A stretch of DNA of 64,000 nt from an uncultured Oscillospiraceae bacterium. Lineage in GTDB: Bacteria > Bacillota > Clostridia > Oscillospirales > Oscillospiraceae. The DNA lies in NCBI GenBank assembly GCA_947591105.1, contig CANQDL010000002.1, positions 4,919 through 68,918 of the forward strand. The letters run 5' to 3'. Of this stretch, positions 1 to 64,000 are shown in pieces (the stretch's first letter is position 1; each line of letters opens with the position of its first letter). Under the pieces are notes generated by a model. That model did not search any database, was not told the DNA's origin, and was given only the letters and a program-made list of their open reading frames with translations. A program made the translations under genes and the position numbers.

Positions 1-112
1 CCATCTCATACCGGCTGCGGCCGTCGGTGAGGGGCTCGCTCTGGGCGGAGACGGCCGGACAAAAGCCGCCGAACAGCGCCAGCGCGCACAAAAGGCAGAT
101 GATCCGTTTCAT
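1..112 (-). CDS. N-terminal fragment of a secreted protein (continues past left edge)
   Basis: Minus-strand ATG at 112-110. My translation is MKRIICLLCALALFGGFCPAVSAQSEPL, which looks like a Sec signal peptide. A GGAAAGGAG lies about 14 nt upstream. The ORF is too short for the ORF track. Confidence 0.4.
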   Translation of the reverse strand, partial: MKRIICLLCALALFGGFCPAVSAQSEPLTDGRSRYEM

Positions 113-390
113 GATGCTCGTCTGTACTCCTTTCCTTCCGTCCTTCCGGGACTGTCAAAGAATGGATGAGAGGGGAGCGAAGGCCGGTCAGGCCGAGCCG
201 CGTCGTCGGAGCGGCGTTCGCTAAGCTCCGCAGGCGCAAGGGCCAGCATCCGCCCGCTCCCGCGCTCCTCCTCTCCCCACGGGAAACGCTTCGCTGGTTT
301 CCTGTGGGGGCCCCATGGCCGCGCGTCAATCCAAAAGCCGCAATACATCAGGCTTTTGGATTATGCCGGCGGGATTCACTCCCGCCGAGC

Positions 391-466
391 AGATTCAATC
401 CGAGCTGTCAAAAACTCGTTTTTTGACAAGCTCAATGGCAAGAGCCCCGGCTGCATGGCCGGGGCT
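391..466. repeat. AT-palindrome repeat family B, copy 1, plus GC hairpin
   Basis: AGATTCAATCCGAGCTGTCAAAAACTCGTTTTTTGACAAGCTCAATGG is nearly identical to 21711-21757. It is followed by the hairpin AGCCCCGGC/GCCGGGGCT (443-466) and CCGGTTTTC. Confidence 0.6.
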
Positions 467-477
467 CCTGCCGGTTT

Positions 478-729
478 TCAGCCCTGCAGGCCGTTTTCCT
501 GGCGCTCCATGTTCTCCACCACCACGTCGAAGATGTCGCCCAGAGAGGCGGCGTACTCCAGTACCTTCCAGGGGACGTTGGTGTGGAAATGGATCTTGAT
601 CAGATCTTCGTCTCCCACTGCCAGCAGGCAGTCGCCGGGGATGTTGGCCATGATGTAGTCGTGGATCGCGTCCTCGTCCAGGTCGTGGCCCTCGATGAGC
701 AGCTGCGTGTCAAAACGGTATTCCAGCAT
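478..729 (-). CDS. Small protein resembling the central domain of FakA/YloV (DAK2-fusion) proteins, possibly a stand-alone domain or a fragment
   Basis: 83-aa ORF with motifs GDCLLAVGDEDLIKIHFHTNVPWKVLEYA and VVVENM, typical of the YloV/FakA middle region. TAGGAGAA RBS upstream. Confidence 0.5.
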   Translation of the reverse strand: MLEYRFDTQLLIEGHDLDEDAIHDYIMANIPGDCLLAVGDEDLIKIHFHTNVPWKVLEYAASLGDIFDVVVENMERQENGLQG

Positions 730-939
730 AGATGATTCTCCTAATATGTATTGGCTCGGTTTAGCGCCGCAGGGCGGCGGTTTATGTGATATGCAACGGC
801 GTCATTGTAGCACATATGCGGGAAGATGTCAAAATTATGCGATCAGGGCACATGTTTGTTATAACTAACACTTTTGACAGATTTTCGCGGACGGATTCGG
901 GCAGAACGCCGAAAAAGTTAGCTATGGCAAATTTTTCTC

Positions 940-968
940 TTGACTTTGGACGGCGGTGGGCATACAAT
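940..968 (+). promoter_or_regulatory. Candidate sigma-A promoter of the feo operon
   Basis: TTGACT (940-945), 17-nt spacer, TACAAT (963-968), in a locally AT-rich intergenic region. Confidence 0.45.
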
Positions 969-977
969 GACGCCGGT

Positions 978-1027
978 GTTAGGAAAACCTAACATATTTT
1001 ATTCATCACTAAGTTAGCAATTGCTAA
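978..1027. promoter_or_regulatory. Two palindromes between the promoter and the feoA RBS (candidate metalloregulator operators)
   Basis: GTTAGGAAAACCTAAC (978-993) and the perfect 14-bp palindrome TTAGCAATTGCTAA (1014-1027). Confidence 0.35.
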
Positions 1028-1051
1028 TAGCGGATCATGGAGGTCGTTCCC

Positions 1052-1261
1052 ATGCTTCTCACCATGCTGCGCAACGGGCAGAGCAGTCTTATCACCCACA
1101 TCGGCGGCAAGCCGGAGACAAAGCAGTTCCTGGAAAATCTGGGCTTTGTGGTGGGCAGTCCCGTGACGGTGGTCAACGACATAGGCGGTAATCTGATCGT
1201 CAGCATCCGGGATACCCGGGTGGCCATCAGCGAGGAGATGGCGCGGAAGATCTTCGTCTGA
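1052..1261 (+). CDS. feoA: FeoA family iron transport protein
   Basis: Small SH3-like FeoA sequence (GQSSLITHIGG...GSPVTVV). GGAGG sits 7 nt before the ATG at 1052. The track start at 1037 is the alternative. Confidence 0.85.
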   Translation: MLLTMLRNGQSSLITHIGGKPETKQFLENLGFVVGSPVTVVNDIGGNLIVSIRDTRVAISEEMARKIFV

Positions 1262-1296
1262 CGGCGGATGAAACATATAGGAAAGGAGACAGGACA

Positions 1297-1515
1297 ATGA
1301 CGTTGAGACAGGCCAAGGTGGGCCAGACGGTGAAGGTGGTAAAGCTGGAGGGCACCGGCGCCGTGAAGCGGCGGATCATGGACATGGGCATCACGAAAGG
1401 GGAGTCCATCTATGTGCGCAAGGTGGCCCCGCTGGGCGACCCGGTGGAGATCACCATCCGGGGCTATGAGCTGAGTCTGCGCAAGGCGGACAGCGAAATG
1501 ATAATCGTGGAGTGA
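1297..1515 (+). CDS. feoA: FeoA family iron transport protein (second copy)
   Basis: 72 aa. KVGQTVKVVKL...GDPVEITIRGYELSLRKADSEMI is typical FeoA. AAAGGAG RBS. Confidence 0.9.
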   Translation: MTLRQAKVGQTVKVVKLEGTGAVKRRIMDMGITKGESIYVRKVAPLGDPVEITIRGYELSLRKADSEMIIVE

Positions 1516-1529
1516 GAGGTAAGGATATA

Positions 1530-3917
1530 ATGGAAGAAAAAAGCATCACCATAGCCCTGGCCGGAAACCCCAACTGCGGCAAGACCACCCTGTTCAACGC
1601 CCTGACCGGCGCGAACCAGTACGTGGGCAACTGGCCGGGGGTGACCGTGGAGAAGAAAGAGGGTCGGCTGAAGGATCAGAAGAACGTGACCGTCACAGAC
1701 CTGCCGGGGATCTATTCCCTGTCCCCCTATACCCTGGAGGAGGTGGTGGCCAGAAACTACCTCATTCAGGAGCGGCCGGACGTGATCCTGAACATCGTGG
1801 ACGGCACCAACCTGGAGAGGAACCTCTACCTGACCACCCAGCTGGTGGAGCTGGGCATCCCGGTGCTGGTGGCGGTGAACATGATGGACGTGGTGCGCAA
1901 AAACGGCGACAGGATCGACGTGGCGCGCCTGGCCAAGGCGCTGGACTGCCAGGTGGTGGAGATCTCCGCCCTGAAGGGGGACGGCATCCGGGCGGCGGCC
2001 GCCGGGGCGGTGGAGCTGGCCCGCAGCGGCCGCAAGACCGTGCCCCAGCACCGGTTCGCCGGGTGCGTGGAGCACGCCCTGGCCCACATCGAGGAGGTGG
2101 CGGTGCACCATATGCCCGCCGAGCAGCAGCGCTGGTACGCCATCAAGCTCTTTGAGCGGGACGAGAAGGTGGCCGAGCAGCTGCATCTGGCGTCCGATGT
2201 GGCCGCGCACCTGGAAAACGACATCCGGGACTGCGAAAAGGAGATGGACGACGACGCGGAGAGCATCATCACCGCCCAGCGGTATGATTATATCACCGCC
2301 GTCATCAAGGACTGCTATACCCGCCGGAGCAAGGAGAAGATGTCCGCCTCCGACAAGATCGACCGGGTGGTCACCAACCGGTGGCTGGCCCTGCCTATCT
2401 TCGCGTGCGTGATGTTTCTCATCTACGCCATCGCCATGGGCGGGTGGAAGATCTCCATCGGCACCGCTGGCACCGACTGGGCCAACGACGGCCTGTTCGG
2501 GGACGGATGGTTCGTGCCCTTCACGGCGGACAAGGACGCCTGGGAGGAGGACGCCGGGGCCTTTGAAGAAGCCGGCGTTATCATCGAGGCATACGAGGCC
2601 GGCCAGACCGAGGCGTATATGTACGACGACGAGACCGGCGAGACGAACGTCATCCCCGTGGATGAGGAAGCCTACAACGAGGCCCTGGCGGTGGCCGAGC
2701 CCGATCCCCGCGACTACGGCGTGTGGGTGCCCGGCATCCCCGTGCTGGTGGAGAAGCTGCTGAATGCGCTGGGCTGCGGTGAGGTGGTCACGAGCCTGGT
2801 GCTGGACGGCATCGTAGGCGGCGTGGGCGCCGTGCTGGGCTTCGTGCCCCAGATGCTGGTGCTGTTTTTGCTGCTGGCCATCCTGGAGGACGTGGGCTAT
2901 ATGGCCCGAGTGGCCTTTATCATGGATCGGATCTTCCGCCGGTTCGGGCTTAGCGGCAAGAGCTTCATTCCCATGCTGGTGGCAACGGGCTGCGGCGTGC
3001 CGGGCATCATGGCCAGCCGCACCATCGAGCAGGATCGGGATCGGAAGATGACCATCATGACCACCGGATTCATCCCCTGCGGGGCGAAAATGCCCATCAT
3101 CGCCCTGTTCGCCGGGGCTCTGTTCGGCGAAAGCCCCCTGGTGGCGGTGTCCGCGTTCTTCATCGGCATCGCCGCGGTGGTGATCAGCGGCATCCTGCTG
3201 AAAAAGTTCAGGGCCTTCGCCGGGGAGCCCGCCCCCTTTGTCATGGAACTGCCCGCCTATCACGCCCCCCAGGCCCGGAACGTGCTGCGGGCCATGTGGG
3301 AGCGGGGCTGGAGCTTCATAAAGCGGGCCGGCACCATCATCCTGCTCTCGTCCATCGTGCTTTGGTTTTTGCAGGGCTTCGGCTTTGAGGACGGCTCCTT
3401 CGGCATGGTGGAGGACAACAACGCCTCCCTCCTGGCGGCCATCGGCGGCGCCATTGCCTTTATCTTCGCGCCCCTGGGCTTCGGCACCTGGCAGGCAACC
3501 GTGGCCACCATCACCGGCCTTATCGCCAAGGAAGAGGTGGTGGGCACCCTGGGCGTGCTGTACCCGGGGAACCTGACCGTGCAGATCGGCGCGGCCTATA
3601 CGGGCCTGACCGCCTACTCCTTCATGATCTTCAACCTGCTGTGCGCGCCCTGCTTCGCGGCCATGGGCGCCATCCGCCGGGAGATGAACAACGCCAGGTG
3701 GACCTGGGCCGCTATCGGCTATATGTGCGCGTTCGCCTACGCGGTGAGCCTGATCGTGTACCAGATGGGGAGCCTGTTCACCGGCGGCGGCTTCGGCGTC
3801 GGGACTGCGGCGGCGCTGCTGGTGCTGGCGGGGCTTGGGTATCTGGTATTCCGGCCGGCGCCCGACCTGGAGCGCGCGGCGGCCAAGGCCCAGCGCAGCG
3901 TACACGTGGGGGCGTGA
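1530..3917 (+). CDS. feoB: Ferrous iron transporter FeoB
   Basis: N-terminal G-domain P-loop GNPNCGKTTLFN, DLPGIYSL and NMMD motifs, followed by a polytopic membrane domain. The ATG at 1530 has a GAGGTAAGG RBS. Confidence 0.95.
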   Translation: MEEKSITIALAGNPNCGKTTLFNALTGANQYVGNWPGVTVEKKEGRLKDQKNVTVTDLPGIYSLSPYTLEEVVARNYLIQERPDVILNIVDGTNLERNLYLTTQLVELGIPVLVAVNMMDVVRKNGDRIDVARLAKALDCQVVEISALKGDGIRAAAAGAVELARSGRKTVPQHRFAGCVEHALAHIEEVAVHHMPAEQQRWYAIKLFERDEKVAEQLHLASDVAAHLENDIRDCEKEMDDDAESIITAQRYDYITAVIKDCYTRRSKEKMSASDKIDRVVTNRWLALPIFACVMFLIYAIAMGGWKISIGTAGTDWANDGLFGDGWFVPFTADKDAWEEDAGAFEEAGVIIEAYEAGQTEAYMYDDETGETNVIPVDEEAYNEALAVAEPDPRDYGVWVPGIPVLVEKLLNALGCGEVVTSLVLDGIVGGVGAVLGFVPQMLVLFLLLAILEDVGYMARVAFIMDRIFRRFGLSGKSFIPMLVATGCGVPGIMASRTIEQDRDRKMTIMTTGFIPCGAKMPIIALFAGALFGESPLVAVSAFFIGIAAVVISGILLKKFRAFAGEPAPFVMELPAYHAPQARNVLRAMWERGWSFIKRAGTIILLSSIVLWFLQGFGFEDGSFGMVEDNNASLLAAIGGAIAFIFAPLGFGTWQATVATITGLIAKEEVVGTLGVLYPGNLTVQIGAAYTGLTAYSFMIFNLLCAPCFAAMGAIRREMNNARWTWAAIGYMCAFAYAVSLIVYQMGSLFTGGGFGVGTAAALLVLAGLGYLVFRPAPDLERAAAKAQRSVHVGA

Positions 3918-3921
3918 GACC

Positions 3922-4092
3922 ATGGCGCGGTTTTTGGGTCTCTACGGCGGCGATATCCTGGTGTGCGCGCTGATCCTGGCGGGCGTCGTGAGCGTGGTAT
4001 GGGGCATGATCCGGGATAAGCGGGCCGGCAAGTCCGTGTGCGGCGGCTGCGACGGCTGCGCGCACCGGGGACAGTGCCATATGCAGAAATAG
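3922..4092 (+). CDS. FeoB-associated Cys-rich small membrane protein
   Basis: 56 aa with one TM helix and then CGGCDGCAHRGQC. It lies immediately after feoB, which is the usual position for this family. Confidence 0.8.
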   Translation: MARFLGLYGGDILVCALILAGVVSVVWGMIRDKRAGKSVCGGCDGCAHRGQCHMQK

Positions 4093-4125
4093 CGCGTTAC
4101 CTCCTGCTTTTGTAAATATGTACGG

Positions 4126-4160
4126 GAAAGGAAGCGACCGGCGGGCCGCTTCCTTTTCTG
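4126..4160 (+). terminator. Intrinsic terminator after the feo operon
   Basis: 9-bp stem AAGGAAGCG/CGCTTCCTT followed by TTCT. Confidence 0.5.
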
Positions 4161-4240
4161 TCGTCCGGCGGGGATTTTCCCCAAAGATTCATGAATAGAC
4201 ACTTTTCCTTTTGCCTGTGGTGTGATACAATATAAAAGCT

Positions 4241-5527
4241 ATGAGTGAATACAATTATAATTACGGCGGCGGGCCCTCCCCTGGGCCGGGCCCCGGCTCT
4301 CCCGGGCCCAGACCGCCAAAAAAGGATACCGATTGGGGCGGGGTGAGCTGGGCGATCAGCGTGGCGCTGATCTTCCTGTGGTTCCCACTGGGACTGTTTC
4401 TGACCTTCGCCCACTCCGCCGGGCACGACATCCTGGGAAATCTTCTCCAGGGGCTGTTCGGCGGCCGCCGGCAGAGCGGCCAGAGCCGTCCCGGCGCAGG
4501 GGCGGGCTACAGCGCGCCCAAAAAGACCCGGACGGCCAAGCCCGGCGCCCAGGCGAAGCCCAAGGCCGAAAGAGCCCGGCGTCAGACCTCCCAGACGGAG
4601 GAGCCGGCCGGCCGCTTCGGCGGCGTGCGCCGGCCGGACGTGGGGGCCACGGCCAAGACCGTGTTCGGATGGATCCTAGTGGCCCTGGGATTTATGGCCA
4701 CTGTGGGCGCGGTGAGCGTCGGCGACGGCATATGGTTCGTGCTGAGCATGGCGTCTGTCGCCCTGGGTGGCGGGGCGCTGATCCTGTCGGCCATACAGAG
4801 CCGGCGCAAGGCCGCCAAGTTCCACCGGTGCTTCACCGTCAGCGGCGACAAGGGCGTGGTGGACATGAAAAAGCTGGCCAAGACCCTGGGCGTGGATCTG
4901 GCGGAGGCCGACAAGCTCTTCACCGAGATGGTGGACAGGGGCTATTACGGCGAGAAGGCCTATATCGACCATGAGCGCTGCCTGCTGGTGATCGACGTGG
5001 AGCAGATGCGGGACGTGTACCGCCGGGAGGACGAGCAGAAGGCCGCCCAGGCCGCCCAGGCGGCCAAGGAGTCCGACGCCGACCAGAGCAAGATGAACGA
5101 GTACGAGCGCTACGTGGAGCAGATACGCCAGGCGGACGTGGACATCGACGACGAGGTCATGAGCGAGAAGATCCGCCGGATGCAGACCATCACCGCCGCC
5201 ATCTTCAAGGAGGTGGAGGATCACCCGGAGAAGCGCTCCCAGATCGACCGATTCATGAACTACTACCTGCCAACCACGCTGAAGCTGCTGGACTCCTACG
5301 CCCGGATCGAGGATCGGGGCGTCACCGGGGAGAACACGGCCAAGGCCAAGGCGGACATTGAGCGCATCGCCGACACCCTGGTGGCCGGGTACGAGACACA
5401 GCTTGACAAGCTCTATCGGGCGGAGGCCATGGATATCGCCGGAGACGTGAGCGTGATCGAGAATATGCTCAAGCGGGACGGACTTTCCGGCGAGAGCGAC
5501 TTTGGACAGACGGCCGGCGGCCACTGA
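4241..5527 (+). CDS. Membrane protein with XpaC-like (5-bromo-4-chloroindolyl phosphate hydrolysis family) C-terminal domain
   Basis: Pro/Gly-rich N-terminus and TM segments. The C-terminal DRFMNYYLPTTLKLLDSYARIE region matches my memory of the XpaC family. Confidence 0.6.
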   Translation: MSEYNYNYGGGPSPGPGPGSPGPRPPKKDTDWGGVSWAISVALIFLWFPLGLFLTFAHSAGHDILGNLLQGLFGGRRQSGQSRPGAGAGYSAPKKTRTAKPGAQAKPKAERARRQTSQTEEPAGRFGGVRRPDVGATAKTVFGWILVALGFMATVGAVSVGDGIWFVLSMASVALGGGALILSAIQSRRKAAKFHRCFTVSGDKGVVDMKKLAKTLGVDLAEADKLFTEMVDRGYYGEKAYIDHERCLLVIDVEQMRDVYRREDEQKAAQAAQAAKESDADQSKMNEYERYVEQIRQADVDIDDEVMSEKIRRMQTITAAIFKEVEDHPEKRSQIDRFMNYYLPTTLKLLDSYARIEDRGVTGENTAKAKADIERIADTLVAGYETQLDKLYRAEAMDIAGDVSVIENMLKRDGLSGESDFGQTAGGH

Positions 5528-5555
5528 CCGGCGGCGGGGAAAGGAAAAGGAAACG

Positions 5556-7319
5556 ATGAAAAACAGTGTGAAAACGCGCCTGACGGCCTTGTCTCTGGCC
5601 CTGGTGATGACCGTGGCGTGGGCGGCGCCGGCCTGGGCGGCGGAGGACACGGAGCGGCAGGGCACCGCCTGGGAGGACATGGAATACGTCCACTATGAGG
5701 ACGAGGCGTTCCTGGCGGATACGGACGCGCTGGCCGCGATGGCCCAGAGCGAGGACGCGGACGAGATCATGGCGCTTTACGATAAGATCTACGGCGAGAT
5801 GGTGAAGGCGTTTACCTACAACAACATCGCCGATCTGCACTACAACATGGACGTGACGGACGAGTACTGGTCAGAGGAGCATCTGTACAGCAGCAGCCTG
5901 TGCACGGAGATGGACGACGCTTACGCCACCGCCTGCAACAAGGTGCTGGCCGGCCCCTGCGGGGATGCGTTCCGGGAGCACGTGGGCGAGGATGCCTACG
6001 AGTATTTTGTGGACTATGTGCCCGCGACGGAGCGGGAGATGGAGCTGATCGACCGGCAGTCGGCGCTGGTCGACCAGTACTATGAGCAGCTCAACAAGCA
6101 GGACGAGCTGACCTATAAGTACAAGGGCCAGGAGTGGACGAGCCAGATGCTCAACGGCACCATGGGCGACAGCCTCTATAACCGGGACTACGACGGCTAT
6201 TGGCAGGTGTACGACGGTCTGCAGAAGGCCCTCAACGACCTGGTGGGGCCCACATACATTGAGCTGGTGCAGATCCGCAAGGAGCTGGCGCAGATCTGGG
6301 AGTATGACAGCTATGTGGATGCCGCCTATAAGGACGTGTTCTGCCGGGACTACACCGCCGAGGACGCCCAGATGCTCTGCGACGCGGTCAAGGAGCTCTC
6401 CGCGGACTATTACAGCGGCCTTTATTACAGCGACATGTGGAACGCCTCCGGGGAGGTGTCCCCGGTGCTGGACGCGGAGGAGCAGCTGGCCGTGCTGGGG
6501 CAGTACGCGGAAAAGATCGATCCGGTGCTGGCGGAGGCGTGGCAGTTCATGGATAAGTATGACCTGTGTTATCTGACGGACGACCCCGATTCCACCGACA
6601 CGGGCTATACCACCACGCTGCTGCGCTATGACTGCCCGTTCATTTACAACCGGACATACGGCAACTGCTACGATATAGACGATTTGAGCCACGAGTTCGG
6701 CCACTTCACGGACGCCTATCTCAACCGGCCGGCCGACCCGGTGAACGCCCAGGAGAGCTATGATCTGCTGGAGATACACTCCACCGGCCTGGAGGCGCTG
6801 TTCACCTACTATTATGACGAGATATACGACCAGGGCGGCGATGTGGCAGAGTTCATCGTGCTGGACAGCATCCTGGAGTCGATCCTGACCGGGTGCATCC
6901 ATGACGAGTTCCAGCGCCGGGTGTACGCGGAGGATGACATCACCCTGGACGAGGTCAACACCATATACACGGACGTGTGCCGGGAGTACGGCATGAACGT
7001 GGGCGAGGTGGATTACGGCTGGCAGATCGTCCCCCACAACTTTGAGGATCCCCTGTACTACATCAGCTACGCCGTGTCCGCGCTGGCGGCCCTGCAGATC
7101 TGGGACACCGCCCAGGTGGACTTCCAAAAGGGCGTGGATATGTATATGGACGTGCTCCGCCGGGGCGCCTACGGCGACGGCTACCTGACCGTGCTGGAGC
7201 AGTGCGGGATGAAGCTGTTTACCGAGCAGGGCGCGGTGGCGGAGATCTGGCAGCCGGTGGTGGACTATATGCAGCAGCTGGAGGATGAATGGGCCGGCGG
7301 CGTGCCTGCCGCGGCCTGA
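5556..7319 (+). CDS. Secreted zinc metallopeptidase, M3/oligoendopeptidase-F-like
   Basis: Signal peptide MKNSVKTRLTALSLALVMTVAWAAPAWA. HEFGH zinc motif. The length of about 590 aa is typical of the PepF family. GGAAAAGG RBS before the ATG at 5556. Confidence 0.6.
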   Translation: MKNSVKTRLTALSLALVMTVAWAAPAWAAEDTERQGTAWEDMEYVHYEDEAFLADTDALAAMAQSEDADEIMALYDKIYGEMVKAFTYNNIADLHYNMDVTDEYWSEEHLYSSSLCTEMDDAYATACNKVLAGPCGDAFREHVGEDAYEYFVDYVPATEREMELIDRQSALVDQYYEQLNKQDELTYKYKGQEWTSQMLNGTMGDSLYNRDYDGYWQVYDGLQKALNDLVGPTYIELVQIRKELAQIWEYDSYVDAAYKDVFCRDYTAEDAQMLCDAVKELSADYYSGLYYSDMWNASGEVSPVLDAEEQLAVLGQYAEKIDPVLAEAWQFMDKYDLCYLTDDPDSTDTGYTTTLLRYDCPFIYNRTYGNCYDIDDLSHEFGHFTDAYLNRPADPVNAQESYDLLEIHSTGLEALFTYYYDEIYDQGGDVAEFIVLDSILESILTGCIHDEFQRRVYAEDDITLDEVNTIYTDVCREYGMNVGEVDYGWQIVPHNFEDPLYYISYAVSALAALQIWDTAQVDFQKGVDMYMDVLRRGAYGDGYLTVLEQCGMKLFTEQGAVAEIWQPVVDYMQQLEDEWAGGVPAAA

Positions 7320-7343
7320 ATGATTTACGGGAGGAGTATTTTG

Positions 7344-8177
7344 ATGGAAAACTACTACGAGAAGCTTATCCGCTGCCGGGACGCCGTCCGGGCAAAAACG
7401 GACTTTCAGCCCCATATCGGCCTGACCCTGGGCTCCGGACTGGGCCCGGTGGCCGAGACCATGGATGTGGTGGCCTCTGTGGATTACAAGGACATCCCGG
7501 GTTTCCCCGTGTCCACCGTGCCCGGCCACGCCGGCCGGTATCTGTTCGGCTATATCGGCGGCGTGCCGGTGGTGTGTATGCAGGGCCGGGTGCACTACTA
7601 CGAGGGGTTTGACGTGCACGACGTGGTGCTGCCCGTCCGGGTGATGGGTCTTTTGGGCATCAAGACCCTGTTTCTCACCAACGCCGCGGGCGGCCTTGAC
7701 CCCAACATGGAGATCCCCTCCCTGATGGTCATCCGGGATCACATGATGTTCAACTTCCCCAACCCCCTGATCGGGCCCAATCTGGACGAGCTGGGCCCCC
7801 GGTTCCCGGATATGAGCCAGGTGTACGACCCCGAACTGCGCCAGGTGCTGCACCAGACGGCGGAAAAGCTGGGTCAAAAGCTGGCGGAGGGCGTGTACAT
7901 CCAGCTGACGGGCCCCAGCTTTGAGACGCCCTTTGAGGTGCGCTATTACGGCGCCATGGGCGGCGGCGCGGTGGGGATGTCCACCGCCTGCGAGGCTGTG
8001 GCCGCCCGGCACATGGGGCTGCGTGTGTGCGGCATCAGCTGCATCGCCAACCTGGGCGCGGGCCTGTCCGGGGCGCCGCTGAACCACGAAGAGGTCATCG
8101 CCGCGGGGGATATGATCGCCGAGCGGTTCTCCGCGCTGGTCACCGCCGCCATCCCCGCCATCGACGCGGTATGCTGA
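7344..8177 (+). CDS. punA: Purine nucleoside phosphorylase family I (PunA type); possibly a methylthioinosine phosphorylase
   Basis: GSGLG, FPVSTVPGHAG and MQGRVHYYEG motifs. GGGAGGAG RBS before the ATG at 7344. The stop overlaps the mtnA start. Confidence 0.85.
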   Translation: MENYYEKLIRCRDAVRAKTDFQPHIGLTLGSGLGPVAETMDVVASVDYKDIPGFPVSTVPGHAGRYLFGYIGGVPVVCMQGRVHYYEGFDVHDVVLPVRVMGLLGIKTLFLTNAAGGLDPNMEIPSLMVIRDHMMFNFPNPLIGPNLDELGPRFPDMSQVYDPELRQVLHQTAEKLGQKLAEGVYIQLTGPSFETPFEVRYYGAMGGGAVGMSTACEAVAARHMGLRVCGISCIANLGAGLSGAPLNHEEVIAAGDMIAERFSALVTAAIPAIDAVC

Positions 8178-9229
8178 AAACGCCTGCCAACATCGCGCTC
8201 TCGCCCGACGGGAGCGCGGTGCGTATTATCGATCAGACCCTTCTGCCGGGTCAGCTCCGCTTTCTCCAGCTGCGGGAGCGGGAGCAGATGGTCGAGGCCA
8301 TCAAGACCCTGCGCGTCCGGGGCGCGCCGGCCATCGGCATCTTTGCCGGGTACTGCGTGTATGTGCTGGCCCAGAGCTACGGCCAGGAGGAGTTCTTCCC
8401 CCGGCTGGACAGCGACTGCGACCGGCTCGTCTCCTGCCGGCCCACGGCGGTGAATCTGGCCCGGCAGGTGAACAGGATGCGCGCGGCTGCCCACGCCATG
8501 GAGGGAAGCCCCGCCGGGGAGATCGTGCAGGCCCTGGGTCAGCAGGCCCGGGCCATCCACCAGGAGGATATCGCCATGTGCCTGGCCATCGCCCAGGCGG
8601 GATTGGATCTGCTGCACCCGGGGGACACGGTGCTCACCCACTGCAACGCCGGGCCCCTGGCCACGTCGGAATACGGAACCGGCCTGGGCCCTCTGCTGCT
8701 GGCGGCAGAGCGGGGCGTGGACATCAAGGCCTTCGTGGACGAGACGCGGCCTCTGCTGCAGGGGGCGAGACTCACCGCCTGGGAGCTCACAAACGCCGGG
8801 GTGGACTGCACCCTCATATGCGACAACATGGCCGCGCTGGCCATGAGCCAGGGAAAGATCCAGGCCGTGCTGGCCGGGTGCGACCGGATGGCCGCCAACG
8901 GGGACGCGGCCAATAAGATCGGCACCTCCGGCGCAGCCATCATCGCCAAACACTACGGCGTGCCGGTATATATCCTTCTGCCATCCTCCACCATTGATAT
9001 GGACTGCCCCACCGGGGCGGACATCCCCATCGAGCTGCGGGACGGGGAGGAGATCCGCTCCCTGTGGTATGAAAAGCCTATGGCGCCGGAGCAGGTGAAG
9101 TGCTGGAATCCGGCGTTTGACGTGACGGATCACACGCTCATCACCGCCATCGTGACGGAAAAGGGCGTGCTGCGCCCGCCCTATGACCAGGCCCTGCGGG
9201 CCCTTTTTGGAAAAGGAGAGACGAGATGA
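8171..9229 (+). CDS. mtnA: S-methyl-5-thioribose-1-phosphate isomerase
   Basis: VRGAPAIG, THCNAGPLAT, ETRPLLQGARLTAWEL and GCDRMAANGDAANKIGT motifs. The internal ATG at 8171 overlaps the punA stop. Confidence 0.85.
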   Translation: MLKTPANIALSPDGSAVRIIDQTLLPGQLRFLQLREREQMVEAIKTLRVRGAPAIGIFAGYCVYVLAQSYGQEEFFPRLDSDCDRLVSCRPTAVNLARQVNRMRAAAHAMEGSPAGEIVQALGQQARAIHQEDIAMCLAIAQAGLDLLHPGDTVLTHCNAGPLATSEYGTGLGPLLLAAERGVDIKAFVDETRPLLQGARLTAWELTNAGVDCTLICDNMAALAMSQGKIQAVLAGCDRMAANGDAANKIGTSGAAIIAKHYGVPVYILLPSSTIDMDCPTGADIPIELRDGEEIRSLWYEKPMAPEQVKCWNPAFDVTDHTLITAIVTEKGVLRPPYDQALRALFGKGETR

Positions 9230-10488
9230 TACGCTTTTATAACGGACGGACGCTGGAGCCCTGCGGGGTGACGGAAAATGAGATCTGGGTGGACGGCGCG
9301 GCCATATCCTATGTGGGCCCCGGGCGGGAGGACATGCCCGCCTTCGACCGGCAGATCGACCTGGGGGGCGACCTTGTCATGCCCGGGTTCAAGGACGCCC
9401 ACACCCACTCGGGGATGACCTTCCTGCGCTCGGCGGCGGACGATCTGCCCCTGCACGAGTGGCTGGAAAAGCAGGTGTTTCCCCGGGAGGCCAAGCTGAC
9501 GCCGGAGAGCACGGGGGCTTTTGTGAAGCTGGCCTTTCTGGAATATCTGGCCAACGGCATCACCGCCTGCTTCGATATGTACTACCACACGGACGAGTTC
9601 GCCCGCATCGCCAGAGACTGGGGTTTCCGGGCCGTGCTGTGCGGGAGCTTTACCGTGGGGAACGACTGGTCGGAGCTTTACGACTTCTATGACCGGTACA
9701 ACCACGGCTTCGGCCCGCTGGTCAGCGCCCAGTTGGGATTTCACGCGGAGTACACCGCCAATCGGGAGAAGCTGGAATATCTGTCCAAGGTCTGCCATGA
9801 GCTGAAAGCCCCGGTGTGGTGCCACAACTCCGAGACGGCCAGCGAGGTGCGCGACTGCGTCGCCCGCCACGGCATGACCCCCACAAAGCTCTTCGATACC
9901 CTGGGCCTTTACGACTACGGCGGGGGCGGATACCACTGCATCTATCTGAACGACGAGGACATGGACATCTTCGCCCGCCGGGGGCTCTGGGCGGTGCTGA
10001 ACGCCTGCTCCAACGGGAAGCTGGCCAGCGGCACGTTCCATCTGCACGAGGCTATGGAAAAGGGCGTGAAGCTGGCGGTGGGCACCGACGGGCCCGCCTC
10101 CAACAACGCGCTGGACATGTTCCGGGAGATGTATCTCATAAACATTATGGCAAAGCTCCGGCAGGAGGACGCGGCGGCGGGCGACCCGGCGCTGATCCTG
10201 GACGCGGCCGTCTCCGGCGGCGCCAGGGCCATGGGCCTTGACAGCTGCGACGCCATTGCCCCGGGCAAGCAGGCGGATCTTGTCCGCATCGACATGCAGC
10301 GGCCCAATATGCGTCCGGTGCACAATGTGGTGAAAAACCTTGTCTATTCCGGCAACCCCGGCAACGTGCGCATGACCATGATCGCGGGCAGGGTGCTGTA
10401 TGAGGACGGGCAGTTCTTCGTGGGCGAGGACGCGCAGAGCGTCTATCGGGACGCGGAGCGCTATACCCGGCAGATCGTGACCGGCTGA
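9226..10488 (+). CDS. mtaD: Amidohydrolase, 5-methylthioadenosine/S-adenosylhomocysteine deaminase-like
   Basis: PGFKDAHTHSGMTFLR metal-binding motif and chlorohydrolase/MtaD-like layout. ATGA overlap with mtnA. Confidence 0.7.
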   Translation: MIRFYNGRTLEPCGVTENEIWVDGAAISYVGPGREDMPAFDRQIDLGGDLVMPGFKDAHTHSGMTFLRSAADDLPLHEWLEKQVFPREAKLTPESTGAFVKLAFLEYLANGITACFDMYYHTDEFARIARDWGFRAVLCGSFTVGNDWSELYDFYDRYNHGFGPLVSAQLGFHAEYTANREKLEYLSKVCHELKAPVWCHNSETASEVRDCVARHGMTPTKLFDTLGLYDYGGGGYHCIYLNDEDMDIFARRGLWAVLNACSNGKLASGTFHLHEAMEKGVKLAVGTDGPASNNALDMFREMYLINIMAKLRQEDAAAGDPALILDAAVSGGARAMGLDSCDAIAPGKQADLVRIDMQRPNMRPVHNVVKNLVYSGNPGNVRMTMIAGRVLYEDGQFFVGEDAQSVYRDAERYTRQIVTG

Positions 10489-10507
10489 GAGAGCCCCGGA
10501 GGGATCG

Positions 10508-12247
10508 GTGAAGAAGGGAAAAGGACAAAAGACCGCTCCGGCGGCCCGGAAGGAGCAGCGGGCGGCTGTGCCGCCCGCGTCCGGGGCGCTGCTGACGTGC
10601 ATGCAGGTGTTTTTCCCCGTGTGCCTGTGGGCGGTGGGGCTGTTCCATGAGACGGCATCCTGCGCGGCGGCGCTGTTTTTACTGGGATGGCTCTTTTTCG
10701 CGTGGCGGAAAAACGGCGCGCTGCAGGCGCCGAAAACCGCCACGGCCCTGGCCGCGGCGCTGATCCCCCTGTGCTTTCTGCTGTCGGAGCTGTGGGCGGT
10801 GGATCGGGGCATGACCGTGATGGGGGCGGTGAAGTTTCTGCCTCTGCCCCTGTTCTGCCTGGCCCTGGCTCAGCTGGACGGGGACGGCCGCCGGCGTCTG
10901 GCGGAGCTCATCCCGCCGACGGGGGCGGCGATGACAGTGGCGTCTCTTCTGCTGGGGCAGATCCCGGCGCTGGAGAGCTATCTTTTCGTCAACGGCCGTC
11001 TGGCCGGGCCGCTGCAGTACCCAAACACCTTCGCGCTGCTGCTGCTGCTAGGGGTGATCGTGCTGGCCCGGCGGGAGAGACAGACGGTGATGAGCATGCT
11101 GTGCGCGCTGGCGCTGCTGGCGGGGATCTTTCTCACCGGCAGCCGGACGACCATGGCGCTGCTGGTGCTGACGGCCGTGGTGCTGTGCGCTGTCGGAAAG
11201 GGAAAGCGGCGCTGGGCGCTGCCGTGCGCGGTGGCGGCGCTGCTGGCCGGCACGGGCATTTACGCCGCGGCGACGGGAAGAGTGTCCGGGGTGGGGCGGT
11301 ATCTGACCGCGTCCCTGGGCTCCAGCACCCTGCTGGGACGGCTGCTATATTTCCGGGACGCGCTGCCGGTGATCGTCCGGCACCCCCTGGGGCTGGGCTA
11401 TCTGGGGTACTATTCCTTGCAGGGCTCCTTTCAGACGGGGGTCTACGCGGTGCAAAACATCCACAACGAGCTGCTGCAGCTGCTGCTGGATGTGGGATGG
11501 CTCCCCACGGCGGCGATGCTCTTTGCCCTGGTGCGGAGCATGCTGCCCGGCCGCAACTGCGCCCTGGGACGGCTGCTGACAGGGGCCATATGCCTGCACT
11601 GTATGATGGAATTTGATATGCAGTTCGTGGCCATGGGCTTCGTGCTACTGCTGGCCATGGATATGACCGCCCAGCAGACGGTGACCGTCCGGGCCAAGGG
11701 GCCGGCGCTGGCGGCGGGGATCGCCGCGGCGTGCGCGTGCCTTTACTTCGGCGCGGCCAGCGGACTCTATTACTTCCACGCCCCGGGCAGGGCGGCGGCG
11801 CTCTATCCGGGTTATACCAACGCGTGGGTGCAGATGCTGCCCCAGGCGCAGACGCCGGAGCAGATGGACGAGATCGCCGACAGGGTGCTGGCGTGCAACG
11901 ACAGCGTCAGCCTTGCCCACAGCGCCAAGGCCCGGGCGGCCTATGCCCAGGGCGATTTTGCCGTTGTGATCCGGGAGAAGGAGCGGGCCATCGGCCTGGC
12001 AAGGTACCAGCTGAGCGAGTATCTGGACTACATGGATATGCTGGCGGTGGGCGAACAGCTCTACAGCCAGAGCGGGGACGAGCAGAGCGCCGCCTACTGC
12101 CGGCAGCGGATAGCGGCCATACCGGATATGCTGGCCGCGGTGGAGGCGGACACCTCTCCGCTGGCCTGGCGGATCGATGAAAAGCCGGAGCTGACCCTGC
12201 CGGCGGAATACGCCGCGATGGCAAAGGCGGCGTCGGAGGGGACGTAA
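10508..12247 (+). CDS. O-antigen ligase (Wzy_C) family polytopic membrane protein with a soluble C-terminal domain
   Basis: Many TM segments. GSRTTMALLVL and HNELLQLLLDVGW motifs are typical of O-antigen ligase-like proteins. GTG start with a GGAGGG RBS. Confidence 0.65.
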   Translation: MKKGKGQKTAPAARKEQRAAVPPASGALLTCMQVFFPVCLWAVGLFHETASCAAALFLLGWLFFAWRKNGALQAPKTATALAAALIPLCFLLSELWAVDRGMTVMGAVKFLPLPLFCLALAQLDGDGRRRLAELIPPTGAAMTVASLLLGQIPALESYLFVNGRLAGPLQYPNTFALLLLLGVIVLARRERQTVMSMLCALALLAGIFLTGSRTTMALLVLTAVVLCAVGKGKRRWALPCAVAALLAGTGIYAAATGRVSGVGRYLTASLGSSTLLGRLLYFRDALPVIVRHPLGLGYLGYYSLQGSFQTGVYAVQNIHNELLQLLLDVGWLPTAAMLFALVRSMLPGRNCALGRLLTGAICLHCMMEFDMQFVAMGFVLLLAMDMTAQQTVTVRAKGPALAAGIAAACACLYFGAASGLYYFHAPGRAAALYPGYTNAWVQMLPQAQTPEQMDEIADRVLACNDSVSLAHSAKARAAYAQGDFAVVIREKERAIGLARYQLSEYLDYMDMLAVGEQLYSQSGDEQSAAYCRQRIAAIPDMLAAVEADTSPLAWRIDEKPELTLPAEYAAMAKAASEGT

Positions 12248-12313
12248 GCGCCCCGGACGGCCCAGCGGGAAGACGGAAAATAAGCAGGAATACATATACG
12301 GGAGGATCACACG

Positions 12314-14623
12314 ATGGTCAAGCGCGTACTGAGTCTGCTGTTGGCGGCGCTGATGCTGTTGGGAGCGCTGCCCATGGCCTATGCCGAGGACGAACCGGCG
12401 GAGCCGGCCGCCACGGAAGAGCCCGCTGTGACGGCGGAGCCCGTTGTGACGGAAGAGCCCGTTGTGACGGAAGAGCCCGCTGTGACGGCGGAGCCCGTTG
12501 TGACGGAAGAGCCCGCTGCGACAGAGGAGCCCATTGTGACGGAGGAGCCGGTCGTGACGGAAGAGCCGGTCGTGACGGAAGAGCCTGCTGTGACGGCGGA
12601 GCCCGCTGCGACAGAGGAGCCCATTGTGACGGAGGAGCCGGTCGTGACGGATGAACCCGCTGCGACGGAAGTTCCGGCAGAGCCGGAGGTCACTCCGGCG
12701 CCGGAGACGCCGGCGGAGCCCGTTGAGGAACCTGCCCTGGAGCCGGAGGAAGAGCTGACGGCGGAGGATGAGGCCCAGACCAAGGACGAGTTCTCCGGTT
12801 CCTGCGGGGATAAGAACAGTGACCTGACCTGGACGTATGCCGACGGGACTCTCACCATCTCCGGCACGGGCCGCACGCCCTATTTTGATAATACGTTTCT
12901 CGACCCAGGCGTTCCCTGGATCGATCACCTGGACGACATCAGAACGGTGATCGTGGGCGAGGGCGTCACCGGCGTGTACGGCGAGGCGTTCAGCGATACC
13001 AACGGATGCGATGTGAAGGAGTTTTATTTCTACGGCCGGGACACGGTGATAGACCTGGACTCTATCAATTTCACGTACCATAAGCACCCCATTGGCAGGA
13101 AAGTGCACGGCTATACCGGCTCCACGGCGGACGCATTTTCAATGGAGACGGGCATCACCTTCTGCCCCCTGGAAGGCGGCGGGCCTATCGCGCGGCTGGT
13201 AGGGGAAGGCGAGTGCGGCGCGGCGGGGAGCAGCGTACATTGGACGCTCACCGGCGAAGGGGTGCTGTCTCTTACCGGTACCGGCGCCACCCAGGATTAC
13301 GACAACATGAAGTGGCTTTCCTACGTCGAGGACATTGAAATGCCCTGGATGACATGGCGCCATGAGATCACCACGGTGAAGGTGGGGAACGGGATCACCA
13401 CCATCGGCAGAGAAAATTTCTGGAACTTCTACAGTCTGACCTCCGTGAGTCTGCCGGACACCCTTACCACGATACACGATGATGCGTTTTACAACTGCTC
13501 GGAATTGAAGAGCATTACCCTCCCAGAGGGGCTGAAGATCATGGAGGGCGGCGCGTTCAACTTCTGCTACTCGCTGAACAATGTGACCATCCCCTCTACC
13601 GTGAAAGAGATCAGCAGCGCCTGCTTTGCCCACAACGACAATCTGAAAAAGATCACCGTATTGAGCAGAGACTGCAAGTTCATCGAAGACGGCGCTTGCT
13701 ACAACGACTATATCCTGGGCGATCCGAAGCTGGTGACGGTGTCCGGCTACAGAGACTCCACCACCGACGACTACTGCAACAAGTGGGACATCAAGTTCAA
13801 GCCCCTGGACACTGTCGCCCAGCCCAGGAACATCAAGGTGAGCAACACCAGCTCGGGAGTGAAGATCAGCTGGGCCAAGGCGTCCGGCGCGGCCAAGTAC
13901 CGGGTGTACTACAAGACCGGCAAGAGCGGCTGGACGAAGATCAAGGATGTAAAGACAACCTCCTGCACCTGGACGGGGGCCAAGGTGGGCGGCAAGTATT
14001 CCTTTACGGTCAAGGCATTCGACAGCAAGGGGAAAGCCAGCACCTACGATAAGACGGGAAAATCCATCACCTACTATAAGCTGAAGACCCCGGCCGCGCC
14101 CAAGCTCTCCAATACCACAACGGGCATCAAGATCAGCTGGAGCAAGGTCTCCGGGGCGGCCAAGTACCGGATCTTCTACAAGAGCGGCTCCAGCGGCTGG
14201 AAGAAGATCGGGGACACGGCCAAGACCAGCTACACCTGGAAGAAGGCCAAGAGCGGCACAAAGTACAGCTTCACCGTCCGGTGCGTGACAAGCAACGGCA
14301 AAAGCTATACCAGCGACTACAACACAAAGGGCGCGTCCATCACCTACATCGCCGCTCCCAAGATCTCCAAGGTGGCCAAGACCACCGGAGGGATCAAGAT
14401 CACCTGGAGCAAGGTCTCCGGGGCGGCCAAGTACCGGGTGTTCTATAAGATCGGAAACGGCAAGTGGACGAAGATCGCCGATACCACGTCCACCAGCTAC
14501 ACCTGGAAGAAGGCCAAGAGCGGGACGAAGTACAGCTTCACGGTACGGTGTGTGACCAGCAACGGCAAGAGCTACACCAGCTCCTACAACAGCACGGGAA
14601 AGAGCTTCACATATAAGAAGTGA
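12314..14623 (+). CDS. Large secreted surface protein: signal peptide, acidic EEPVVT linker, BspA-type leucine-rich repeats, three basic Fn3-like modules
   Basis: Signal peptide ends LPMAYA. About 14 hexapeptide repeats. LRR segment SLPDTLTTIHDDAFYNCSELKSITLPEGL. Three modules of about 89 aa carry KISWSKVSGAAKYRVFYK. Paralog of 31956-34598. Confidence 0.85.
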   Translation: MVKRVLSLLLAALMLLGALPMAYAEDEPAEPAATEEPAVTAEPVVTEEPVVTEEPAVTAEPVVTEEPAATEEPIVTEEPVVTEEPVVTEEPAVTAEPAATEEPIVTEEPVVTDEPAATEVPAEPEVTPAPETPAEPVEEPALEPEEELTAEDEAQTKDEFSGSCGDKNSDLTWTYADGTLTISGTGRTPYFDNTFLDPGVPWIDHLDDIRTVIVGEGVTGVYGEAFSDTNGCDVKEFYFYGRDTVIDLDSINFTYHKHPIGRKVHGYTGSTADAFSMETGITFCPLEGGGPIARLVGEGECGAAGSSVHWTLTGEGVLSLTGTGATQDYDNMKWLSYVEDIEMPWMTWRHEITTVKVGNGITTIGRENFWNFYSLTSVSLPDTLTTIHDDAFYNCSELKSITLPEGLKIMEGGAFNFCYSLNNVTIPSTVKEISSACFAHNDNLKKITVLSRDCKFIEDGACYNDYILGDPKLVTVSGYRDSTTDDYCNKWDIKFKPLDTVAQPRNIKVSNTSSGVKISWAKASGAAKYRVYYKTGKSGWTKIKDVKTTSCTWTGAKVGGKYSFTVKAFDSKGKASTYDKTGKSITYYKLKTPAAPKLSNTTTGIKISWSKVSGAAKYRIFYKSGSSGWKKIGDTAKTSYTWKKAKSGTKYSFTVRCVTSNGKSYTSDYNTKGASITYIAAPKISKVAKTTGGIKITWSKVSGAAKYRVFYKIGNGKWTKIADTTSTSYTWKKAKSGTKYSFTVRCVTSNGKSYTSSYNSTGKSFTYKK
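12411..12672 (+). repeat. Tandem 18-bp coding repeat (about 14 units, E-E-P-V/A-V-T)
   Basis: Repeated GAGCCCGTTGTGACGGAA-like units read directly. They generate the spurious antisense ORF 12379-12876. Confidence 0.85.
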
Positions 14624-14677
14624 TCGGCGCGGCCCCGGCAGACAGAGATCGGCAGAAGGGAAAAAGAGGAAGCGGAG

Positions 14678-15517
14678 ATGTTTTGCAGGCGTGAGGATGG
14701 GCTGGAGCGGGTGTTCTGGCCGTTCATCGCCGGCGCGGCGGTGATCTGCGCGGTGATGGAGTATATATACCACTGGAAATTCTGGATGTTCATCGCCATG
14801 CTCGCCTGCTGGTCGGTGACGCTCCTGGCGGCGTGGGTGCTCTTTGTGTGGCTGCTGTCCCTGACGGTGGATCTGTCCCGGCCGGAGCGGGAGGATCACC
14901 CGGCTTACCGCCGGATCGCCCTGTCCATCGTGGGGGTGCTGTGCCGGTTCGGCCGGCTGCGCATCCGGACGAAGGGGATGGAGAGACTGCCCGCCGGGCG
15001 GTTTCTGCTGGTGGGAAATCACCGCTCCAACTATGACCCCATCGCCACGCTCTGGGCGCTGCGCCGGCGGGGCGTGGACGTGGCGTTCATCACCAAGCCG
15101 GAGAATATGCGCATCCCCCTGATGCGGTTCATCCACAAGATCAACTTTCTGGTCATCGACCGGGACAACCCCCGCAACGCCGTCGCCACCATCAACGCCG
15201 CGGCGGATCTGCTGGAGCGGGACGTGGTGAACATGGGCGTGTACCCGGAGGGCACCCGCAGCAAGGCGGTGCAGATGGGCCCGTTCCACAACGCGGTGTT
15301 CAAGATCGCCCAGAAGGCAAAGGTGCCCATTGTGGTGGCGGCCATATCCGGCACGGAGAAGATCAGCAAAAATATGCCCTGGCGGCACACGGACGTGACC
15401 ATAGACCTGTGCGACGTGATCGACGCCGGGCAGACCGCGGAGGCGTCCACCAAGGATCTGGGTCAGCGGGTGAGGGAGAGTCTGGAGCGGGCCTTTCAGG
15501 TCAACGACCGGGGGTGA
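14678..15517 (+). CDS. plsC: 1-acyl-sn-glycerol-3-phosphate acyltransferase
   Basis: NHRSNYDP (HX4D) and YPEGTRS motifs with N-terminal TM segments. Confidence 0.85.
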   Translation: MFCRREDGLERVFWPFIAGAAVICAVMEYIYHWKFWMFIAMLACWSVTLLAAWVLFVWLLSLTVDLSRPEREDHPAYRRIALSIVGVLCRFGRLRIRTKGMERLPAGRFLLVGNHRSNYDPIATLWALRRRGVDVAFITKPENMRIPLMRFIHKINFLVIDRDNPRNAVATINAAADLLERDVVNMGVYPEGTRSKAVQMGPFHNAVFKIAQKAKVPIVVAAISGTEKISKNMPWRHTDVTIDLCDVIDAGQTAEASTKDLGQRVRESLERAFQVNDRG

Positions 15518-15579
15518 GGTTTCCTTTTTCCGGTGGATGTGATACAATGGGACAGGCCGGAAAGAGAGGAGGGAAAGCT

Positions 15580-16212
15580 GTGGACAAGAAGGTGAAGGCG
15601 GGCGTGGCTGCGGCGGTGGTGGCCGCCGGCGTGAGCGTGAACCGGGCCTTTGAGCCGTCGGAGCTGACCCACGGCGCGGACGCGCCGCCCCAGGTGCAGA
15701 TCGAGGAGCCCTCTCCGGCGGGGGATGCGGTGTTTGCCGCCTATACGGAGGAACGGCGTATGAGCCGGGCCGACAGGGTGCGGACGTGGTTTTTGCGGCT
15801 GCCCGTGGCGGTGAAAGCGGCGGTGCTGCTGCCCCTGTGGGCGGTGGGCGCAGTCCCGGCGGCGCTGGTGACGGCCCTGTCCCCCCTGTGGCGGGCGCTG
15901 CTGGGCTTCGGACTGCAGGCGCTGGCGTTGGCGGCGCTGTTCTGCCTGGCGTACAAGCTGCTGTTTCCCAAGGCAAAGCTCAGGGAGCTTTTTCGGAAGA
16001 AAAATATCAAATGGTTCCTGCTGGCCGCGCTGGCGCTGACGGCGGCCAATGTGCTGCTGGGAGAGCTCTGGGACGGATGGCCCGCGCTGCGCGCGGTGCT
16101 GACGGCGGCGCTGGGGTATCTGACGCTGTGCCTGCTGTGGAAACGGCTGTGCGGCGCGCTGCGGATGCCGGAAAAGCCCCGTGTGCGCACGGAGCTGAAG
16201 GTGGAGTATTAA
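15580..16212 (+). CDS. Hypothetical membrane protein
   Basis: In-frame GTG at 15580 with a GAGGAGGGA RBS; the ATG at 15547 is the alternative. Several predicted TM helices. No family recognised. Confidence 0.5.
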   Translation: MDKKVKAGVAAAVVAAGVSVNRAFEPSELTHGADAPPQVQIEEPSPAGDAVFAAYTEERRMSRADRVRTWFLRLPVAVKAAVLLPLWAVGAVPAALVTALSPLWRALLGFGLQALALAALFCLAYKLLFPKAKLRELFRKKNIKWFLLAALALTAANVLLGELWDGWPALRAVLTAALGYLTLCLLWKRLCGALRMPEKPRVRTELKVEY

Positions 16213-16271
16213 GTATATGGGGAGGCAGACCTCCCATAATATGATAAAAGGTTTAGGAGCGGATCGATAAA

Positions 16272-17090
16272 ATGAGTCAGGATTGTTCTCACAATTGTGA
16301 AAGCTGCGGCGTGGACTGCGCCCAGCGGCAGAGTCCGTCCAGTATGCTGGAGCCGGTCAATGAGCTGTCGAAGATCAACAAGGTGATCGCCGTGGTCAGC
16401 GGCAAGGGCGGCGTGGGCAAGAGTATGGTCACGTCCCTGCTGGCCCTGTGCGCGGCAAAGAGCGGGAAAAAGGTGGGTATCCTGGACGCGGATATCACCG
16501 GCCCCTCCATCCCCACCGCCTTCGGGGTGCACGATAAGCCCTACGCCACCGAGAAGGGGATGCCCGCCCTGGAGAGCGGCGGGGGGATCAAGCTGATGAG
16601 CATCAACCTGCTGCTGGACAACGAGACCGATCCGGTGGTGTGGCGGGGGCCCGTCATCGCCTCGGCGGTGAAGCAATTCTGGACGGATGTGATATGGGGC
16701 GAGATCGACTGCCTGTTCGTGGACATGCCTCCCGGAACGGGGGACGTGCCCCTGACCGTGTTCCAGTCCCTGCCCGTCAGCGGCGTGGTGGTGGTGACCA
16801 CCCCCCAGGATCTGGTAGGGATGATCGTGGAGAAGGCCGTGAATATGGCCAAGATGATGAATGTGCCCGTGCTGGGGATCGTGGAGAATATGGCCTGGTA
16901 TGAGTGCCCCTGCTGCGGACAGAAGCTCAACGTGTTCGGCCAGAGCCATGTGGAGGAACAGGGACTGCGCCTGGGAGTGGGCAACACCGTGAGCCTGCCC
17001 ATGGATCCCACCCTGGCGGCGGCGTGCGACCAGGGACAGGTGGAACAGGCGGATGTCTCCCGGCTGTGGGAGTTTGCCCAGAGGCTGTGA
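16272..17090 (+). CDS. Mrp/NBP35 (ApbC) family Fe-S cluster carrier ATPase
   Basis: Deviant Walker A SGKGGVGKS, CPCCG motif and N-terminal CxxC cluster. Confidence 0.9.
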   Translation: MSQDCSHNCESCGVDCAQRQSPSSMLEPVNELSKINKVIAVVSGKGGVGKSMVTSLLALCAAKSGKKVGILDADITGPSIPTAFGVHDKPYATEKGMPALESGGGIKLMSINLLLDNETDPVVWRGPVIASAVKQFWTDVIWGEIDCLFVDMPPGTGDVPLTVFQSLPVSGVVVVTTPQDLVGMIVEKAVNMAKMMNVPVLGIVENMAWYECPCCGQKLNVFGQSHVEEQGLRLGVGNTVSLPMDPTLAAACDQGQVEQADVSRLWEFAQRL

Positions 17091-17104
17091 AGAGCAAAAG
17101 AAGC

Positions 17105-17132
17105 AGAGTGCCTGCCATGCGGCAGGCACTCT
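17105..17132. terminator. Bidirectional terminator between the convergent mrp and XRE genes
   Basis: 12-bp stem AGAGTGCCTGCC/GGCAGGCACTCT with T-rich tracts on both sides. Confidence 0.6.
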
Positions 17133-17140
17133 TGTTGTAT

Positions 17141-17365
17141 TCAGGGGAACAGCGTGTCGTAGCTGACGGCGAGGATCTCCCGCAGACATTTCAACTCGTC
17201 GGGATAGATGTGGCGCTGCCCGGCCTCGATCTTTGCCAGGGCGCTGCGGGTGACGTCGCAGCCCATTACCTGCAGCCGAGCCGCCAGCTGCTCCTGGGAG
17301 AGCCGGCGCTCCATCCGCAGCGCGCGTATATTCTGTCCCAGCGCCTTTTCGTATGCCGTGTTCAT
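17141..17365 (-). CDS. XRE-family helix-turn-helix transcriptional regulator
   Basis: 74 aa. LGQNIRALRMERRLSQEQLAARL is an HTH_3-type motif. Its start overlaps the GNAT stop. Confidence 0.8.
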   Translation of the reverse strand: MNTAYEKALGQNIRALRMERRLSQEQLAARLQVMGCDVTRSALAKIEAGQRHIYPDELKCLREILAVSYDTLFP

Positions 17366-17910
17366 TTCAATACCTTTCTCATATAGATAAGGCTGCGCAT
17401 GGAGCCGTCGGGCTGGCGGATGCCGTCGGGCAGCTCGCCCCAGGGAACAAAGCCCATCTTCTCATAGAGGGCCCGTCCCCGGTCGTTTCCCTGGATGTAA
17501 TCCAGCTCCAACTGGGTCACGCCCCGGGCCCGCGCCGCGGCGAAAAGCTCCCGGAACATGGCGGTGCCGATGCCCCGGCCCCAGTATTTTTGCCGCAGGG
17601 CGATGGCCAGACTGGCCCGGTGGCGGTTTTTGGCGTTGGGCTTGAAGGCAATCTGACAGTTACCGGCGATCTGGCCGTCCATCTGGCAGGCGATCATCAT
17701 CTGGTCGGGGGAGGCAAGGATGTTTTCGATCCAGGCACGCTCCTGTTCTATGGTCAGTTCCGGATCCTGGGAACCGGACAGGAGAAAGTCCGTCTCGGCC
17801 CGGGCGGTGTTGAAAAAATCCAGAAAGGCGGCGGCGTCCTCCGGCTCCGGGGAGCGGAAAAAGGCCTGTGTGCCGTCCTTGAGGGTGACAGTTTTCGGTT
17901 CATATCGCAT
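17362..17910 (-). CDS. GNAT family N-acetyltransferase
   Basis: RQKYWGRGIG acetyl-CoA motif. The true ATG at 17910 has an AAGGAGG RBS. The track ORF runs on to 18072 only by reading through a repeat element. Confidence 0.85.
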   Translation of the reverse strand: MRYEPKTVTLKDGTQAFFRSPEPEDAAAFLDFFNTARAETDFLLSGSQDPELTIEQERAWIENILASPDQMMIACQMDGQIAGNCQIAFKPNAKNRHRASLAIALRQKYWGRGIGTAMFRELFAAARARGVTQLELDYIQGNDRGRALYEKMGFVPWGELPDGIRQPDGSMRSLIYMRKVLK

Positions 17911-17943
17911 GGGAGCGCCTCCTTTGAATACGATGTTCGGGGT

Positions 17944-18156
17944 AAAGCCTCCCCTGTGCAAGGGGAGGCGGGCCGCCGTAAAGGCGGCTCGGAGGGGTTG
18001 TCGTACGCTGGAGAACAATCCCCCAGTCTCCGGCTGACGCCGGAGCCAGCCCCCTTTACACAAGGGGGCCAATAAGGAGGCGGATCAACGTAACAATCCC
18101 TCGGTCAGCGCCGAAGACGCTGACAGCTCCCTTTGCACAAGGGAGCCTTCATAAAG
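17944..18156 (+). repeat. Mosaic multi-hairpin repeat family A, copy 1 (right-half module duplicated)
   Basis: Hairpins CCTCCCCT-GTGCA-AGGGGAGG, GCCGCC-GTAAA-GGCGGC, GGGGTTGT..ACAATCCCC, CTCCGGC-TGAC-GCCGGAG and GCCCCCTT-TACACA-AAGGGGGC, then a second ACAATCCCTC..GTCAGCG/CGCTGAC..CTCCCTTTGCACAAGGGAG module. Related to 39632-39849 and 53883-54026. Confidence 0.75.
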
Positions 18157-18189
18157 AAAAAGGGGCGCGGTGGTGATCACCGCGCCCCC
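18151..18189 (-). terminator. Intrinsic terminator of rplJL
   Basis: 11-bp GC stem GGGGCGCGGTG/CACCGCGCCCC, followed on the minus strand by TTTTTCTTTAT. Confidence 0.75.
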
Positions 18190-18212
18190 TTGGCATATCG
18201 GAAGAAAAACGC

Positions 18213-18587
18213 TTACTTGAGCTCGACCTTCGCGCCCACGTCCTCCAGACGCTTCTTCAGCTCCTCGGCCTCTTCCTTGGAGACCTGCTCCTTGATGACG
18301 GCGGGGATGCCCTCCACCTTCGCCTTGGCCTCGGCCAGGCCCAGGTTGGTGATGGCGCGGACTTCCTTGATGACCTTGATCTTCTCGGCGCCGAAATCGG
18401 TCATGACCACGTCAAACTCGGTCTTTTCCTCCACGGCGGGGCCGGCAGCGGCGGCAGCGGGAGCGGCCACGGCAGCGGCGGCGGAGACACCGAAGGCCTC
18501 CTCGATAGCATGTACGAGCTCAGCCAGCTCGAGAACGGACAGAGCCTTGACCTCTTCGATCATAGCGGTAACTTTTTCGCTAGCCAT
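18213..18587 (-). CDS. rplL: 50S ribosomal protein L7/L12
   Basis: Classical sequence: [25 protein letters not shown], Ala-rich hinge, and [19 protein letters not shown]. Confidence 0.97.
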
Positions 18588-18632
18588 TTCTTTTATTCTC
18601 CTTCAAATAAATAATCAAATGGTGTGTGCCGA

Positions 18633-19166
18633 TCACTCGGCCGCGGGGGCCTCGGCGGACGCGGGAGCGCCGCCCTTCTGCTCCAGAACCTGTCCCAGGA
18701 CGACGGCCAGGGACGTGATGGGAGCGAGCATGGTACCAAGGACTTTGGAGTACAGCGCGTCGCGGCTGGGCAGGGGAGCGAGCTCCGCTACCTCGGCGTC
18801 GCTGAGCACCTTGCCGTTGACGAATACGCCCTTGATGGTGAACAGCTGGCCCATCTTCTCGCTGAACGTGGTCAGCTCATGGATGGGTACCAGAGGATCG
18901 GTGGCGCTGGTGGCCAGGCTGGTGGTGCCGTTGAGGTGGTCGTCCAGACCGGACAGGCCGGCCTTGTCAAGAGCCAGACGGGTCAGGGTGTTCTTCACCA
19001 CCGTGTACTCCACGCCTTTCTCCCGCAGATCACGGCGCAGCTCGGTGTCCTGGGCCACGTTGATGCCCTTGTAGTCCACCAGAAGGCCGCCCTCCGCTTC
19101 CTCCAGACGCTTGGCAAGAGCCTCCACGATCGCCTGCTTTTCAGTCAGTACTGCTTTGCTGGGCAT
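18633..19166 (-). CDS. rplJ: 50S ribosomal protein L10
   Basis: MPSKAVLTEKQAIVEALAKRL...DYKGINVAQDTELRRDLRE. The ATG at 19166 has a GGAGGTG RBS. Confidence 0.95.
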   Translation of the reverse strand: MPSKAVLTEKQAIVEALAKRLEEAEGGLLVDYKGINVAQDTELRRDLREKGVEYTVVKNTLTRLALDKAGLSGLDDHLNGTTSLATSATDPLVPIHELTTFSEKMGQLFTIKGVFVNGKVLSDAEVAELAPLPSRDALYSKVLGTMLAPITSLAVVLGQVLEQKGGAPASAEAPAAE

Positions 19167-19299
19167 GAGTTTTGTTTCACCTCCTGATAATGAAAAATGT
19201 CCTTGTCCAAAGAGACAACGACACATAGAAACATCATGATCCTATTTGACGTCCTCGGCGGGACTTACGCCCAGAAGGGCTGCCAGCTGTCTTTGAACG
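19167..19299 (-). ncRNA. Putative ribosomal protein L10 leader (5-prime UTR of rplJL)
   Basis: About 130 nt between the predicted promoter and the rplJ RBS. It contains GGCAGCCCTTCTGGGCGTAAGTCCCGCC helices. The call rests on position and the known L10-leader autoregulation in Firmicutes. No covariance model was run. Confidence 0.4.
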
Positions 19300-19305
19300 G
19301 CAATT

Positions 19306-19334
19306 ATATTACCAGACTTTTTTCCCCGTGTCAA
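19306..19334 (-). promoter_or_regulatory. Candidate rplJL promoter
   Basis: On the minus strand: TTGACA, 17 nt, TAATAT, with an upstream A-tract (GGAAAAAAGGCAAAAAAGCC). Confidence 0.5.
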
Positions 19335-19368
19335 GGCTTTTTTGCCTTTTTTCCGCCGATGGTGTTTC

Positions 19369-19397
19369 TTGCCAAACAGGTCAACCGCATATATAAT
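19369..19397 (+). promoter_or_regulatory. Candidate divergent promoter for the 19475 gene
   Basis: TTGCCA, 17 nt, TATAAT. Confidence 0.45.
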
Positions 19398-19474
19398 ATT
19401 CTGTGGGGTTCCGGGAACTTTTTTGCCCGGGACGCGTCTGAAGGACAGACCAACGATGAAAGGAGCACTTACGG

Positions 19475-21706
19475 ATGAAACGGACTTTATCGCTGATATT
19501 GTGCCTTTTGATGGGGCTGGGACTGGCGCTGCCGGCACTGGCGTCGGAGGGGGAGGAGACGACCCTGCCGGCGGAGGCGGCGTCCCCGGCGGAGACCGGC
19601 GCGTCCGGGGAAGACCCGGCCGATATGGAGCAGGTGCTGACGGAGCTGACCGGAAAGGTCAAAATGACCCTGAACGTGGACGACGGCTACACGGACTTTT
19701 CCAGCGACTATTACGGCGGGCCCGATCCCACGTGGAGCCTGAACTGGTCGGACGATGCCCGCCGGCTGTCCGTGGAGGCGCGGGCCGACGGCACGGTGAT
19801 GAATATGTACTACTGGCAGGACGGCGGCGCCAGCGACAATTTTTACGGCTTTGATCCGGCCCTGCCGGCCTTGGAGGCGGAGCAGGCCCAGAGTCAGGCC
19901 GACAGCTGGTACGAAAAGCTGTTTGCCGGGGCGGAGTCGGCCCGGCAGGACGAGATGCACATAAACCTGGGCCAGGACGGCAGCTACCGCTTTTCCGGAA
20001 CGGTACTGATAAACGGTCTGGAGAGCCCGGTGACCTATGTCATGGTGATCGGGGAGGACGGCCTTTCCAGCTTCTACCGCAGCGACTCAAGCAGCGGCTT
20101 TGTGGGGCAGATCCCCGGGGCCGAGGCCGCCGTGGATGAGGACGGGGCCGCCGTGGCCCTGGCTGGGGCGGTGGAGCTGGAGAAGCGGTATGTGTCCGAC
20201 GGCGAGGGCGGCGCGGTGCTCCGGTACATGCCCGTGGGGCCCCGCACCGTGGCGGACGCGGCCACCGGCGAGGCGGTGGATATGGACGCGCTGTACGCCT
20301 CCTTCGGCGACGGCTACGGCAAGTATGCCAGCAACGCCGCCGGCGATGCCGCCGCGGAAGAGGCCATGGCCGCCGACGGGGGCGCGTCCCTGACCGAGAC
20401 GGAGTTGAGCTCCATTGAAAATTACGGCGACGTGATGGACGAAAACGCCATCGACGAGTCCCTGCGCACCATTGAGCTGCTGGGGCTGGAGGGCTTTGAC
20501 ATGGGCCGGTGCTCCTACGCCATGGACAGCGAGAGCGGGGACGTGACCGCTACGCTCCGGTACACCGGCACGATGACCGACGAGCAGCTGTACGGCTACT
20601 CCGGGGAGAACTACGCCCAGGCGGTGGCCCAGGGCCAGGACATGACCATCTATAAATCTATCACCCTCAACGCCAAGACCGGCTCGCTGCTGTCCGTGTC
20701 CACCAGCTACCCCCTGTGGGAGAAGGCGGAGATGATCGGGATGGTGGATCAGGCCGGTTTCGCGGAGCAGTTTATCCAGATCGCCGCGCCGGAGCTGGCG
20801 GCCCAGGCGGAGCTGTGCACCCTCAAGGGCTATGAGGACGAGGACGTGATGACCTTCGCCCAGGTGCACGAGGGGTATTTCTATCCGGACAACTACATCT
20901 GTGTGCACGTGGCGCCCACCGCGGGGATCGTGGATTCGTTCTACTACGCCTGGGACGAGGACGTCTCCTTCGGCCCGGCGGAGGACACTGTGGATGCGGA
21001 CGCCGCCCTGGCCGCCTATACGGACGCGCTGGACGTGACGCTGGGCTATGTGGCCTGGCCGGTGGATATCCTCGCATCGGACGACGGCCTGTATGCGGAA
21101 TATATGCAGTGGGGCTATACCTTCGTGGAGCAGCTGCGGCTGGGCTACTATTACGCCAACACGGACGAGGTGCTGGGCGTGGACGCGGCCACCGGCGAGG
21201 TGGTGCAGGCGGACAAGACCAGCGACAGCTACGACTATGACGATCTGGCGGATGTGCCGGAGGCGGAGATGATCCGGACGCTGGGAGCGGCCGGCGTGGG
21301 CTTTGCCGGCGGAAGCTTTTTGCCCGAACAGCCGCTCACCTGGCGGGACGGGGCGATCCTGCTTCTCCGGGCCGGAGGCAGCTACGCGCCGGAGGACGAC
21401 GATGACAGGCTGCTGGAGCAGGCCTATTACCAGGGCTTTTTGAGGGAGAAGAAGTGGGAGCCGGACGCGCCCATGAGCCGGATCGAATTTCTGCGGATGC
21501 TGCTGGGGGCCTCCCGCTACGGCTACGCGGCCAAGCTTGCGGGCATTTGGGACGCGGGCTTCCCGGACGTGGACGAGGCAGACCAGCCGTGGGCCGCCCT
21601 GGCCCGGGGCCTGGGACTGGCGGAGGGGGACACCCTGGAGCCGGACGGGGATCTCACCCGGGCCGGCGCGGCCGCCGTCCTGTACGGATTCATGGAGCGG
21701 GGATAA
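19475..21706 (+). CDS. Secreted cell-envelope protein with degenerate C-terminal SLH-like repeats
   Basis: Signal peptide MKRTLSLILCLLMGLGLALPALA. C-terminal segments such as FPDVDEADQPWAALARGLGLAEG...LTRAGAAAVLYGF resemble S-layer homology domains. The N-terminal part is unassigned. Confidence 0.6.
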   Translation: MKRTLSLILCLLMGLGLALPALASEGEETTLPAEAASPAETGASGEDPADMEQVLTELTGKVKMTLNVDDGYTDFSSDYYGGPDPTWSLNWSDDARRLSVEARADGTVMNMYYWQDGGASDNFYGFDPALPALEAEQAQSQADSWYEKLFAGAESARQDEMHINLGQDGSYRFSGTVLINGLESPVTYVMVIGEDGLSSFYRSDSSSGFVGQIPGAEAAVDEDGAAVALAGAVELEKRYVSDGEGGAVLRYMPVGPRTVADAATGEAVDMDALYASFGDGYGKYASNAAGDAAAEEAMAADGGASLTETELSSIENYGDVMDENAIDESLRTIELLGLEGFDMGRCSYAMDSESGDVTATLRYTGTMTDEQLYGYSGENYAQAVAQGQDMTIYKSITLNAKTGSLLSVSTSYPLWEKAEMIGMVDQAGFAEQFIQIAAPELAAQAELCTLKGYEDEDVMTFAQVHEGYFYPDNYICVHVAPTAGIVDSFYYAWDEDVSFGPAEDTVDADAALAAYTDALDVTLGYVAWPVDILASDDGLYAEYMQWGYTFVEQLRLGYYYANTDEVLGVDAATGEVVQADKTSDSYDYDDLADVPEAEMIRTLGAAGVGFAGGSFLPEQPLTWRDGAILLLRAGGSYAPEDDDDRLLEQAYYQGFLREKKWEPDAPMSRIEFLRMLLGASRYGYAAKLAGIWDAGFPDVDEADQPWAALARGLGLAEGDTLEPDGDLTRAGAAAVLYGFMERG

Positions 21707-21710
21707 AGAC

Positions 21711-21757
21711 AGATTCAATCCGAGCTTGTCAAAAAACTTGTTTTTTGACAAGCTCAA
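21711..21757. repeat. AT-palindrome repeat family B, copy 2
   Basis: AGATTCAATCCGAGCTTGTCAAAAAACTTGTTTTTTGACAAGCTCAAGG. The core GCTTGTCAAAAAAC-TT-GTTTTTTGACAAGC (21724-21753) is a 14-bp-arm palindrome. Confidence 0.65.
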
Positions 21758-21793
21758 GGGCGCGGTGCCAACGCACCGCGCCCGGTTTTTTTC
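21758..21793 (+). terminator. Intrinsic terminator
   Basis: 11-bp stem GGGCGCGGTGC/GCACCGCGCCC followed by GGTTTTTTT. Confidence 0.8.
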
Positions 21794-21801
21794 TTTTGCA
21801 G

Positions 21802-22032
21802 TCAGAAGGGGAGGGACTGCCAGAGCCGTATCAGACCCAGGCGGACGACCTCCAGATCCTGGCGGAGAATGGCCCAGTTGGCGCTCAGCCGTTGGCCGTA
21901 TTCCGTCAGATGGCCGTGGGCCTGCAGGGCGGAGGGGGAACTGCCGGTGAAAAATCCCACCCCGATGGCTACGGCGCCGATCAGAAAACAGACAAGCGCT
22001 ATGCCGGTGATGACGTGCCAGCCCTTACGCAT
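21802..22032 (-). CDS. Small membrane protein (hypothetical)
   Basis: 76 aa with one N-terminal TM helix. Its start overlaps the stop of the upstream DUF1700 gene. Confidence 0.5.
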   Translation of the reverse strand: MRKGWHVITGIALVCFLIGAVAIGVGFFTGSSPSALQAHGHLTEYGQRLSANWAILRQDLEVVRLGLIRLWQSLPF

Positions 22033-23023
22033 GATCGAACACCTTCTTTCCCAACGTCAGGTCGGTCAGACCCTCCATGGCCCGCATATAGCCGGAGACC
22101 ATGGCCACGTCCGCCCACAGGCCGATCCACAGGACGATCAGGCCCAGGGCCAGCAGAATAAAGGCCAGGCCGAACAGCACGGCGGCGTCGGCGATGATGC
22201 TGATACACCATAGGCCGCCCACAAAGGCCAGCCACGCCCCCAGCAGCACCGCCAGCCCCGGCAGTACCAGGGTGGGGATGAGCAGCAGGCCCACCAGCGT
22301 CAGCGGCAGGACAAGAAAGACGATGGTCAGGATGAACAGGGGAAGTCCCAGCCAGAGGGGGATGGTGCGCTCGATGTGGAAGGGGGCGGGAGCGGGCTCC
22401 TGCGCCTGTTCCGGCTCCTGGTCGGACTGGGGCGGCTGCTCCGCCTCGGGGGGCCGCTTTCCCCAGAGCTCCTCGTATTCCCCCTCGTCCTGCTCCTGGG
22501 CATGCCCTTCATCGCCGGACGGCTGGGCGTCCTCCTCCGGGGGAGCGTCGGGCGCCTGATCGTCGGGGGCCGGCTCCTCCCCGTCGTGCACGGGGACGGA
22601 GACAAATTGGGGCTCCGCTGGCTTCGGGGCGGGTTCCGGCTCCGGCGCGGGGGTCTCCTGCTCCGGCAGGTCGGGCAGATCGGGAAGCTCTGGCAGGTCG
22701 TACTCGGGAAGCTCGTCCTCCACCAGCGGCTCGTCCGGGGAGGGCTCCCCGTCGGGCGCCTCTTCCTCCGGCTCCGGCTCCAGAAGGGAGTCGTCCTCCA
22801 GGCTGCTTAGAAGCTCGTCGTTGATGCTGCCGGGCTCATAGGTGCGGCTCAGGCGGATGGCGACCCGGGTGGGGGAGCCGATCCGGGACAGCAGCGCCTC
22901 CTGCCCGGCGGGGCCGGCCTTGTCAAAAAGCGCGCCGTAGCGGTCGAGGGTCTGCTCCCGGTCGGCCCGGGTCATGAATATCAGCAGACGGTTCAGCTCG
23001 GCAAGGTATTGGGGCTTGTTCAT
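22025..23023 (-). CDS. DUF1700 domain membrane protein with an acidic Pro/Glu-rich linker
   Basis: N-terminus MNKPQYLAELNRLLIFMTRADREQTLDRYGALFD is typical of DUF1700. C-terminal TM helices. Confidence 0.7.
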   Translation of the reverse strand: MNKPQYLAELNRLLIFMTRADREQTLDRYGALFDKAGPAGQEALLSRIGSPTRVAIRLSRTYEPGSINDELLSSLEDDSLLEPEPEEEAPDGEPSPDEPLVEDELPEYDLPELPDLPDLPEQETPAPEPEPAPKPAEPQFVSVPVHDGEEPAPDDQAPDAPPEEDAQPSGDEGHAQEQDEGEYEELWGKRPPEAEQPPQSDQEPEQAQEPAPAPFHIERTIPLWLGLPLFILTIVFLVLPLTLVGLLLIPTLVLPGLAVLLGAWLAFVGGLWCISIIADAAVLFGLAFILLALGLIVLWIGLWADVAMVSGYMRAMEGLTDLTLGKKVFDHA

Positions 23024-23205
23024 AGGCAATTCCTTTCAGGCCCGGCCGAAGTGGACGCCAGGCCAGGCTGCAGACGGCGGGGCGTATGCACGCCGCCCAC
23101 GCCTATACATTATAAATTGCTTTCCCGCTCCGGTCAAGTCTTGGAGGGAGCGTTGATAGAAATCACCAATTCTTTTGATATTTCCGCCGGCGCTCCGTCC
23201 TCCGC

Positions 23206-23234
23206 TTGACAATGGGACGGGACGACTATAAAAT
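23206..23234 (+). promoter_or_regulatory. Candidate proS promoter
   Basis: TTGACA, 17 nt, TAAAAT. This leaves a leader of only about 55 nt. Confidence 0.4.
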
Positions 23235-23290
23235 AGATGAGTCATATTTCCCCGGCGGTGACAAGTTCAGGAAAAAGAGGTCTGTTTTAC

Positions 23291-24721
23291 ATGGCTAAGG
23301 ACAAACAGGTGACCCAGATCACCTCGATGGAGGATGATTTTGCCCAGTGGTATACCGACGTATGCGTCAAGGCACAGCTTATTGATTACTCCGGCGTCAA
23401 GGGACTTTTCGTGCTGCGGCCTTACGGGTACGCCATATGGGAGAATATTCAGGCGTGGCTGGACAGCGAGTTCAAACGCACCGGCCACGAGAACGTGTCC
23501 ATGCCCATGCTTATCCCCGAGAGCCTTTTGCAGCGGGAGAAGGATCACGTGGAGGGCTTTGCCCCCGAGTGCGCGTGGGTCACGGTGGGCGGAAGCGAGG
23601 AGCTGCCCGAGCGGCTGTGCGTGCGGCCTACCAGCGAGACCCTGTTCTGCGACCACTGGAAAAACGTGCTCCACTCCTGGCGGGATCTGCCCATGAAGTA
23701 TAACCAGTGGTGCAGCGTGATGCGCTGGGAAAAGACCACCCGCCCCTTCCTGCGGGGCCGGGAATTCCTCTGGCAGGAGGGGCATACCCTGCACGCCACC
23801 GAGGCCGAGGCCCGCGAGGAGACCCTGCAGATGCTGGACATCTACGCCCGGTGCTGCGAGGAGCTTCTGGCCATGCCCGTCATCAAGGGCAACAAGACCG
23901 AGAAGGAAAAGTTCGCCGGGGCCCAGAACACCTATACCATCGAGTGCATGATGCACGACCACAAGGCCCTGCAGTCCGGCACCAGCCACTACTTCGGCGA
24001 CGGCTTTGCCCGGGCCTTCGACATCACTTTCCAGGATAAGAACAACCAGGCCAGCTACCCCCACCAGACCAGCTGGGGCCTCTCCACCCGCACCATCGGC
24101 GGACTCATCATGACCCACGGGGATGACCGGGGCCTGGTGCTGCCGCCCCATGTGGCCCCCGTGCAGGTGATCGTGCTGCCCATCGCCGCCCACAAGCCGG
24201 GCGTCACCGAGGCGGCCCAGCAGCTGGTGGAGCGGCTCCAGGCCGCCGGCATCCGGGCCAAGGGAGACTTTTCCGACAACAGCCCCGGGTGGAAGTACGC
24301 CGAGTACGAGATGAAGGGCGTGCCTCTGCGCCTGGAGATCGGGCCCCGGGATCTGGAAAACAGCCAGGCCGTGGCCGTGCGCCGGGACAACGGGGAGAAG
24401 GTCTTTGTGCCGCTGGACGCGCTGGAGGAGCAGATCCCCGGGCTGCTGGAGACGGTGCAGAATGCCCTGTATGAGAAGGCCAAGGCCAACCTGGAAAGCC
24501 ACACCTGGCCCGCGGCCACCGTGGAGGAGGTCAAGGCCAAGGCCATGGACGGCTTCGTCAAGACCATGTGGTGCGGCGACGCCGCCTGCGAGGAGAAGAT
24601 GAAGGAGCTGGCCGGGGTGTCCAGCCGGTGCATCCCCTTCCAGCAGGAGAAGCTGGCCGACGTGTGCCCCTGCTGCGGAAGACCGGCCAAGCACATGGTC
24701 GTGTGGGGCATTGCCTACTGA
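23291..24721 (+). CDS. proS: Proline--tRNA ligase (archaeal/eukaryote-like short form)
   Basis: Class II aaRS motifs (FVLRPYGYAIWE, RWEKTTRPFLRGREFLWQEGH, GTSHYFG). C-terminal Zn-type CPCCG. About 476 aa from the ATG at 23291. Confidence 0.95.
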   Translation: MAKDKQVTQITSMEDDFAQWYTDVCVKAQLIDYSGVKGLFVLRPYGYAIWENIQAWLDSEFKRTGHENVSMPMLIPESLLQREKDHVEGFAPECAWVTVGGSEELPERLCVRPTSETLFCDHWKNVLHSWRDLPMKYNQWCSVMRWEKTTRPFLRGREFLWQEGHTLHATEAEAREETLQMLDIYARCCEELLAMPVIKGNKTEKEKFAGAQNTYTIECMMHDHKALQSGTSHYFGDGFARAFDITFQDKNNQASYPHQTSWGLSTRTIGGLIMTHGDDRGLVLPPHVAPVQVIVLPIAAHKPGVTEAAQQLVERLQAAGIRAKGDFSDNSPGWKYAEYEMKGVPLRLEIGPRDLENSQAVAVRRDNGEKVFVPLDALEEQIPGLLETVQNALYEKAKANLESHTWPAATVEEVKAKAMDGFVKTMWCGDAACEEKMKELAGVSSRCIPFQQEKLADVCPCCGRPAKHMVVWGIAY

Positions 24722-24793
24722 TACGACATACGGAAGATGAAATGGGGCCTGCCGCGAAAAGCGGCAGGCCCTTGCTGCGTGATATAAGGCGGT

Positions 24794-26143
24794 TCAGGCG
24801 GGGATGTGGCGGCGGAGCCAGTTCATGCGCAGATGGTACACCAGAAATACCACCGCCGTGATGCCCCAGGTGACCGGATAGCTGGCGGCCACCATGGAGG
24901 GCGTCCGGTGCAGGGGCAGCACGCCCCAGATCCATATGAGCCGCAGCACGCATACCCCGAAGATGGTGATGACCATGGGCTGCAGCGCCTCGCCCACCCC
25001 GCGGGCCGCGCCGGAGAGGATCTCGATGAACACATAGGCGATGTAGGCCGGGGCCCAGACATGGATAAACTGCGTGCCCAGGGCCACCACCTGGCTGTCG
25101 CTGGTGAAGACCCGGAGGATGGGCCCGGCAAAGGCGACCTCCAGGGCGCTCAACAGAAGGATCGTGCCGGCGGTCATGGCAAAACACACCCGGGTGCCCC
25201 GCAGCACCCGGTCATATTTGCCCGCGCCGAAATTCTGGCCCACGAAGGTGGTCACCGAGATGCCGAAGGCCCCCATGACCATCCACACGAAGCCGTCCAC
25301 ACGGCTCACCGCCGACCAGCTGGCCACCGCGTCGGTGCCGAAGGAGTTGACCGCCGCCTGGATCACCAGGTTGGAGATGGAGTACAGCACCGACTGCAGG
25401 CCCGTGGGCAGGCCCAGCCGGACGATCCGCTTCAGCACGGGGCCGTGAAAGCGGATCTGCCGCAGATGTACCTGGTATGCCTGGCGGGTGCGGACGAGCC
25501 GCAGCATGATGAGCACGGCGCTCACTGTCTGGGCCAGCACGGTGGCCAGGGCCACGCCGAACACGTCCCAGCGAAACGCCACCACAAACAGCAGATCCAG
25601 CACGATGTTCACCACACAGCAGGCGATGAGCACGTATAGGGGCATACGGGAGTCGCCGATGGCCCGGAGAATGGCGGTGCCCACGTTGTAGACCAGGCAG
25701 GCCACCATGCCGGTATAGAACACACGGATGTAGGTGAGGGCCTCGTCCATGACCTCCTCCGGCACGTCCAGCAGGCGCAGGGAGGGCCGGGCCGTGAGCA
25801 TGCCCACAGCGGTGAGGGCCAGGCCGCCCACCAGCGCCAGGGCGACGGAGGTGTGCACCGCCCGGGACAGCTCCTGGCTGTTTCTGCCCCCGAAGAACTG
25901 GGAGATGATCACCGACGCGCCGGAGGCGAGGCCGATGAAAAATCCCACCCACAGGTTGATGATGGTGCCGGTGCTGCCCACCCCGGCCAGCGCCTGCTTG
26001 CCCACATACCGGCCCACGATGACCGTGTCCACCGTGTTGTAAAGCTGCTGGAAAAAGGAGCCGATCAGTATGGGGAAGAAAAACAGCAGCAGCTGCTTCC
26101 AGATCACGCCGTCGGTTATCTCGTTTCTCTGGATCGTTTCCAT
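24794..26143 (-). CDS. MATE family efflux transporter
   Basis: WKQLLLFFFPILIGSFFQQLYNTVDTVIVGRYVGKQALAGV and 12-TM organisation. Start taken at METIQRN. Confidence 0.9.
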   Translation of the reverse strand: METIQRNEITDGVIWKQLLLFFFPILIGSFFQQLYNTVDTVIVGRYVGKQALAGVGSTGTIINLWVGFFIGLASGASVIISQFFGGRNSQELSRAVHTSVALALVGGLALTAVGMLTARPSLRLLDVPEEVMDEALTYIRVFYTGMVACLVYNVGTAILRAIGDSRMPLYVLIACCVVNIVLDLLFVVAFRWDVFGVALATVLAQTVSAVLIMLRLVRTRQAYQVHLRQIRFHGPVLKRIVRLGLPTGLQSVLYSISNLVIQAAVNSFGTDAVASWSAVSRVDGFVWMVMGAFGISVTTFVGQNFGAGKYDRVLRGTRVCFAMTAGTILLLSALEVAFAGPILRVFTSDSQVVALGTQFIHVWAPAYIAYVFIEILSGAARGVGEALQPMVITIFGVCVLRLIWIWGVLPLHRTPSMVAASYPVTWGITAVVFLVYHLRMNWLRRHIPA

Positions 26144-26243
26144 GAAAGTCCCTCCGGCCCCGCAGTTTTCCCGGAGCCAGTTCCCTATCTTAACACACTG
26201 GGGCGGATAGTCAAGAGGCAAGTGCGGCGGTGGGGCGGAAGGG

Positions 26244-26305
26244 AATCTGGTATTATAATAATAATCAAATCTGGCTATTTTATTATAACCAGATTATGTT
26301 ATAGT
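26244..26305. promoter_or_regulatory. AT-rich divergent control region with AATCTGG direct and inverted repeats and an extended -10
   Basis: AATCTGG at 26244 and 26268, CCAGATT at 26289, TGTTATAGT at 26297-26305. Confidence 0.3.
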
Positions 26306-26339
26306 AGTCCATACCTACAGGACAAGGGAGGTATAGACG

Positions 26340-27176
26340 ATGAAACAGAAGAGGATCATGACCATACAGGATCTGTCCTGCTTCGGCAAGTGCTCGCTGA
26401 CGGTGGCCCACCCCATCATGTCGGCCATGGGTCTGGAGGTCTGTCCGGTGCCCACGGCGGTGCTGTCCACCCACACGGCGGGCTTTCAAAACTGGACGTA
26501 CCGGGATCTGGCGGCGGATCTGCCCGCCATCGCGTCCCACTGGAAGAGCCAGGGACTGACCTTCGACGGGATCAGCACCGGCTATCTGGGCAGCGAAGAG
26601 ATGATCGACATGGTCACCGACTACTTCCGCCTGTTTCCGGAGGCGGTGAAGATCGTTGACCCCGTTTTTGCCGACAACGGGAAGCTGTATCCCGCCTTTG
26701 ACGAGAAATACGCCAAGGGGATCGCCAGGCTGTGCGCCGCCGCCGACGTGATCGTGCCCAATCTGACGGAGGCCACGTTCATGCTGGGGGAGAAGTACGT
26801 CCCCGCCGGGTATGACGAGCAGTACATCCACGGACTGCTGCGGCGGCTGGGGGAGCTGGGGTGCCCAGTGGCGGTGGTGACCGGCGTGATCTATGACCCC
26901 AAATACCAGGGCGCGGTGGCCTACGAGGCGGCCAGCGGCCGGTTCGTGCAGTACTTCCGGGAGAATATCGACGTGTCCTTCCACGGAACGGGGGATATCT
27001 TCACCTCCGCCCTGGCCGGGGCTGTGGTGCTGGGAAAGCCCCTGGAGCAGGCCCTGCGGATCGCGGTGGATTACACCGTGGACTGCATCAAGACCACCAT
27101 GCCCGACCGGGAAGAGCACTGGTACGGCGTCAAATTCGAGAGCTGCCTGCCGGGACTGATCCAGTCCCTGGCGTGA
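26340..27176 (+). CDS. pdxK: Pyridoxamine/pyridoxal kinase
   Basis: IQDLSCFGKCSLTVAHPIMSAMGLEVCPVPTAVLSTHTAGF is typical of the PdxK/PdxY ribokinase-fold family. Confidence 0.85.
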   Translation: MKQKRIMTIQDLSCFGKCSLTVAHPIMSAMGLEVCPVPTAVLSTHTAGFQNWTYRDLAADLPAIASHWKSQGLTFDGISTGYLGSEEMIDMVTDYFRLFPEAVKIVDPVFADNGKLYPAFDEKYAKGIARLCAAADVIVPNLTEATFMLGEKYVPAGYDEQYIHGLLRRLGELGCPVAVVTGVIYDPKYQGAVAYEAASGRFVQYFRENIDVSFHGTGDIFTSALAGAVVLGKPLEQALRIAVDYTVDCIKTTMPDREEHWYGVKFESCLPGLIQSLA

Positions 27177-27190
27177 GCTGGAGCGCAGCT

Positions 27191-27219
27191 TGCCCCCCTT
27201 TCAAGGGGGGCATTTTTTA
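27191..27219 (+). terminator. Intrinsic terminator after pdxK
   Basis: GCCCCCCTT/AAGGGGGGC stem followed by ATTTTTTAT. Confidence 0.75.
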
Positions 27220-27235
27220 TGCCTGAAAATGGGGG

Positions 27236-27288
27236 TTGACAGCGCTGTCTATTGGTGATAGACTATAGATGTCTATTGAGAATAGACA
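27236..27288 (+). promoter_or_regulatory. Promoter with two BlaI-type operator palindromes
   Basis: TTGACA (27236-27241). Operator 1 is GTCTAT-N5-ATAGAC (27247-27263). Operator 2 is TGTCTATT-GAG-AATAGACA (27270-27288). Their centres are 24 bp apart. Confidence 0.55.
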
Positions 27289-27305
27289 GAAATGGAGAAC
27301 GGCTT

Positions 27306-27665
27306 ATGGAACACAAATTGGGAGCGGTGGAGTCCCGGTTCGCGGACATCGTGTGGAGCCACGCGCCGCTGTCGACGGGCGAGCTGGTGAAGCTGTGTGA
27401 AGAGCAGCTGCACTGGAAGAGGACGACCACCTATACCGTCTTGAAAAAGCTGGGGGAGCGGGGGTTCTTTCTGCTGCGGGACGGGACGGTGACGGCGCTC
27501 ATCTCCCGGGAGGACTACTATGCGGCCCGGAGCGAGGGGTTCGTGGAGGAGACCTTTCAGGGCTCTCTGCCGGCCTTTATCGCCGCGTTCACGAAAAAGA
27601 AAACGCTCACCCGGGAGGAGATCGCCCAGATCAAGCAGATGATCGACGACTGTCAGGAGAGGTGA
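27306..27665 (+). CDS. BlaI/MecI/CopY family transcriptional repressor
   Basis: Winged-helix N-terminus (LSTGELVKLC...WKRTTTYTVLKKLGERGF) with a family-typical length of 119 aa. Confidence 0.9.
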   Translation: MEHKLGAVESRFADIVWSHAPLSTGELVKLCEEQLHWKRTTTYTVLKKLGERGFFLLRDGTVTALISREDYYAARSEGFVEETFQGSLPAFIAAFTKKKTLTREEIAQIKQMIDDCQER

Positions 27666-29155
27666 GTATGCTGTTCAAGCTGATCGAAACGAGCATCTCG
27701 GCCAGCTGGCTGGTTCTGGCGGTCATGCTCCTGCGGGCGGCGTGCCGGCGGATACCCCGGTGGATGATCTGCCTGCTGTGGGCGCTGGTGGCCGTGCGGC
27801 TGGTCTGTCCCTTTTCCATCGAGAGCCGGTGGAGCCTGACACCGGACGCCGAACCCATAGCGGAGCGCATCGTCTACGCCGTCCGGCCGGGGGAAGTCCC
27901 GGCGCGGGAGGGGCAGAGCGCCCCGGCCGGGGACGATCCGGCGCTGCCGGACGACGGGACGCAGTCCGGCGGCCGGGAGACCGGAAGGTATGCCCAGGCG
28001 GTGTGGGCGGCCGGCATGGGGCTGATGGCGGCCTACGCCCTGGGGAGCTATCTGCGCCTGCGGCGGCGGGTGGCGGCGTCCGTGCGGGTGAAGGGGAACA
28101 TATGGATATGCGACTGGATCGATTCCCCCTTTATCCTGGGGCTGTTCCGGCCGCGGATCTACCTGCCGTCGGCCATGGACAGGGAGCAGTTTTCCTATGT
28201 GCTGGCCCATGAGCACGCCCATCTGAAGCGGCTGGATCACTGGTGGAAGCCCCTGGGATTTACGCTGCTGGCGGTCTATTGGTTCAACCCGCTGCTGTGG
28301 GCGGCGTATGTGCTGCTGTGCCGGGACATCGAGCTGGCCTGCGACGAGCGGGTCGTCCGCCGCATGGGGATGTGGGAGAAAAAGGTCTATTCGGAGATCC
28401 TTCTGGCGTGCAGCGCCGGAAGGGCGGCGGCCTCCGTGTGTCCGGTGGGCTTCGGCGGCGTGGGGGTGAAGGCGCGGATCCGGTCTGTGCTGGGATATAA
28501 AAAGCCGGCGCTGTGGGCCATGGCGGCCGTGGGAGCGGTGGGCGTGCTGCTGGCGGTGTGCTTTCTCACCGACCCGCCGGAGGGTCTGGCGGCCCCGGCC
28601 CAGGAGGCCGGCGCGGCCCCGGCGCCCACGCCGGTGATCCACTATGTGACGCAGGAGGATATCGCCGCGCTGAACAGCCCAAAGCCACAGCCGCCCGGGG
28701 AGACGGCGTTCGCGTCCATGCTGGCGTCGGAGTGGACGGACGTCGGGTATACGGCGCTGACCTATGAGGAATACGCGGAGCGGTATACCCAGGAGCTTGT
28801 GCCGCTGGACAGACCCCCGGAGGGGTATAAAAACATGGGATATGTGTTCGTCAGCGCCGATCCCGGCTCTCCCGATCAGACGATGGCCGTGCAGATCCTG
28901 TACGACTGGGAGAACCAGTCCTCCATCTATGTCCAGCAGATGGACATGGACAGCAGGGACACCGAGCCCTTCTATTATTACACGGACTGCGACGAGATGG
29001 GCGTGCCCCACCGGGACAACAGCTGGTTCGCATGGCGGGCGGGGTACGACGGGGTGGCCGGCGGCGTGTCCGTGGACACGCGGCTGCGCTCGGTGGAGGA
29101 TCTGGGCGCAAAGCGCTGCTGGCTCATTCTGCGGTCGCTCTGGCCGGACTGGTGA
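27662..29155 (+). CDS. BlaR1-like M56 family membrane metalloprotease/sensor with a non-PBP C-terminal domain
   Basis: N-terminal TM helices. HEHAHLKRLDHWWK zinc motif. The roughly 200-aa extracytoplasmic C-terminal domain has no SxxK/KTG motifs. ATGA-type overlap with the repressor gene. Confidence 0.85.
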   Translation: MSMLFKLIETSISASWLVLAVMLLRAACRRIPRWMICLLWALVAVRLVCPFSIESRWSLTPDAEPIAERIVYAVRPGEVPAREGQSAPAGDDPALPDDGTQSGGRETGRYAQAVWAAGMGLMAAYALGSYLRLRRRVAASVRVKGNIWICDWIDSPFILGLFRPRIYLPSAMDREQFSYVLAHEHAHLKRLDHWWKPLGFTLLAVYWFNPLLWAAYVLLCRDIELACDERVVRRMGMWEKKVYSEILLACSAGRAAASVCPVGFGGVGVKARIRSVLGYKKPALWAMAAVGAVGVLLAVCFLTDPPEGLAAPAQEAGAAPAPTPVIHYVTQEDIAALNSPKPQPPGETAFASMLASEWTDVGYTALTYEEYAERYTQELVPLDRPPEGYKNMGYVFVSADPGSPDQTMAVQILYDWENQSSIYVQQMDMDSRDTEPFYYYTDCDEMGVPHRDNSWFAWRAGYDGVAGGVSVDTRLRSVEDLGAKRCWLILRSLWPDW

Positions 29156-29172
29156 AAGGAGAGGATGTTCGC

Positions 29173-30075
29173 ATGGGAAAACGGGTCTTATCAGCCGGGC
29201 TGGCGCTGTGTATGGTTCTGGCCCTGGCCGCCCCGGCCCTGGGGGAGGGGAAGACGAGGCTGACGGGGGTGGACATGTATGTGGACGGGGAGCTGGCCAT
29301 CCAGTACACTTATACCTACGGGGACGGCCCGCTGCCCGCCGGGGGCCGGATGCACGAGCTGGCGGAGCGGCCTCTGTTCAGAGACGGCCGGTACGCCGAG
29401 GCTGTGCCCCCGGACACGGTATACGCTTACGCCTATGATCGCGGGGGACGGATGGTGCGCCAGGAGACGGTCATCGACGACGGCACTGGGAGCGCCGGCA
29501 CGACGTGCTGGGAATACGACGCCGACGGGCGGCTCCAGCGGGATGAATGGACCAGCGGGATGGCAAACAGCGGCGGGGGGACGGGCTATGTCTACGACGG
29601 GGACGGGCGCCTTGTCCGCAGCGTGGAAGAGGACGAGTACGGCATCGGGCGATATGTGGACGAGTACGACTGGGACGAGGCCGGGCGCGTCACCGCCTGC
29701 CGGGTCAACTTCGTCACGGACTGGGACGAGGCGGGAGAGCCAATAGAGTGGAATCCCGTCAGCGAGAGCCGATATACCTATGATGAGAGCGGGCGAGTCG
29801 TCGGCGAGAGGGGGTTCTATGACGGCGCGCCAGATCATGAGACGGCGTATACCTATGGGGAGGATCGGTGTTTTGTGGTGCGATATGGGAAGACGCAGGA
29901 TTATGTCAACGGAACCGACGAGAGCTTCTGCGACTTTCTTTTGAACGACGCCGCGGGAAAGACCGTGCTGTGCTTCTCCCTGCCCGGCACGCCGACGCTG
30001 GTGCGGGACGGCGAGGGACGCGTTGTACGGGCGGAGGCGGAAAACAGGGCGCTGGAGTTCAGCTATGAAGAATAG
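29173..30075 (+). CDS. Secreted YD/RHS-repeat protein (short, no toxin tip seen)
   Basis: Signal peptide, then repeated YxYDxxGRL motifs (WEYDADGRLQ, YVYDGDGRLV, YDWDEAGRVT, YTYDESGRVV). Confidence 0.65.
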   Translation: MGKRVLSAGLALCMVLALAAPALGEGKTRLTGVDMYVDGELAIQYTYTYGDGPLPAGGRMHELAERPLFRDGRYAEAVPPDTVYAYAYDRGGRMVRQETVIDDGTGSAGTTCWEYDADGRLQRDEWTSGMANSGGGTGYVYDGDGRLVRSVEEDEYGIGRYVDEYDWDEAGRVTACRVNFVTDWDEAGEPIEWNPVSESRYTYDESGRVVGERGFYDGAPDHETAYTYGEDRCFVVRYGKTQDYVNGTDESFCDFLLNDAAGKTVLCFSLPGTPTLVRDGEGRVVRAEAENRALEFSYEE

Positions 30076-31345
30076 GAAGATATGGATCGGGTGCCTCGCC
30101 GCGCTGCTCATACTGGCGGTGTTCCTGGCCGGGACGGCGGCGGGGGCGGTGTTTCACAACAGGATCTCATGGGCGGCGAACCGGTTGATCCACGTGCGCC
30201 ACACGGTCCTGCGGCACGGGAATCTGCTCACCGACGGGGCCGACGGGTTTTTGCGGGATCTGGAGCGGCGGCTGGATCTGCCGGAAGAGCTGTATATATA
30301 CCTGCCGCTGTACATCCGCTTTGACGGCGACGGGCAGATCCGCACGCTGGATGGAAGCGTGCAGGGGCAGGACAGGCGGGGGAGGCTATGGCGATATTCC
30401 CTGTCCTACGACCGGAGCCAGTCGGACAAGATGACGGTGTGGCGGGAACGGCGGCCCGGCCAGGAGGACACCTCAAAGACCCCGCTGGCGCCCCTGTTTG
30501 CCCTGATGGAGGGCGTCGACCTGCAGCAGCTTCTGGCCAGGCAGACGTCCGAAGGGGACTGGACGCTGACATACGAAAAGCCCCGGGCGTTCACCGCCGG
30601 GGAAGGGCCGCTGGAATACCTGCCGGGGGACGCGGACGGGGACGGTATCCAGTCCGGCGTGGCCAGTCTGGACGTGCTGGAAAACGGCGGGTATGTGACG
30701 GGGTTCGACGTGTCCCTGACCGGGCCGGAGGGGCCGGAGAAGGGACAGAGCTATACCTATATCATGGAGCCGGTCTATACCAGTCCCCGGCAGATCCAAC
30801 AGGCCGAAGAGCAGCGGCAGATCCAGGCGGCCAAGGACGCGGATGGGTGGCTGGCCGGCAGCCAGACAAACGAGGATATGTACTTCTTCCTGGACGAAGA
30901 GACCGGCTGGCGGCTGGTGGTCACCGACGCGGCGCTGGGCAGCCGGTTTTACGTGCTGGAGCGGACGCGGGACGGCGGGGACAGCTGGGAGCGGGTCAAC
31001 GGCGACCCTTTCGCAGGGAACATCGGCGTGGCGGAGGGCCTGGTCTTTTTCGACCAGAACTGGGGCTTTGCCGGGCTGGCCGGCGCGTCCGGCGCCTACT
31101 CCCGGATGTTCGTGACCCAGGACGGCGGGGAGAGCTTTTCCCAGATCCAGCTGCCCATGGACGCCGTCACCCAGCTGCCGGATGAGGGGGAGCGCTTTGG
31201 TTTCACCCTGGACGACTACGTCTATCTGGCCATGCCGGAGGCGGAGAACGGGACGGTCACGGTCACGGCCCTGCCGGAGGGCGGCGGGGATGGGATCCTG
31301 TTTCGGTCGGAGGACCGGGGCCTGACGTGGGAGTGGGTGAGGTGA
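30065..31345 (+). CDS. Membrane-anchored protein with C-terminal Asp-box (BNR) repeats
   Basis: N-terminal TM anchor. Asp-box-like motifs DGGDSWERV, QDGGESFSQI and EDRGLTWEWV. Its start overlaps the previous stop. Confidence 0.55.
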   Translation: MKNRKIWIGCLAALLILAVFLAGTAAGAVFHNRISWAANRLIHVRHTVLRHGNLLTDGADGFLRDLERRLDLPEELYIYLPLYIRFDGDGQIRTLDGSVQGQDRRGRLWRYSLSYDRSQSDKMTVWRERRPGQEDTSKTPLAPLFALMEGVDLQQLLARQTSEGDWTLTYEKPRAFTAGEGPLEYLPGDADGDGIQSGVASLDVLENGGYVTGFDVSLTGPEGPEKGQSYTYIMEPVYTSPRQIQQAEEQRQIQAAKDADGWLAGSQTNEDMYFFLDEETGWRLVVTDAALGSRFYVLERTRDGGDSWERVNGDPFAGNIGVAEGLVFFDQNWGFAGLAGASGAYSRMFVTQDGGESFSQIQLPMDAVTQLPDEGERFGFTLDDYVYLAMPEAENGTVTVTALPEGGGDGILFRSEDRGLTWEWVR

Positions 31346-31377
31346 GACCCGGCGTCAGGAAGAGTTGCATGAAAGGA

Positions 31378-31412
31378 AAGGGGCGCGCCGCAAAAAGCGG
31401 CGCGCCCTTTTG
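31378..31412. terminator. Bidirectional intrinsic terminator
   Basis: GGGGCGCGCCGC-AAAAA-GCGGCGCGCCCC, flanked by an A-tract and a T-tract. Confidence 0.7.
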
Positions 31413-31425
31413 GGTGGCGGTTTTC

Positions 31426-31731
31426 TTATAATTCGCTGAACACACTGCGCAGCTCAAACTGCCGGGCCTGGCGTCTTTTCCGGTCGGAGGTGAACAGCAC
31501 CGTGACGGCGAGCGCGCACAGCATGAGCAAAAAGTGCAGATCGCAGCACATCTGCTGGGTGAGGCTGTCGGCTGTGGGCGTGGAGCTCTCCCGGATGGAG
31601 ACGGACTGTTCCTCGACCAGAACGAGCTCCTGGCCGGACGCTTCTCCCGCGGCCCAGACGGCGGGCACCGCGCTGGCGAAAACCAGCAGAACCACCAGCA
31701 TCACAGCAAACAAACGTTTTGAAAAGCGCAT
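31426..31731 (-). CDS. Small secreted/anchored hypothetical protein
   Basis: 101 aa with an N-terminal signal peptide, a C-terminal hydrophobic helix and a basic tail (DRKRRQARQ). No LPXTG motif. Confidence 0.45.
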   Translation of the reverse strand: MRFSKRLFAVMLVVLLVFASAVPAVWAAGEASGQELVLVEEQSVSIRESSTPTADSLTQQMCCDLHFLLMLCALAVTVLFTSDRKRRQARQFELRSVFSEL

Positions 31732-31955
31732 ATCCTCTTTCCTCCTGAAGACGGTATCTTTTTTAGTGTGCAGTAGAAAAGCGTCTTTTATCTATTAAGA
31801 CGGATGAAAAAACAAAAACGGCTTACATTTCGAAAGAAAAAAGCAAAAATTCTCCTGCGGCGTGGGTTGAACCCGGTTTGCCGTTGACAAAAACGGAATG
31901 GGGGGGGTTATGATAGGGAAGGATCCGAAGAGATCATTAAGGGAGGGAGAATGTT

Positions 31956-34598
31956 ATGATCAAGCACGTGTTGAGCCTGCTGCTGGCGGCGCTGATGCTG
32001 CTGGGGGCGCTGCCCATGGCCTACGCCGAGGAAGATGCGGCGGAGCCGGCGGCTACAGAAGAGCCGGTTGCCACAGAAGAGCCGGTCGTGGCGGAGGAGC
32101 CGGTTGCCACGGAGGAACCTGTCGTGACGGAGGAACCGGTTGCGACGGATAAGCCTGTCGTGACGGAGGAACCGGCCGTGACGGAGGAACCGGTTGCCAC
32201 GGAGGAACCTGTTGTGACGGAGGAACCGGTTGCCACGGAGGAACCGGTTGCCACGGAGGAACCGGTCGTGACGGAAGAGCCCGCCGTGACGGAGGCGCCC
32301 GCTGCGACGGAGGAGCCTGCTGCGACGGAGGCGCCCGCTGTGACGGAGGCGCCAGTCGTGACGGAAGAGCCCGTTGCCACGGAGGAGCCCGTCGTGACGG
32401 AAGTTCCGGCGGAGCCGGAGGCCGTCCCGGCGCAGGAGGAAGAGGATCTGACGGCGGAGGACGAGGCCCAGACGAAGGACGGAATCCTGGCCTCCGGCGA
32501 CTGCGGCTACAATAATATGTATGGCACCTCCAGCCTGCCGTGGACGCTGACCGACGACGGCACGCTGACCATATCCTATCAGGGCGGCACGGGAATAATG
32601 GAAAGCTACAGCTCGTATGACTATCCGAACAACCGGCCCTGGAAGGATCAGAAGAGCAACATTAAAAAGGTGATCGTGAACAGCGGCGTGCGGAACCTGG
32701 GCGAGTACGCCTTTAAGGACTATACCAGCCTGACGGAGGTCACGATATACGGCAACTGCGAGATCGACGAAGGCGCGTTTCAGGGGTGCACCGCGCTGAA
32801 AAAGGTCTGCGTGTGGGATGGCTGGGTGGAAAACACCTATCGTTCAAACACGCTGGGCGTGCCCGGAACAGCGGTGATATACTGCTATACCGATTCTCCT
32901 GCGCTGGAGTACGCGGCTTACTGGGAATATGAAGTGTCGCTCGATTACCGGTTCGCGCCGATCCCGGTCACCCAGGCGGACAATACGATGCTCGGCGTGC
33001 GCATCGGCTGGAACGGCGTGGCCGGCGCGGAGGCGTATATGGTGCTGTGCAGGACGGCGGGCTCCAGCGCGTGGACGGAGCTGGAGGTCGTCAAGGGCAC
33101 CAGCTATGTGTGGAACGAGGCTGTGAGCGGCGTTCTGTACGATTTTGCCGTGCGGTGCGTTTCGACCCAGACCCAATACTATACCAGCGACGTGGGCGGG
33201 ACGATGTCCCTGCGGTATTTGCAGGAGCCGGAGATCGTGGACTGCCAGAACGTGAAGGCCGGCGTGAAACTCACATGGGAGGCGGCGCCGGGGGCGACCG
33301 GCTACCGGGTGTACCGCTCCGACGGCTACGGCGGCTGGACGGCGGTGGGAGATACGGGCGGATGCAGCTTTACCTGCACCGGATTGCAGAGCGGCTCTAC
33401 TCACAGCTTCGCCGTGCAGAGCCTGGACTGGGACGGTGCGGTCTCGGGCAGCGCCTACGGAAACAAGAGCGTCACCGTCACCTTTGTGGCGCAGCCGACC
33501 CTGAAAAAGGTGGAGTGTACGGCCACGGGGGTGAAGATCAGCTGGAGCAAGGTGGCCGGCGCGGCCAAGTACCGGGTGTTCTACAAGACGGGGAAGGGCT
33601 CCTGGAAGAAGGCCGGCGACACCACCAAGACCAGTTTCACCTGGACAAAGGCCAAGAGCAACACTACTTATAAGTTTACGGTGCGGTGCATGGACATGGA
33701 CGGAAACTATGTCAGCGCCTATGACACCGCCGGAAAGAGCCTGAAATACATCGCCGCGCCCAAGATCAGCGACCTGGAGAATACGGGCAGCCGGCATATC
33801 AAGATCACTTGGGGCAAGGTGGCCGGCGCGGCAAAGTACCGGGTGTTCTACAAGACGGGGAAGGGCTCCTGGAAGAAGGCCGGCGACACCACCAAGACCA
33901 GTTTTACCTGGACAAAGGGCAAAGCGGGCGTGAAGTATACCTTTACCGTCCGGTGCATGAACAGCAAGGGCAAGTATGTCAGCGCCTATAACACCAAGGG
34001 AAAGAGCGTCACCTGCTACGCCATCGCCACGCCCAAGGTCAGCAAGGTACAGAACACCATCTCCGGCGTGAAGGTGACATGGGGAAAGGTGAAGGGCGCG
34101 GCCAAATATCGGGTGTTCTATAAGACCGGTTCCGGCTCCTGGAAGAAGGCAGGCGATACCACCGGCACCAGCCTCACCTGGAAAAACGCGAAAAGCAGCG
34201 TCAACTATACCTTTACCGTGCGGTGCATGGACAGAAAGGGCAAGTATATCAGCGACTACAACACCAAGGGCAAGTCGATCCGGTACTATGCGGCGCCGAT
34301 GGTGGAATACGCATTTCAGGACGGCGAGGCGTTCATGATAACCTGGCCGGTGGTGTCCGGGGTGAGCAGATACCAGGTGTTCTACCGCACCAGAAGCAGC
34401 GGCTGGAAGAAGCTGAACGTCAGCTATACCCGTCCCTGGGGAGAGAACACTTATTACGCCAGCTGGTGCGGTACGAATGGGGTGGATTACGCATTCACCG
34501 TCCGGTGCGTGGACAGCAGCGGCAAGTATATCAGCGGCTACTACGATCTAGGGCAGGGAAATGTCATGTGGCAGACCTGCCGCTATTGGTGGATGTAA
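31956..34598 (+). CDS. Large secreted surface protein, paralog of 12314-14623 (acidic linker, LRR-like region, six Fn3-like modules)
   Basis: The signal peptide MIKHVLSLLLAALMLLGALPMAYA is nearly identical to the paralog. About 19 EEPVAT/EEPVVT units. Six modules of about 89 aa with the G(V/I)K(I/V)(S/T)W..V.GAAKYRVFYK pattern. Confidence 0.85.
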   Translation: MIKHVLSLLLAALMLLGALPMAYAEEDAAEPAATEEPVATEEPVVAEEPVATEEPVVTEEPVATDKPVVTEEPAVTEEPVATEEPVVTEEPVATEEPVATEEPVVTEEPAVTEAPAATEEPAATEAPAVTEAPVVTEEPVATEEPVVTEVPAEPEAVPAQEEEDLTAEDEAQTKDGILASGDCGYNNMYGTSSLPWTLTDDGTLTISYQGGTGIMESYSSYDYPNNRPWKDQKSNIKKVIVNSGVRNLGEYAFKDYTSLTEVTIYGNCEIDEGAFQGCTALKKVCVWDGWVENTYRSNTLGVPGTAVIYCYTDSPALEYAAYWEYEVSLDYRFAPIPVTQADNTMLGVRIGWNGVAGAEAYMVLCRTAGSSAWTELEVVKGTSYVWNEAVSGVLYDFAVRCVSTQTQYYTSDVGGTMSLRYLQEPEIVDCQNVKAGVKLTWEAAPGATGYRVYRSDGYGGWTAVGDTGGCSFTCTGLQSGSTHSFAVQSLDWDGAVSGSAYGNKSVTVTFVAQPTLKKVECTATGVKISWSKVAGAAKYRVFYKTGKGSWKKAGDTTKTSFTWTKAKSNTTYKFTVRCMDMDGNYVSAYDTAGKSLKYIAAPKISDLENTGSRHIKITWGKVAGAAKYRVFYKTGKGSWKKAGDTTKTSFTWTKGKAGVKYTFTVRCMNSKGKYVSAYNTKGKSVTCYAIATPKVSKVQNTISGVKVTWGKVKGAAKYRVFYKTGSGSWKKAGDTTGTSLTWKNAKSSVNYTFTVRCMDRKGKYISDYNTKGKSIRYYAAPMVEYAFQDGEAFMITWPVVSGVSRYQVFYRTRSSGWKKLNVSYTRPWGENTYYASWCGTNGVDYAFTVRCVDSSGKYISGYYDLGQGNVMWQTCRYWWM
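32050..32405 (+). repeat. Tandem 18-bp coding repeat (about 19 units)
   Basis: Repeated GAGGAACCGGTTGCCACG / GAGGAACCTGTCGTGACG units. They generate the antisense ORF 32021-32380. Confidence 0.85.
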
Positions 34599-34613
34599 AA
34601 ACAAAAAAAGCAG

Positions 34614-34656
34614 CGCCCCTCCGGCAGAGAGAAGCCGGAGGGGCGGCTTGCGTTTC
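34614..34656 (+). terminator. Hairpin/terminator after the surface protein gene
   Basis: 12-bp stem CGCCCCTCCGGC/GCCGGAGGGGCG with only a weak T-tract (GCGTTTC). Confidence 0.5.
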
Positions 34657-34707
34657 GGAGGGGAAGGAAAAATGATAATCCAGGGAGACGACTTTTGCCG
34701 TTTCCGG

Positions 34708-34779
34708 TGGTATGATAGGCACAGTGAAATAAGAACAGCGCTCCGGCGGGCATCCATCAGGCCCGGCGGGGCGCTTTTT
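34708..34779 (+). promoter_or_regulatory. Candidate extended -10 promoter followed by an intrinsic terminator (possible attenuator) upstream of terS
   Basis: TGGTATGAT at 34708-34716. Hairpin 34738-34774 has 14-bp arms with one mismatch and one G-T pair, followed by TTTTT (34775-34779). Confidence 0.45.
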
Positions 34780-34794
34780 GTCGGGGGTGTGGGG

Positions 34795-35142
34795 TTGGAC
34801 AGAGCGGAAAAGTGGCTGCAGGAAGAGGGGCTGACCCTGCTGGAGGGGTGGGCCAGAGACGGCGCTACCCGGGAGGCGATCGCCCAGCAGATGGGCGTCA
34901 GCGCCAGTACGTTTTACAGGTGGATCAAGAGATACCCACAGCTCGCCCAGGCGCTGCGCAAGGGCAGAGAGGTGGTGGATTACCAGGTGGAGCAGGCCCT
35001 GCTGGACAGAGCCCTGGGGGGAGATCTGCGGGCGCAGATGTATTGGCTCAACAACCGCAGAGGAGATAAGTGGCAGGAGCATCCCAAGGAGAAAACGGAA
35101 AACGAGAGCGGCGAAGGGGTCACGGTGATCGTGGATGTGTGA
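34795..35142 (+). CDS. Terminase small subunit (HTH type)
   Basis: AEKWLQEEGLTLLEGWARDGATREAIAQQMGVSASTFYRWIKRYP...NRRGDKWQE matches my memory of HTH-type TerS proteins. The start is uncertain: TTG 34795, GTG 34789 or ATG 34672. Confidence 0.65.
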   Translation: MDRAEKWLQEEGLTLLEGWARDGATREAIAQQMGVSASTFYRWIKRYPQLAQALRKGREVVDYQVEQALLDRALGGDLRAQMYWLNNRRGDKWQEHPKEKTENESGEGVTVIVDV

Positions 35143-35212
35143 GGCGATATCGGGGCCCCCGCGCGAATCCAGAGAAGCGAATCGCGTGGGGAAAGAAGCG
35201 GCCGCGCCGTAT

Positions 35213-35242
35213 TCTCCCCTTGCCGCTTGCGGCAAGGGGAGA
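35213..35242. repeat. 30-bp palindrome covering the terL ribosome-binding site
   Basis: TCTCCCCTTGCCGC-TT-GCGGCAAGGGGAGA has 14-bp perfect arms. Its right arm contains the AAGGGGAG SD that lies 7 nt before the GTG at 35249. Confidence 0.8.
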
Positions 35243-35248
35243 GCTACG

Positions 35249-36478
35249 GTGCGGTTAAGCGACGTGTTGGGCCCGGCGTTTTATGATCTGGCGCGGGACG
35301 TGTTCCGGCACGGACATACCCACTATGATCTGGCGGGGGGACGGGGAAGTCTGAAGTCCTCCACGGTGAGTCTGCTGGCGCCGCTGCTGCTGGTGCAAAA
35401 TCCGGACGCCCACGCGCTGGTGCTGCGAAAGGTGGGCAACACCCTGCGGGACAGCGTGTTCGCCCAGTATATGTGGGCCGTGGATAAGCTGGGCATGGGC
35501 GCGCTGTGGCGGGCCCATGTGTCACCCATGGAGCTGGAATACCTGCCAACAGGACAGAAGATCCTCTTTCGGGGAGCGGACGATCCCATGAAGCTCAAAT
35601 CCGTCAAGGCGCCCTTCGGGTACATCGCCGTGACCCACTTTGAGGAAAAGGATCAGTTCGCCGGGCGGGAGGAGATACGCTCCATCCTCCAGTCCACCAT
35701 GCGGGGCGGGGAGCTGTTCTGGAATTTTGAGAGCTATAACCCGCCTGCGAGCAGGGACAACTGGGCCAACCAGGACTCCCTGGAGGATCGGCCGGACAGG
35801 CTCCGGCACAAGAGCTGCTACCTGGACGCGCCGCGGCAGTGGCTGGGGGAGGCGTTCTTCTCCCAGGCGGAGGCACTGAAGGCACGGGATGAGCGGGCAT
35901 ACAGGCACGAGTACCTGGGCCAGGTCACCGGTACAGGCGGAAACGTGTTTCAGCGGCTGGAGATCCGGCCCATCTCCCAGCAGGAGGCCGGGCGGATGGA
36001 GCGGATCTTCCAGGGGGTGGACTGGGGCTGGTACCCGGATAAGTTCGCATTCCTCCGCACCGGGTACGACCCGGCCCAGGAGCGGATCTATCTGCTGGAC
36101 GAATATTATGTTAACCAAAAGAGCAACCGGGAGACGGCCCAGTGGGTGCGGGAGAGGGGATATTTCGACTACCCCATCACCTGCGACAGCGCCGAGCCGA
36201 AGAGCATCGGCGACTGGCGGGACATGGGGCTGCCCGCCAGGGGCGCGGTGAAGGGCCCGGGGAGCGTGGATTACGGGTTCAAGTGGCTCCAGGGGCGGAC
36301 GCTGGTCATTGATCCGGCCAGGACGCCGGGGGCATACCGGGAGATCACGCGCTATGAATATGAGCGGGATCGGGCAGGGAACGTGATCAGCGGCTATCCG
36401 GACAGGGACGATCACGCCATATCGGCGCTGCGGTACGCTTACGAGGGACTTTTTAACCGGCGGGGCTCGGTGGGGTGA
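35249..36478 (+). CDS. Terminase large subunit (PBSX-type)
   Basis: Walker A-like GGRGSLKSS and the conserved ILFRGADDPMKLKS block. C-terminal nuclease region. GTG start after the SD. Confidence 0.9.
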   Translation: MRLSDVLGPAFYDLARDVFRHGHTHYDLAGGRGSLKSSTVSLLAPLLLVQNPDAHALVLRKVGNTLRDSVFAQYMWAVDKLGMGALWRAHVSPMELEYLPTGQKILFRGADDPMKLKSVKAPFGYIAVTHFEEKDQFAGREEIRSILQSTMRGGELFWNFESYNPPASRDNWANQDSLEDRPDRLRHKSCYLDAPRQWLGEAFFSQAEALKARDERAYRHEYLGQVTGTGGNVFQRLEIRPISQQEAGRMERIFQGVDWGWYPDKFAFLRTGYDPAQERIYLLDEYYVNQKSNRETAQWVRERGYFDYPITCDSAEPKSIGDWRDMGLPARGAVKGPGSVDYGFKWLQGRTLVIDPARTPGAYREITRYEYERDRAGNVISGYPDRDDHAISALRYAYEGLFNRRGSVG

Positions 36479-36529
36479 GCGCCGGACGGGTGAGAAGAAG
36501 AGGAACGGTTGGCCAGGGAAGGAGAAGAA

Positions 36530-37891
36530 ATGGGCATTTATCGGAGAAACGACAGGGCGGCGCTGGCCGCGAGGGCATATGAGCTGTTCGGCGTGCGGGC
36601 GGCGGACGGGGACGAGACGGCCCGGCTGCTGGCCCGGTGCGCGGCGGCTTACCGGGGGCGGCCGGAGTGGCTGGACGGCGATCCGGAGAGCCCGGTCAGA
36701 ACGGTGAATATGGCAAAGAGCATCTGCTCGGAGACGGCCAGGCTGACCACCCTGGCGGCCGGTATCTCCGTCGGCGGGTCGGCGCGGGGCAGCTGGCTGC
36801 AGCAGCAGATCGACCGGTGCTATTTCAGCCTCCGGCACTGGGTGGAGTACGCCTGCGCCTATGGCACGGTGATCCTGAAGCCCAACGGGAAGGACGTGGA
36901 GATGCTCACGCCGGAGCAGTTCATCATCACCGCCGAGGAGGGCGGCGAGGTGACCGGGGCGGTGTTTTTCAGCGGCCGGTATGACCAGAGCCGGGAGAAG
37001 TACTTCACCCGGCTGGAGTATCACCGGTTTTTGCCCGACGGGCGCTACGGGGTGTCCAACCGGTGCCTGGCGGCGGACGGGCCCGGGCAGACGGGCAAGC
37101 CCGTGCCCATCGGGTACACCCCCTGGGCGGGGCTGGCGGAGGATATGGCGGCGGAGGGCGTGCGCCGGCCGCTGTTCGGCGTGCTGCGGATGCCGGAGGC
37201 CAACCATCTGGACGCGAACTCCCCCATGGGGCTGCCGGTGTTTGCCGGGGCCATGGAGGAGCTGCGGGATCTGGACGTGGCGTACAGCCGCAACGCCGCG
37301 GAGATCTTTGACAGCCGGCGGCTGGCGCTGCTGGACGACCGGCTGACCGAACAGGCCGGCGCGCCGCTGAACGGCGCCAGGCGCATCCGGCTGCCCCGGT
37401 TCATCAAACGGGCTTTCGGTTCCGCCGCCACGGAGTATTACCAGGAGATCAACCCGGCGCTGAACACGGCCGAGCGGCTCAAGGGCATTGACGCGCTGCT
37501 GTCCCAGATCGGGTTCAAGTGCGGCTTCTCCAACGGGTATTTCGTGTTCAACCAGCGCTCCGGCATGGTCACCGCCACCCAGGTGGAGGCGGACGACCGG
37601 CGCACGGTGCAGCTGGTCAAGGACGTGCGGGACAAGCTGGAGACGGCCCTGGACGGGCTGATCTACGCCCTCGACCGGTTCGCGGACGCCTATGGGCTGG
37701 CGCCGGAGGGGGAGTATACGGTCACGTATGATTTCGGGGACGTGACCTATAACCGGGAGGAGGATCGGGCCAGGTGGTATGGGTATGTGAAGGACGGAAG
37801 AGCGCCGTTCTGGTACTACCTGACCAGGTTCGAGGGCTTTTCCAAGGAGCAGGCCAAGGCGCTGGAGGCCATAGGGGAAAAGAAGGCGTGA
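36530..37891 (+). CDS. Portal protein
   Basis: About 453 aa, directly after terL. By recollection it resembles A118/SPP1-type portal proteins. GGAAGGAGAAG RBS. Confidence 0.8.
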   Translation: MGIYRRNDRAALAARAYELFGVRAADGDETARLLARCAAAYRGRPEWLDGDPESPVRTVNMAKSICSETARLTTLAAGISVGGSARGSWLQQQIDRCYFSLRHWVEYACAYGTVILKPNGKDVEMLTPEQFIITAEEGGEVTGAVFFSGRYDQSREKYFTRLEYHRFLPDGRYGVSNRCLAADGPGQTGKPVPIGYTPWAGLAEDMAAEGVRRPLFGVLRMPEANHLDANSPMGLPVFAGAMEELRDLDVAYSRNAAEIFDSRRLALLDDRLTEQAGAPLNGARRIRLPRFIKRAFGSAATEYYQEINPALNTAERLKGIDALLSQIGFKCGFSNGYFVFNQRSGMVTATQVEADDRRTVQLVKDVRDKLETALDGLIYALDRFADAYGLAPEGEYTVTYDFGDVTYNREEDRARWYGYVKDGRAPFWYYLTRFEGFSKEQAKALEAIGEKKA

Positions 37892-38039
37892 ACAGGGGAC
37901 GGCGGCAATAGGCCGGACTTTTTCATATTGGTATCTCGCCCGCCGCGCCGGGCGTTAAGAAAGGCGCGGAGCCGTCGGGGGGCCGCGACCTCCGTGAAAG
38001 CCAGCGGGCAGACAGCGTGACGGCGGGAAGGACACAGAC

Positions 38040-38294
38040 GTGAAGCGGGAATTTCTGGAGAGCCTGGATATCGGCGGCGGGGCCAGACTGCCTAAGGCCG
38101 CGGTGGAGGCCATTATGGCCGAGCACGGCCGGTCGGTGCAGGCGGCGCAGCAGGCCGGACGGGTGCGGTTCACGGCCCGGATGGCCGATGGCGGAGAGCC
38201 GGTGACGAGAGAGCAGATCATGGCGATCCCTGACCGGGCCAGGCGGCGGAAGGCCATCGCAAACCATCTTGAACTATTTGAAAAGGAGAACTGA
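38040..38294 (+). CDS. Short scaffold-like protein (GP20-like N-terminus, possibly truncated)
   Basis: 84 aa with a GTG start. The position before the capsid gene and LPKAAVEAIMAEHGRSV resemble the N-termini of phage scaffold proteins, which are usually about twice as long. Confidence 0.45.
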   Translation: MKREFLESLDIGGGARLPKAAVEAIMAEHGRSVQAAQQAGRVRFTARMADGGEPVTREQIMAIPDRARRRKAIANHLELFEKEN

Positions 38295-38296
38295 AA

Positions 38297-39154
38297 ATGG
38301 CAGAGGAAAACATCATCCAGGAGAGCAATCTGGCCCGGGTGCGGGAGATCGAGTTCGTGAGCGCTTTTGCCGGTTCCATCGGCAAGCTGATGCAAGCCAT
38401 CGGCGTGACGCGCAAGGTGCCCAAGCAGGCGGGAACCGTGCTGAAGGCCTATAAGGCAAAGGGCACGCTGGCCAGCGGCGCGGTGGAAGAGGGCGAGACC
38501 ATCCCCCTGAGCCAGTACCAGACCGAGGCGGTGGACTGCGGGGAGATCACCCTGAAGAAGTGGCGCAAGGCCGCCACCGCCGAGGCCATCATCGACCGGG
38601 GCTATGACCAGGCGGTGGATATGGTCACGGACGAGATGCTCCGGGACGTGCAGAAGACCGTCCGCAAGGACTTCTTCGACTTTCTGGACACCGGCACCGG
38701 CACCGCCTCGGGCGAGAGCTTCCAGCAGGCGGTGGCCCAGGCCTGGGGCCAGCTGCAGGTGCTGTTCGACGACGACGGGGTGGCCTGCGTGTACTTTATG
38801 AATCCGCTGGACGTGGCGGATTATCTGGCCAGCGCCCCCATCACCATGCAGAGCGCCTTCGGGCTGAGCTATGTGGAGAACTTTATGGGCCTGGGCACCG
38901 TGATCCTCAACGGCAGCGTGCCCAAGGGCACGGTGTACGCCACTGCCAAGGACAACCTGGTGCTCTATTACATCCCCGTCAACGGGGCGGATCTGAACGA
39001 GGCCTTTGACTTCACCAGCGACGACACCGGCTACATCGGCATCCATGAGCAGGCCGACTATACCAACATGACCGCCGCCGACACGGTGGTGTGCGGTATG
39101 CGGATGCTGGCGGAGAAGCTGGACGGCATCGTCAAGGCCACCATCGGCGCGTGA
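38297..39154 (+). CDS. Major capsid protein
   Basis: 285 aa at the position after the scaffold. By recollection its composition is typical of A118-like major head proteins. Confidence 0.7.
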   Translation: MAEENIIQESNLARVREIEFVSAFAGSIGKLMQAIGVTRKVPKQAGTVLKAYKAKGTLASGAVEEGETIPLSQYQTEAVDCGEITLKKWRKAATAEAIIDRGYDQAVDMVTDEMLRDVQKTVRKDFFDFLDTGTGTASGESFQQAVAQAWGQLQVLFDDDGVACVYFMNPLDVADYLASAPITMQSAFGLSYVENFMGLGTVILNGSVPKGTVYATAKDNLVLYYIPVNGADLNEAFDFTSDDTGYIGIHEQADYTNMTAADTVVCGMRMLAEKLDGIVKATIGA

Positions 39155-39600
39155 TGGAGTGGGCGGAATACGCCGCGCTCTACCCGGACGGGCCGGATCA
39201 GGGCGGCTTTGAACGCCTGGGATGGGAGGCACGCCGGATCATGGAGCAGGCCGTCACCGGCGTGGACGGTGTGCAGAAGCTGGCGGCGGCCCCGCCCACG
39301 GCGCCGGAGGCCGCGCTTGCTGTGGAGCGGTGCCAGGCGGCGCTGATACATCAGCTGTGGCAGGCGGAGCAGGCGGCCGGATGCGCCCGGCGCGCGGACG
39401 GCCTTGTGACGGGTCGGGTGGTGACGGCCGTCACCGCCGGAAACGAGAGCGTGAGCTACGCCGCGCCGGCGGGGGCGGCGTCCTGGCAGGAGAGCCAGGA
39501 AATGCTGCAGCGGACGGTGGAGCGGTATCTGGCGGGAGTGCCGGACGCCAACGGGGTCAATCTGCTGTATATGGGCGCATATCCGGTGAAGATGGGGTGA
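39154..39600 (+). CDS. Head-tail connector/adaptor candidate
   Basis: 148 aa. Its ATG overlaps the capsid stop. The call is positional only. Confidence 0.45.
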   Translation: MEWAEYAALYPDGPDQGGFERLGWEARRIMEQAVTGVDGVQKLAAAPPTAPEAALAVERCQAALIHQLWQAEQAAGCARRADGLVTGRVVTAVTAGNESVSYAAPAGAASWQESQEMLQRTVERYLAGVPDANGVNLLYMGAYPVKMG

Positions 39601-39631
39601 CGATCCCCCACCCGTTGTCGGAGCACGATGG

Positions 39632-39849
39632 AAAAGCCTCCCCTGTGCAAGGGGAGGTGGGCTGCCGTAAGGCGGCTCGGAGGGGTTGTTACAATCCCCC
39701 AGTCACCGCCTGCGGCGGCGACAGCCCCCTTTACACAAGGGGGCCAAAGAGGTGGGGATCTCAAAGCCCCCTTTACACAAGGGGGCCAAAGAGGTGAGGA
39801 CCTCAAAACCCCCTTGGCACAAGGGGCCAAAGAGGTGAGGTGATTTTTT
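39632..39849 (+). repeat. Mosaic multi-hairpin repeat family A, copy 2, ending in three tandem 42-bp units
   Basis: Same hairpin order as copy 1. GCCCCCTTTACACAAGGGGGCCAAAGAGGTGRGGAYCTCAAA units start at 39724, 39766 and 39808. The last unit supplies AAAGAGGTGAGG just before the next ORF start. Confidence 0.8.
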
Positions 39850-40294
39850 GGTGTATGAGGATGTGGTGACGCTGTTCAACCGGAAGGTGACGGACGCGGG
39901 GGTGCTCTGGTACCCCACGGTGATCGAAGGGGTGCATGTGGCCCCTGAGAGCGTCGCGGCGGAGGCCGGGTACGGCCGGGCCCGGGATGACCGGGCGGCG
40001 GTGCTGATCCCCTACGTATGGGCGGGAGGCGCGCCCTGCGTGGGGGGAAAGACATACGTGCCGCCGAAGCTGTGGCAAAAGGTAGAGGAGCCGGCCGCGT
40101 ACGTGACCTTTGCCGGGGGAGAGGATTTCGACTTCTTCATCACGGAGGACTGGCTGGGGACAGAGCCGGTGGAGGACGGCGCCTGGCCCGGCGGCTTCTA
40201 CGGCTATTTGGCGGGCCAGCGGGACAACGTGTTCGCCGTCACCGCCGTGAGCCGGTATAAGGCGCTGCCCCACTTTGAAGTGACGGGGAGGTGA
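39848..40294 (+). CDS. Phage head-tail joining / minor capsid family protein
   Basis: 148 aa with a TTG/GTG start at 39848/39851. The position matches the three small head-completion genes of A118-like modules. Confidence 0.5.
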   Translation: MVYEDVVTLFNRKVTDAGVLWYPTVIEGVHVAPESVAAEAGYGRARDDRAAVLIPYVWAGGAPCVGGKTYVPPKLWQKVEEPAAYVTFAGGEDFDFFITEDWLGTEPVEDGAWPGGFYGYLAGQRDNVFAVTAVSRYKALPHFEVTGR

Positions 40295-40298
40295 TCCG

Positions 40299-40766
40299 GT
40301 GGCGGGGATACGATTCAAGGATCTCTTTCTGGAGACGGACACGCTGCGGGCGCGGCTGTCCATGGCCCGGCCGTCGAGACGGGCGGAGCGGGCCTTCCGG
40401 GCGCTGCACAGGCGGGTCGGAGAGGATATGCTGCCCTATATGCCCAGCAGGACCGGCGGGTTCCGGCAGAGAACGCAGGCGGCCAACAGGGCCCTGATCG
40501 GCTCCGGCCAGGTGCTGGCGGGAGTGGGGCCTATGGGCCGGTATCTGTACCAAAACCGGGTCATGGTGGATGCGGCTACGGGCCGTGGGCCGCAAATGAT
40601 CCCCGGAGTGGGGCCGCGCTTTGAAAAGGGCGCGGATCTGACGGCCACGGATCGGCAGCTGCGGTATTCCTACGCCGGGACGAGGCCGTTCTGGTTTGCC
40701 TACGCCAAGCAGCGAAGGATGGACAGCTGGACGGAAGAGGTACAGCGGATATTGGACGGTAAGTGA
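40299..40766 (+). CDS. Phage minor capsid / head-tail joining protein
   Basis: 155 aa. The MLPYMPSRTGGFRQRT region resembles the minor-capsid-2 type (from memory). Confidence 0.5.
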   Translation: MAGIRFKDLFLETDTLRARLSMARPSRRAERAFRALHRRVGEDMLPYMPSRTGGFRQRTQAANRALIGSGQVLAGVGPMGRYLYQNRVMVDAATGRGPQMIPGVGPRFEKGADLTATDRQLRYSYAGTRPFWFAYAKQRRMDSWTEEVQRILDGK

Positions 40767-41272
40767 TGGAAGAAAGACGAGACGAACCGAAATATGACCC
40801 GGAGGGCTATGAGGTGCTCACCCAGGCCATCCTGGCGCTGCTGGCACAGTTTCCGGGGCTGGAAGAGGGCGAGCGCGTCTCTTTTGCCACACTGCGGGCG
40901 GAGGGCGGTCTGGCTATGTTCCCCGGCGACGGGGCCGTGGTGGACGAGGAGAAGCGCAGCGTCACGGGCCGGGTGCGGCAGGTGTGCCGGTATCCCTTTG
41001 TGGCCCTCTGCCGGACGGCCGGCATGACGGAGCAGAGCCGGGCGGATGCCAAGGAGCGGCTGGATCGCCTGGGGCGCTGGCTGGGCCGGCAGCCCATAAC
41101 GGCGGGCGGCGCGGTCGTTCAGCTGCGGGACTATCCCGCCCTCACGGGCCAGCGGCGGCTGCTGGACTTCTCGGTGCAGGCGGCCGCCTATCTTTATGAG
41201 AGGGACGAGCACCAGACAGAGACATGGGCGGTGGGACTGACCGCCCGGTATGAAAACATCTTTTATCTTTGA
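40763..41272 (+). CDS. Phage minor capsid / tail-completion protein
   Basis: 169 aa. ATGA overlap with the previous gene. Positional call. Confidence 0.45.
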   Translation: MMEERRDEPKYDPEGYEVLTQAILALLAQFPGLEEGERVSFATLRAEGGLAMFPGDGAVVDEEKRSVTGRVRQVCRYPFVALCRTAGMTEQSRADAKERLDRLGRWLGRQPITAGGAVVQLRDYPALTGQRRLLDFSVQAAAYLYERDEHQTETWAVGLTARYENIFYL

Positions 41273-41289
41273 TTTTGGAGGTAGACACA

Positions 41290-41805
41290 ATGGCAAAACT
41301 GGAACGCGAGGCCCTGGGCCACTATCTGGACACCAAGTTCAACACCAAGGTGAGCCAGGCCGCGGAGGCGGAGTTTGAGATCATCGGCGACGACATCGAG
41401 GAGATGAGCGTGGAGCTCAACGCCGACACCGAGCAGGTCAAAAATATCCTGGGTCAGACCAAGACCAGGGACAACGGCTACTCCCCCAGCATGGACGCCG
41501 ATCCCTTCTACGCCGACCCGGACAAGAAGCTCTATCCCAAGCTGCGGGATATCGCCATGAACCGGCTCAAGGGCGACAAGTGCAAGAGCCTGATGCTGGA
41601 GGTGCTGGTGGAGGATACCGCCGCCGAGACCCATAAGGCCTGGCTGCGGGAGGTCACCGTCAAGCCCCAGAGCTACGGCGGCGGCACCGAGGGCGTGAAC
41701 ATCCCCTTCAACGTCAGCGAGGACGGCAAGAGCGTGGAGGGCACCGTCACCGCCGAGAGCATGAAGGCGGGCGCGCCCGTGTTTACCGCTGGCGCGGCGG
41801 AGTGA
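41290..41805 (+). CDS. Major tail protein
   Basis: 171 aa with a strong GGAGG RBS. It lies before the chaperone pair and the tape measure gene, and a hairpin follows it. Confidence 0.6.
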   Translation: MAKLEREALGHYLDTKFNTKVSQAAEAEFEIIGDDIEEMSVELNADTEQVKNILGQTKTRDNGYSPSMDADPFYADPDKKLYPKLRDIAMNRLKGDKCKSLMLEVLVEDTAAETHKAWLREVTVKPQSYGGGTEGVNIPFNVSEDGKSVEGTVTAESMKAGAPVFTAGAAE

Positions 41806-41889
41806 GATGCGGCGGGGAGGGAGGCTTGTCCCTCCCCCAGTCCCCTCATAATGATGGGAGGGGCAATGTGAAGGAAGGGAGATTTTCCG

Positions 41890-42336
41890 ATGGCCGATGT
41901 GATGAAATTACAGCTGGATACCGGCGCCGTTACCGTGGAGATGGAGGACGAGTCCGGCAGGGCGCTGGGCAGCTTTTCCTTTCAGCCCGCCGACTCCAAT
42001 CTCCTCAAGCGATACGGCGCGGTGGTGGAGCACTTCAACGCCATAAAGCTGGAGCAGACGGAGGATGAACAGCGCCAGGCGGAGCAGATGAACCGCCTGT
42101 GCGACGATATCGGGCAGCAGTTTGACTACCTGCTGGGGGGAGACGTGGCGAAGGAGATCTTTGCCAAGTGCGGGCCCCTGACAGTGACGAAAAACGGCGA
42201 TTTCTTTTTTGAACAGGTGCTGGAGGGCGTGGGCGCGCTGGTGGAGAAGATCACCAAAAAGCGCCTGGACAAAAAGCTGGCCAGGATCAGAAAGACCGTG
42301 GCCAACGCCCCGTCTGTCAAAAACGGCAGGCCGTGA
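41890..42336 (+). CDS. Tail assembly chaperone candidate
   Basis: 148 aa and acidic, immediately upstream of the Gp15-like and tape measure genes. Confidence 0.5.
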   Translation: MADVMKLQLDTGAVTVEMEDESGRALGSFSFQPADSNLLKRYGAVVEHFNAIKLEQTEDEQRQAEQMNRLCDDIGQQFDYLLGGDVAKEIFAKCGPLTVTKNGDFFFEQVLEGVGALVEKITKKRLDKKLARIRKTVANAPSVKNGRP

Positions 42337-42917
42337 GCGGGGCGGAGGGGCGGATGGACGCCTGGTCGCTGCCCACGGCGCTGACGGTGGGAGGCAGGCA
42401 GCACCCCATCCGGACGGATTTCCGGGATGTGCTGTATCTGCTGGATGTGTTCGCCGACCCGGAGCTGGAACAGGACGAGAAGGGCGCGGTGTGCCTGCAG
42501 GTGCTCTACAGGGACTGGAGGGCCATTCCGGCGGAGCACCGGCGGCAGGCGCTGGACGAGGCGGCGCGGTTCATTGACGGCGGCATGGAGAGCGAAAGCG
42601 GCCGGCCCCGGCCCAGGACGGTGGACTGGAGGCAGGACGGGCCCTTGATCCTGCCGGCGGTGAACAGAGTGCTGGGCGGCGAGGTGCGGGCCATGGAATA
42701 TCTGCACTGGTGGACGTTTCTGGGCGCTTACATGGAGATCGGGGACAGTCTGTTCACCACGGTGCTGGGCATCCGGCAAAAACGCGCCAAGGGCAAGAAG
42801 CTGGAGAAGTTCGAACAGGAGTTTTTGAAGGAGAATCGGGCGCTGGTGCAGCTGCGTCCCAGGCAGAGCCGGGAGGAACAGGCCCGGCGGGACGCGCTGA
42901 AGGCGCTTTTTGTGTGA
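42333..42917 (+). CDS. Gp15-like phage protein (second chaperone-position gene)
   Basis: LPTALTVGGRQHPIRTDFRDVLYLLDVFADPEL resembles the bacteriophage Gp15 family N-terminus. GTGA overlap in the -1 frame relative to the previous ORF. Confidence 0.6.
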   Translation: MSGAEGRMDAWSLPTALTVGGRQHPIRTDFRDVLYLLDVFADPELEQDEKGAVCLQVLYRDWRAIPAEHRRQALDEAARFIDGGMESESGRPRPRTVDWRQDGPLILPAVNRVLGGEVRAMEYLHWWTFLGAYMEIGDSLFTTVLGIRQKRAKGKKLEKFEQEFLKENRALVQLRPRQSREEQARRDALKALFV

Positions 42918-42930
42918 GGGGTGAGCGGCT

Positions 42931-45486
42931 ATGGCGGAGGACGGCTCCGTTGTCATTAAGATCCGCTTTGAGACAGGCGACGTGGATCGGGGCGTGGATC
43001 AGATAGAGGCGGGCTGCCGCAGAGCGGGCGCGGCGGTCTCGCGGATGGGAAAGAATATGTCGGCCCGGTGGTCGGACAGCGCCGGGGCGGCGGACAGGGC
43101 CGTGCGGGAGATGACCGGCGGCGTGCGGGCGCTGGGTCGGGAGATGGACGATTCTGGCGGGGCGCAGCTGGCCCGGCAGATGCAGTCCGTACAGCAGAGC
43201 GCCGGAATGGCGGCCCAGGGCATGGGCCGGGCGGAGAGCGCCGTGGATGCGGCGGGGCTTTCCATGACAGAGGGGCTGGACGCTATGGTGCGGTATGACC
43301 GGGGGATGCAGACCCTCTGTCAGACGGAGGCCGGGATGGGCCGGACGCTGGCGGAGGGCGTGGACGCGCTGATCGCCTGTGACGGACAGGCGGCGGACTC
43401 TCTGCGCGCGCTGCAGAGCGCCCTGTACAGCTTGCAGGGAGGGTGGATCACCGCCTTCGCCCCCATCGTCACCGCAGCGGCGCCCTACCTGACCAAGCTC
43501 TGCTCCCTGCTGGTCACGGCGGCAAATTATGTGGCCATGTTCTTTGCCCTGTTGAGCGGGGAGAGTACCTATCGGCGGGCGGTGACGGGGCTGTCCGCCC
43601 TGTCGGGACAGGCCGGCGCGGCCGCGGGGGAGATGTCGGCGCTGGGCGGCGCGGCGAAAAAGACTGGGGGAGAGACCGGCCGCTTCGGCCAGAGGGCTGC
43701 CCGCGCCATCGGCGGCGTGGAGAAGAAGGCGGACGACGCCGCCGGAGGCGTGCGTGGCATCGGCAAGGCCGTCAGGGATGCGGAGCGGAATTTGACCGGC
43801 CTGGATGAGCTGAACATCTGGCGGGTGGAAGAGAGCGCCCAGCGGCCCGGCGGCGGAGGCGATCCCTCCGGCGGAAGCCCTGACATACAGGTGGGCGGCG
43901 TGAGCTTTGAGCCGGAGAACATCGGCGGGGCCTTTACGGAGCGAGTGGAGTGGGTCCAGGAGCATTTTCAGGGCATTCTGACCCTGGCCCAGGCCATCGG
44001 CGCGGCGCTGCTGACCTGGGGGATCGCCCGGGCCTTCGGCGCCGATGTGGAGCACGCCCTGGGACTGGCGGTGGCCATGGGCGGCGCGGTGTTCACGGTG
44101 AAGGGCGGTCTGGACGCCTGGAACAACGGCGTGGACTGGTCGAATCTTCTGCAGATGCTCACGGGCACGGCGGCAATGACCGGGGGCCTGGGACTGGCCT
44201 TCGGCAGAGCGGGCGCGGCCGTGGGGCTGCTGGCAGGCGGCGTGACGATGGCCGCGACGGCCTTTAAGGACTGGTGGACGACGGGAGAGATGACCAACCA
44301 GAGCCTGGCGGGGATGGAGGCGGGCCTGTTTTCTGTCGGCGGGGCGCTGACGATGATGACCGGCTCCTGGATCCCCCTGCTGGTGGCGGGGATCGGCGGC
44401 ATCGTGCTGGCCGTGGTCAAGTGCACCGGCCACGCGGACGAGCTGATCGCCGCTCTCAAGCAGACCTTTGGCGGACTGACGGATTTCGTCGCGGGGGTGT
44501 TTACCGGCGACTGGAAGCGGGCTTGGGAGGGCGTCAAGCAGATCTTCTCCGGCCTGTGGAGCACGGTCAAGACCATTTTCATTAGTATCTGGGATGGGAT
44601 CAAGGCGGCCGCCGGCGCCGGATGGAACTGGATCAAGAGCATATTTTCCTCCGCCGGGAGCAAGGTGCGGGAGATCTTTGGCGGGATCAAAAATACCATC
44701 AGCGAGAAGGTCTCCGGGGCGTGGCAGGCGGTGAAGGAGAAGTTCACGGCCATCCGGGACAGCATCAGTGAGAAACTGAACGCGGTCAAGGAGAAGGTGA
44801 GCGGGATCTTCGGGGGCATCAGACAGACCATCCAGGAGAAGATCGAGGGGGCCAAGGAGAAGGTGCGCAGCGCCATAGAGGCCATCAAGGGATTTTTCAA
44901 GTTCGACTGGAGCCTGCCCAAGCTGAAAATGCCCCACTTCTCCATTGAGGGGAAGTTCTCCCTGTCCCCGCCGTCCATTCCCCACATATCGGTGGACTGG
45001 TACGCAAAGGGCGGCATCGTGGACGGGGCGACGCTGATCGGCGCGGGGGAGGCGGGCCGGGAGGCCATCATCCCCCTGGAGCGGCACACCCAGTGGATCG
45101 ACGCGGTGGCGGGCAGGCTGGCCCGGCTGCTGGTGGAGGAAAAGCCCCTGGATATGCTGGAGAGCGCGGCGGACAGACTGGACGGGCTGGCCGCCTCCAT
45201 CGACCGGATGGGACTGGCGGCGGAGCCCTTCCCCGTGCCGGCCATGGCCACGGGTACGGTGATCCCGCCCCGGGCGGCCTATACGGACGGGCCGGTGCGG
45301 GGGCTGGGAGATCTGGGAAGCCAGCTGCGGCAGATGCTGACAGGCGCCGGAGGACTGGAGCCCGCCGGGCAGGGGGCGAGCTATACGTTCATCGGAAAGA
45401 TTGACCGGCGGGTGCTGTTTCAGGAATTCATGGACGAGGCGAAAATGCAGCGCACGCGGACGGGCCGGAACCCGTTCGACCTGTGA
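42931..45486 (+). CDS. Tail tape measure protein
   Basis: 851 aa with central TM-like Gly/Ala-rich segments and repeated W..VK..F heptad-like motifs ([19 protein letters not shown]...). Confidence 0.9.
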
Positions 45487-45498
45487 GGGGGTGACGCA

Positions 45499-45888
45499 GT
45501 GGCGCAGCGATACCAGGACTATATCAAGCTCAACGACAAGGTGATCGTCCAGCCGGACGAGGGGTTACAGTATTCCTTTGAGACGACCTATACGGAGGAC
45601 TCCACCCGTGTGCAGAGCGGGCGCATCTACGCCACGCCCATGTTTACGGTGGAGTCCTTCGGGTATACGGCCACGTGGGTGCCGGCGGCGGAGATGACCA
45701 AGATCCTGCAGATCATCGACAAGGGCCATCCGTTCAAGCTGCACTACTTCTCTCCCCACTACGGGGCATGGCGGGACGATATGTTTTACGTGGGCAAGGG
45801 CTCTCTGGCCATCGGCCGGCTGAACACGGCGGAAGAGGTGTTTGAGAACCTGTCCTTCAATATGGTGGGGGTGAATCCGATCACATGA
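45499..45888 (+). CDS. Small distal-tail-position protein
   Basis: 129 aa with a GTG start and a GAGGGGG RBS. Positional call only. Confidence 0.45.
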   Translation: MAQRYQDYIKLNDKVIVQPDEGLQYSFETTYTEDSTRVQSGRIYATPMFTVESFGYTATWVPAAEMTKILQIIDKGHPFKLHYFSPHYGAWRDDMFYVGKGSLAIGRLNTAEEVFENLSFNMVGVNPIT

Positions 45889-48086
45889 TACCGGTCAGCG
45901 GGCAGTTTATAAAGACGATGGAGCAGCGGCGGGATTTCAAAGCTCTGGCCGACGTGACGCTGGCGGACGGCCGGCAGCTGACGCTCACGGAGGAGGACTT
46001 CGTGATAAGCGGCAACCAGCTGACGGACGGGGCGGGCGTGTCCGCGCTCCCCCTGGGAGAGGCGGTGTGCCGGACGGCGCGGCTGGAGCTGATGAACAGC
46101 GACGGGCATCTGGACGGATATGATTTTTACGGCGCGGCGATCCGGCTGTGGCTGACCTTCCGGCTGGAGCAGGATGAGGAACGGATCGAGCTTGGCACAT
46201 TCACCGTGACGGAGCCGGAGACGGTGGGACAGACGGTGAGCGTGACGGCGGCGGACGCCATGGTGCGCGCGGACTGCGCCTATGCGCCGAAGCTGGCGGG
46301 AAACGCGTCCCTGGGCGGGCTGTGGCGGGATGTGTGCGGCGCGTGCGGCATCCCCACCCGGGAGACGGATTTTCCCAACAGGGAGATGGAGGTGGCCGTG
46401 CCGGCGGCGGGTGCGTATACCTGCCGGCAGATGCTGGGGTACATCGCCATGCTGGCCGGGGGAAACGCCCGGATCGGCCGGGACGGGTACGCCCAGGTGC
46501 TGGCCTATGACCGGCTTTGCGCGCCGGCGTACATCCTGGACGCCTGGTCGAGTCTGAACGCGGACACGGACAGCGTGACCGTGACGGGACTGCGGACAGC
46601 GGCGGGAGAGCAGGAGCTTCTGGAGGGGGAAGAGGGCTATGTGCTGCAGGTGGAAAATCCCCTTATGGAGGGACGGCAGGCCCAGGCGCTGGAGAAGATG
46701 GGGGCCGTGCTGATCGGATTGCAGGTGCGGCGCTTTGACGGAACCCACGTGAGCTATCCCATGGCGGAGTGCATGGACACGGTGGGGATCAGAGACAGGC
46801 GGGGCCGGGAATACAAGACCGTGCTGACGGACGTGACCTTCACCTTCGGCGGGGCCACGGCCCTTTCCAACAGCGCGGAGGACGCGGTGCGAAACGCCAG
46901 CCGGTATACGTCCCAGGCGGGACAGGTCAGGACGGAGGCGATGAAGGGCCTGGAGCAGGAGAAGGCGGAGCGGGAGCAGGCCGTGGCGGCCGAGCAGCAG
47001 GCCCGGGGAGAGCTGGCCCAGCAGATGCAGCAGCGGCTGGAAAAGGCAGGGGGCCTTTACAGCACCGCCCAGCGGCAGCCGGACGGCTCTACGGTCTACT
47101 TCCTGCACGACAAGCCCACCCTGGACGGCTCCGGGGTGGTGATGAAGCTGACGGCGGACGTGATCGGCTTCTCCACAGACGGGGGAAAGAGCTACCCGTA
47201 CGGGTTCACGGTCACCGGGGAGATGGTGATGAACGTGCTCCAGACCCAGGGGATCAGCGCGGACTGGATCCGGGCGGGCAGCATCGACCTGGGGGTGCTC
47301 AAGCTGACCGGGACGGTCTGCGGGCTCATCCAGGGCCATGGCTCTATACCGGACGGGAGCACCACCGACGGCATCGTCATATACGGAAACGGAACGGACG
47401 GGGCGGGGAAACCCCGGCCGCCCTATATCATCGTGACGAACGAGGGCGTGCGGCTGCAGATCACGGACACGGAGCACGTCTATTTCTCCGGCGGCTACGC
47501 CGGATTTATGGGGGAGAGCATCTCCACCACCGGTAATATAAACGCGGACGGCAGCATCAACGCCGTGGCCGGGGATATTTACGCGGGAAACCGGCGGGCG
47601 GTGCACTTTGACAGCGGCACAGGACTGATCACCTACGGATCGGACAGCACGGACGCGTTTCTGTCCGGGAAAAACGTATACGTGGGGGAGGACATAGCAA
47701 GTCATGTCACCTACCTGCGGGGCGGCTCGATCCATGCCTCGAAGGGCATCCAATACGACTCCGACCGGCGGCTGAAAAAGGACATAGAGCCCCTGCCGGA
47801 GGTCTATGCGCGGGTGCTGGACGGGATGACGCCGGTGCGGTTCCGGTATGAGAGTGAGCCGGAGGGCGGGGCCTATCACATGGGCTACATCGCCCAGGAC
47901 GCGGCGGAGGCGCTGGCCGGGGCGGGTCTGGCGCCGGAGGATATGGCGGCGGTGGGCGTCCGGACGGACGGGGACGGGCATATGTCCCTGGCCTACGGGG
48001 AGCTTGTCGCCCTGCTGCATTTGAAGATCCGGTGTCTGGAGCGGCGATTGGACGCGCTCCAGGCCGAGAGGAGGGACGGAATATGA
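45885..48086 (+). CDS. Tail-associated protein/fibre with a C-terminal S74 intramolecular chaperone domain
   Basis: The C-terminus DSDRRLKKDIEPL...YHMGYIAQD...LAYGELVALLHLKIRCLERRLDAL matches the endosialidase-type auto-cleaving chaperone domain. Confidence 0.8.
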   Translation: MIPVSGQFIKTMEQRRDFKALADVTLADGRQLTLTEEDFVISGNQLTDGAGVSALPLGEAVCRTARLELMNSDGHLDGYDFYGAAIRLWLTFRLEQDEERIELGTFTVTEPETVGQTVSVTAADAMVRADCAYAPKLAGNASLGGLWRDVCGACGIPTRETDFPNREMEVAVPAAGAYTCRQMLGYIAMLAGGNARIGRDGYAQVLAYDRLCAPAYILDAWSSLNADTDSVTVTGLRTAAGEQELLEGEEGYVLQVENPLMEGRQAQALEKMGAVLIGLQVRRFDGTHVSYPMAECMDTVGIRDRRGREYKTVLTDVTFTFGGATALSNSAEDAVRNASRYTSQAGQVRTEAMKGLEQEKAEREQAVAAEQQARGELAQQMQQRLEKAGGLYSTAQRQPDGSTVYFLHDKPTLDGSGVVMKLTADVIGFSTDGGKSYPYGFTVTGEMVMNVLQTQGISADWIRAGSIDLGVLKLTGTVCGLIQGHGSIPDGSTTDGIVIYGNGTDGAGKPRPPYIIVTNEGVRLQITDTEHVYFSGGYAGFMGESISTTGNINADGSINAVAGDIYAGNRRAVHFDSGTGLITYGSDSTDAFLSGKNVYVGEDIASHVTYLRGGSIHASKGIQYDSDRRLKKDIEPLPEVYARVLDGMTPVRFRYESEPEGGAYHMGYIAQDAAEALAGAGLAPEDMAAVGVRTDGDGHMSLAYGELVALLHLKIRCLERRLDALQAERRDGI

Positions 48087-49702
48087 CGCTGACACAGGAG
48101 ATCACCCTGGACATCTATGAGGAGAAGTATTTCGAGTACATCAACGCCAAGCAGGCGGACAACATAAGCCGTATCCTGGTGGTGACGCTGACGGCGAACG
48201 GCCAGGTCATCAAGCCGGACGCGGAAGGCGAGCAGGCGGTGTTCCGGGCGCTGAAGCCGGACGGCACCAGCGTGATCGACCCGGCGGTCATCGGCCAGGA
48301 CGGGAAGGTGACGGTGGCGCTCACGGCCCAGGCGCTGGCCTGCGCGGGACAGGTGGAGGCGGACGTGTCCATCCTGCGGGACGAGATGATCCTCTCCTCG
48401 GCCACGTTCTATATCCAGGTGGCGGCGGCGCCCCTGGGCAGATCCATCACCAGCGAGAACGAGTTTCTGCTGCTGACGCAGGCGCGGCAAGCGGCGGAGG
48501 CGGCCGCCCAGGCCGCGGCCGAGGGCGCGGAGCAGATAAAGGAAAGTCTGGAGAGCGTGCGGCGCAGCGAGCTTCAGGCGCAGCAGTACGCCGCCGAGGC
48601 CCAGACCGGCGCGGAGACGGCCTCGGAGCAGGCGGGAGCGGCGTCTGACAGCGCGGAGGCGGCCCGGCAGGCGGGCGAGGACGCCGAAGAGCAGACCCGG
48701 CAGGCGGCGGAGCACGCCGGAGCGTCCCGGGAGAGCGCCGAGAGCGCGGCGGCGGATGCGGCGCGGGCGGAAGAGGCGGCGGAAACGGCCCAGAGCATCG
48801 CCCAGGGGGCCCTGGGCTATTACGCCGACCCGGAGACCCTCGCGCAGATCCATCCCCAGGCCGACGACGGCAACTGGGCCATCGTGGGCACCACGGACAC
48901 CATATGGATCTGGGACAGCGACAGCGGCGCCTGGACGGACAGCGGCAACAAGACGGATCTGTCCCAATACTACACAAAGACCGAGGCGGACGAGATCCTG
49001 ACCGGGGCGGAGGAGCGGTTGGACGCCGCTCTCACGGCAAAGCTTCTGCTGTTGGCACACCCGGTGGGGAGCCTGTACTGGTCGATGGAGGCCACCGATC
49101 CGGCAGAGCTCTTCGGCGGGACGTGGGAGCGGATCAAGGATCGCTTTGTCCTGGCGGCGGGCGATACATATAAAGCGGGTACGTCCGGCGGGGCGGCGTC
49201 GGTGACCACCGGCGGCTCCAGCGCCTCCAGTACTGCAGGCAGCAGCGCTGCCAGCACAGGAACATCGAGCCTGCAATACACGTACGACAGCAACACGGGA
49301 TATACCGGATCTACCGCGCTCACCGTGGAGAATCTGCCGTATCACACCCACGGGTCGAGAAGCCTGGTCGGTTCCGGACGTCTGCGCTCCATTGGCGTGC
49401 AAAGCGGCGATACGTTCATGAGCGCCAGCGGGATCATCAAAACGTCTGTGGAGAGCTGGGCTGGCAGTCACGCGGGGCTGCAGGACGAGCAGGGCGTCTC
49501 GCAGGATCAGGCGTTTACCATCGACGCGACCCACGAGCACGACGGCGTTGGAGCGGGCTGGGGGCACAGCCACACGATGAGCCATGCCCACTATATGGAT
49601 CACACCCACAGCATCGCCCATACCCACACCATGGCCCACACCCACACCGTGGCCACCATGCCGCCGTACACCGTGGCCTACTGCTGGAAGCGGACGGCGT
49701 GA
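48083..49702 (+). CDS. BppU-like baseplate/receptor-binding protein with a coiled coil and an HxH-repeat tip
   Basis: The N-terminus INAKQADNISRILVVTLTANGQVIKP is BppU_N-like. It has an Ala/Glu-rich coiled coil, and a C-terminal HEH..HSH..HAH..HTH..HTH..HTH array. Confidence 0.7.
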   Translation: MTLTQEITLDIYEEKYFEYINAKQADNISRILVVTLTANGQVIKPDAEGEQAVFRALKPDGTSVIDPAVIGQDGKVTVALTAQALACAGQVEADVSILRDEMILSSATFYIQVAAAPLGRSITSENEFLLLTQARQAAEAAAQAAAEGAEQIKESLESVRRSELQAQQYAAEAQTGAETASEQAGAASDSAEAARQAGEDAEEQTRQAAEHAGASRESAESAAADAARAEEAAETAQSIAQGALGYYADPETLAQIHPQADDGNWAIVGTTDTIWIWDSDSGAWTDSGNKTDLSQYYTKTEADEILTGAEERLDAALTAKLLLLAHPVGSLYWSMEATDPAELFGGTWERIKDRFVLAAGDTYKAGTSGGAASVTTGGSSASSTAGSSAASTGTSSLQYTYDSNTGYTGSTALTVENLPYHTHGSRSLVGSGRLRSIGVQSGDTFMSASGIIKTSVESWAGSHAGLQDEQGVSQDQAFTIDATHEHDGVGAGWGHSHTMSHAHYMDHTHSIAHTHTMAHTHTVATMPPYTVAYCWKRTA

Positions 49703-49716
49703 AAGGGGGCAACGCC

Positions 49717-49923
49717 ATGGACAGAGGATGCGTGGGGTGCCGGTTCGCGGCGCCGGTGTACATGGGAGACGGGGAGGAGCTCTTGACGGCCTGCGTCTAT
49801 CTGCTGCGGACGGGACACAGGCGTCCCTGCCCGCCCGGGGACGGGTGCCGGGTGTTCGAGCCGGCGTGCGGGGAAAAACAGAACGCTTGTACAGCGGTAC
49901 GGAAAGGGGAAGGATACATATGA
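49717..49923 (+). CDS. Small Cys-rich hypothetical protein
   Basis: 68 aa with 8 Cys (CVGC...C...CPPGDGC...C...C). AAAGGGGG RBS. Its stop overlaps the holin start. Confidence 0.4.
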   Translation: MDRGCVGCRFAAPVYMGDGEELLTACVYLLRTGHRRPCPPGDGCRVFEPACGEKQNACTAVRKGEGYI

Positions 49924-50351
49924 GATTAAAGAACGTGTTTTGCACGGCGGTGGGCGCCATAGGCGGGGCGGTCAGCGCTTTGCTGGGAGGATGGGACGCG
50001 GCGGCGGTCACGCTGCTGATCTTCATGGCGGCGGATTACCTGTCGGGCCTGGTGGTGGCGGGAGTGTTTCACGCCTCTCCCAAGTCCGCCGGCGGCGCGC
50101 TGGAGAGCCGGGCCGGGTTCAAGGGCCTGTGCCGCAAGGGCATGATCGTGCTGTTTGTGCTCATCGCATGCCGGCTGGATCTGCTGCTGGGAACGGGCTA
50201 TATCCGGGACGGGGTCATCATCGGCTTTTGCGCCAACGAGCTGCTGTCCATCGTGGAAAATGCCGGGCTCATGGGCCTGCCCCTGCCCGGAGCGGTGACG
50301 GGGGCGGTGGACGTGCTGATGGGGAAGACGGAGGAAAACGGCCATGAGTAA
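49920..50351 (+). CDS. Phage holin (LL-H/phi-LC3-like family)
   Basis: Three TM helices. DYLSGLVVAG...FCANELLSIVENAGLMGLPLP is typical of this holin family. Confidence 0.85.
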   Translation: MRLKNVFCTAVGAIGGAVSALLGGWDAAAVTLLIFMAADYLSGLVVAGVFHASPKSAGGALESRAGFKGLCRKGMIVLFVLIACRLDLLLGTGYIRDGVIIGFCANELLSIVENAGLMGLPLPGAVTGAVDVLMGKTEENGHE

Positions 50352-51159
50352 CGCCGCGCAGGTGGTGACCATCGCCCTGGCGGAGGTGGGCTATAAGGAG
50401 AAGGCCACCAACGCCAGCCTGGATCTGGCCACGGCCAACGCCGGGACGGGAAACTGGACGAAATACGCCCGGGATCTTTGGAACGCCGGCTATTATAATG
50501 GGAACAAGAACGGCTACGCCTGGTGCGACGTGTTTGTGGACTGGGTGTTCTTCAAGGCTTTCGGGAAGACCGAGGGGCAGCTGACAGAGTGCCAGACCGG
50601 CACCCTGGGGGCGGCCTGCCCGTACAGCGCCGGGTACTACAAGGCACAGGGCCGGTACGACAAGACCCCCAAGGTGGGCGACCAGGTGTTCTTCCAGCAG
50701 GGCGGCGCGCTGGTGCACACCGGCATCGTGGTGGGCGTCAGCGGCAGCACCATCACCTGTGTGGAGGGCAACGCCTCCAACATGGTGAAGAAGACCAGCT
50801 ATAGCCTCGCCAACACCTACGTGGCCGGGTTCGGTCATCCCAAGTATACGGAAGAGACCGATGACAGCGCCGGCGTGATCGAGGTCACGGCGAACACCGG
50901 CGCGCAGATCACCGTCACGCTGGGCACTGTCCAGTCCGGCAGCACCGGCGCCCAGGTCAAGACGGTGCAGCGCATTCTCTACGCCCGTGGCATCCGGGAC
51001 AACGCCGGGAAGGTCATCGCCGTGGACGGTTCCTTTGGGCCCAGCACCAAGCAGGCGGTGATCAAGCTGCAGAAGAGCCTGTTCCCGTCCGCGTCCAAAG
51101 AGTGGGACGGCGTCGTCGGCGCCAAGACCTGGGACGCCATGCTGAATAAGCTGTGGTAA
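50344..51159 (+). CDS. Endolysin: CHAP amidase/peptidase plus a PG_binding_1 domain
   Basis: Catalytic Cys context YAWCDVFV and His context LVHTGIVV. C-terminal GAQVKTVQRILYARG...DGSFGPSTKQAVIKLQ peptidoglycan-binding repeat. Confidence 0.9.
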   Translation: MSNAAQVVTIALAEVGYKEKATNASLDLATANAGTGNWTKYARDLWNAGYYNGNKNGYAWCDVFVDWVFFKAFGKTEGQLTECQTGTLGAACPYSAGYYKAQGRYDKTPKVGDQVFFQQGGALVHTGIVVGVSGSTITCVEGNASNMVKKTSYSLANTYVAGFGHPKYTEETDDSAGVIEVTANTGAQITVTLGTVQSGSTGAQVKTVQRILYARGIRDNAGKVIAVDGSFGPSTKQAVIKLQKSLFPSASKEWDGVVGAKTWDAMLNKLW

Positions 51160-51161
51160 TA

Positions 51162-51199
51162 AGAACACCCTGCCGCGATGGCGGCAGGGTGTTCTTTGT
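51162..51199. terminator. Strong terminator closing the phage cluster (shared with the convergent ydcF-like gene)
   Basis: 15-bp stem AGAACACCCTGCCGC/GCGGCAGGGTGTTCT followed by TTGTGG. Confidence 0.75.
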
Positions 51200-51218
51200 G
51201 GTTGGAGGGGAGCGGGGA

Positions 51219-51980
51219 TCACATGCCGAATACCCACAGCTCCCACATGGCAAAGGCCTCCCGGATGGCGTAGTTGATGAAAAGGCTCACCTTTGTGGTA
51301 CGGGCGGCCACCAGCACGGGCTGGCAGCCTATCCTCTGGGCCATGTAGCCCAGGCGGTGCAGGTGGTACTCGCTGGAGAGGATGGCCACCCGGCCGGCGG
51401 GGTCGCCGCCCCGCTCGGTGATGAGGGCGAGGGAGTTTTGGATGTTTTCATAGCTGCTGCCGGCCTTGTCCTCCGGGATGAGCCGGTCGGCGGGCACGCC
51501 CTTTTCCATGAGCCAGCGGTACATGACCTGGGCCTCGGAGAGCTCCTCGCCTGGGCCCTGGGAGCCGGAGAGGATGGCGACGCCGTCTGGGTTTTCGCGG
51601 AGCCAGAGCAGGGCCCGCTCCAGCCGGTCGGTCATGGAGCGGGAGGGCTGGGTGCCGTTTATGCCCGCGCCGCAGACGATCAGATAGGGCGCGGCGGTGT
51701 CCGGGGCGGAGCGGGCGTCCAGCAGCACGGGGATCTCCGCCGCCAGAAAGCAGCAAAAGCCCACCGTGAGAAACAGCACCAGCGCCAGACGCAGCCGCCG
51801 GCTCATACGGGTGTCCCGGCGGGAGAGCATGGCAAACAGGGCCAGACATATCCCGCCGAAGGCCAACACCAGGGCGGTCATGCCGTAGCCGATCATGCAG
51901 AAGGCGAAAAAGGCGCCGGCCGCCCAGCAGAGGGCGGCGCCGGTATAGAGGATGAGCTGGGTCTTTGTAAGATACTTCAT
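51219..51980 (-). CDS. YdcF/DUF218 family membrane-anchored protein
   Basis: N-terminal TM helices, then ILSGSQGPGEELSEAQVMYRWLMEKGVPADRLIPEDKAGSSYENI, typical of DUF218. ATG at 51980. Confidence 0.8.
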   Translation of the reverse strand: MKYLTKTQLILYTGAALCWAAGAFFAFCMIGYGMTALVLAFGGICLALFAMLSRRDTRMSRRLRLALVLFLTVGFCCFLAAEIPVLLDARSAPDTAAPYLIVCGAGINGTQPSRSMTDRLERALLWLRENPDGVAILSGSQGPGEELSEAQVMYRWLMEKGVPADRLIPEDKAGSSYENIQNSLALITERGGDPAGRVAILSSEYHLHRLGYMAQRIGCQPVLVAARTTKVSLFINYAIREAFAMWELWVFGM

Positions 51981-53845
51981 TGCTCCGCAAGCGCCTCCCA
52001 CTCGCTGTAAAGGCCGTCCAGCTTCTCCTGCAGGGCGGCACGCTCCTCGGCCAGCTCCATGAGCTTCTGATAGTCGGTGGCGTACTGCTCCTCCCGGGCG
52101 GCGACCTCCCCGAGAGAGGACTCCAGCTTTTCGATCTGGCTCTCCAGGCGGGCCAGCAGCTTGGCCGGATCGGAGGTCTTGGGGCCCCGGGGGGCCTTCG
52201 GCTTGGGCTCGTGGCGCTTGGCGGCGTGGCACAGCTCGGTCTGCCGGGCCTTGTATGCCTGATACTCGCTGTAGCCGCCGGCAAAATCCGTCAGCACGCC
52301 GTCTTTCAGCTCCCACACCCGGGTGGCGAACCGGTCGGTGAACCAACGGTCGTGGCTTACGAACAGGAGCGTACCGCCGTAATCGTCCAGCGCCTGCTCG
52401 ATCCACTCCCGGCTGGCGATGTCCAGATGGTTTGTGGGCTCGTCCAGAACAAGGAAGTTGATGTCGTCCTTCATGAGCATGCACAGCCGCAGGCGGCTCT
52501 GCTCTCCGCCGGAGAGGGAGCCCACGGTCTTGAACACGTCCTCGCCGGTGAAGTTGAAGGCGGCCAGACGGTCGCGGGCCTGCTGGGGCAGGGCCTTGTC
52601 GTCGTAGATGAGGGTGTCCAGAAGGGTGCGCTCCGGGTGGGAGAAGCGGACGAGCTGGGGTAGGTAGGCCGTGCGGATGGCGGGGCCCAGGCGGGTGTAG
52701 CCGGTGTCCGGCGTCTCGTCACCCAGGATGATCTTTACCAGAGTGGATTTGCCGCTGCCGTTGTCGCCCATGATCGCCACCCGCTCCCCGGGGCGGATCA
52801 GAAGCTGCAGGTGGGAGAAGAGCTCCTTCTCCCCAAAGCGCTTGCCCAGATCGTCCGCCACAAGCACCTCGTCGCCGGAAAAGTCCTGCTCCTTGAACCG
52901 GACGGAGAGCTTTTTCTCCCGCTGGGGCTTGGGCGCGCTCTGGAGGCGGGCGATGCGCTTTTCCATGGAGAAGGCCCGCTTGTAGAGCTTGTCGTTGCCC
53001 AGGAATGCCCACAGGCGCAGGTTCTTTGCCGCCTCCTCCAGGTGGGCGATCTGGCGCTGGTTTTTTTCGTACTGCCGGCGCAGCTCCTCGTACCGGCGCT
53101 GTTTTTCGCCGATGTAAAAGCTGTAGGCGCCGGCGTAAAACTGGCACACGCCGTCCGTCAGCTCGACGGTGCGCTGGGCCACGGTGTCCAGAAACCACCG
53201 GTCGTGGCTCACGGTGAGTACGGTGCCCTTGAAGCGCAGAAGAAAGTCCTCCAGCCACTGGGTGCTCTTCAGATCCAGGTGGTTCGTCGGCTCGTCCAGC
53301 AGAAGGATGTCCGTGTCCTCCAACAGAAGACGGGCCAGGTTCACCCGGGTCTTTTCCCCGCCGGAGAGGCTCTCAAAGCTCTGGGCCCGCATGGCGGGGG
53401 ACAGATCCAGACCGCTTGCCACCCGCTCCCGCTCGTAGTCCGCGCTGTAACCGCCCAGCCGGTCGTATTCCGCAGAGAGCCTGTCGTACCGGGCCAGGGT
53501 CTGGGGGGAACTGTCCGTCTGCATGGCCGCCTCCAGGGCGGCCATCTGGTCTTTTATTTCGTCCAGGCGTCGAAAGGCGGAGCGGAGCACGTCCTCCGTG
53601 GTGTAGCCGGTCGGGTACACGGGGATCTGGGAGATGAGGCCGATCCGCTTGCCCGGGGCCAGTACCACCGTCCCTTCGTCCGGCTCCAGAGCGCCGGTGA
53701 GGATGCGCAGCAGGGTGGTCTTGCCCGCCCCGTTGGGGCCCAGCAGGGCCACACGCTCGCCGGACTGCACGTCAAAGCTGACGCCCCGGAGGATCTCCGT
53801 GCCGCCAAAGCTCTTTTTCACGTTTTGCAGGGATATGTCGATCAT
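51977..53845 (-). CDS. ABC-F family ATPase (translation factor or ribosome protection type)
   Basis: Two NBDs (GPNGAGKTT, GDNGSGKST; LSGGEKTR, LSGGEQSR) with no TM domain, an inter-domain linker and a C-terminal coiled coil. Confidence 0.92.
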   Translation of the reverse strand: MIDISLQNVKKSFGGTEILRGVSFDVQSGERVALLGPNGAGKTTLLRILTGALEPDEGTVVLAPGKRIGLISQIPVYPTGYTTEDVLRSAFRRLDEIKDQMAALEAAMQTDSSPQTLARYDRLSAEYDRLGGYSADYERERVASGLDLSPAMRAQSFESLSGGEKTRVNLARLLLEDTDILLLDEPTNHLDLKSTQWLEDFLLRFKGTVLTVSHDRWFLDTVAQRTVELTDGVCQFYAGAYSFYIGEKQRRYEELRRQYEKNQRQIAHLEEAAKNLRLWAFLGNDKLYKRAFSMEKRIARLQSAPKPQREKKLSVRFKEQDFSGDEVLVADDLGKRFGEKELFSHLQLLIRPGERVAIMGDNGSGKSTLVKIILGDETPDTGYTRLGPAIRTAYLPQLVRFSHPERTLLDTLIYDDKALPQQARDRLAAFNFTGEDVFKTVGSLSGGEQSRLRLCMLMKDDINFLVLDEPTNHLDIASREWIEQALDDYGGTLLFVSHDRWFTDRFATRVWELKDGVLTDFAGGYSEYQAYKARQTELCHAAKRHEPKPKAPRGPKTSDPAKLLARLESQIEKLESSLGEVAAREEQYATDYQKLMELAEERAALQEKLDGLYSEWEALAEQ

Positions 53846-53882
53846 AGGATAAAACTGCCTTATTTCAGATTAGGCGGTGCTG

Positions 53883-54026
53883 CCTCTCCTGTGCAAGGGG
53901 AGACCTGGCTGCGCGTGCTCCGACGACGCCAGGGTTGTTACCAGTCCTGGAGAATATCTTGGCTTGGTAACAATCCCCCAGTCACGGCTGCGCCGTGACA
54001 GCCCCCTTTGCACAAGGGGCCATAAG
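53883..54026 (+). repeat. Mosaic multi-hairpin repeat family A, copy 3
   Basis: CCTCTCCTGTGCAAGGGGAG, GGGTTGTTACC..GGTAACAATCCCCCAGTC, GTCACGGC-TGC-GCCGTGAC, CAGCCCCCTTTGCACAAGGGGCCATAAG. Confidence 0.7.
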
Positions 54027-54045
54027 CGGTGCGCCTGCGGCGATG

Positions 54046-55362
54046 TCAGTCCAGAACGGAGACCGCTTTCTGTAAGACTGTGTTGGCGATGGGGGAGGCC
54101 ACCGCGTAGCCGCCGCCGGCCCGCTCCGCCATCACCACGAAGGCCAGAGGCTTGTTGGTGATGAAGCCGGCGAACCAGGCGTGGGTGGAGCCGTTGCCCA
54201 CCTCGGCGGTGCCGGTCTTGGCGTGCATATCCAGGCCGGGGTAGGCCCAGGAGCCGTACTCGTACTGCACGTTGAAGCTCATCATCTCGGACAGCTTTTG
54301 GGCGGTGGTCGGTTCCATGAGCTTTTCGCTGCCGCCGCTCTTCCCCGCCAGGATGGTGGGTTCCACCGCCGTGCCTCCGTTGGCGATGGCGCCCATCAGC
54401 CGCAGGAAGGCGTAGGGGTTGATCAGATCCTCGTACTGGCCGATGCCGGCCCAGGCCGCGTCGCCGTCCCCGGGGGCGGCGGGTACGCTGCCGGCGGCGG
54501 TGGTGATCTCGCTGTTGAGGGTGTGGGCGCTGGTCAGGCCGTATTTCTCCGCGTACTGGCTGATGCGGACTCCGCCCAGCTGACGGCCCACCTCGCCGAA
54601 CACGATGTTGCAGGAGCAGGCGAGCCCCTCGTCCACGGTGAGTGTGCCGTGGTGGCCGGAGCAGACGATCTTCTGCCCGCCGATGATGGCGCTGCCGCTG
54701 CAGGTGAAGGTCTGCTGGAAGATGTCCGGGATGTTCTCAATGGCCGCGGCCATGGTCACCAGCTTGAACACCGAGCCGGGGGTGAAAACGGAGCTGATGG
54801 CCCGGTTGATGAACGCGCCCTCATAATTGGGGTCGTTCAGATCGAAGTTGACTCCCTGCTCCGGATCCCACCCAGGGGTGGAGACCATGCACAGGATCTC
54901 GCCGGTCTGGTAGTTATACACCAGCACCGTGCCCTTGCGGCCGCTCAGGGCGTTGTACGCTGCGGCGGATATGTCCGCGTCGATGGTCAGCTGCATGCTG
55001 CCGCCCTTGGTGGTGGTGCCGGTAAAGAAGGAGTAGTTGATGAATTTGGGGCGGAATACGGACAGGATGCTGGTGCCGATGTTCCCGTCCAGGTCGCCCA
55101 CCACGTGCAGGCACGCCCGGCGCACCGTGGCGTCGTCGGCGTAGTGGAAGGCGTCCTCCCCGGCGGCGGCCAGGACTACGCCCTTCCGGTCGGTGACGGA
55201 GCCCCGGTTCAGCACGCCCCGGGTATACACGCTGTCGTTGGCGTAGAAGGAGGCCCAGTCGCCCCCGTCCCGCACCAGGCGGAAGAGGTATACGCCCATG
55301 CCCATCACCACCAGCGCCGCCAGCAGCAGCACCGCGAAAGCCCGTGTCGTTACCTTTCTCAT
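54046..55362 (-). CDS. Class B penicillin-binding protein (PbpA/PBP2-like transpeptidase)
   Basis: N-terminal TM anchor, SVFK (SxxK) and KTGT motifs. Translationally coupled to the upstream SEDS gene. Confidence 0.9.
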   Translation of the reverse strand: MRKVTTRAFAVLLLAALVVMGMGVYLFRLVRDGGDWASFYANDSVYTRGVLNRGSVTDRKGVVLAAAGEDAFHYADDATVRRACLHVVGDLDGNIGTSILSVFRPKFINYSFFTGTTTKGGSMQLTIDADISAAAYNALSGRKGTVLVYNYQTGEILCMVSTPGWDPEQGVNFDLNDPNYEGAFINRAISSVFTPGSVFKLVTMAAAIENIPDIFQQTFTCSGSAIIGGQKIVCSGHHGTLTVDEGLACSCNIVFGEVGRQLGGVRISQYAEKYGLTSAHTLNSEITTAAGSVPAAPGDGDAAWAGIGQYEDLINPYAFLRLMGAIANGGTAVEPTILAGKSGGSEKLMEPTTAQKLSEMMSFNVQYEYGSWAYPGLDMHAKTGTAEVGNGSTHAWFAGFITNKPLAFVVMAERAGGGYAVASPIANTVLQKAVSVLD

Positions 55363-57197
55363 GAGCGGCCTCCCTGGGTGTAGTACCCGTCATAGCCGTT
55401 TTCGTCGTCGTAGCCGTCGTCATAGCCGTCCTGGGGGTAATCCTGGGGATAGTCCTGGTCGTAGCCGTCGGCGGAGTCGTCCTCCTCCACGCCTATGCCG
55501 CCGGAGAATTTCTCCGGCCGCTTGACCGCGAAGCTGGCGTGGGCCCGCATATCGCTGCCCTTGACGAAGGCCAGGAGCATCCAGCAGGCAATCAGACTGC
55601 TGCCGCCCACGGAGGCGAAGGGGAAGGTGACGCCAGTGAAGGGCAGGATGTCCATGGTGCCGTATACGTTCAGGATCACCTGCACCAGCATCATGCTCAT
55701 GGTGGCCGCCGCGGCGATGACGAAATAGCTGGATCGGCCGGCGGAAGCGTTTTTCACCACGAATATGGCCAGCGCCAGCAGCGAGCCCACACAGCACAGG
55801 GCGGTGATCAGGCCCAGCTCCTCGCTGATGACGGCGAAGACCATGTCCGTCTCGGCGGCGTAGATGTCCACCAGCCAGCCGTTGCCGGAGCCCTGGCCGA
55901 ACAGGCCGCCGCTGGCGGCGGCGCTCATGGCCCGCACCTGCTGGTAGCCGTTGCCGTAGATGTCCTCCCACACGTGGCCCCAGGTCTGGAACCGGGCCAC
56001 CACGTGGGGCTTGACGGTCACCACCAGCATCACGCCCAGCACCGCCCCCGCCACGGCCAGAAACACCGTGGCGAAGTTGCCGGAGCGCATGAAGGAGATG
56101 ACCAGAAACGTCACGAAAAACACCAGCGCCGTGCCAAAGTCGCCCATCAGGGCCAGCAGCCCCACGCAGGCGGCGGAGAAGCCGATGTAAAAGATCAGGT
56201 TCCGGTTGACGAACAGCCGGTCAAGGGTGGCGGCCCCGGCGTAGATGTACAGCACCTTTACAAACTCCGACGGCTGGATGGTGAAGGAGCCGATCTCGAT
56301 CCAGCTGCGGGCGCCGTTGCGCTCGGTGGCCAGCACCAGCGTCGCCGCCAGCAGACCCACCGCCGCGACGAAGGCATAGAGCCGCACGGCCTTGACCCGG
56401 TGCAGATCCCGCACCCACAGGCACAGGAACACGTAAAGCCCCACGGCGGCCAGGAACAGGATGATGTACTTGATCATGTCGTTGGGGGTCTTGGAGGCGG
56501 CCATGCTCATGCCCACCGATGAGAGGAAGAATGCCAGCAGCTCCGGCTCAAAGCCCGTCTGGCCGGAGGCACGCAGCACGATGAAATAGGCCCACTGCAC
56601 CGCGGCCACGACGCCGAAGGCCATGGCCACGCCAAAGCCCGCGTCCGGGTTGTACACCAGCTGCTGCAGCACCAGCAGCAGCTGGAAGAAGGTCAGCAGC
56701 AGCAACGTCACGCTGGGGCGCACCCGCCGGCCGGGGGCGTGGCGGTACTTGAGAAGGGAGGAGCGCTCCTCCTCCGTCAGATCCACAAAGCGGGCGGAGA
56801 CGTTCCCCAGGGTCAGCACGTCCGCGTCCTGGATGAACGCGCCGCCGGCCAGCACCTGCTCGCCGTTGACGTATGTATCGCCCCGGCCCAGGTTGTATAC
56901 CCGCCAGAGCCCGGTCACGTCCCGGATCAGGCAGGCGTGCAGCCGCTCCACGGCGGGGTCGTCTATCTGGGCGTCCACGGACTTGGCCCGGCCCAGGATG
57001 CACTCCCAGTGCCGCAGGGGGATCATCACGTCCCCGGTGAGATAGAGATATGCCCAGGTCTCCGGCTCGTAGTGCTCCCGGAGCATGCTGCGCACGCACC
57101 GCAGCACGATCAGCACCGCCGTCAGCGGCAGGATGTACCGGGATACGGCGGCCAGCGTGGGCGCAGCCTGGCCAAAGACCAATGTCACGATATCCAT
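55359..57197 (-). CDS. FHA domain fused to a FtsW/RodA/SpoVE (SEDS) family protein
   Basis: N-terminal FHA-like region (ILGRAKSVDAQIDDPAVERLHACLIRD...VYNLGRGDTYVNGEQV), then a polytopic SEDS core. Acidic Asp/Tyr-rich C-terminal tail. Confidence 0.88.
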   Translation of the reverse strand: MDIVTLVFGQAAPTLAAVSRYILPLTAVLIVLRCVRSMLREHYEPETWAYLYLTGDVMIPLRHWECILGRAKSVDAQIDDPAVERLHACLIRDVTGLWRVYNLGRGDTYVNGEQVLAGGAFIQDADVLTLGNVSARFVDLTEEERSSLLKYRHAPGRRVRPSVTLLLLTFFQLLLVLQQLVYNPDAGFGVAMAFGVVAAVQWAYFIVLRASGQTGFEPELLAFFLSSVGMSMAASKTPNDMIKYIILFLAAVGLYVFLCLWVRDLHRVKAVRLYAFVAAVGLLAATLVLATERNGARSWIEIGSFTIQPSEFVKVLYIYAGAATLDRLFVNRNLIFYIGFSAACVGLLALMGDFGTALVFFVTFLVISFMRSGNFATVFLAVAGAVLGVMLVVTVKPHVVARFQTWGHVWEDIYGNGYQQVRAMSAAASGGLFGQGSGNGWLVDIYAAETDMVFAVISEELGLITALCCVGSLLALAIFVVKNASAGRSSYFVIAAAATMSMMLVQVILNVYGTMDILPFTGVTFPFASVGGSSLIACWMLLAFVKGSDMRAHASFAVKRPEKFSGGIGVEEDDSADGYDQDYPQDYPQDGYDDGYDDENGYDGYYTQGGRS

Positions 57198-57309
57198 GCT
57201 TTTCCTCCTCCTTCCCCAGGAATGAGAGGTCTGTTTTGAAACTTTTCTCCCCGCGGAGGGGCAGAATCATATTGACATTATACATTCTTGTAACTAAAAT
57301 GTAAACGAT

Positions 57310-57645
57310 ATGAAGAGAAAAACAGTTTTTTGGGCGGCGCTTTTTATTTTGCTGGCGGCGCTGGGCGCGGGGACGTATCTGCTCCCCAGGAACGGAAGCA
57401 GGGCGGTCATATCCGTGGACGGGCAGCTCTGGGACACGGTGGATCTGGCGGCGGTGAAGGAGCCCTATGAGTTTACCGTGGAGACGGAGCGGGGCTGGAA
57501 CACCCTGCGTGTCAGCCCGGGCCAGATCCAGGTCGTGGACGCGGACTGCCCCGGCCACGACTGCGTGCAGCAGGGGGCCATATCGGACGGGGTCATCCCC
57601 ATCGTATGCCTGCCGCACAGACTGGTCATCGAGATCAAGAGGTAG
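57310..57645 (+). CDS. NusG domain II-containing protein
   Basis: N-terminal anchor, and CPGHDCVQQGAISDGVIPIVCLPHRLVIEI typical of this family. Paired with a Gx transporter gene as usual. Confidence 0.75.
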   Translation: MKRKTVFWAALFILLAALGAGTYLLPRNGSRAVISVDGQLWDTVDLAAVKEPYEFTVETERGWNTLRVSPGQIQVVDADCPGHDCVQQGAISDGVIPIVCLPHRLVIEIKR

Positions 57646-57646
57646 C

Positions 57647-58171
57647 ATGAGCAAGACGCGAAAACTTGTGTTCATGGCCCTGCTGACGGCGCTGGAGCTG
57701 ACGGTGTGGGTCATCGAGGGGCAGATCCCCGCCCCTGTGCCCGTGCCCGGGGTGAAGCTGGGACTGGCCAGCGTGGTGACGCTCACAGCCATGGTGCTGC
57801 TGGGCCGGCGGGAGGCGGGAGGCATCCTCCTTGCCCGGGTGCTGCTGTCGGCGCTGTTCGCGGGAAACGTGTCCGCGCTGCTGTACTCCGCGACGGGCGG
57901 GGCGGTGTCCTGGTGCGTGATGGCGCTGCTGGTGGGACGTTTTCCGGAAAAGCTGCTGTGGGTGGTGAGCGTGCTCGGAGCCATTGGCCACAACGCCGGA
58001 CAGCTGGCGGCGGCGGTGGCCGTGACAGGCACGCCCGCGCTGCTTTGGTACGGCCCGGCGCTGCTGGCGGCCGCCATCGTCACCGGGGCGTTCACGGGCC
58101 TGGGCGCGATGTATCTTGTCCGGGCACTGAAAAAGTATCAGATAAACGAGGCGCATGGAAAGGAATCGTGA
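57647..58171 (+). CDS. Gx transporter family membrane protein (formerly heptaprenyl diphosphate synthase component I-like)
   Basis: EGQIPAPVPVPGVKLGLASVVTL signature and 5 TM segments. Confidence 0.7.
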   Translation: MSKTRKLVFMALLTALELTVWVIEGQIPAPVPVPGVKLGLASVVTLTAMVLLGRREAGGILLARVLLSALFAGNVSALLYSATGGAVSWCVMALLVGRFPEKLLWVVSVLGAIGHNAGQLAAAVAVTGTPALLWYGPALLAAAIVTGAFTGLGAMYLVRALKKYQINEAHGKES

Positions 58172-58181
58172 GATCGTGGGA

Positions 58182-58982
58182 ATGGATCGGAAACAACTGA
58201 AAGCCAGGGCCAGACAGGCCATGTCGGCCGCCCGCCCGGCGCCCTTCTGGGTGGCGCTGGCGCTTATGGCCATCATGCTGGTGCTGAACGTGCTGGCCAT
58301 GAGCCTGGACGGGACGCTGGACGCTCTGCGCACCATGTATGCCGCCGCGCTGCAGGGACAGCTTGTCTACGCAGAGCCCCGGGCCGCAGGTGGCCTGATC
58401 GGATGGCTGCTGGGTCTGGCCATACAGGTGATGAGCATAGAGCTGACGGTGGGATTTATCATCTACGCCCTGCGGGTATGGCGGGGTGAGAAGGCGGGCG
58501 TCGGCGATCTGTTCGACAGCTTCGGCATATTCTTCCGGGCCATCTGGATACAGGTGCTGCCCTCGCTGCTGGTGAGCATCTGGTCGCTGCTGTATGTGAT
58601 GCCGGTGACCACCCTGGTGGTCATGACGGGTGACACCTGGTGGCTGGCGGCGGGACTGCCGCTGATCATTCCGGCGCTCATGGCGGTGTATTCCTACCGG
58701 CTTGCGCCCTATCTTATGCTGGACAATCCCGGCGCCGGCTGCTGGCAGTGCGTGATCCTGAGCCGGCAGATCATGCGGGGGCACAGGTGGGAGGCGTTCG
58801 TGCTGGACATGAGCTTTCTGGGATGGGCGCTGCTGTGCCTGATCCCGGTGGTAGGCTTTATCCTGATGATATGGCTCAGCGCCTATATGCAGATCACCGG
58901 CGCCGGATTTTATGAGAAGCTGGCGGGCGCCTTCATGGCGGAACACGCCCCGTTCCCGGGCCAGGAGCCGCCGGCGGTATGA
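58182..58982 (+). CDS. DUF975 family membrane protein
   Basis: MDRKQLKARARQAM... N-terminus and a TM pattern typical of DUF975 (from memory). Confidence 0.65.
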   Translation: MDRKQLKARARQAMSAARPAPFWVALALMAIMLVLNVLAMSLDGTLDALRTMYAAALQGQLVYAEPRAAGGLIGWLLGLAIQVMSIELTVGFIIYALRVWRGEKAGVGDLFDSFGIFFRAIWIQVLPSLLVSIWSLLYVMPVTTLVVMTGDTWWLAAGLPLIIPALMAVYSYRLAPYLMLDNPGAGCWQCVILSRQIMRGHRWEAFVLDMSFLGWALLCLIPVVGFILMIWLSAYMQITGAGFYEKLAGAFMAEHAPFPGQEPPAV

Positions 58983-58985
58983 GAC

Positions 58986-59019
58986 AAAGCAGCAGGCGGG
59001 CGATCCGTCTGCTGCTTTT
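58986..59019. terminator. Bidirectional terminator
   Basis: AAAGCAGCAG/CTGCTGCTTT 10-bp stem followed by TATTGTTT. Confidence 0.65.
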
Positions 59020-59024
59020 ATTGT

Positions 59025-60182
59025 TTAGAACATGGAGGAGTAGGCGCGGAACTGGGCCGGTTTTGGTCGGTATCGGATGCCGGATACGATGCCCATGGCG
59101 GCGAACATGGTGAACAGGGACGAGCCGCCATAGCTGAAAAACGGAAGGGTCAGGCCGATGACCGGCGTCAGGCCCGTGCACATGCCCACGCTGTTGAACA
59201 GCTGGAAGCAGATCATGGACGCCATGCCCATGCACACCAGGAAACCGAAGTTGCTGTGGCAGTGGAGCCCCACGTACACGCACCGGACGATGATGGCCGT
59301 CAGGATCAGGATGACCGCGATGCAGCCCACCATGCCCATCTCCTCGCCGATGCAGGCTAGGATGTAGTCGGCGTGCTTGCTTCGCAGGCCGCCCTCCACG
59401 GTCTGGGTCTGGGTGCCCTGATAGAGGCCCGTGCCCCACAGCCGCCCGGAGGACAGCGCCAGCTTTGCCCGGGTGGGTTCCCAACTGATGCCAAAGCCGG
59501 TGGGGTCGATCTGATCCTGCATATAGGGCAGAAGGATGCGGTTTTTCTGCACGTCGTTGAGCACGTAGTTCCACGCCAGGGGGATCACCAGCGCCATGGC
59601 CGCACCGCCGAACAGGAACCAGTAGAGCTTGATCCCCGCCGAAAAGACCATCACCACAAACACGAAGAAGAACACCAGCGCGTTTCCCAGGTCGCCGGAG
59701 ATGACCATGTACAGCGCGAACAGAACGCCCAGATGGGCCACCAGCTGAAACACGGACAGGGGCGAGCTCAGGTTCCGGTATTCCTTCAGGTAGGTGAGGT
59801 GCTTTGCCGTGAGCACGATGTAGATGACCTTGACCACCTCGGCCGGCTGCAGGCCGATGCCCAGAAAGCGTATCCAGGCCCGGTTGCCGGTGTCGTCGTC
59901 GCTGCCGAATACGGCCAGGATCAGGATAAGGCCTACCTCAGCCACCAGCAGCAGCGGCCACTGATCGGCGAAGATGTCCACGTCGATAAGGGTGAACACG
60001 AAATACAGCACGATGCCAATGAGCAGCGCGAACAGCTGTACGTAAATATAGGACTGACCCATGGTAGCCGTGGCGCTGGAGATGGCCACAAGACCCATGG
60101 TCGCCGCCGCAAGGCACAGGAAAAACAGCAGCATGTCCGCCCGCTTCAGAAAGCTGCGGATGTCGGAAAACTTCAGCTTCAC
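59025..60182 (-). CDS. rodA: FtsW/RodA/SpoVE family peptidoglycan glycosyltransferase
   Basis: 385-aa SEDS protein. LPFFSYGGSSLFTMFAAMGIV is the C-terminal signature. Whether it acts as RodA or FtsW cannot be decided. Confidence 0.85.
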   Translation of the reverse strand: MKLKFSDIRSFLKRADMLLFFLCLAAATMGLVAISSATATMGQSYIYVQLFALLIGIVLYFVFTLIDVDIFADQWPLLLVAEVGLILILAVFGSDDDTGNRAWIRFLGIGLQPAEVVKVIYIVLTAKHLTYLKEYRNLSSPLSVFQLVAHLGVLFALYMVISGDLGNALVFFFVFVVMVFSAGIKLYWFLFGGAAMALVIPLAWNYVLNDVQKNRILLPYMQDQIDPTGFGISWEPTRAKLALSSGRLWGTGLYQGTQTQTVEGGLRSKHADYILACIGEEMGMVGCIAVILILTAIIVRCVYVGLHCHSNFGFLVCMGMASMICFQLFNSVGMCTGLTPVIGLTLPFFSYGGSSLFTMFAAMGIVSGIRYRPKPAQFRAYSSMF

Positions 60183-60291
60183 GGGGCTTGTCCCCTCCTT
60201 TCGCCGTCCATCGACCAGGCAAGTATAACACAGAAAACGGTCTGTGGCAACGGCTGCATCGTGAAGAATCTATGAATATTGGAGAGACGCC

Positions 60292-60975
60292 ATGAACGAG
60301 CATGCTGGACACAGACAGCGGATGAAACAGCGGTTCCTGGAGCACGGACTGGATAATTTCAGCGACCACAACGTGCTGGAGCTGCTGCTGTTCTTCGCGC
60401 TGCCCCGGAGGGACACCAACCTGCTGGCGCACCAGCTGCTGGACGCTTTCGGCAGTCTGGACGGGGTGTTCGACGCCTCCGCCGACGCGCTGAAAAAGTC
60501 GGTGAAGGGCATCAGCGACAACGCCGTCACGCTGATCCGCCTGGTGCCGGAGGCGGCACGCCGGTATATGATCGCCAAGACCGACCCCGGCCAGGCCCTC
60601 AATACCAGCGACGCCATCGGCAATTACCTGCTGCCCCGGTTTTTCAGCGGCCGGCGGGAAACGGCCTATATGCTCTGCCTGGACGCCAAGATGAAGCTGC
60701 TGGACTGCGAGGAGCTGGGGCAGGGCAGTACCGTATCCGTGCGGCTGGACGTGCGGCGCATCGTCCAGATCGCCCTGGAGCAGAACGCCTCCGTGGTGGT
60801 GCTGGCCCACAACCACAGCAGCGGCTTTGCCGTCCCCTCCGACGAGGACGTGGCCGTGACCGTCCATATCCGGGACGTGCTGAACAGCGTGGGAGTGCTG
60901 CTGGCTGACCACATCGTTGTATCAGGGGACGACTTTGTGTCCATGGTGGACAGCGGTATGCTGCCGCCGCTGTGA
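60292..60975 (+). CDS. radC: RadC-like JAB domain protein
   Basis: N-terminal HhH-like region and the JAMM motif HNHSSG...PSDEDV. Confidence 0.9.
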   Translation: MNEHAGHRQRMKQRFLEHGLDNFSDHNVLELLLFFALPRRDTNLLAHQLLDAFGSLDGVFDASADALKKSVKGISDNAVTLIRLVPEAARRYMIAKTDPGQALNTSDAIGNYLLPRFFSGRRETAYMLCLDAKMKLLDCEELGQGSTVSVRLDVRRIVQIALEQNASVVVLAHNHSSGFAVPSDEDVAVTVHIRDVLNSVGVLLADHIVVSGDDFVSMVDSGMLPPL

Positions 60976-61372
60976 TCGGCCGGCCCGCGGTTTTGCCGCC
61001 CCACAGGGGCGCCGGTGTGCCCGGGGATGAAAAATGTCGAATTATGTCAAATAATAATTTGAAACAATTTGTTTCTGGACACGTTTCCTGAATTTGAAGA
61101 TTTTTCCAATTCCTGGCGGAAGGCCGATCCTATGCGGGTGAAATGATTGTTGAAATGTCTGTTGAAAATGTCGATAACTTTCTGCATTATAAATGAAAAT
61201 AAATATTATGTAAAACATTTTTCAGACCTGGAGAAAACCGCAAATCGCCGTATTTATGGGATTTTCCATGAATGACGTCCCCACCGGAGGGTGAGAAAAC
61301 AGCGGGGGAAATGAGTAAAACCGGTCATTTTCATCATTATAATACTCGCTGTAATCGGTGGGCATTTTTCTG

Positions 61373-61401
61373 TTGACTTCCCCCGGGGGCTATGCTAAAA
61401 T
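61373..61401 (+). promoter_or_regulatory. Candidate tRNA promoter
   Basis: TTGACT, 17 nt, extended -10 TGCTAAAAT, about 15 nt upstream of the tRNA 5-prime end. Confidence 0.55.
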
Positions 61402-61416
61402 ACGTGGACGTGAGAT

Positions 61417-61492
61417 GCTAGTGTAGCTCAGTCGGTAGAGCAGCTGATTCGTAATCAGCAGGTCGTCAGTTCGAGTCTGACCACTAGCTCCA
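61417..61492 (+). tRNA. tRNA-Thr (anticodon CGT), CCA encoded
   Basis: Hand-folded cloverleaf: acceptor GCTAGTG/CACTAGC, D arm GCTC..GAGC, anticodon arm GCTGA-TTCGTAA-TCAGC, T arm GTCAG-TTCGAGT-CTGAC, then T-CCA. 76 nt. Confidence 0.93.
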
Positions 61493-61493
61493 G

Positions 61494-61517
61494 TCCCCGG
61501 CCTTGATGGCCGGGGAC
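61494..61517 (+). terminator. Hairpin after the tRNA (first copy of a 22-bp direct repeat)
   Basis: TCCCCGGCC-TTGAT-GGCCGGGGA, but with a poor T-tract. Confidence 0.4.
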
Positions 61518-61669
61518 TTATTGATGCCGGTACTTTTGCAGAGCAAAAGTCCTCGCTGCGCTCGCCGCGCAGGCGCGGGGCATCCGATCCCATTCGAGGC
61601 GGGACTGCCGTCCCCCTCGAGCTCCCCCCTGCGTGGGCAGCCGGGTTCGATTCGGCAGACGGGTTTCAT

Positions 61670-61699
61670 TCCCCGGCCTTGATGGCCGGGGATGTTTTT
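61670..61699 (+). terminator. Second copy of the same hairpin, with a T-tract
   Basis: TCCCCGGCC-TTGAT-GGCCGGGGA followed by TGTTTTTG. Confidence 0.6.
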
Positions 61700-61729
61700 G
61701 CTATAATGGGCACGAAAGGGGGCGGCGGC

Positions 61730-62377
61730 GTGTTTCGGAGAGCATTCGATCCCACCAACGGGTTCTGGCGGGGCCTGGCGCGGGTGTGCGATCTGGTGGG
61801 ACTGAGCATCTGCTGGGCGGTGTGCTCGCTGCCGGTGTTCACCCTGGGGGCCGCCACCACGGCGCTGTACGACGCGGTGTTTCACGGGGTGCGCAAGGGG
61901 GAGATGGGGGATTATGCCCGGTTTTTCCGCACCTTCCGGGACAGCTTCCGGGCCGCGACCCTGGCCACGCTGCCGGCGCTGGCGCTGGCGGTGTGCATAT
62001 TCTATATGTGGTATGTGGCCTATGTGATGGCGGCGGGAGGCAGCGAGGGGGCCATGGTGTGGCTGTATGCCTGCCGTATCCTGCTGCTGGCGCCGCTGGC
62101 GGTGTGGCTTTTTGCCGTGTTCACCCTGTCCCGGTTCACCTTCGGCCCCTTGCAGCTGGTCAGGACGGCGGCAAAGCTGGTGCTGGCCCACCTGCCCTCG
62201 GCGGCGGTGGTGGCGCTGCTGGTGGAGCAGCTGGCGCTGTTCACCTATGAGAAGGCCTTTCTGCCGGTGTTTTTCGCCCCCGGCATAGGCGCGCTGCTGT
62301 GCTCGCTGTTTATGGAGCGCATTTTTGCCCCCTATCTGCCCAAGGAGGATGGGGACAAGGCCGTGGACGATGAATGA
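61730..62377 (+). CDS. YesL/DUF624 family membrane protein
   Basis: FWRGLARVCDLVGLSICWAVCSLPVFTLGAATTALYDAV is typical of DUF624. GTG at 61730 after AAAGGGGG. The ATG at 61706 lies inside a TATAAT box. Confidence 0.7.
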   Translation: MFRRAFDPTNGFWRGLARVCDLVGLSICWAVCSLPVFTLGAATTALYDAVFHGVRKGEMGDYARFFRTFRDSFRAATLATLPALALAVCIFYMWYVAYVMAAGGSEGAMVWLYACRILLLAPLAVWLFAVFTLSRFTFGPLQLVRTAAKLVLAHLPSAAVVALLVEQLALFTYEKAFLPVFFAPGIGALLCSLFMERIFAPYLPKEDGDKAVDDE

Positions 62378-62436
62378 GGACAACCAAAAAACATCCCTTC
62401 CCGGATCGGAAGGGATGTTTTTTATGGTGTTGGCGT

Positions 62437-63075
62437 TCAGACCAGAGTGGGCACCAGCTGGGCCAGCATATGGGCCAGCTGGCTGTGGCCATGGCGTGTC
62501 AGGTGCATGTGGTCGATGGGGTTGAACTCACATTCCGCCCCATCCAAAAAGTGTGCGCCGGTGAGGGCGGCGGCGTCCTTGAAGGCGGCGGCCATGCCCA
62601 GTGTCCGCTCCCGGCATCCCTCGCCCATGGCCGGGTCGAAGAAGCCCTCCCCAATGGGGGGCGGGGCCACCACCAGTACGTTGGGGCCCCTTTCCGTCCA
62701 GCACAGGGTGCTCTGGGCCTTGCGTATCAGCCGCTGCATGGCCACGCCCACCGCCGCGGCGGTGCAGCAAAAGCGCTCCTTGGAGTCGTTGGTGCCCAGC
62801 ATGATGATCAGCAGATCCACCGGCTCGTGGCTGATGAGGCAGGGGCTGATGTAATCGACGCCGGCCAGATCCCCGTGAATGGGGTCGTCGAACACGGTGG
62901 TTCGGCCGGATAGACCCTCCTCCAGGCACAGGTACTGCTCGCCCAGCAGCTTTTGCAGCACGCAGGGCCAGCGCTCGTCCTCGTTGAAGCGGTTGCCGCC
63001 GTCGGCGGTGTCGTTGGGATCGGCGCAGTAGCCGTGGGTGTTGGAGTCGCCGAAGCAGACGATGTGCTTTTTCAT
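62437..63075 (-). CDS. SGNH/GDSL hydrolase family protein
   Basis: VCFGDSNTHG block I, GTND block and a DHMH-type block V. Confidence 0.85.
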   Translation of the reverse strand: MKKHIVCFGDSNTHGYCADPNDTADGGNRFNEDERWPCVLQKLLGEQYLCLEEGLSGRTTVFDDPIHGDLAGVDYISPCLISHEPVDLLIIMLGTNDSKERFCCTAAAVGVAMQRLIRKAQSTLCWTERGPNVLVVAPPPIGEGFFDPAMGEGCRERTLGMAAAFKDAAALTGAHFLDGAECEFNPIDHMHLTRHGHSQLAHMLAQLVPTLV

Positions 63076-63079
63076 GGAC

Positions 63080-64000
63080 TCACCTCCGGCTCTCGGGCAG
63101 GCTGGCGGCCGCGGCGGACTGGCCCACCCGGCGGAACTTCTCGTCGGGCAGGGCGGGGCGGATGGCCTCGTTCACGGCGGGGTACTCGTCGGCCAGCACG
63201 GCCTTGCACCGGGCCAGGATCAGATCGCCGCCCTTGCCGGACATGACCCGCCCCAGCAGCAGCACGTGGCGGAATTTATAAAGGTCGTAGTAATAGGCCA
63301 GCGCGTGGGCCAGATACACCCCGATGGAGTCGTAGATCCGGGCGGCCCGGGGATCGTCCGCCTCCATGAGGGCCTGCACCTCTTTCAGCTTCTGGGCGGG
63401 GGAGAGGCTCTCGTCCAGCTCGATGCCCGCGGCGGGCGCCAGCTTGATGACCCCGTCCTGGGAGAAGTACTTCACCCCGCAGCCGATGTCGCCGCTCCAC
63501 TCGTCCCGCATGGCGGCGGGATTGGCGTCCACCGGCACGAAGGCCAGCTCGTTGAGCCAGCCGGTGATGCAGCCGTTGGCGTCCACGTAGCCCACAGCCT
63601 CGCTGGTGCCCATGGCGATGCCCAGCACGTTGGGCTCTCCCAGACTCATGGTGCCGGCCAGGGCGGACACGTCGCCGTCGTTGATGACCGCGTAGGGCAC
63701 GTCGCCGAAGGTGTCGGTGATGGCCCGGATGTAGATGTCCTTCACCTTGGCGTCGAACAGATCATCCGGCACCTGCAGGAAGAGACTGGCCCGCATGGTG
63801 CGGTTGTTGATATAGATGCCGGCGGAGGACACGCCCACCGCGTCCACCCGGGGCAGATGCTCCGCCGCAGACTTGAGGGCGGAGACGATGCCCTCATAGT
63901 GGTAATCCGGGTCGGCGGTGATCTTGGGATACCAGACCACCTCCTCGGAGTAGACGCTCTCCCCGTCGATCACGGCGGAGACCTTCCGGTCGGAGCCGCC
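63080..64000 (-). CDS. ROK family protein (sugar kinase or regulator), 5-prime end outside the window
   Basis: VGVSSAG...INDGDVSALAG...GIAMGTSEAVGYV pattern. The ORF stays open to the window edge. Confidence 0.8.
   Translation of the reverse strand, partial: GGSDRKVSAVIDGESVYSEEVVWYPKITADPDYHYEGIVSALKSAAEHLPRVDAVGVSSAGIYINNRTMRASLFLQVPDDLFDAKVKDIYIRAITDTFGDVPYAVINDGDVSALAGTMSLGEPNVLGIAMGTSEAVGYVDANGCITGWLNELAFVPVDANPAAMRDEWSGDIGCGVKYFSQDGVIKLAPAAGIELDESLSPAQKLKEVQALMEADDPRAARIYDSIGVYLAHALAYYYDLYKFRHVLLLGRVMSGKGGDLILARCKAVLADEYPAVNEAIRPALPDEKFRRVGQSAAAASLPESRR

Follow-up and report, generated by a model that had tools for sequence, protein, structure and literature searches.

Analysis with Pfam and PHROGs of the window, i.e. 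the whole stretch of 64 kb that was studied from an uncultured Oscillospiraceae bacterium, reveals a 16.5-kb cluster (positions 34667–51196) in which 19 genes follow each other in one direction from the small terminase (TerS) to the endolysin (Table 1). The content of the list of about 20 ORFs given in the initial annotation is confirmed, apart from a Cys-rich ORF that it had overlooked and whose product has no family match. The start of the cluster had been placed at 34672; this ATG lies within an invariant non-coding motif and its frame stops after three codons in relatives, and the start of TerS is set here to 34795, the one annotated there. The large terminase (TerL) scores 110 bits against TIGR01547 ('PBSX family'; cut-off 105) and has a Walker A motif normal for its family; the start retained here, giving a 409-aa product identical to the database protein P0001, is probably the right one. 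The putative major tail protein is among the best-conserved proteins of the whole phage group, with 77–90% identity in most related loci and 68–69% in the most distant ones (L025, L026). The receptor-binding module is the most divergent between species, relatives holding other genes at this place, e.g. DUF859.

Table 1. Features of the late-gene cluster and of its surroundings, in window coordinates.
Feature	Position	Strand	Evidence or remarks
Prolyl-tRNA synthetase (ProRS), left anchor in relatives (context only)	23237–24721	+	Pfam tRNA-synt_2b, HGTP_anticodon, ProRS-C_1
Terminator hairpin of upstream surface-protein gene	34614–34645	.	12-bp stem, 11 GC pairs; -33.8 kcal/mol, z = -3.6
Non-coding operon leader, ~125 nt	34667–34794	+	Alignments; nhmmer
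Small terminase TerS, N-terminal HTH, 115 aa	34795–35142	+	phrog_309 E 1.6e-37; HTH_23
Large terminase TerL, Terminase_3 / PBSX family	35249–36478	+	Pfam Terminase_3 plus 3C; NCBIfam TIGR01547
Portal	36530–37891	+	phrog_533 E 8e-82
Short scaffold-like protein, 84 aa	38040–38294	+	Alignment with relatives' scaffolds
Major capsid (head) protein	38297–39154	+	phrog_544 E 6e-52; Phage_capsid_4
Head-tail adaptor	39154–39600	+	phrog_541, weak; position kept in relatives
Three tandem 42-nt REP-like hairpin units between two operon genes	39723–39847	.	Repeat and fold analysis
Head-completion or neck-position gene, no named function	39848–40294	+	phrog_3366 E 2e-14
Minor capsid / neck protein	40299–40766	+	phrog_556; Minor_capsid_2 below cut-off
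Tail completion protein	40763–41272	+	phrog_3266 E 1.5e-13
Putative major tail protein, by position	41290–41805	+	phrog_3099 E 1e-41
Tail-chaperone-position pair (41890–42336 and Gp15-like 42333–42917)	41890–42917	+	phrog_11299, phrog_706; Phage_Gp15 E 4e-18
Tape measure, 851 aa	42931–45486	+	phrog_1535, phrog_58, others
Dit-position (distal-tail) protein	45499–45888	+	phrog_1194; DUF6711 weak
Tal-like tail protein, C-terminal Peptidase_S74 chaperone domain	45885–48086	+	phrog_6616 E 6e-103; PF13884
Receptor-binding / baseplate protein	48083–49702	+	BppU_N plus Gp10_C
Cys-rich 68-aa protein, just 5' of holin	49717–49923	+	62–76% identity in L018, L134, L136, L138, L140
Holin	49914–50351	+	Phage_holin_4_1 E 5e-32; TIGR01593
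Endolysin, CHAP plus PG_binding_1	50344–51159	+	Pfam/PHROGs domain matches
Operon-closing terminator hairpin, common to convergent DUF218 gene	51161–51196	.	16-bp perfect stem, -33 kcal/mol, z = -6.1

Elsewhere in the 64-kb window, sizeable ORFs match ordinary host families or nothing, and none of them belongs to the integrase, recombinase, CI/Cro, antirepressor or replication families. These family searches of the remaining ORFs agree with the earlier statement that the window has no lysogeny or replication module, and what had been said of borders and composition holds as well: both border hairpins are real (Table 1), the left one forming the border of unrelated DNA, a repeat search of the borders found no direct repeats, and the cluster is host-like both in GC content (0.64–0.67 vs. 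0.58–0.67 in the flanks) and in GC3. The REP-like units had been taken for a host repeat and related hairpins do occur in host intergenic DNA (at 18051 and 54003); the same hairpin is however present in related complete phages, so that the repeat is not strictly a host one. The genes stand in the order known from complete temperate phages, among them Blautia phage Montmirail, as would be the case if the cluster belonged to an active and complete prophage with an early region beyond the window or overlooked in it. Ordinary host genes nevertheless fill the 34 kb before the cluster and the 13 kb after it, and host genes adjoin both ends in several species. With such flanks, a complete active prophage is refuted for the window; it retains next to no probability, and only a mis-assembly could rescue it.

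All hosts of the cluster are uncultured and represented by MAGs. Five other GTDB species-representative Oscillospiraceae MAGs from rabbit gut (L011, L015, L017, L018 and L022) have the late-genes-only cluster just 3' of the ProRS gene, which lies 0.1–1.7 kb upstream of TerS, and share its leader and its left boundary with the window. Four more samples of the species to which the window belongs contain the cluster as well. It is therefore not strain-specific, being present in six species. The surface-protein and ydcF-like (DUF218) genes, between which the initial annotation expected to find it in relatives, are not the anchor; in the window, other host genes inserted over about 10 kb separate ProRS from the cluster. 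Host genes lie directly 3' of the endolysin in L011, L015 and L022, and the right flank differs among species. Identity of the capsid protein amounts to 85–91% in L011, L015, L018 and L022 and to 78% in L017.

The conserved leader is the only entry to the 19-gene unit. It consists of an invariant AAAATGATAA box followed by GAGrCGAyTTT, a TATGAT -10-like box and an intrinsic-terminator hairpin (34737–34775, T-run 34776–34780), which ends approximately 20 nt 5' of the TerS start and so leaves no space for a downstream promoter. No sigma-70 consensus promoter was detected in the leader, the -10-like boxes having no -35 element. In nhmmer searches each structural-only cluster yielded a single copy (E 1e-27 to 1e-36) and the complete-phage relatives yielded none; Rfam holds no family for the leader, and its motif was not found in IMG/VR except for one chance match. 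Six of the 12 hairpin pairs have changed on both sides, which none of 500 shuffles matched. Moreover, leader homology begins at the identical nucleotide in all ProRS-linked clusters despite unrelated DNA 5' of it, which points to one ancestral event.

In one sub-lineage (L017, L141, L140) the last cluster gene is directly followed, on the same strand, by a gene for a tyrosine recombinase of 276–279 aa. The cluster could thus be an immobilised integrative element, built ancestrally from leader, late genes and this small recombinase, the window copy having lost the latter; that ProRS does not appear in the 10 kb retrieved 5' of the cluster in L032/L140 would agree with such an origin. We consider it very improbable, as the recombinase is Xer-like in length and in its best matches, none of which reaches a cut-off, the identity of its homologs changes smoothly across related bacteria as that of a host gene would, and the next gene is also common to L017 and L140, which fits a conserved host flank. 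Furthermore, no att-like repeats were found, the recombinase is absent from five of the six ProRS-linked clusters and has no homolog in the window, and L032 is still near the YabP/DivIC neighbourhood seen upstream in L007. In the ProRS tree L017 groups with L018, in the cluster trees with L032. Unlike the others, the relative L032/L140 encodes neither holin nor endolysin at the cluster end; its lysis genes may have been lost or relocated.

Complete temperate relatives exist as well, equipped with a CI/Cro switch, a replication initiator, a RinA-like late activator, a minor head protein and a long scaffold, and one of them (L031) shares its MAG with a conserved cluster. The CI/Cro, replication initiator, RinA-like gene, minor head protein and 218-aa scaffold of L031 show what the structural-only lineage lost. 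In comparisons of TerS, TerL and portal, the structural-only clusters separate from the complete phages, their closest relatives being other structural-only clusters and not, as had been considered, integrase-bearing prophages. Indeed, TerS identity is 77–83% among structural-only clusters and 31–35% to the phage TerS of about 150 aa, from which the cluster TerS differs by a lineage-specific internal deletion of 39 residues. Alignment of the 84-aa scaffold with those of L011 (178 aa), L032 (148 aa) and L031, the first two with weak Phage_scaffold matches, indicates that ~30 residues at the N-terminus and ~45 at the C-terminus are kept around a middle deletion, a shortening seen only in some members of the conserved lineage. 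Both deletions are in frame and kept across species. The tail-module gene trees are mosaic with co-circulating phages, so inheritance was not purely vertical.

The conserved 133-aa RinA-like gene of the complete relatives (TIGR01636 E 7.7e-6 to 4e-3 for the three orthologues scanned, all below cut-off) lies directly upstream of terS, where the Ltr activators of Gram-positive pac phages act (PMC3753634). Structural-only clusters have no such gene yet keep the promoter-like leader, whose AAAATGATAA box resembles AAAATGATATAA at the same position in L031. It is conceivable, though unlikely, that the module responds to phages, being expressed only once a late activator or antiterminator is provided by a related temperate phage, whether resident or infecting. 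It would then either antagonise this phage, by premature holin/lysin lysis, by a terminase of other specificity or by a short scaffold misdirecting capsids, or ride on its replication and induction. The coexistence of L031 with a structural-only cluster in one MAG would agree with such a response, and the TerS and scaffold variants recall interference devices. On the other hand, no homolog of the entire leader is detectable 5' of terS in complete phages, a terminator 5' of TerS is foreign to the known Ltr scheme, and Ltr activators are highly specific to their own repeats (PMC3753634).

Each of six species retains the 19 ORFs intact. Within the window's own species, 61 codons have changed, 11 of the changes being non-synonymous, and dN/dS is 0–0.19 (TerL 0.026, capsid protein 0). 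Between species, it is 0.14–0.18 for TerS, 0.16–0.28 for TerL and 0.12–0.34 for the capsid protein, close to the 0.11–0.20 of ProRS, with dS of 0.3–1.2 in the cluster vs. 0.36–0.56 in ProRS. Neither frameshifts nor relaxed selection, which would have spoken against a maintained module, are thus seen in the relatives, and dN/dS well below 1 for these three proteins indicates the purifying selection that had been anticipated. In neutral simulations (substitutions only, 5% divergence) all 19 ORFs remained open in none of 300 runs, and the observed nucleotide identity of 83–86% or less means a divergence well above the simulated one. Recent gene conversion is not the reason for this intactness, as no tracts of more than 90% identity with complete phages were found.

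Late-gene remnants of prophages are common, and defective prophages are often under purifying selection, which does not by itself demonstrate particle production. The cluster might accordingly be an inert, functionless cryptic remnant, not yet decayed or kept open by occasional recombination with phages. Its mosaic tail gene trees, the REP-like repeat that invaded an intergenic gap of the operon, the internal deletions in scaffold and TerS and the one relative (L032/L140) without lysis genes at the cluster end would all be compatible with such a remnant. We nevertheless regard this as improbable, since neutral drift would have introduced dozens of stop codons where 19 of 19 ORFs are intact in six species, TerL, TerS and capsid protein evolve much like ProRS, the deletions are in frame and shared across species, no recent recombination tracts with phages are seen, and even the non-coding leader is conserved with compensatory changes.

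The explanation that we favour, with somewhat better than even confidence, is that of a domesticated, normally silent particle-and-lysis module, GTA/PBSX-like and kept by selection. That at least six rabbit-gut species have it intact next to one and the same housekeeping gene makes it probably host-kept rather than debris; the host-maintained module proposed at the outset thus gains from locus conservation, intact genes and selection, whereas its GTA/PBSX identity is one that we only infer. Membership of PBSX itself fails, the cluster differing in tail type and adjacent regulators, and the TerS of RcGTA and FpGTA is described without the HTH DNA-binding domain that the cluster TerS keeps. The earlier remark that no characterised GTA was known from high-GC gut Clostridia is to be qualified: GTA-like packaging activity is reported in gut Oscillospiraceae, without an assigned gene cluster (PMC12946183).

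Such a module would go back to a temperate siphovirus, of which it would keep the late half with the genes for packaging, head, neck, tail, receptor binding and lysis. The lysogeny switch, the replication genes and the late activator would have been lost in a bacterium ancestral to a clade of rabbit-gut Oscillospiraceae, and the module would then have been passed down with the chromosome beside ProRS, selection keeping it functional. Its default state would be OFF, expression requiring read-through or activation via a putative factor encoded outside the cluster, candidates being a regulator of the host and the RinA-like late activator that a related phage encodes. TerS and TerL would then move DNA through the portal into capsids assembled on the shortened scaffold, tails would join the capsids, and holin plus CHAP endolysin would lyse the producer cell. 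As the element has neither excision nor replication, the packaged DNA would have to be chromosomal. Since TerS retains its HTH, we consider it more likely that packaging begins within or close to the leader or terS and runs downstream by headfuls, much as in lateral transduction, than that it is fully random. Finally, the rapid change of the receptor-binding module suggests that cell binding is still required of the particles, which could thereby deliver DNA or kill.

Searches of the window against Pfam, PHROGs and NCBIfam reveal 19 genes on the + strand between 34667 and 51196, separated by small gaps or overlapping by 4–8 nt, which form a block of phage late genes running from the small and large terminases (TerS, TerL) through head and tail genes to a holin and an endolysin. 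The initial annotation had described this gene set and the modules missing from it, and both parts of the description stand, as does its list of the main phage genes; its start coordinate for the cluster (34672) does not, and a Cys-rich ORF of 68 aa was missed. This ORF is present in all structural-only clusters examined (i.e. related loci that, like the one in the window, contain late genes only) and its product has no family match in Pfam, PHROG or NCBIfam. Across the 64 kb, no integrase, recombinase, CI/Cro or replication gene is found among the family matches, and the remaining sizeable ORFs belong to ordinary host families (FeoAB, MtnA-like, ribosomal proteins L10 and L7/L12, the prolyl-tRNA synthetase ProRS, MatE, BlaI/BlaR1, LRR/fn3 surface proteins, DUF218, ABC-F, PBP, FtsW/RodA, RadC) or have no match. 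The hairpins noted earlier at both borders are real, and the search for direct or att-like repeats around the cluster again found none. The GC content is 58–67% across the window, the composition of the cluster not being distinct from the rest. Two points concerning TerL were set aside: an ORF of 447 aa gave no match in an exact look-up, the real start leading to a 409-aa protein, and the Walker A motif (GGRGSLKS), suspected to be defective, is the norm of the family, true phages included.

Features of the window and of related loci (handles beginning with L), with positions on the respective sequences
Feature	Locus	Position	Strand	Basis or remark
ProRS	window	23237-24721		
Leader, non-coding	window	34667-34794		
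TerS, small terminase, HTH-bearing	window	start 34795	+	HTH_23, E 4.5e-9
TerL, large terminase	window		+	Terminase_3, 'PBSX family'; NCBIfam TIGR01547, 110 bits vs cut-off 105
Portal	window		+	Pfam/PHROGs/NCBIfam
Shortened scaffold, 84 aa, ORF preceding capsid gene	window		+	alignment with scaffolds of relatives
Major head (capsid) protein	window	38297-39154	+	
Head-tail adaptor	window		+	
Minor-capsid/neck protein	window		+	
Tail completion protein	window		+	
Conserved protein at major-tail position, putative tail tube	window	41290-41805	+	
Two chaperone-position genes	window		+	one is Phage_Gp15
Tape measure, 851 aa	window		+	
Dit-position protein	window		+	
Tail protein	window		+	Peptidase_S74 end
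Receptor-binding protein	window		+	BppU_N/Gp10_C
Cys-rich 68-aa ORF (CxxC ... CPPGxGC)	window	49717-49923	+	between receptor-binding gene and holin
Holin	window		+	
Endolysin	window		+	CHAP + PG_binding_1
Large surface proteins	window	12314-14623; 31956-34598		LRR_5 + fn3 + GH85_C
C-terminal repeats within second surface protein	window	34212-34544		
tRNA-Thr (CGT)	window	61417-61492		
REP/MITE-like repeat	window	39723-39847; 18049-18079; 54003-54019		
REP/MITE-like repeat	other loci	L018 8312; L019 2139 and 10551; L023; L030; L021; L136 20358; L140 14641		
Xer-like recombinase	L017, L141, L140	L017 18776-19612; L141 10001-10831; L140 10001-10840		same strand as cluster
151-152-aa gene between ProRS and leader	L015, L017	L015 3431-3886; L017 3680-4138		
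ECF sigma factor	L134, L138	L134 14826-15302; L138 14842-15312		
133-aa gene before terS	L031	8917-9318		

Relatives were collected by TerL homolog look-ups and by scanning a single genome of each GTDB species for the protein at the tail-tube position, represented by an alignment. About 30 loci were returned, nearly all from MAGs of rabbit-gut ('Lapin') Oscillospiraceae, and a tblastn synteny map sorts them into structural-only clusters and complete prophages. Scanning IMG/VR and a metagenome collection with a TerS alignment gave distant matches only (at most 56% identity over short stretches) and no new loci. Five structural-only clusters, L011, L015, L017, L018 (which shares its contig with L005) and L022 (which shares its contig with L007), are preceded, in this order, by a HAAS-domain gene on the minus strand, ProRS and 0.1–1.7 kb of variable DNA, and extend from TerS to the holin and endolysin genes; the window differs in an insertion of about 10 kb of other host genes between ProRS and the cluster. 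The check proposed earlier, a shared locus in relatives, is thereby borne out with ProRS as the left-hand anchor, and not with the surface-protein and ydcF-like genes, the cluster being linked to ProRS in six species. L011, L015 and L022 likewise have no integrase/excision, replication or lysogeny-control genes, and in structural-only clusters host genes follow directly after the endolysin: DUF218 and ABC-F in the window and L022; in L011 and in L138, an additional locus, a minus-strand gene of 525–538 aa (in L138 with rotamase domains) together with an ECF-sigma neighbourhood; and a FolD/FolC neighbourhood in L015. Near-identical copies of the window cluster occur in four further samples, two of which, L001 and L004, extend to the left junction, which is the same as in the window.

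Inserted surface-protein, BlaI/BlaR1, RHS and BNR genes suggest that the gap between ProRS and the leader (the conserved non-coding stretch before TerS) is an insertion hotspot. L022 has an LRR_5 gene there, and a conserved 151–152-aa gene, 61% identical between L015 and L017, without family match in either and absent from the window, lies between ProRS and the leader in these two loci. About 4 kb downstream of the endolysin, L134 and L138 have an ECF sigma factor with an adjacent 415–418-aa gene; a role of this sigma factor as regulator was set aside because it is not conserved in the window.

None of the genes of the window cluster is missing or truncated in the other five ProRS-linked clusters, and their sequences evolve under constraint. 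Within the species of the window (dS 0.03–0.08), 61 codons differ from TerS through the adaptor, 11 of them changing the amino acid, with dN/dS of 0.026 for TerL, 0 for both capsid protein and scaffold, 0.14 for the portal and 0.19 for TerS. Between species, the values are 0.14–0.18 for TerS, 0.16–0.28 for TerL, 0.12–0.34 for the capsid protein and 0.22–0.29 for the tail tube, those of ProRS being 0.11–0.20; tape measure and tail-tip values are higher, and both regions align poorly. A substitution-only simulation at 5% divergence introduced about 25 premature stops and left all 19 ORFs open in none of 300 runs; the actual divergence between clusters is at least 14–17%, even in the best-conserved genes. 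Recent gene conversion from complete phages is not what keeps the ORFs open, since no tract above 90% identity is common to these and the clusters. The purifying selection anticipated by the initial annotation (dN/dS well below 1) is thus borne out by the low ratios and the intact ORFs, with the caveat that the trees of tail genes are mosaic. It is known that defective prophages can be conserved and under purifying selection.

Synonymous divergence is of the same order in the cluster (dS 0.3–1.2) and in ProRS (0.36–0.56), which is compatible with co-divergence. TerS is 77–83% identical among structural-only clusters and 31–35% identical to phage TerS, and neighbour-joining trees of TerL and portal place the structural-only clusters apart from complete phages, L017 and L032 forming their own sub-clade. 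The capsid, tail-tube, Gp15 and Dit trees, on the other hand, are mosaic and species differ by complete replacement of the receptor-binding region, which indicates exchange of tail modules over longer times.

The complete relatives are temperate siphoviruses with the same late gene order. Prophage L031 (GCA_947587025.1) comes from the same MAG as the structural-only cluster L022, and the closest cultured relative is the Blautia phage Montmirail (ON453898), a complete temperate phage of 46 kb; the window proteins are 77% (TerL) and 81% (capsid) identical to those of L031 and L020, and TerL is 57% identical to that of Montmirail. Unlike the cluster, these phages have replication genes, a minor head protein, a 212–218-aa scaffold and a lysogeny switch, and they have no leader-terminator; the switch of L031 is a CI/Cro pair, and that of Montmirail comprises an integrase, an excisionase and a transcriptional regulator. 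In L031, the repressor is CI-like (HTH + S24) and is accompanied by a Cro-like gene, a replication initiator (phrog_3584) and some 18 small early genes; among its late genes, this prophage has an additional gene of 118 aa, minor head proteins of the Phage_min_cap2 family and a scaffold of 218 aa. L031 and other prophages of the group further differ from the cluster by a 133-aa RinA-like gene just before terS, kept in six loci (L031, L019, L023, L027, L030 and L025); TerS of L031 and these prophages has about 150 aa. The three orthologues of the 133-aa protein that were scanned match the RinA family weakly but consistently (E 7.7e-6 to 4e-3, below the cut-off, the best nearly over full length). 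Downstream of the gene come a conserved hairpin and an inverted repeat, TGATAT...GTATCA; gene and downstream elements probably represent the activator of the late genes and its site. In pac phages of Gram-positive bacteria, Ltr activators act at this position upstream of terS (PMC3753634).

The structural-only lineage is devoid of the RinA-like gene, of the 118-aa gene and of the minor head protein, and two of the genes it retains are altered. Compared with phage TerS, that of the cluster has a 39-residue in-frame deletion between two helices and keeps the HTH, whose helices appear in a single-sequence model (pLDDT 71); a structure search with this model gave the phage protein 2AO9 as best, non-significant match. 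This deletion could alter specificity. The scaffold of 81–84 aa in the window, L018 and L015 corresponds to an in-frame internal deletion of a 148–218-aa protein with both ends kept; a pseudogenised N-terminal remnant was looked for in the 148-nt gap after the portal gene and was not found. We may speculate that the shortened scaffold and the deleted TerS fit a changed capsid size or packaging specificity.

Directly upstream of TerS lies the leader, a non-coding stretch of about 125 nt whose homology in seven clusters begins at one common point, about 10 nt before the invariant AAAATGATAA; the DNA further upstream is unrelated in each of the seven, the preceding gene encoding a surface protein in the window and being ProRS or unrelated genes in relatives. 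The leader comprises a GAGrCGAyTTT element, a TATGAT/TATAAT/TATACT box and a GC-rich hairpin with a T-run. In this hairpin 6 of 12 pairs are changed on both sides, the stem sequence of L011 being entirely different; no shuffle out of 500 matches the observed covariation, and slid controls collapse. Only about 20 nt separate the end of the hairpin from the start codon of TerS, too few for a promoter, and no sigma-70 consensus promoter is found in the leader. The ATG at 34672, previously taken as start, falls inside the invariant box, and its frame stops after three codons in relatives, so that TerS starts at 34795. In an nhmmer search, each structural-only cluster has one copy of the leader and the complete phages have none; the leader has no Rfam match, and its motif gave a single hit in IMG/VR, an AT-rich chance match. 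An anti-terminator pairing of CCGGUGG with the 3' arm was dropped, L011 having no matching compensatory change. GTA expression is under the control of host regulators (GTA, gene transfer agent); here the leader with its terminator is conserved, and no cognate activator gene is found within the cluster.

One sub-lineage (L017, L141 and L140, GCA_947625045.1, the latter being the genome and cluster of L032) has a Xer-like tyrosine recombinase of 276–279 aa directly after the last cluster gene. It could be an element-borne integrase, or the relic of one. Its homologs, however, form a smooth identity series in related bacteria, the following gene, for a large secreted protein, is common to L017 and L140, and no att-like repeats were found in L017; on this sequence evidence we read the recombinase as a probable conserved host flank. 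In L140 the cluster ends (7923–10001) with a tail fibre and the Cys-rich 68-aa gene, with no holin or endolysin before the recombinase, and the lysis cassette appears to have been lost or moved in this species. The L032/L140 cluster is not beside ProRS within 10 kb and lies by the same YabP/DivIC neighbourhood that is found further upstream in L007.

A family of REP/MITE-like hairpin repeats (CCCCyTTnCACAAGGGG plus CCAAAGAGGTG) occurs in host intergenic gaps, in structural-only clusters and in related complete prophages. Its 42-nt unit sits inside the operon, at the gap between the adaptor and the next gene, in both the window and L018; because the repeat also occurs in host intergenic DNA and complete phages, it cannot by itself date the residence of the cluster.

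Comparison with known systems narrows the assignment. The late genes are not contiguous with an integrase, a CI/Cro switch or a replication module as in a complete prophage; the full tail and lysis set, with no integrase or primase/replication genes, differs from a PICI or capsid-forming PICI; and the conserved TerS, TerL, portal, scaffold and capsid genes differ from an F-type tailocin. The defective prophage PBSX of Bacillus subtilis ('phibacin') resembles the cluster in being chromosomal, non-replicating and conserved within a host clade, in its terminase, head, tail and lysis genes, and in a TerL of the TIGR01547 family, a broad one that includes many true phages; as neither element can replicate itself, both are expected to package host DNA. 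However, the PBSX tail is contractile and of myovirus type, whereas the cluster has a siphovirus set (tape measure, Dit, Tal, BppU-type) with no sheath-protein family detected. PBSX carries its own regulators, xre (an Xre-type repressor) and xpf (an Xpf-type sigma-like activator), and no genes of this type stand at the head of the cluster operon. The cluster is therefore not a PBSX relative in any specific sense, only phage-general families being common to both.

A GTA is defined by small capsids and by essentially random packaging of host DNA, in fragments shorter than its own cluster; the shortened scaffold is at most a hint of such particles here. With GTAs of the RcGTA type and FpGTA it has in common domesticated late genes without integrase/excision, replication or lysogeny-control genes, chromosomal, vertical inheritance with purifying selection across species (the tail-gene trees being mosaic) and a predicted lysis-dependent release. 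By contrast, RcGTA gp1 and the TerS of FpGTA have no sequence-specific DNA-binding domain, whereas the HTH is retained in the TerS of the cluster; and the genes of the podovirus-like FpGTA are divided between two operons (10.5 and 5.5 kb), the cluster being a single siphovirus-type operon of 16.5 kb, not homologous to FpGTA in organisation. With FpGTA, this kind of element is nevertheless documented in a related gut family. Packaging of host DNA in a GTA-like manner was measured in gut Ruminococcaceae and Oscillospiraceae, where FpGTA of Faecalibacterium is the only responsible cluster assigned so far in gut Oscillospirales, GTA-like packaging in an Oscillospiraceae member (Onthomonas) being without an identified cluster (PMC12946183). 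In-situ packaging is also known from lateral transduction by 80alpha-type prophages of Staphylococcus aureus (PMC7667829, PMC12946183), in which, as would apply to the cluster, a pac-type terminase acting on a non-excised element proceeds by headfuls from the right arm of this element into the host genes downstream; it requires, however, in-situ replication and a complete phage, and the cluster has no replication genes.

Judged from sequence, the cluster is functionally an element of the GTA/PBSX kind, and we consider it, with moderate confidence, a particle-and-lysis module that is maintained and conditionally expressed. It has a full virion and lysis gene set and no autonomy genes, and its sole entry is via the leader, with the terminator immediately before the first gene. 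The operon would be off by default and would fire only when a trans-acting factor allows initiation or read-through. Particles would be filled from the chromosome, with a packaging start in or near the leader or terS and headfuls proceeding downstream, which is favoured over purely random packaging because of the retained HTH of TerS and the conservation of the leader at the DNA level. Producer cells would lyse via holin and CHAP endolysin, and the turnover of the receptor-binding module suggests that the particles must still bind target cells. More tentatively, and with a rather low likelihood, the cluster may be an independently evolved siphovirus-type GTA/PBSX analogue of gut Oscillospiraceae, whose late operon would be gated by a dedicated leader-terminator in need of a trans-acting antiterminator or activator, and whose TerS and scaffold changes would have altered packaging specificity and capsid size and so lead to particles with host DNA, not with the 16.5-kb cluster. 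If true, such an analogue would be the kind of cluster missing for the GTA-like packaging in gut Oscillospiraceae (PMC12946183); its interest as a well-delimited candidate, of a different morphotype from FpGTA and conserved across Oscillospiraceae species, lies in the Onthomonas case. The complete phage relatives show what domestication removed (lysogeny switch, replication genes, RinA-like activator, minor head protein) and what it changed (TerS, scaffold, a new leader-terminator), and their side-by-side comparison with the cluster, whose hosts are uncultured rabbit-gut MAGs, opens experiments on how a bacterium silences a lethal phage operon and when this operon fires.

Two further features of the window lie outside the cluster. 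The tRNA-Thr gene, 10 kb downstream of it, bears no sign of use as attachment site, and the two large surface proteins share one domain architecture, the second having internal repeats.
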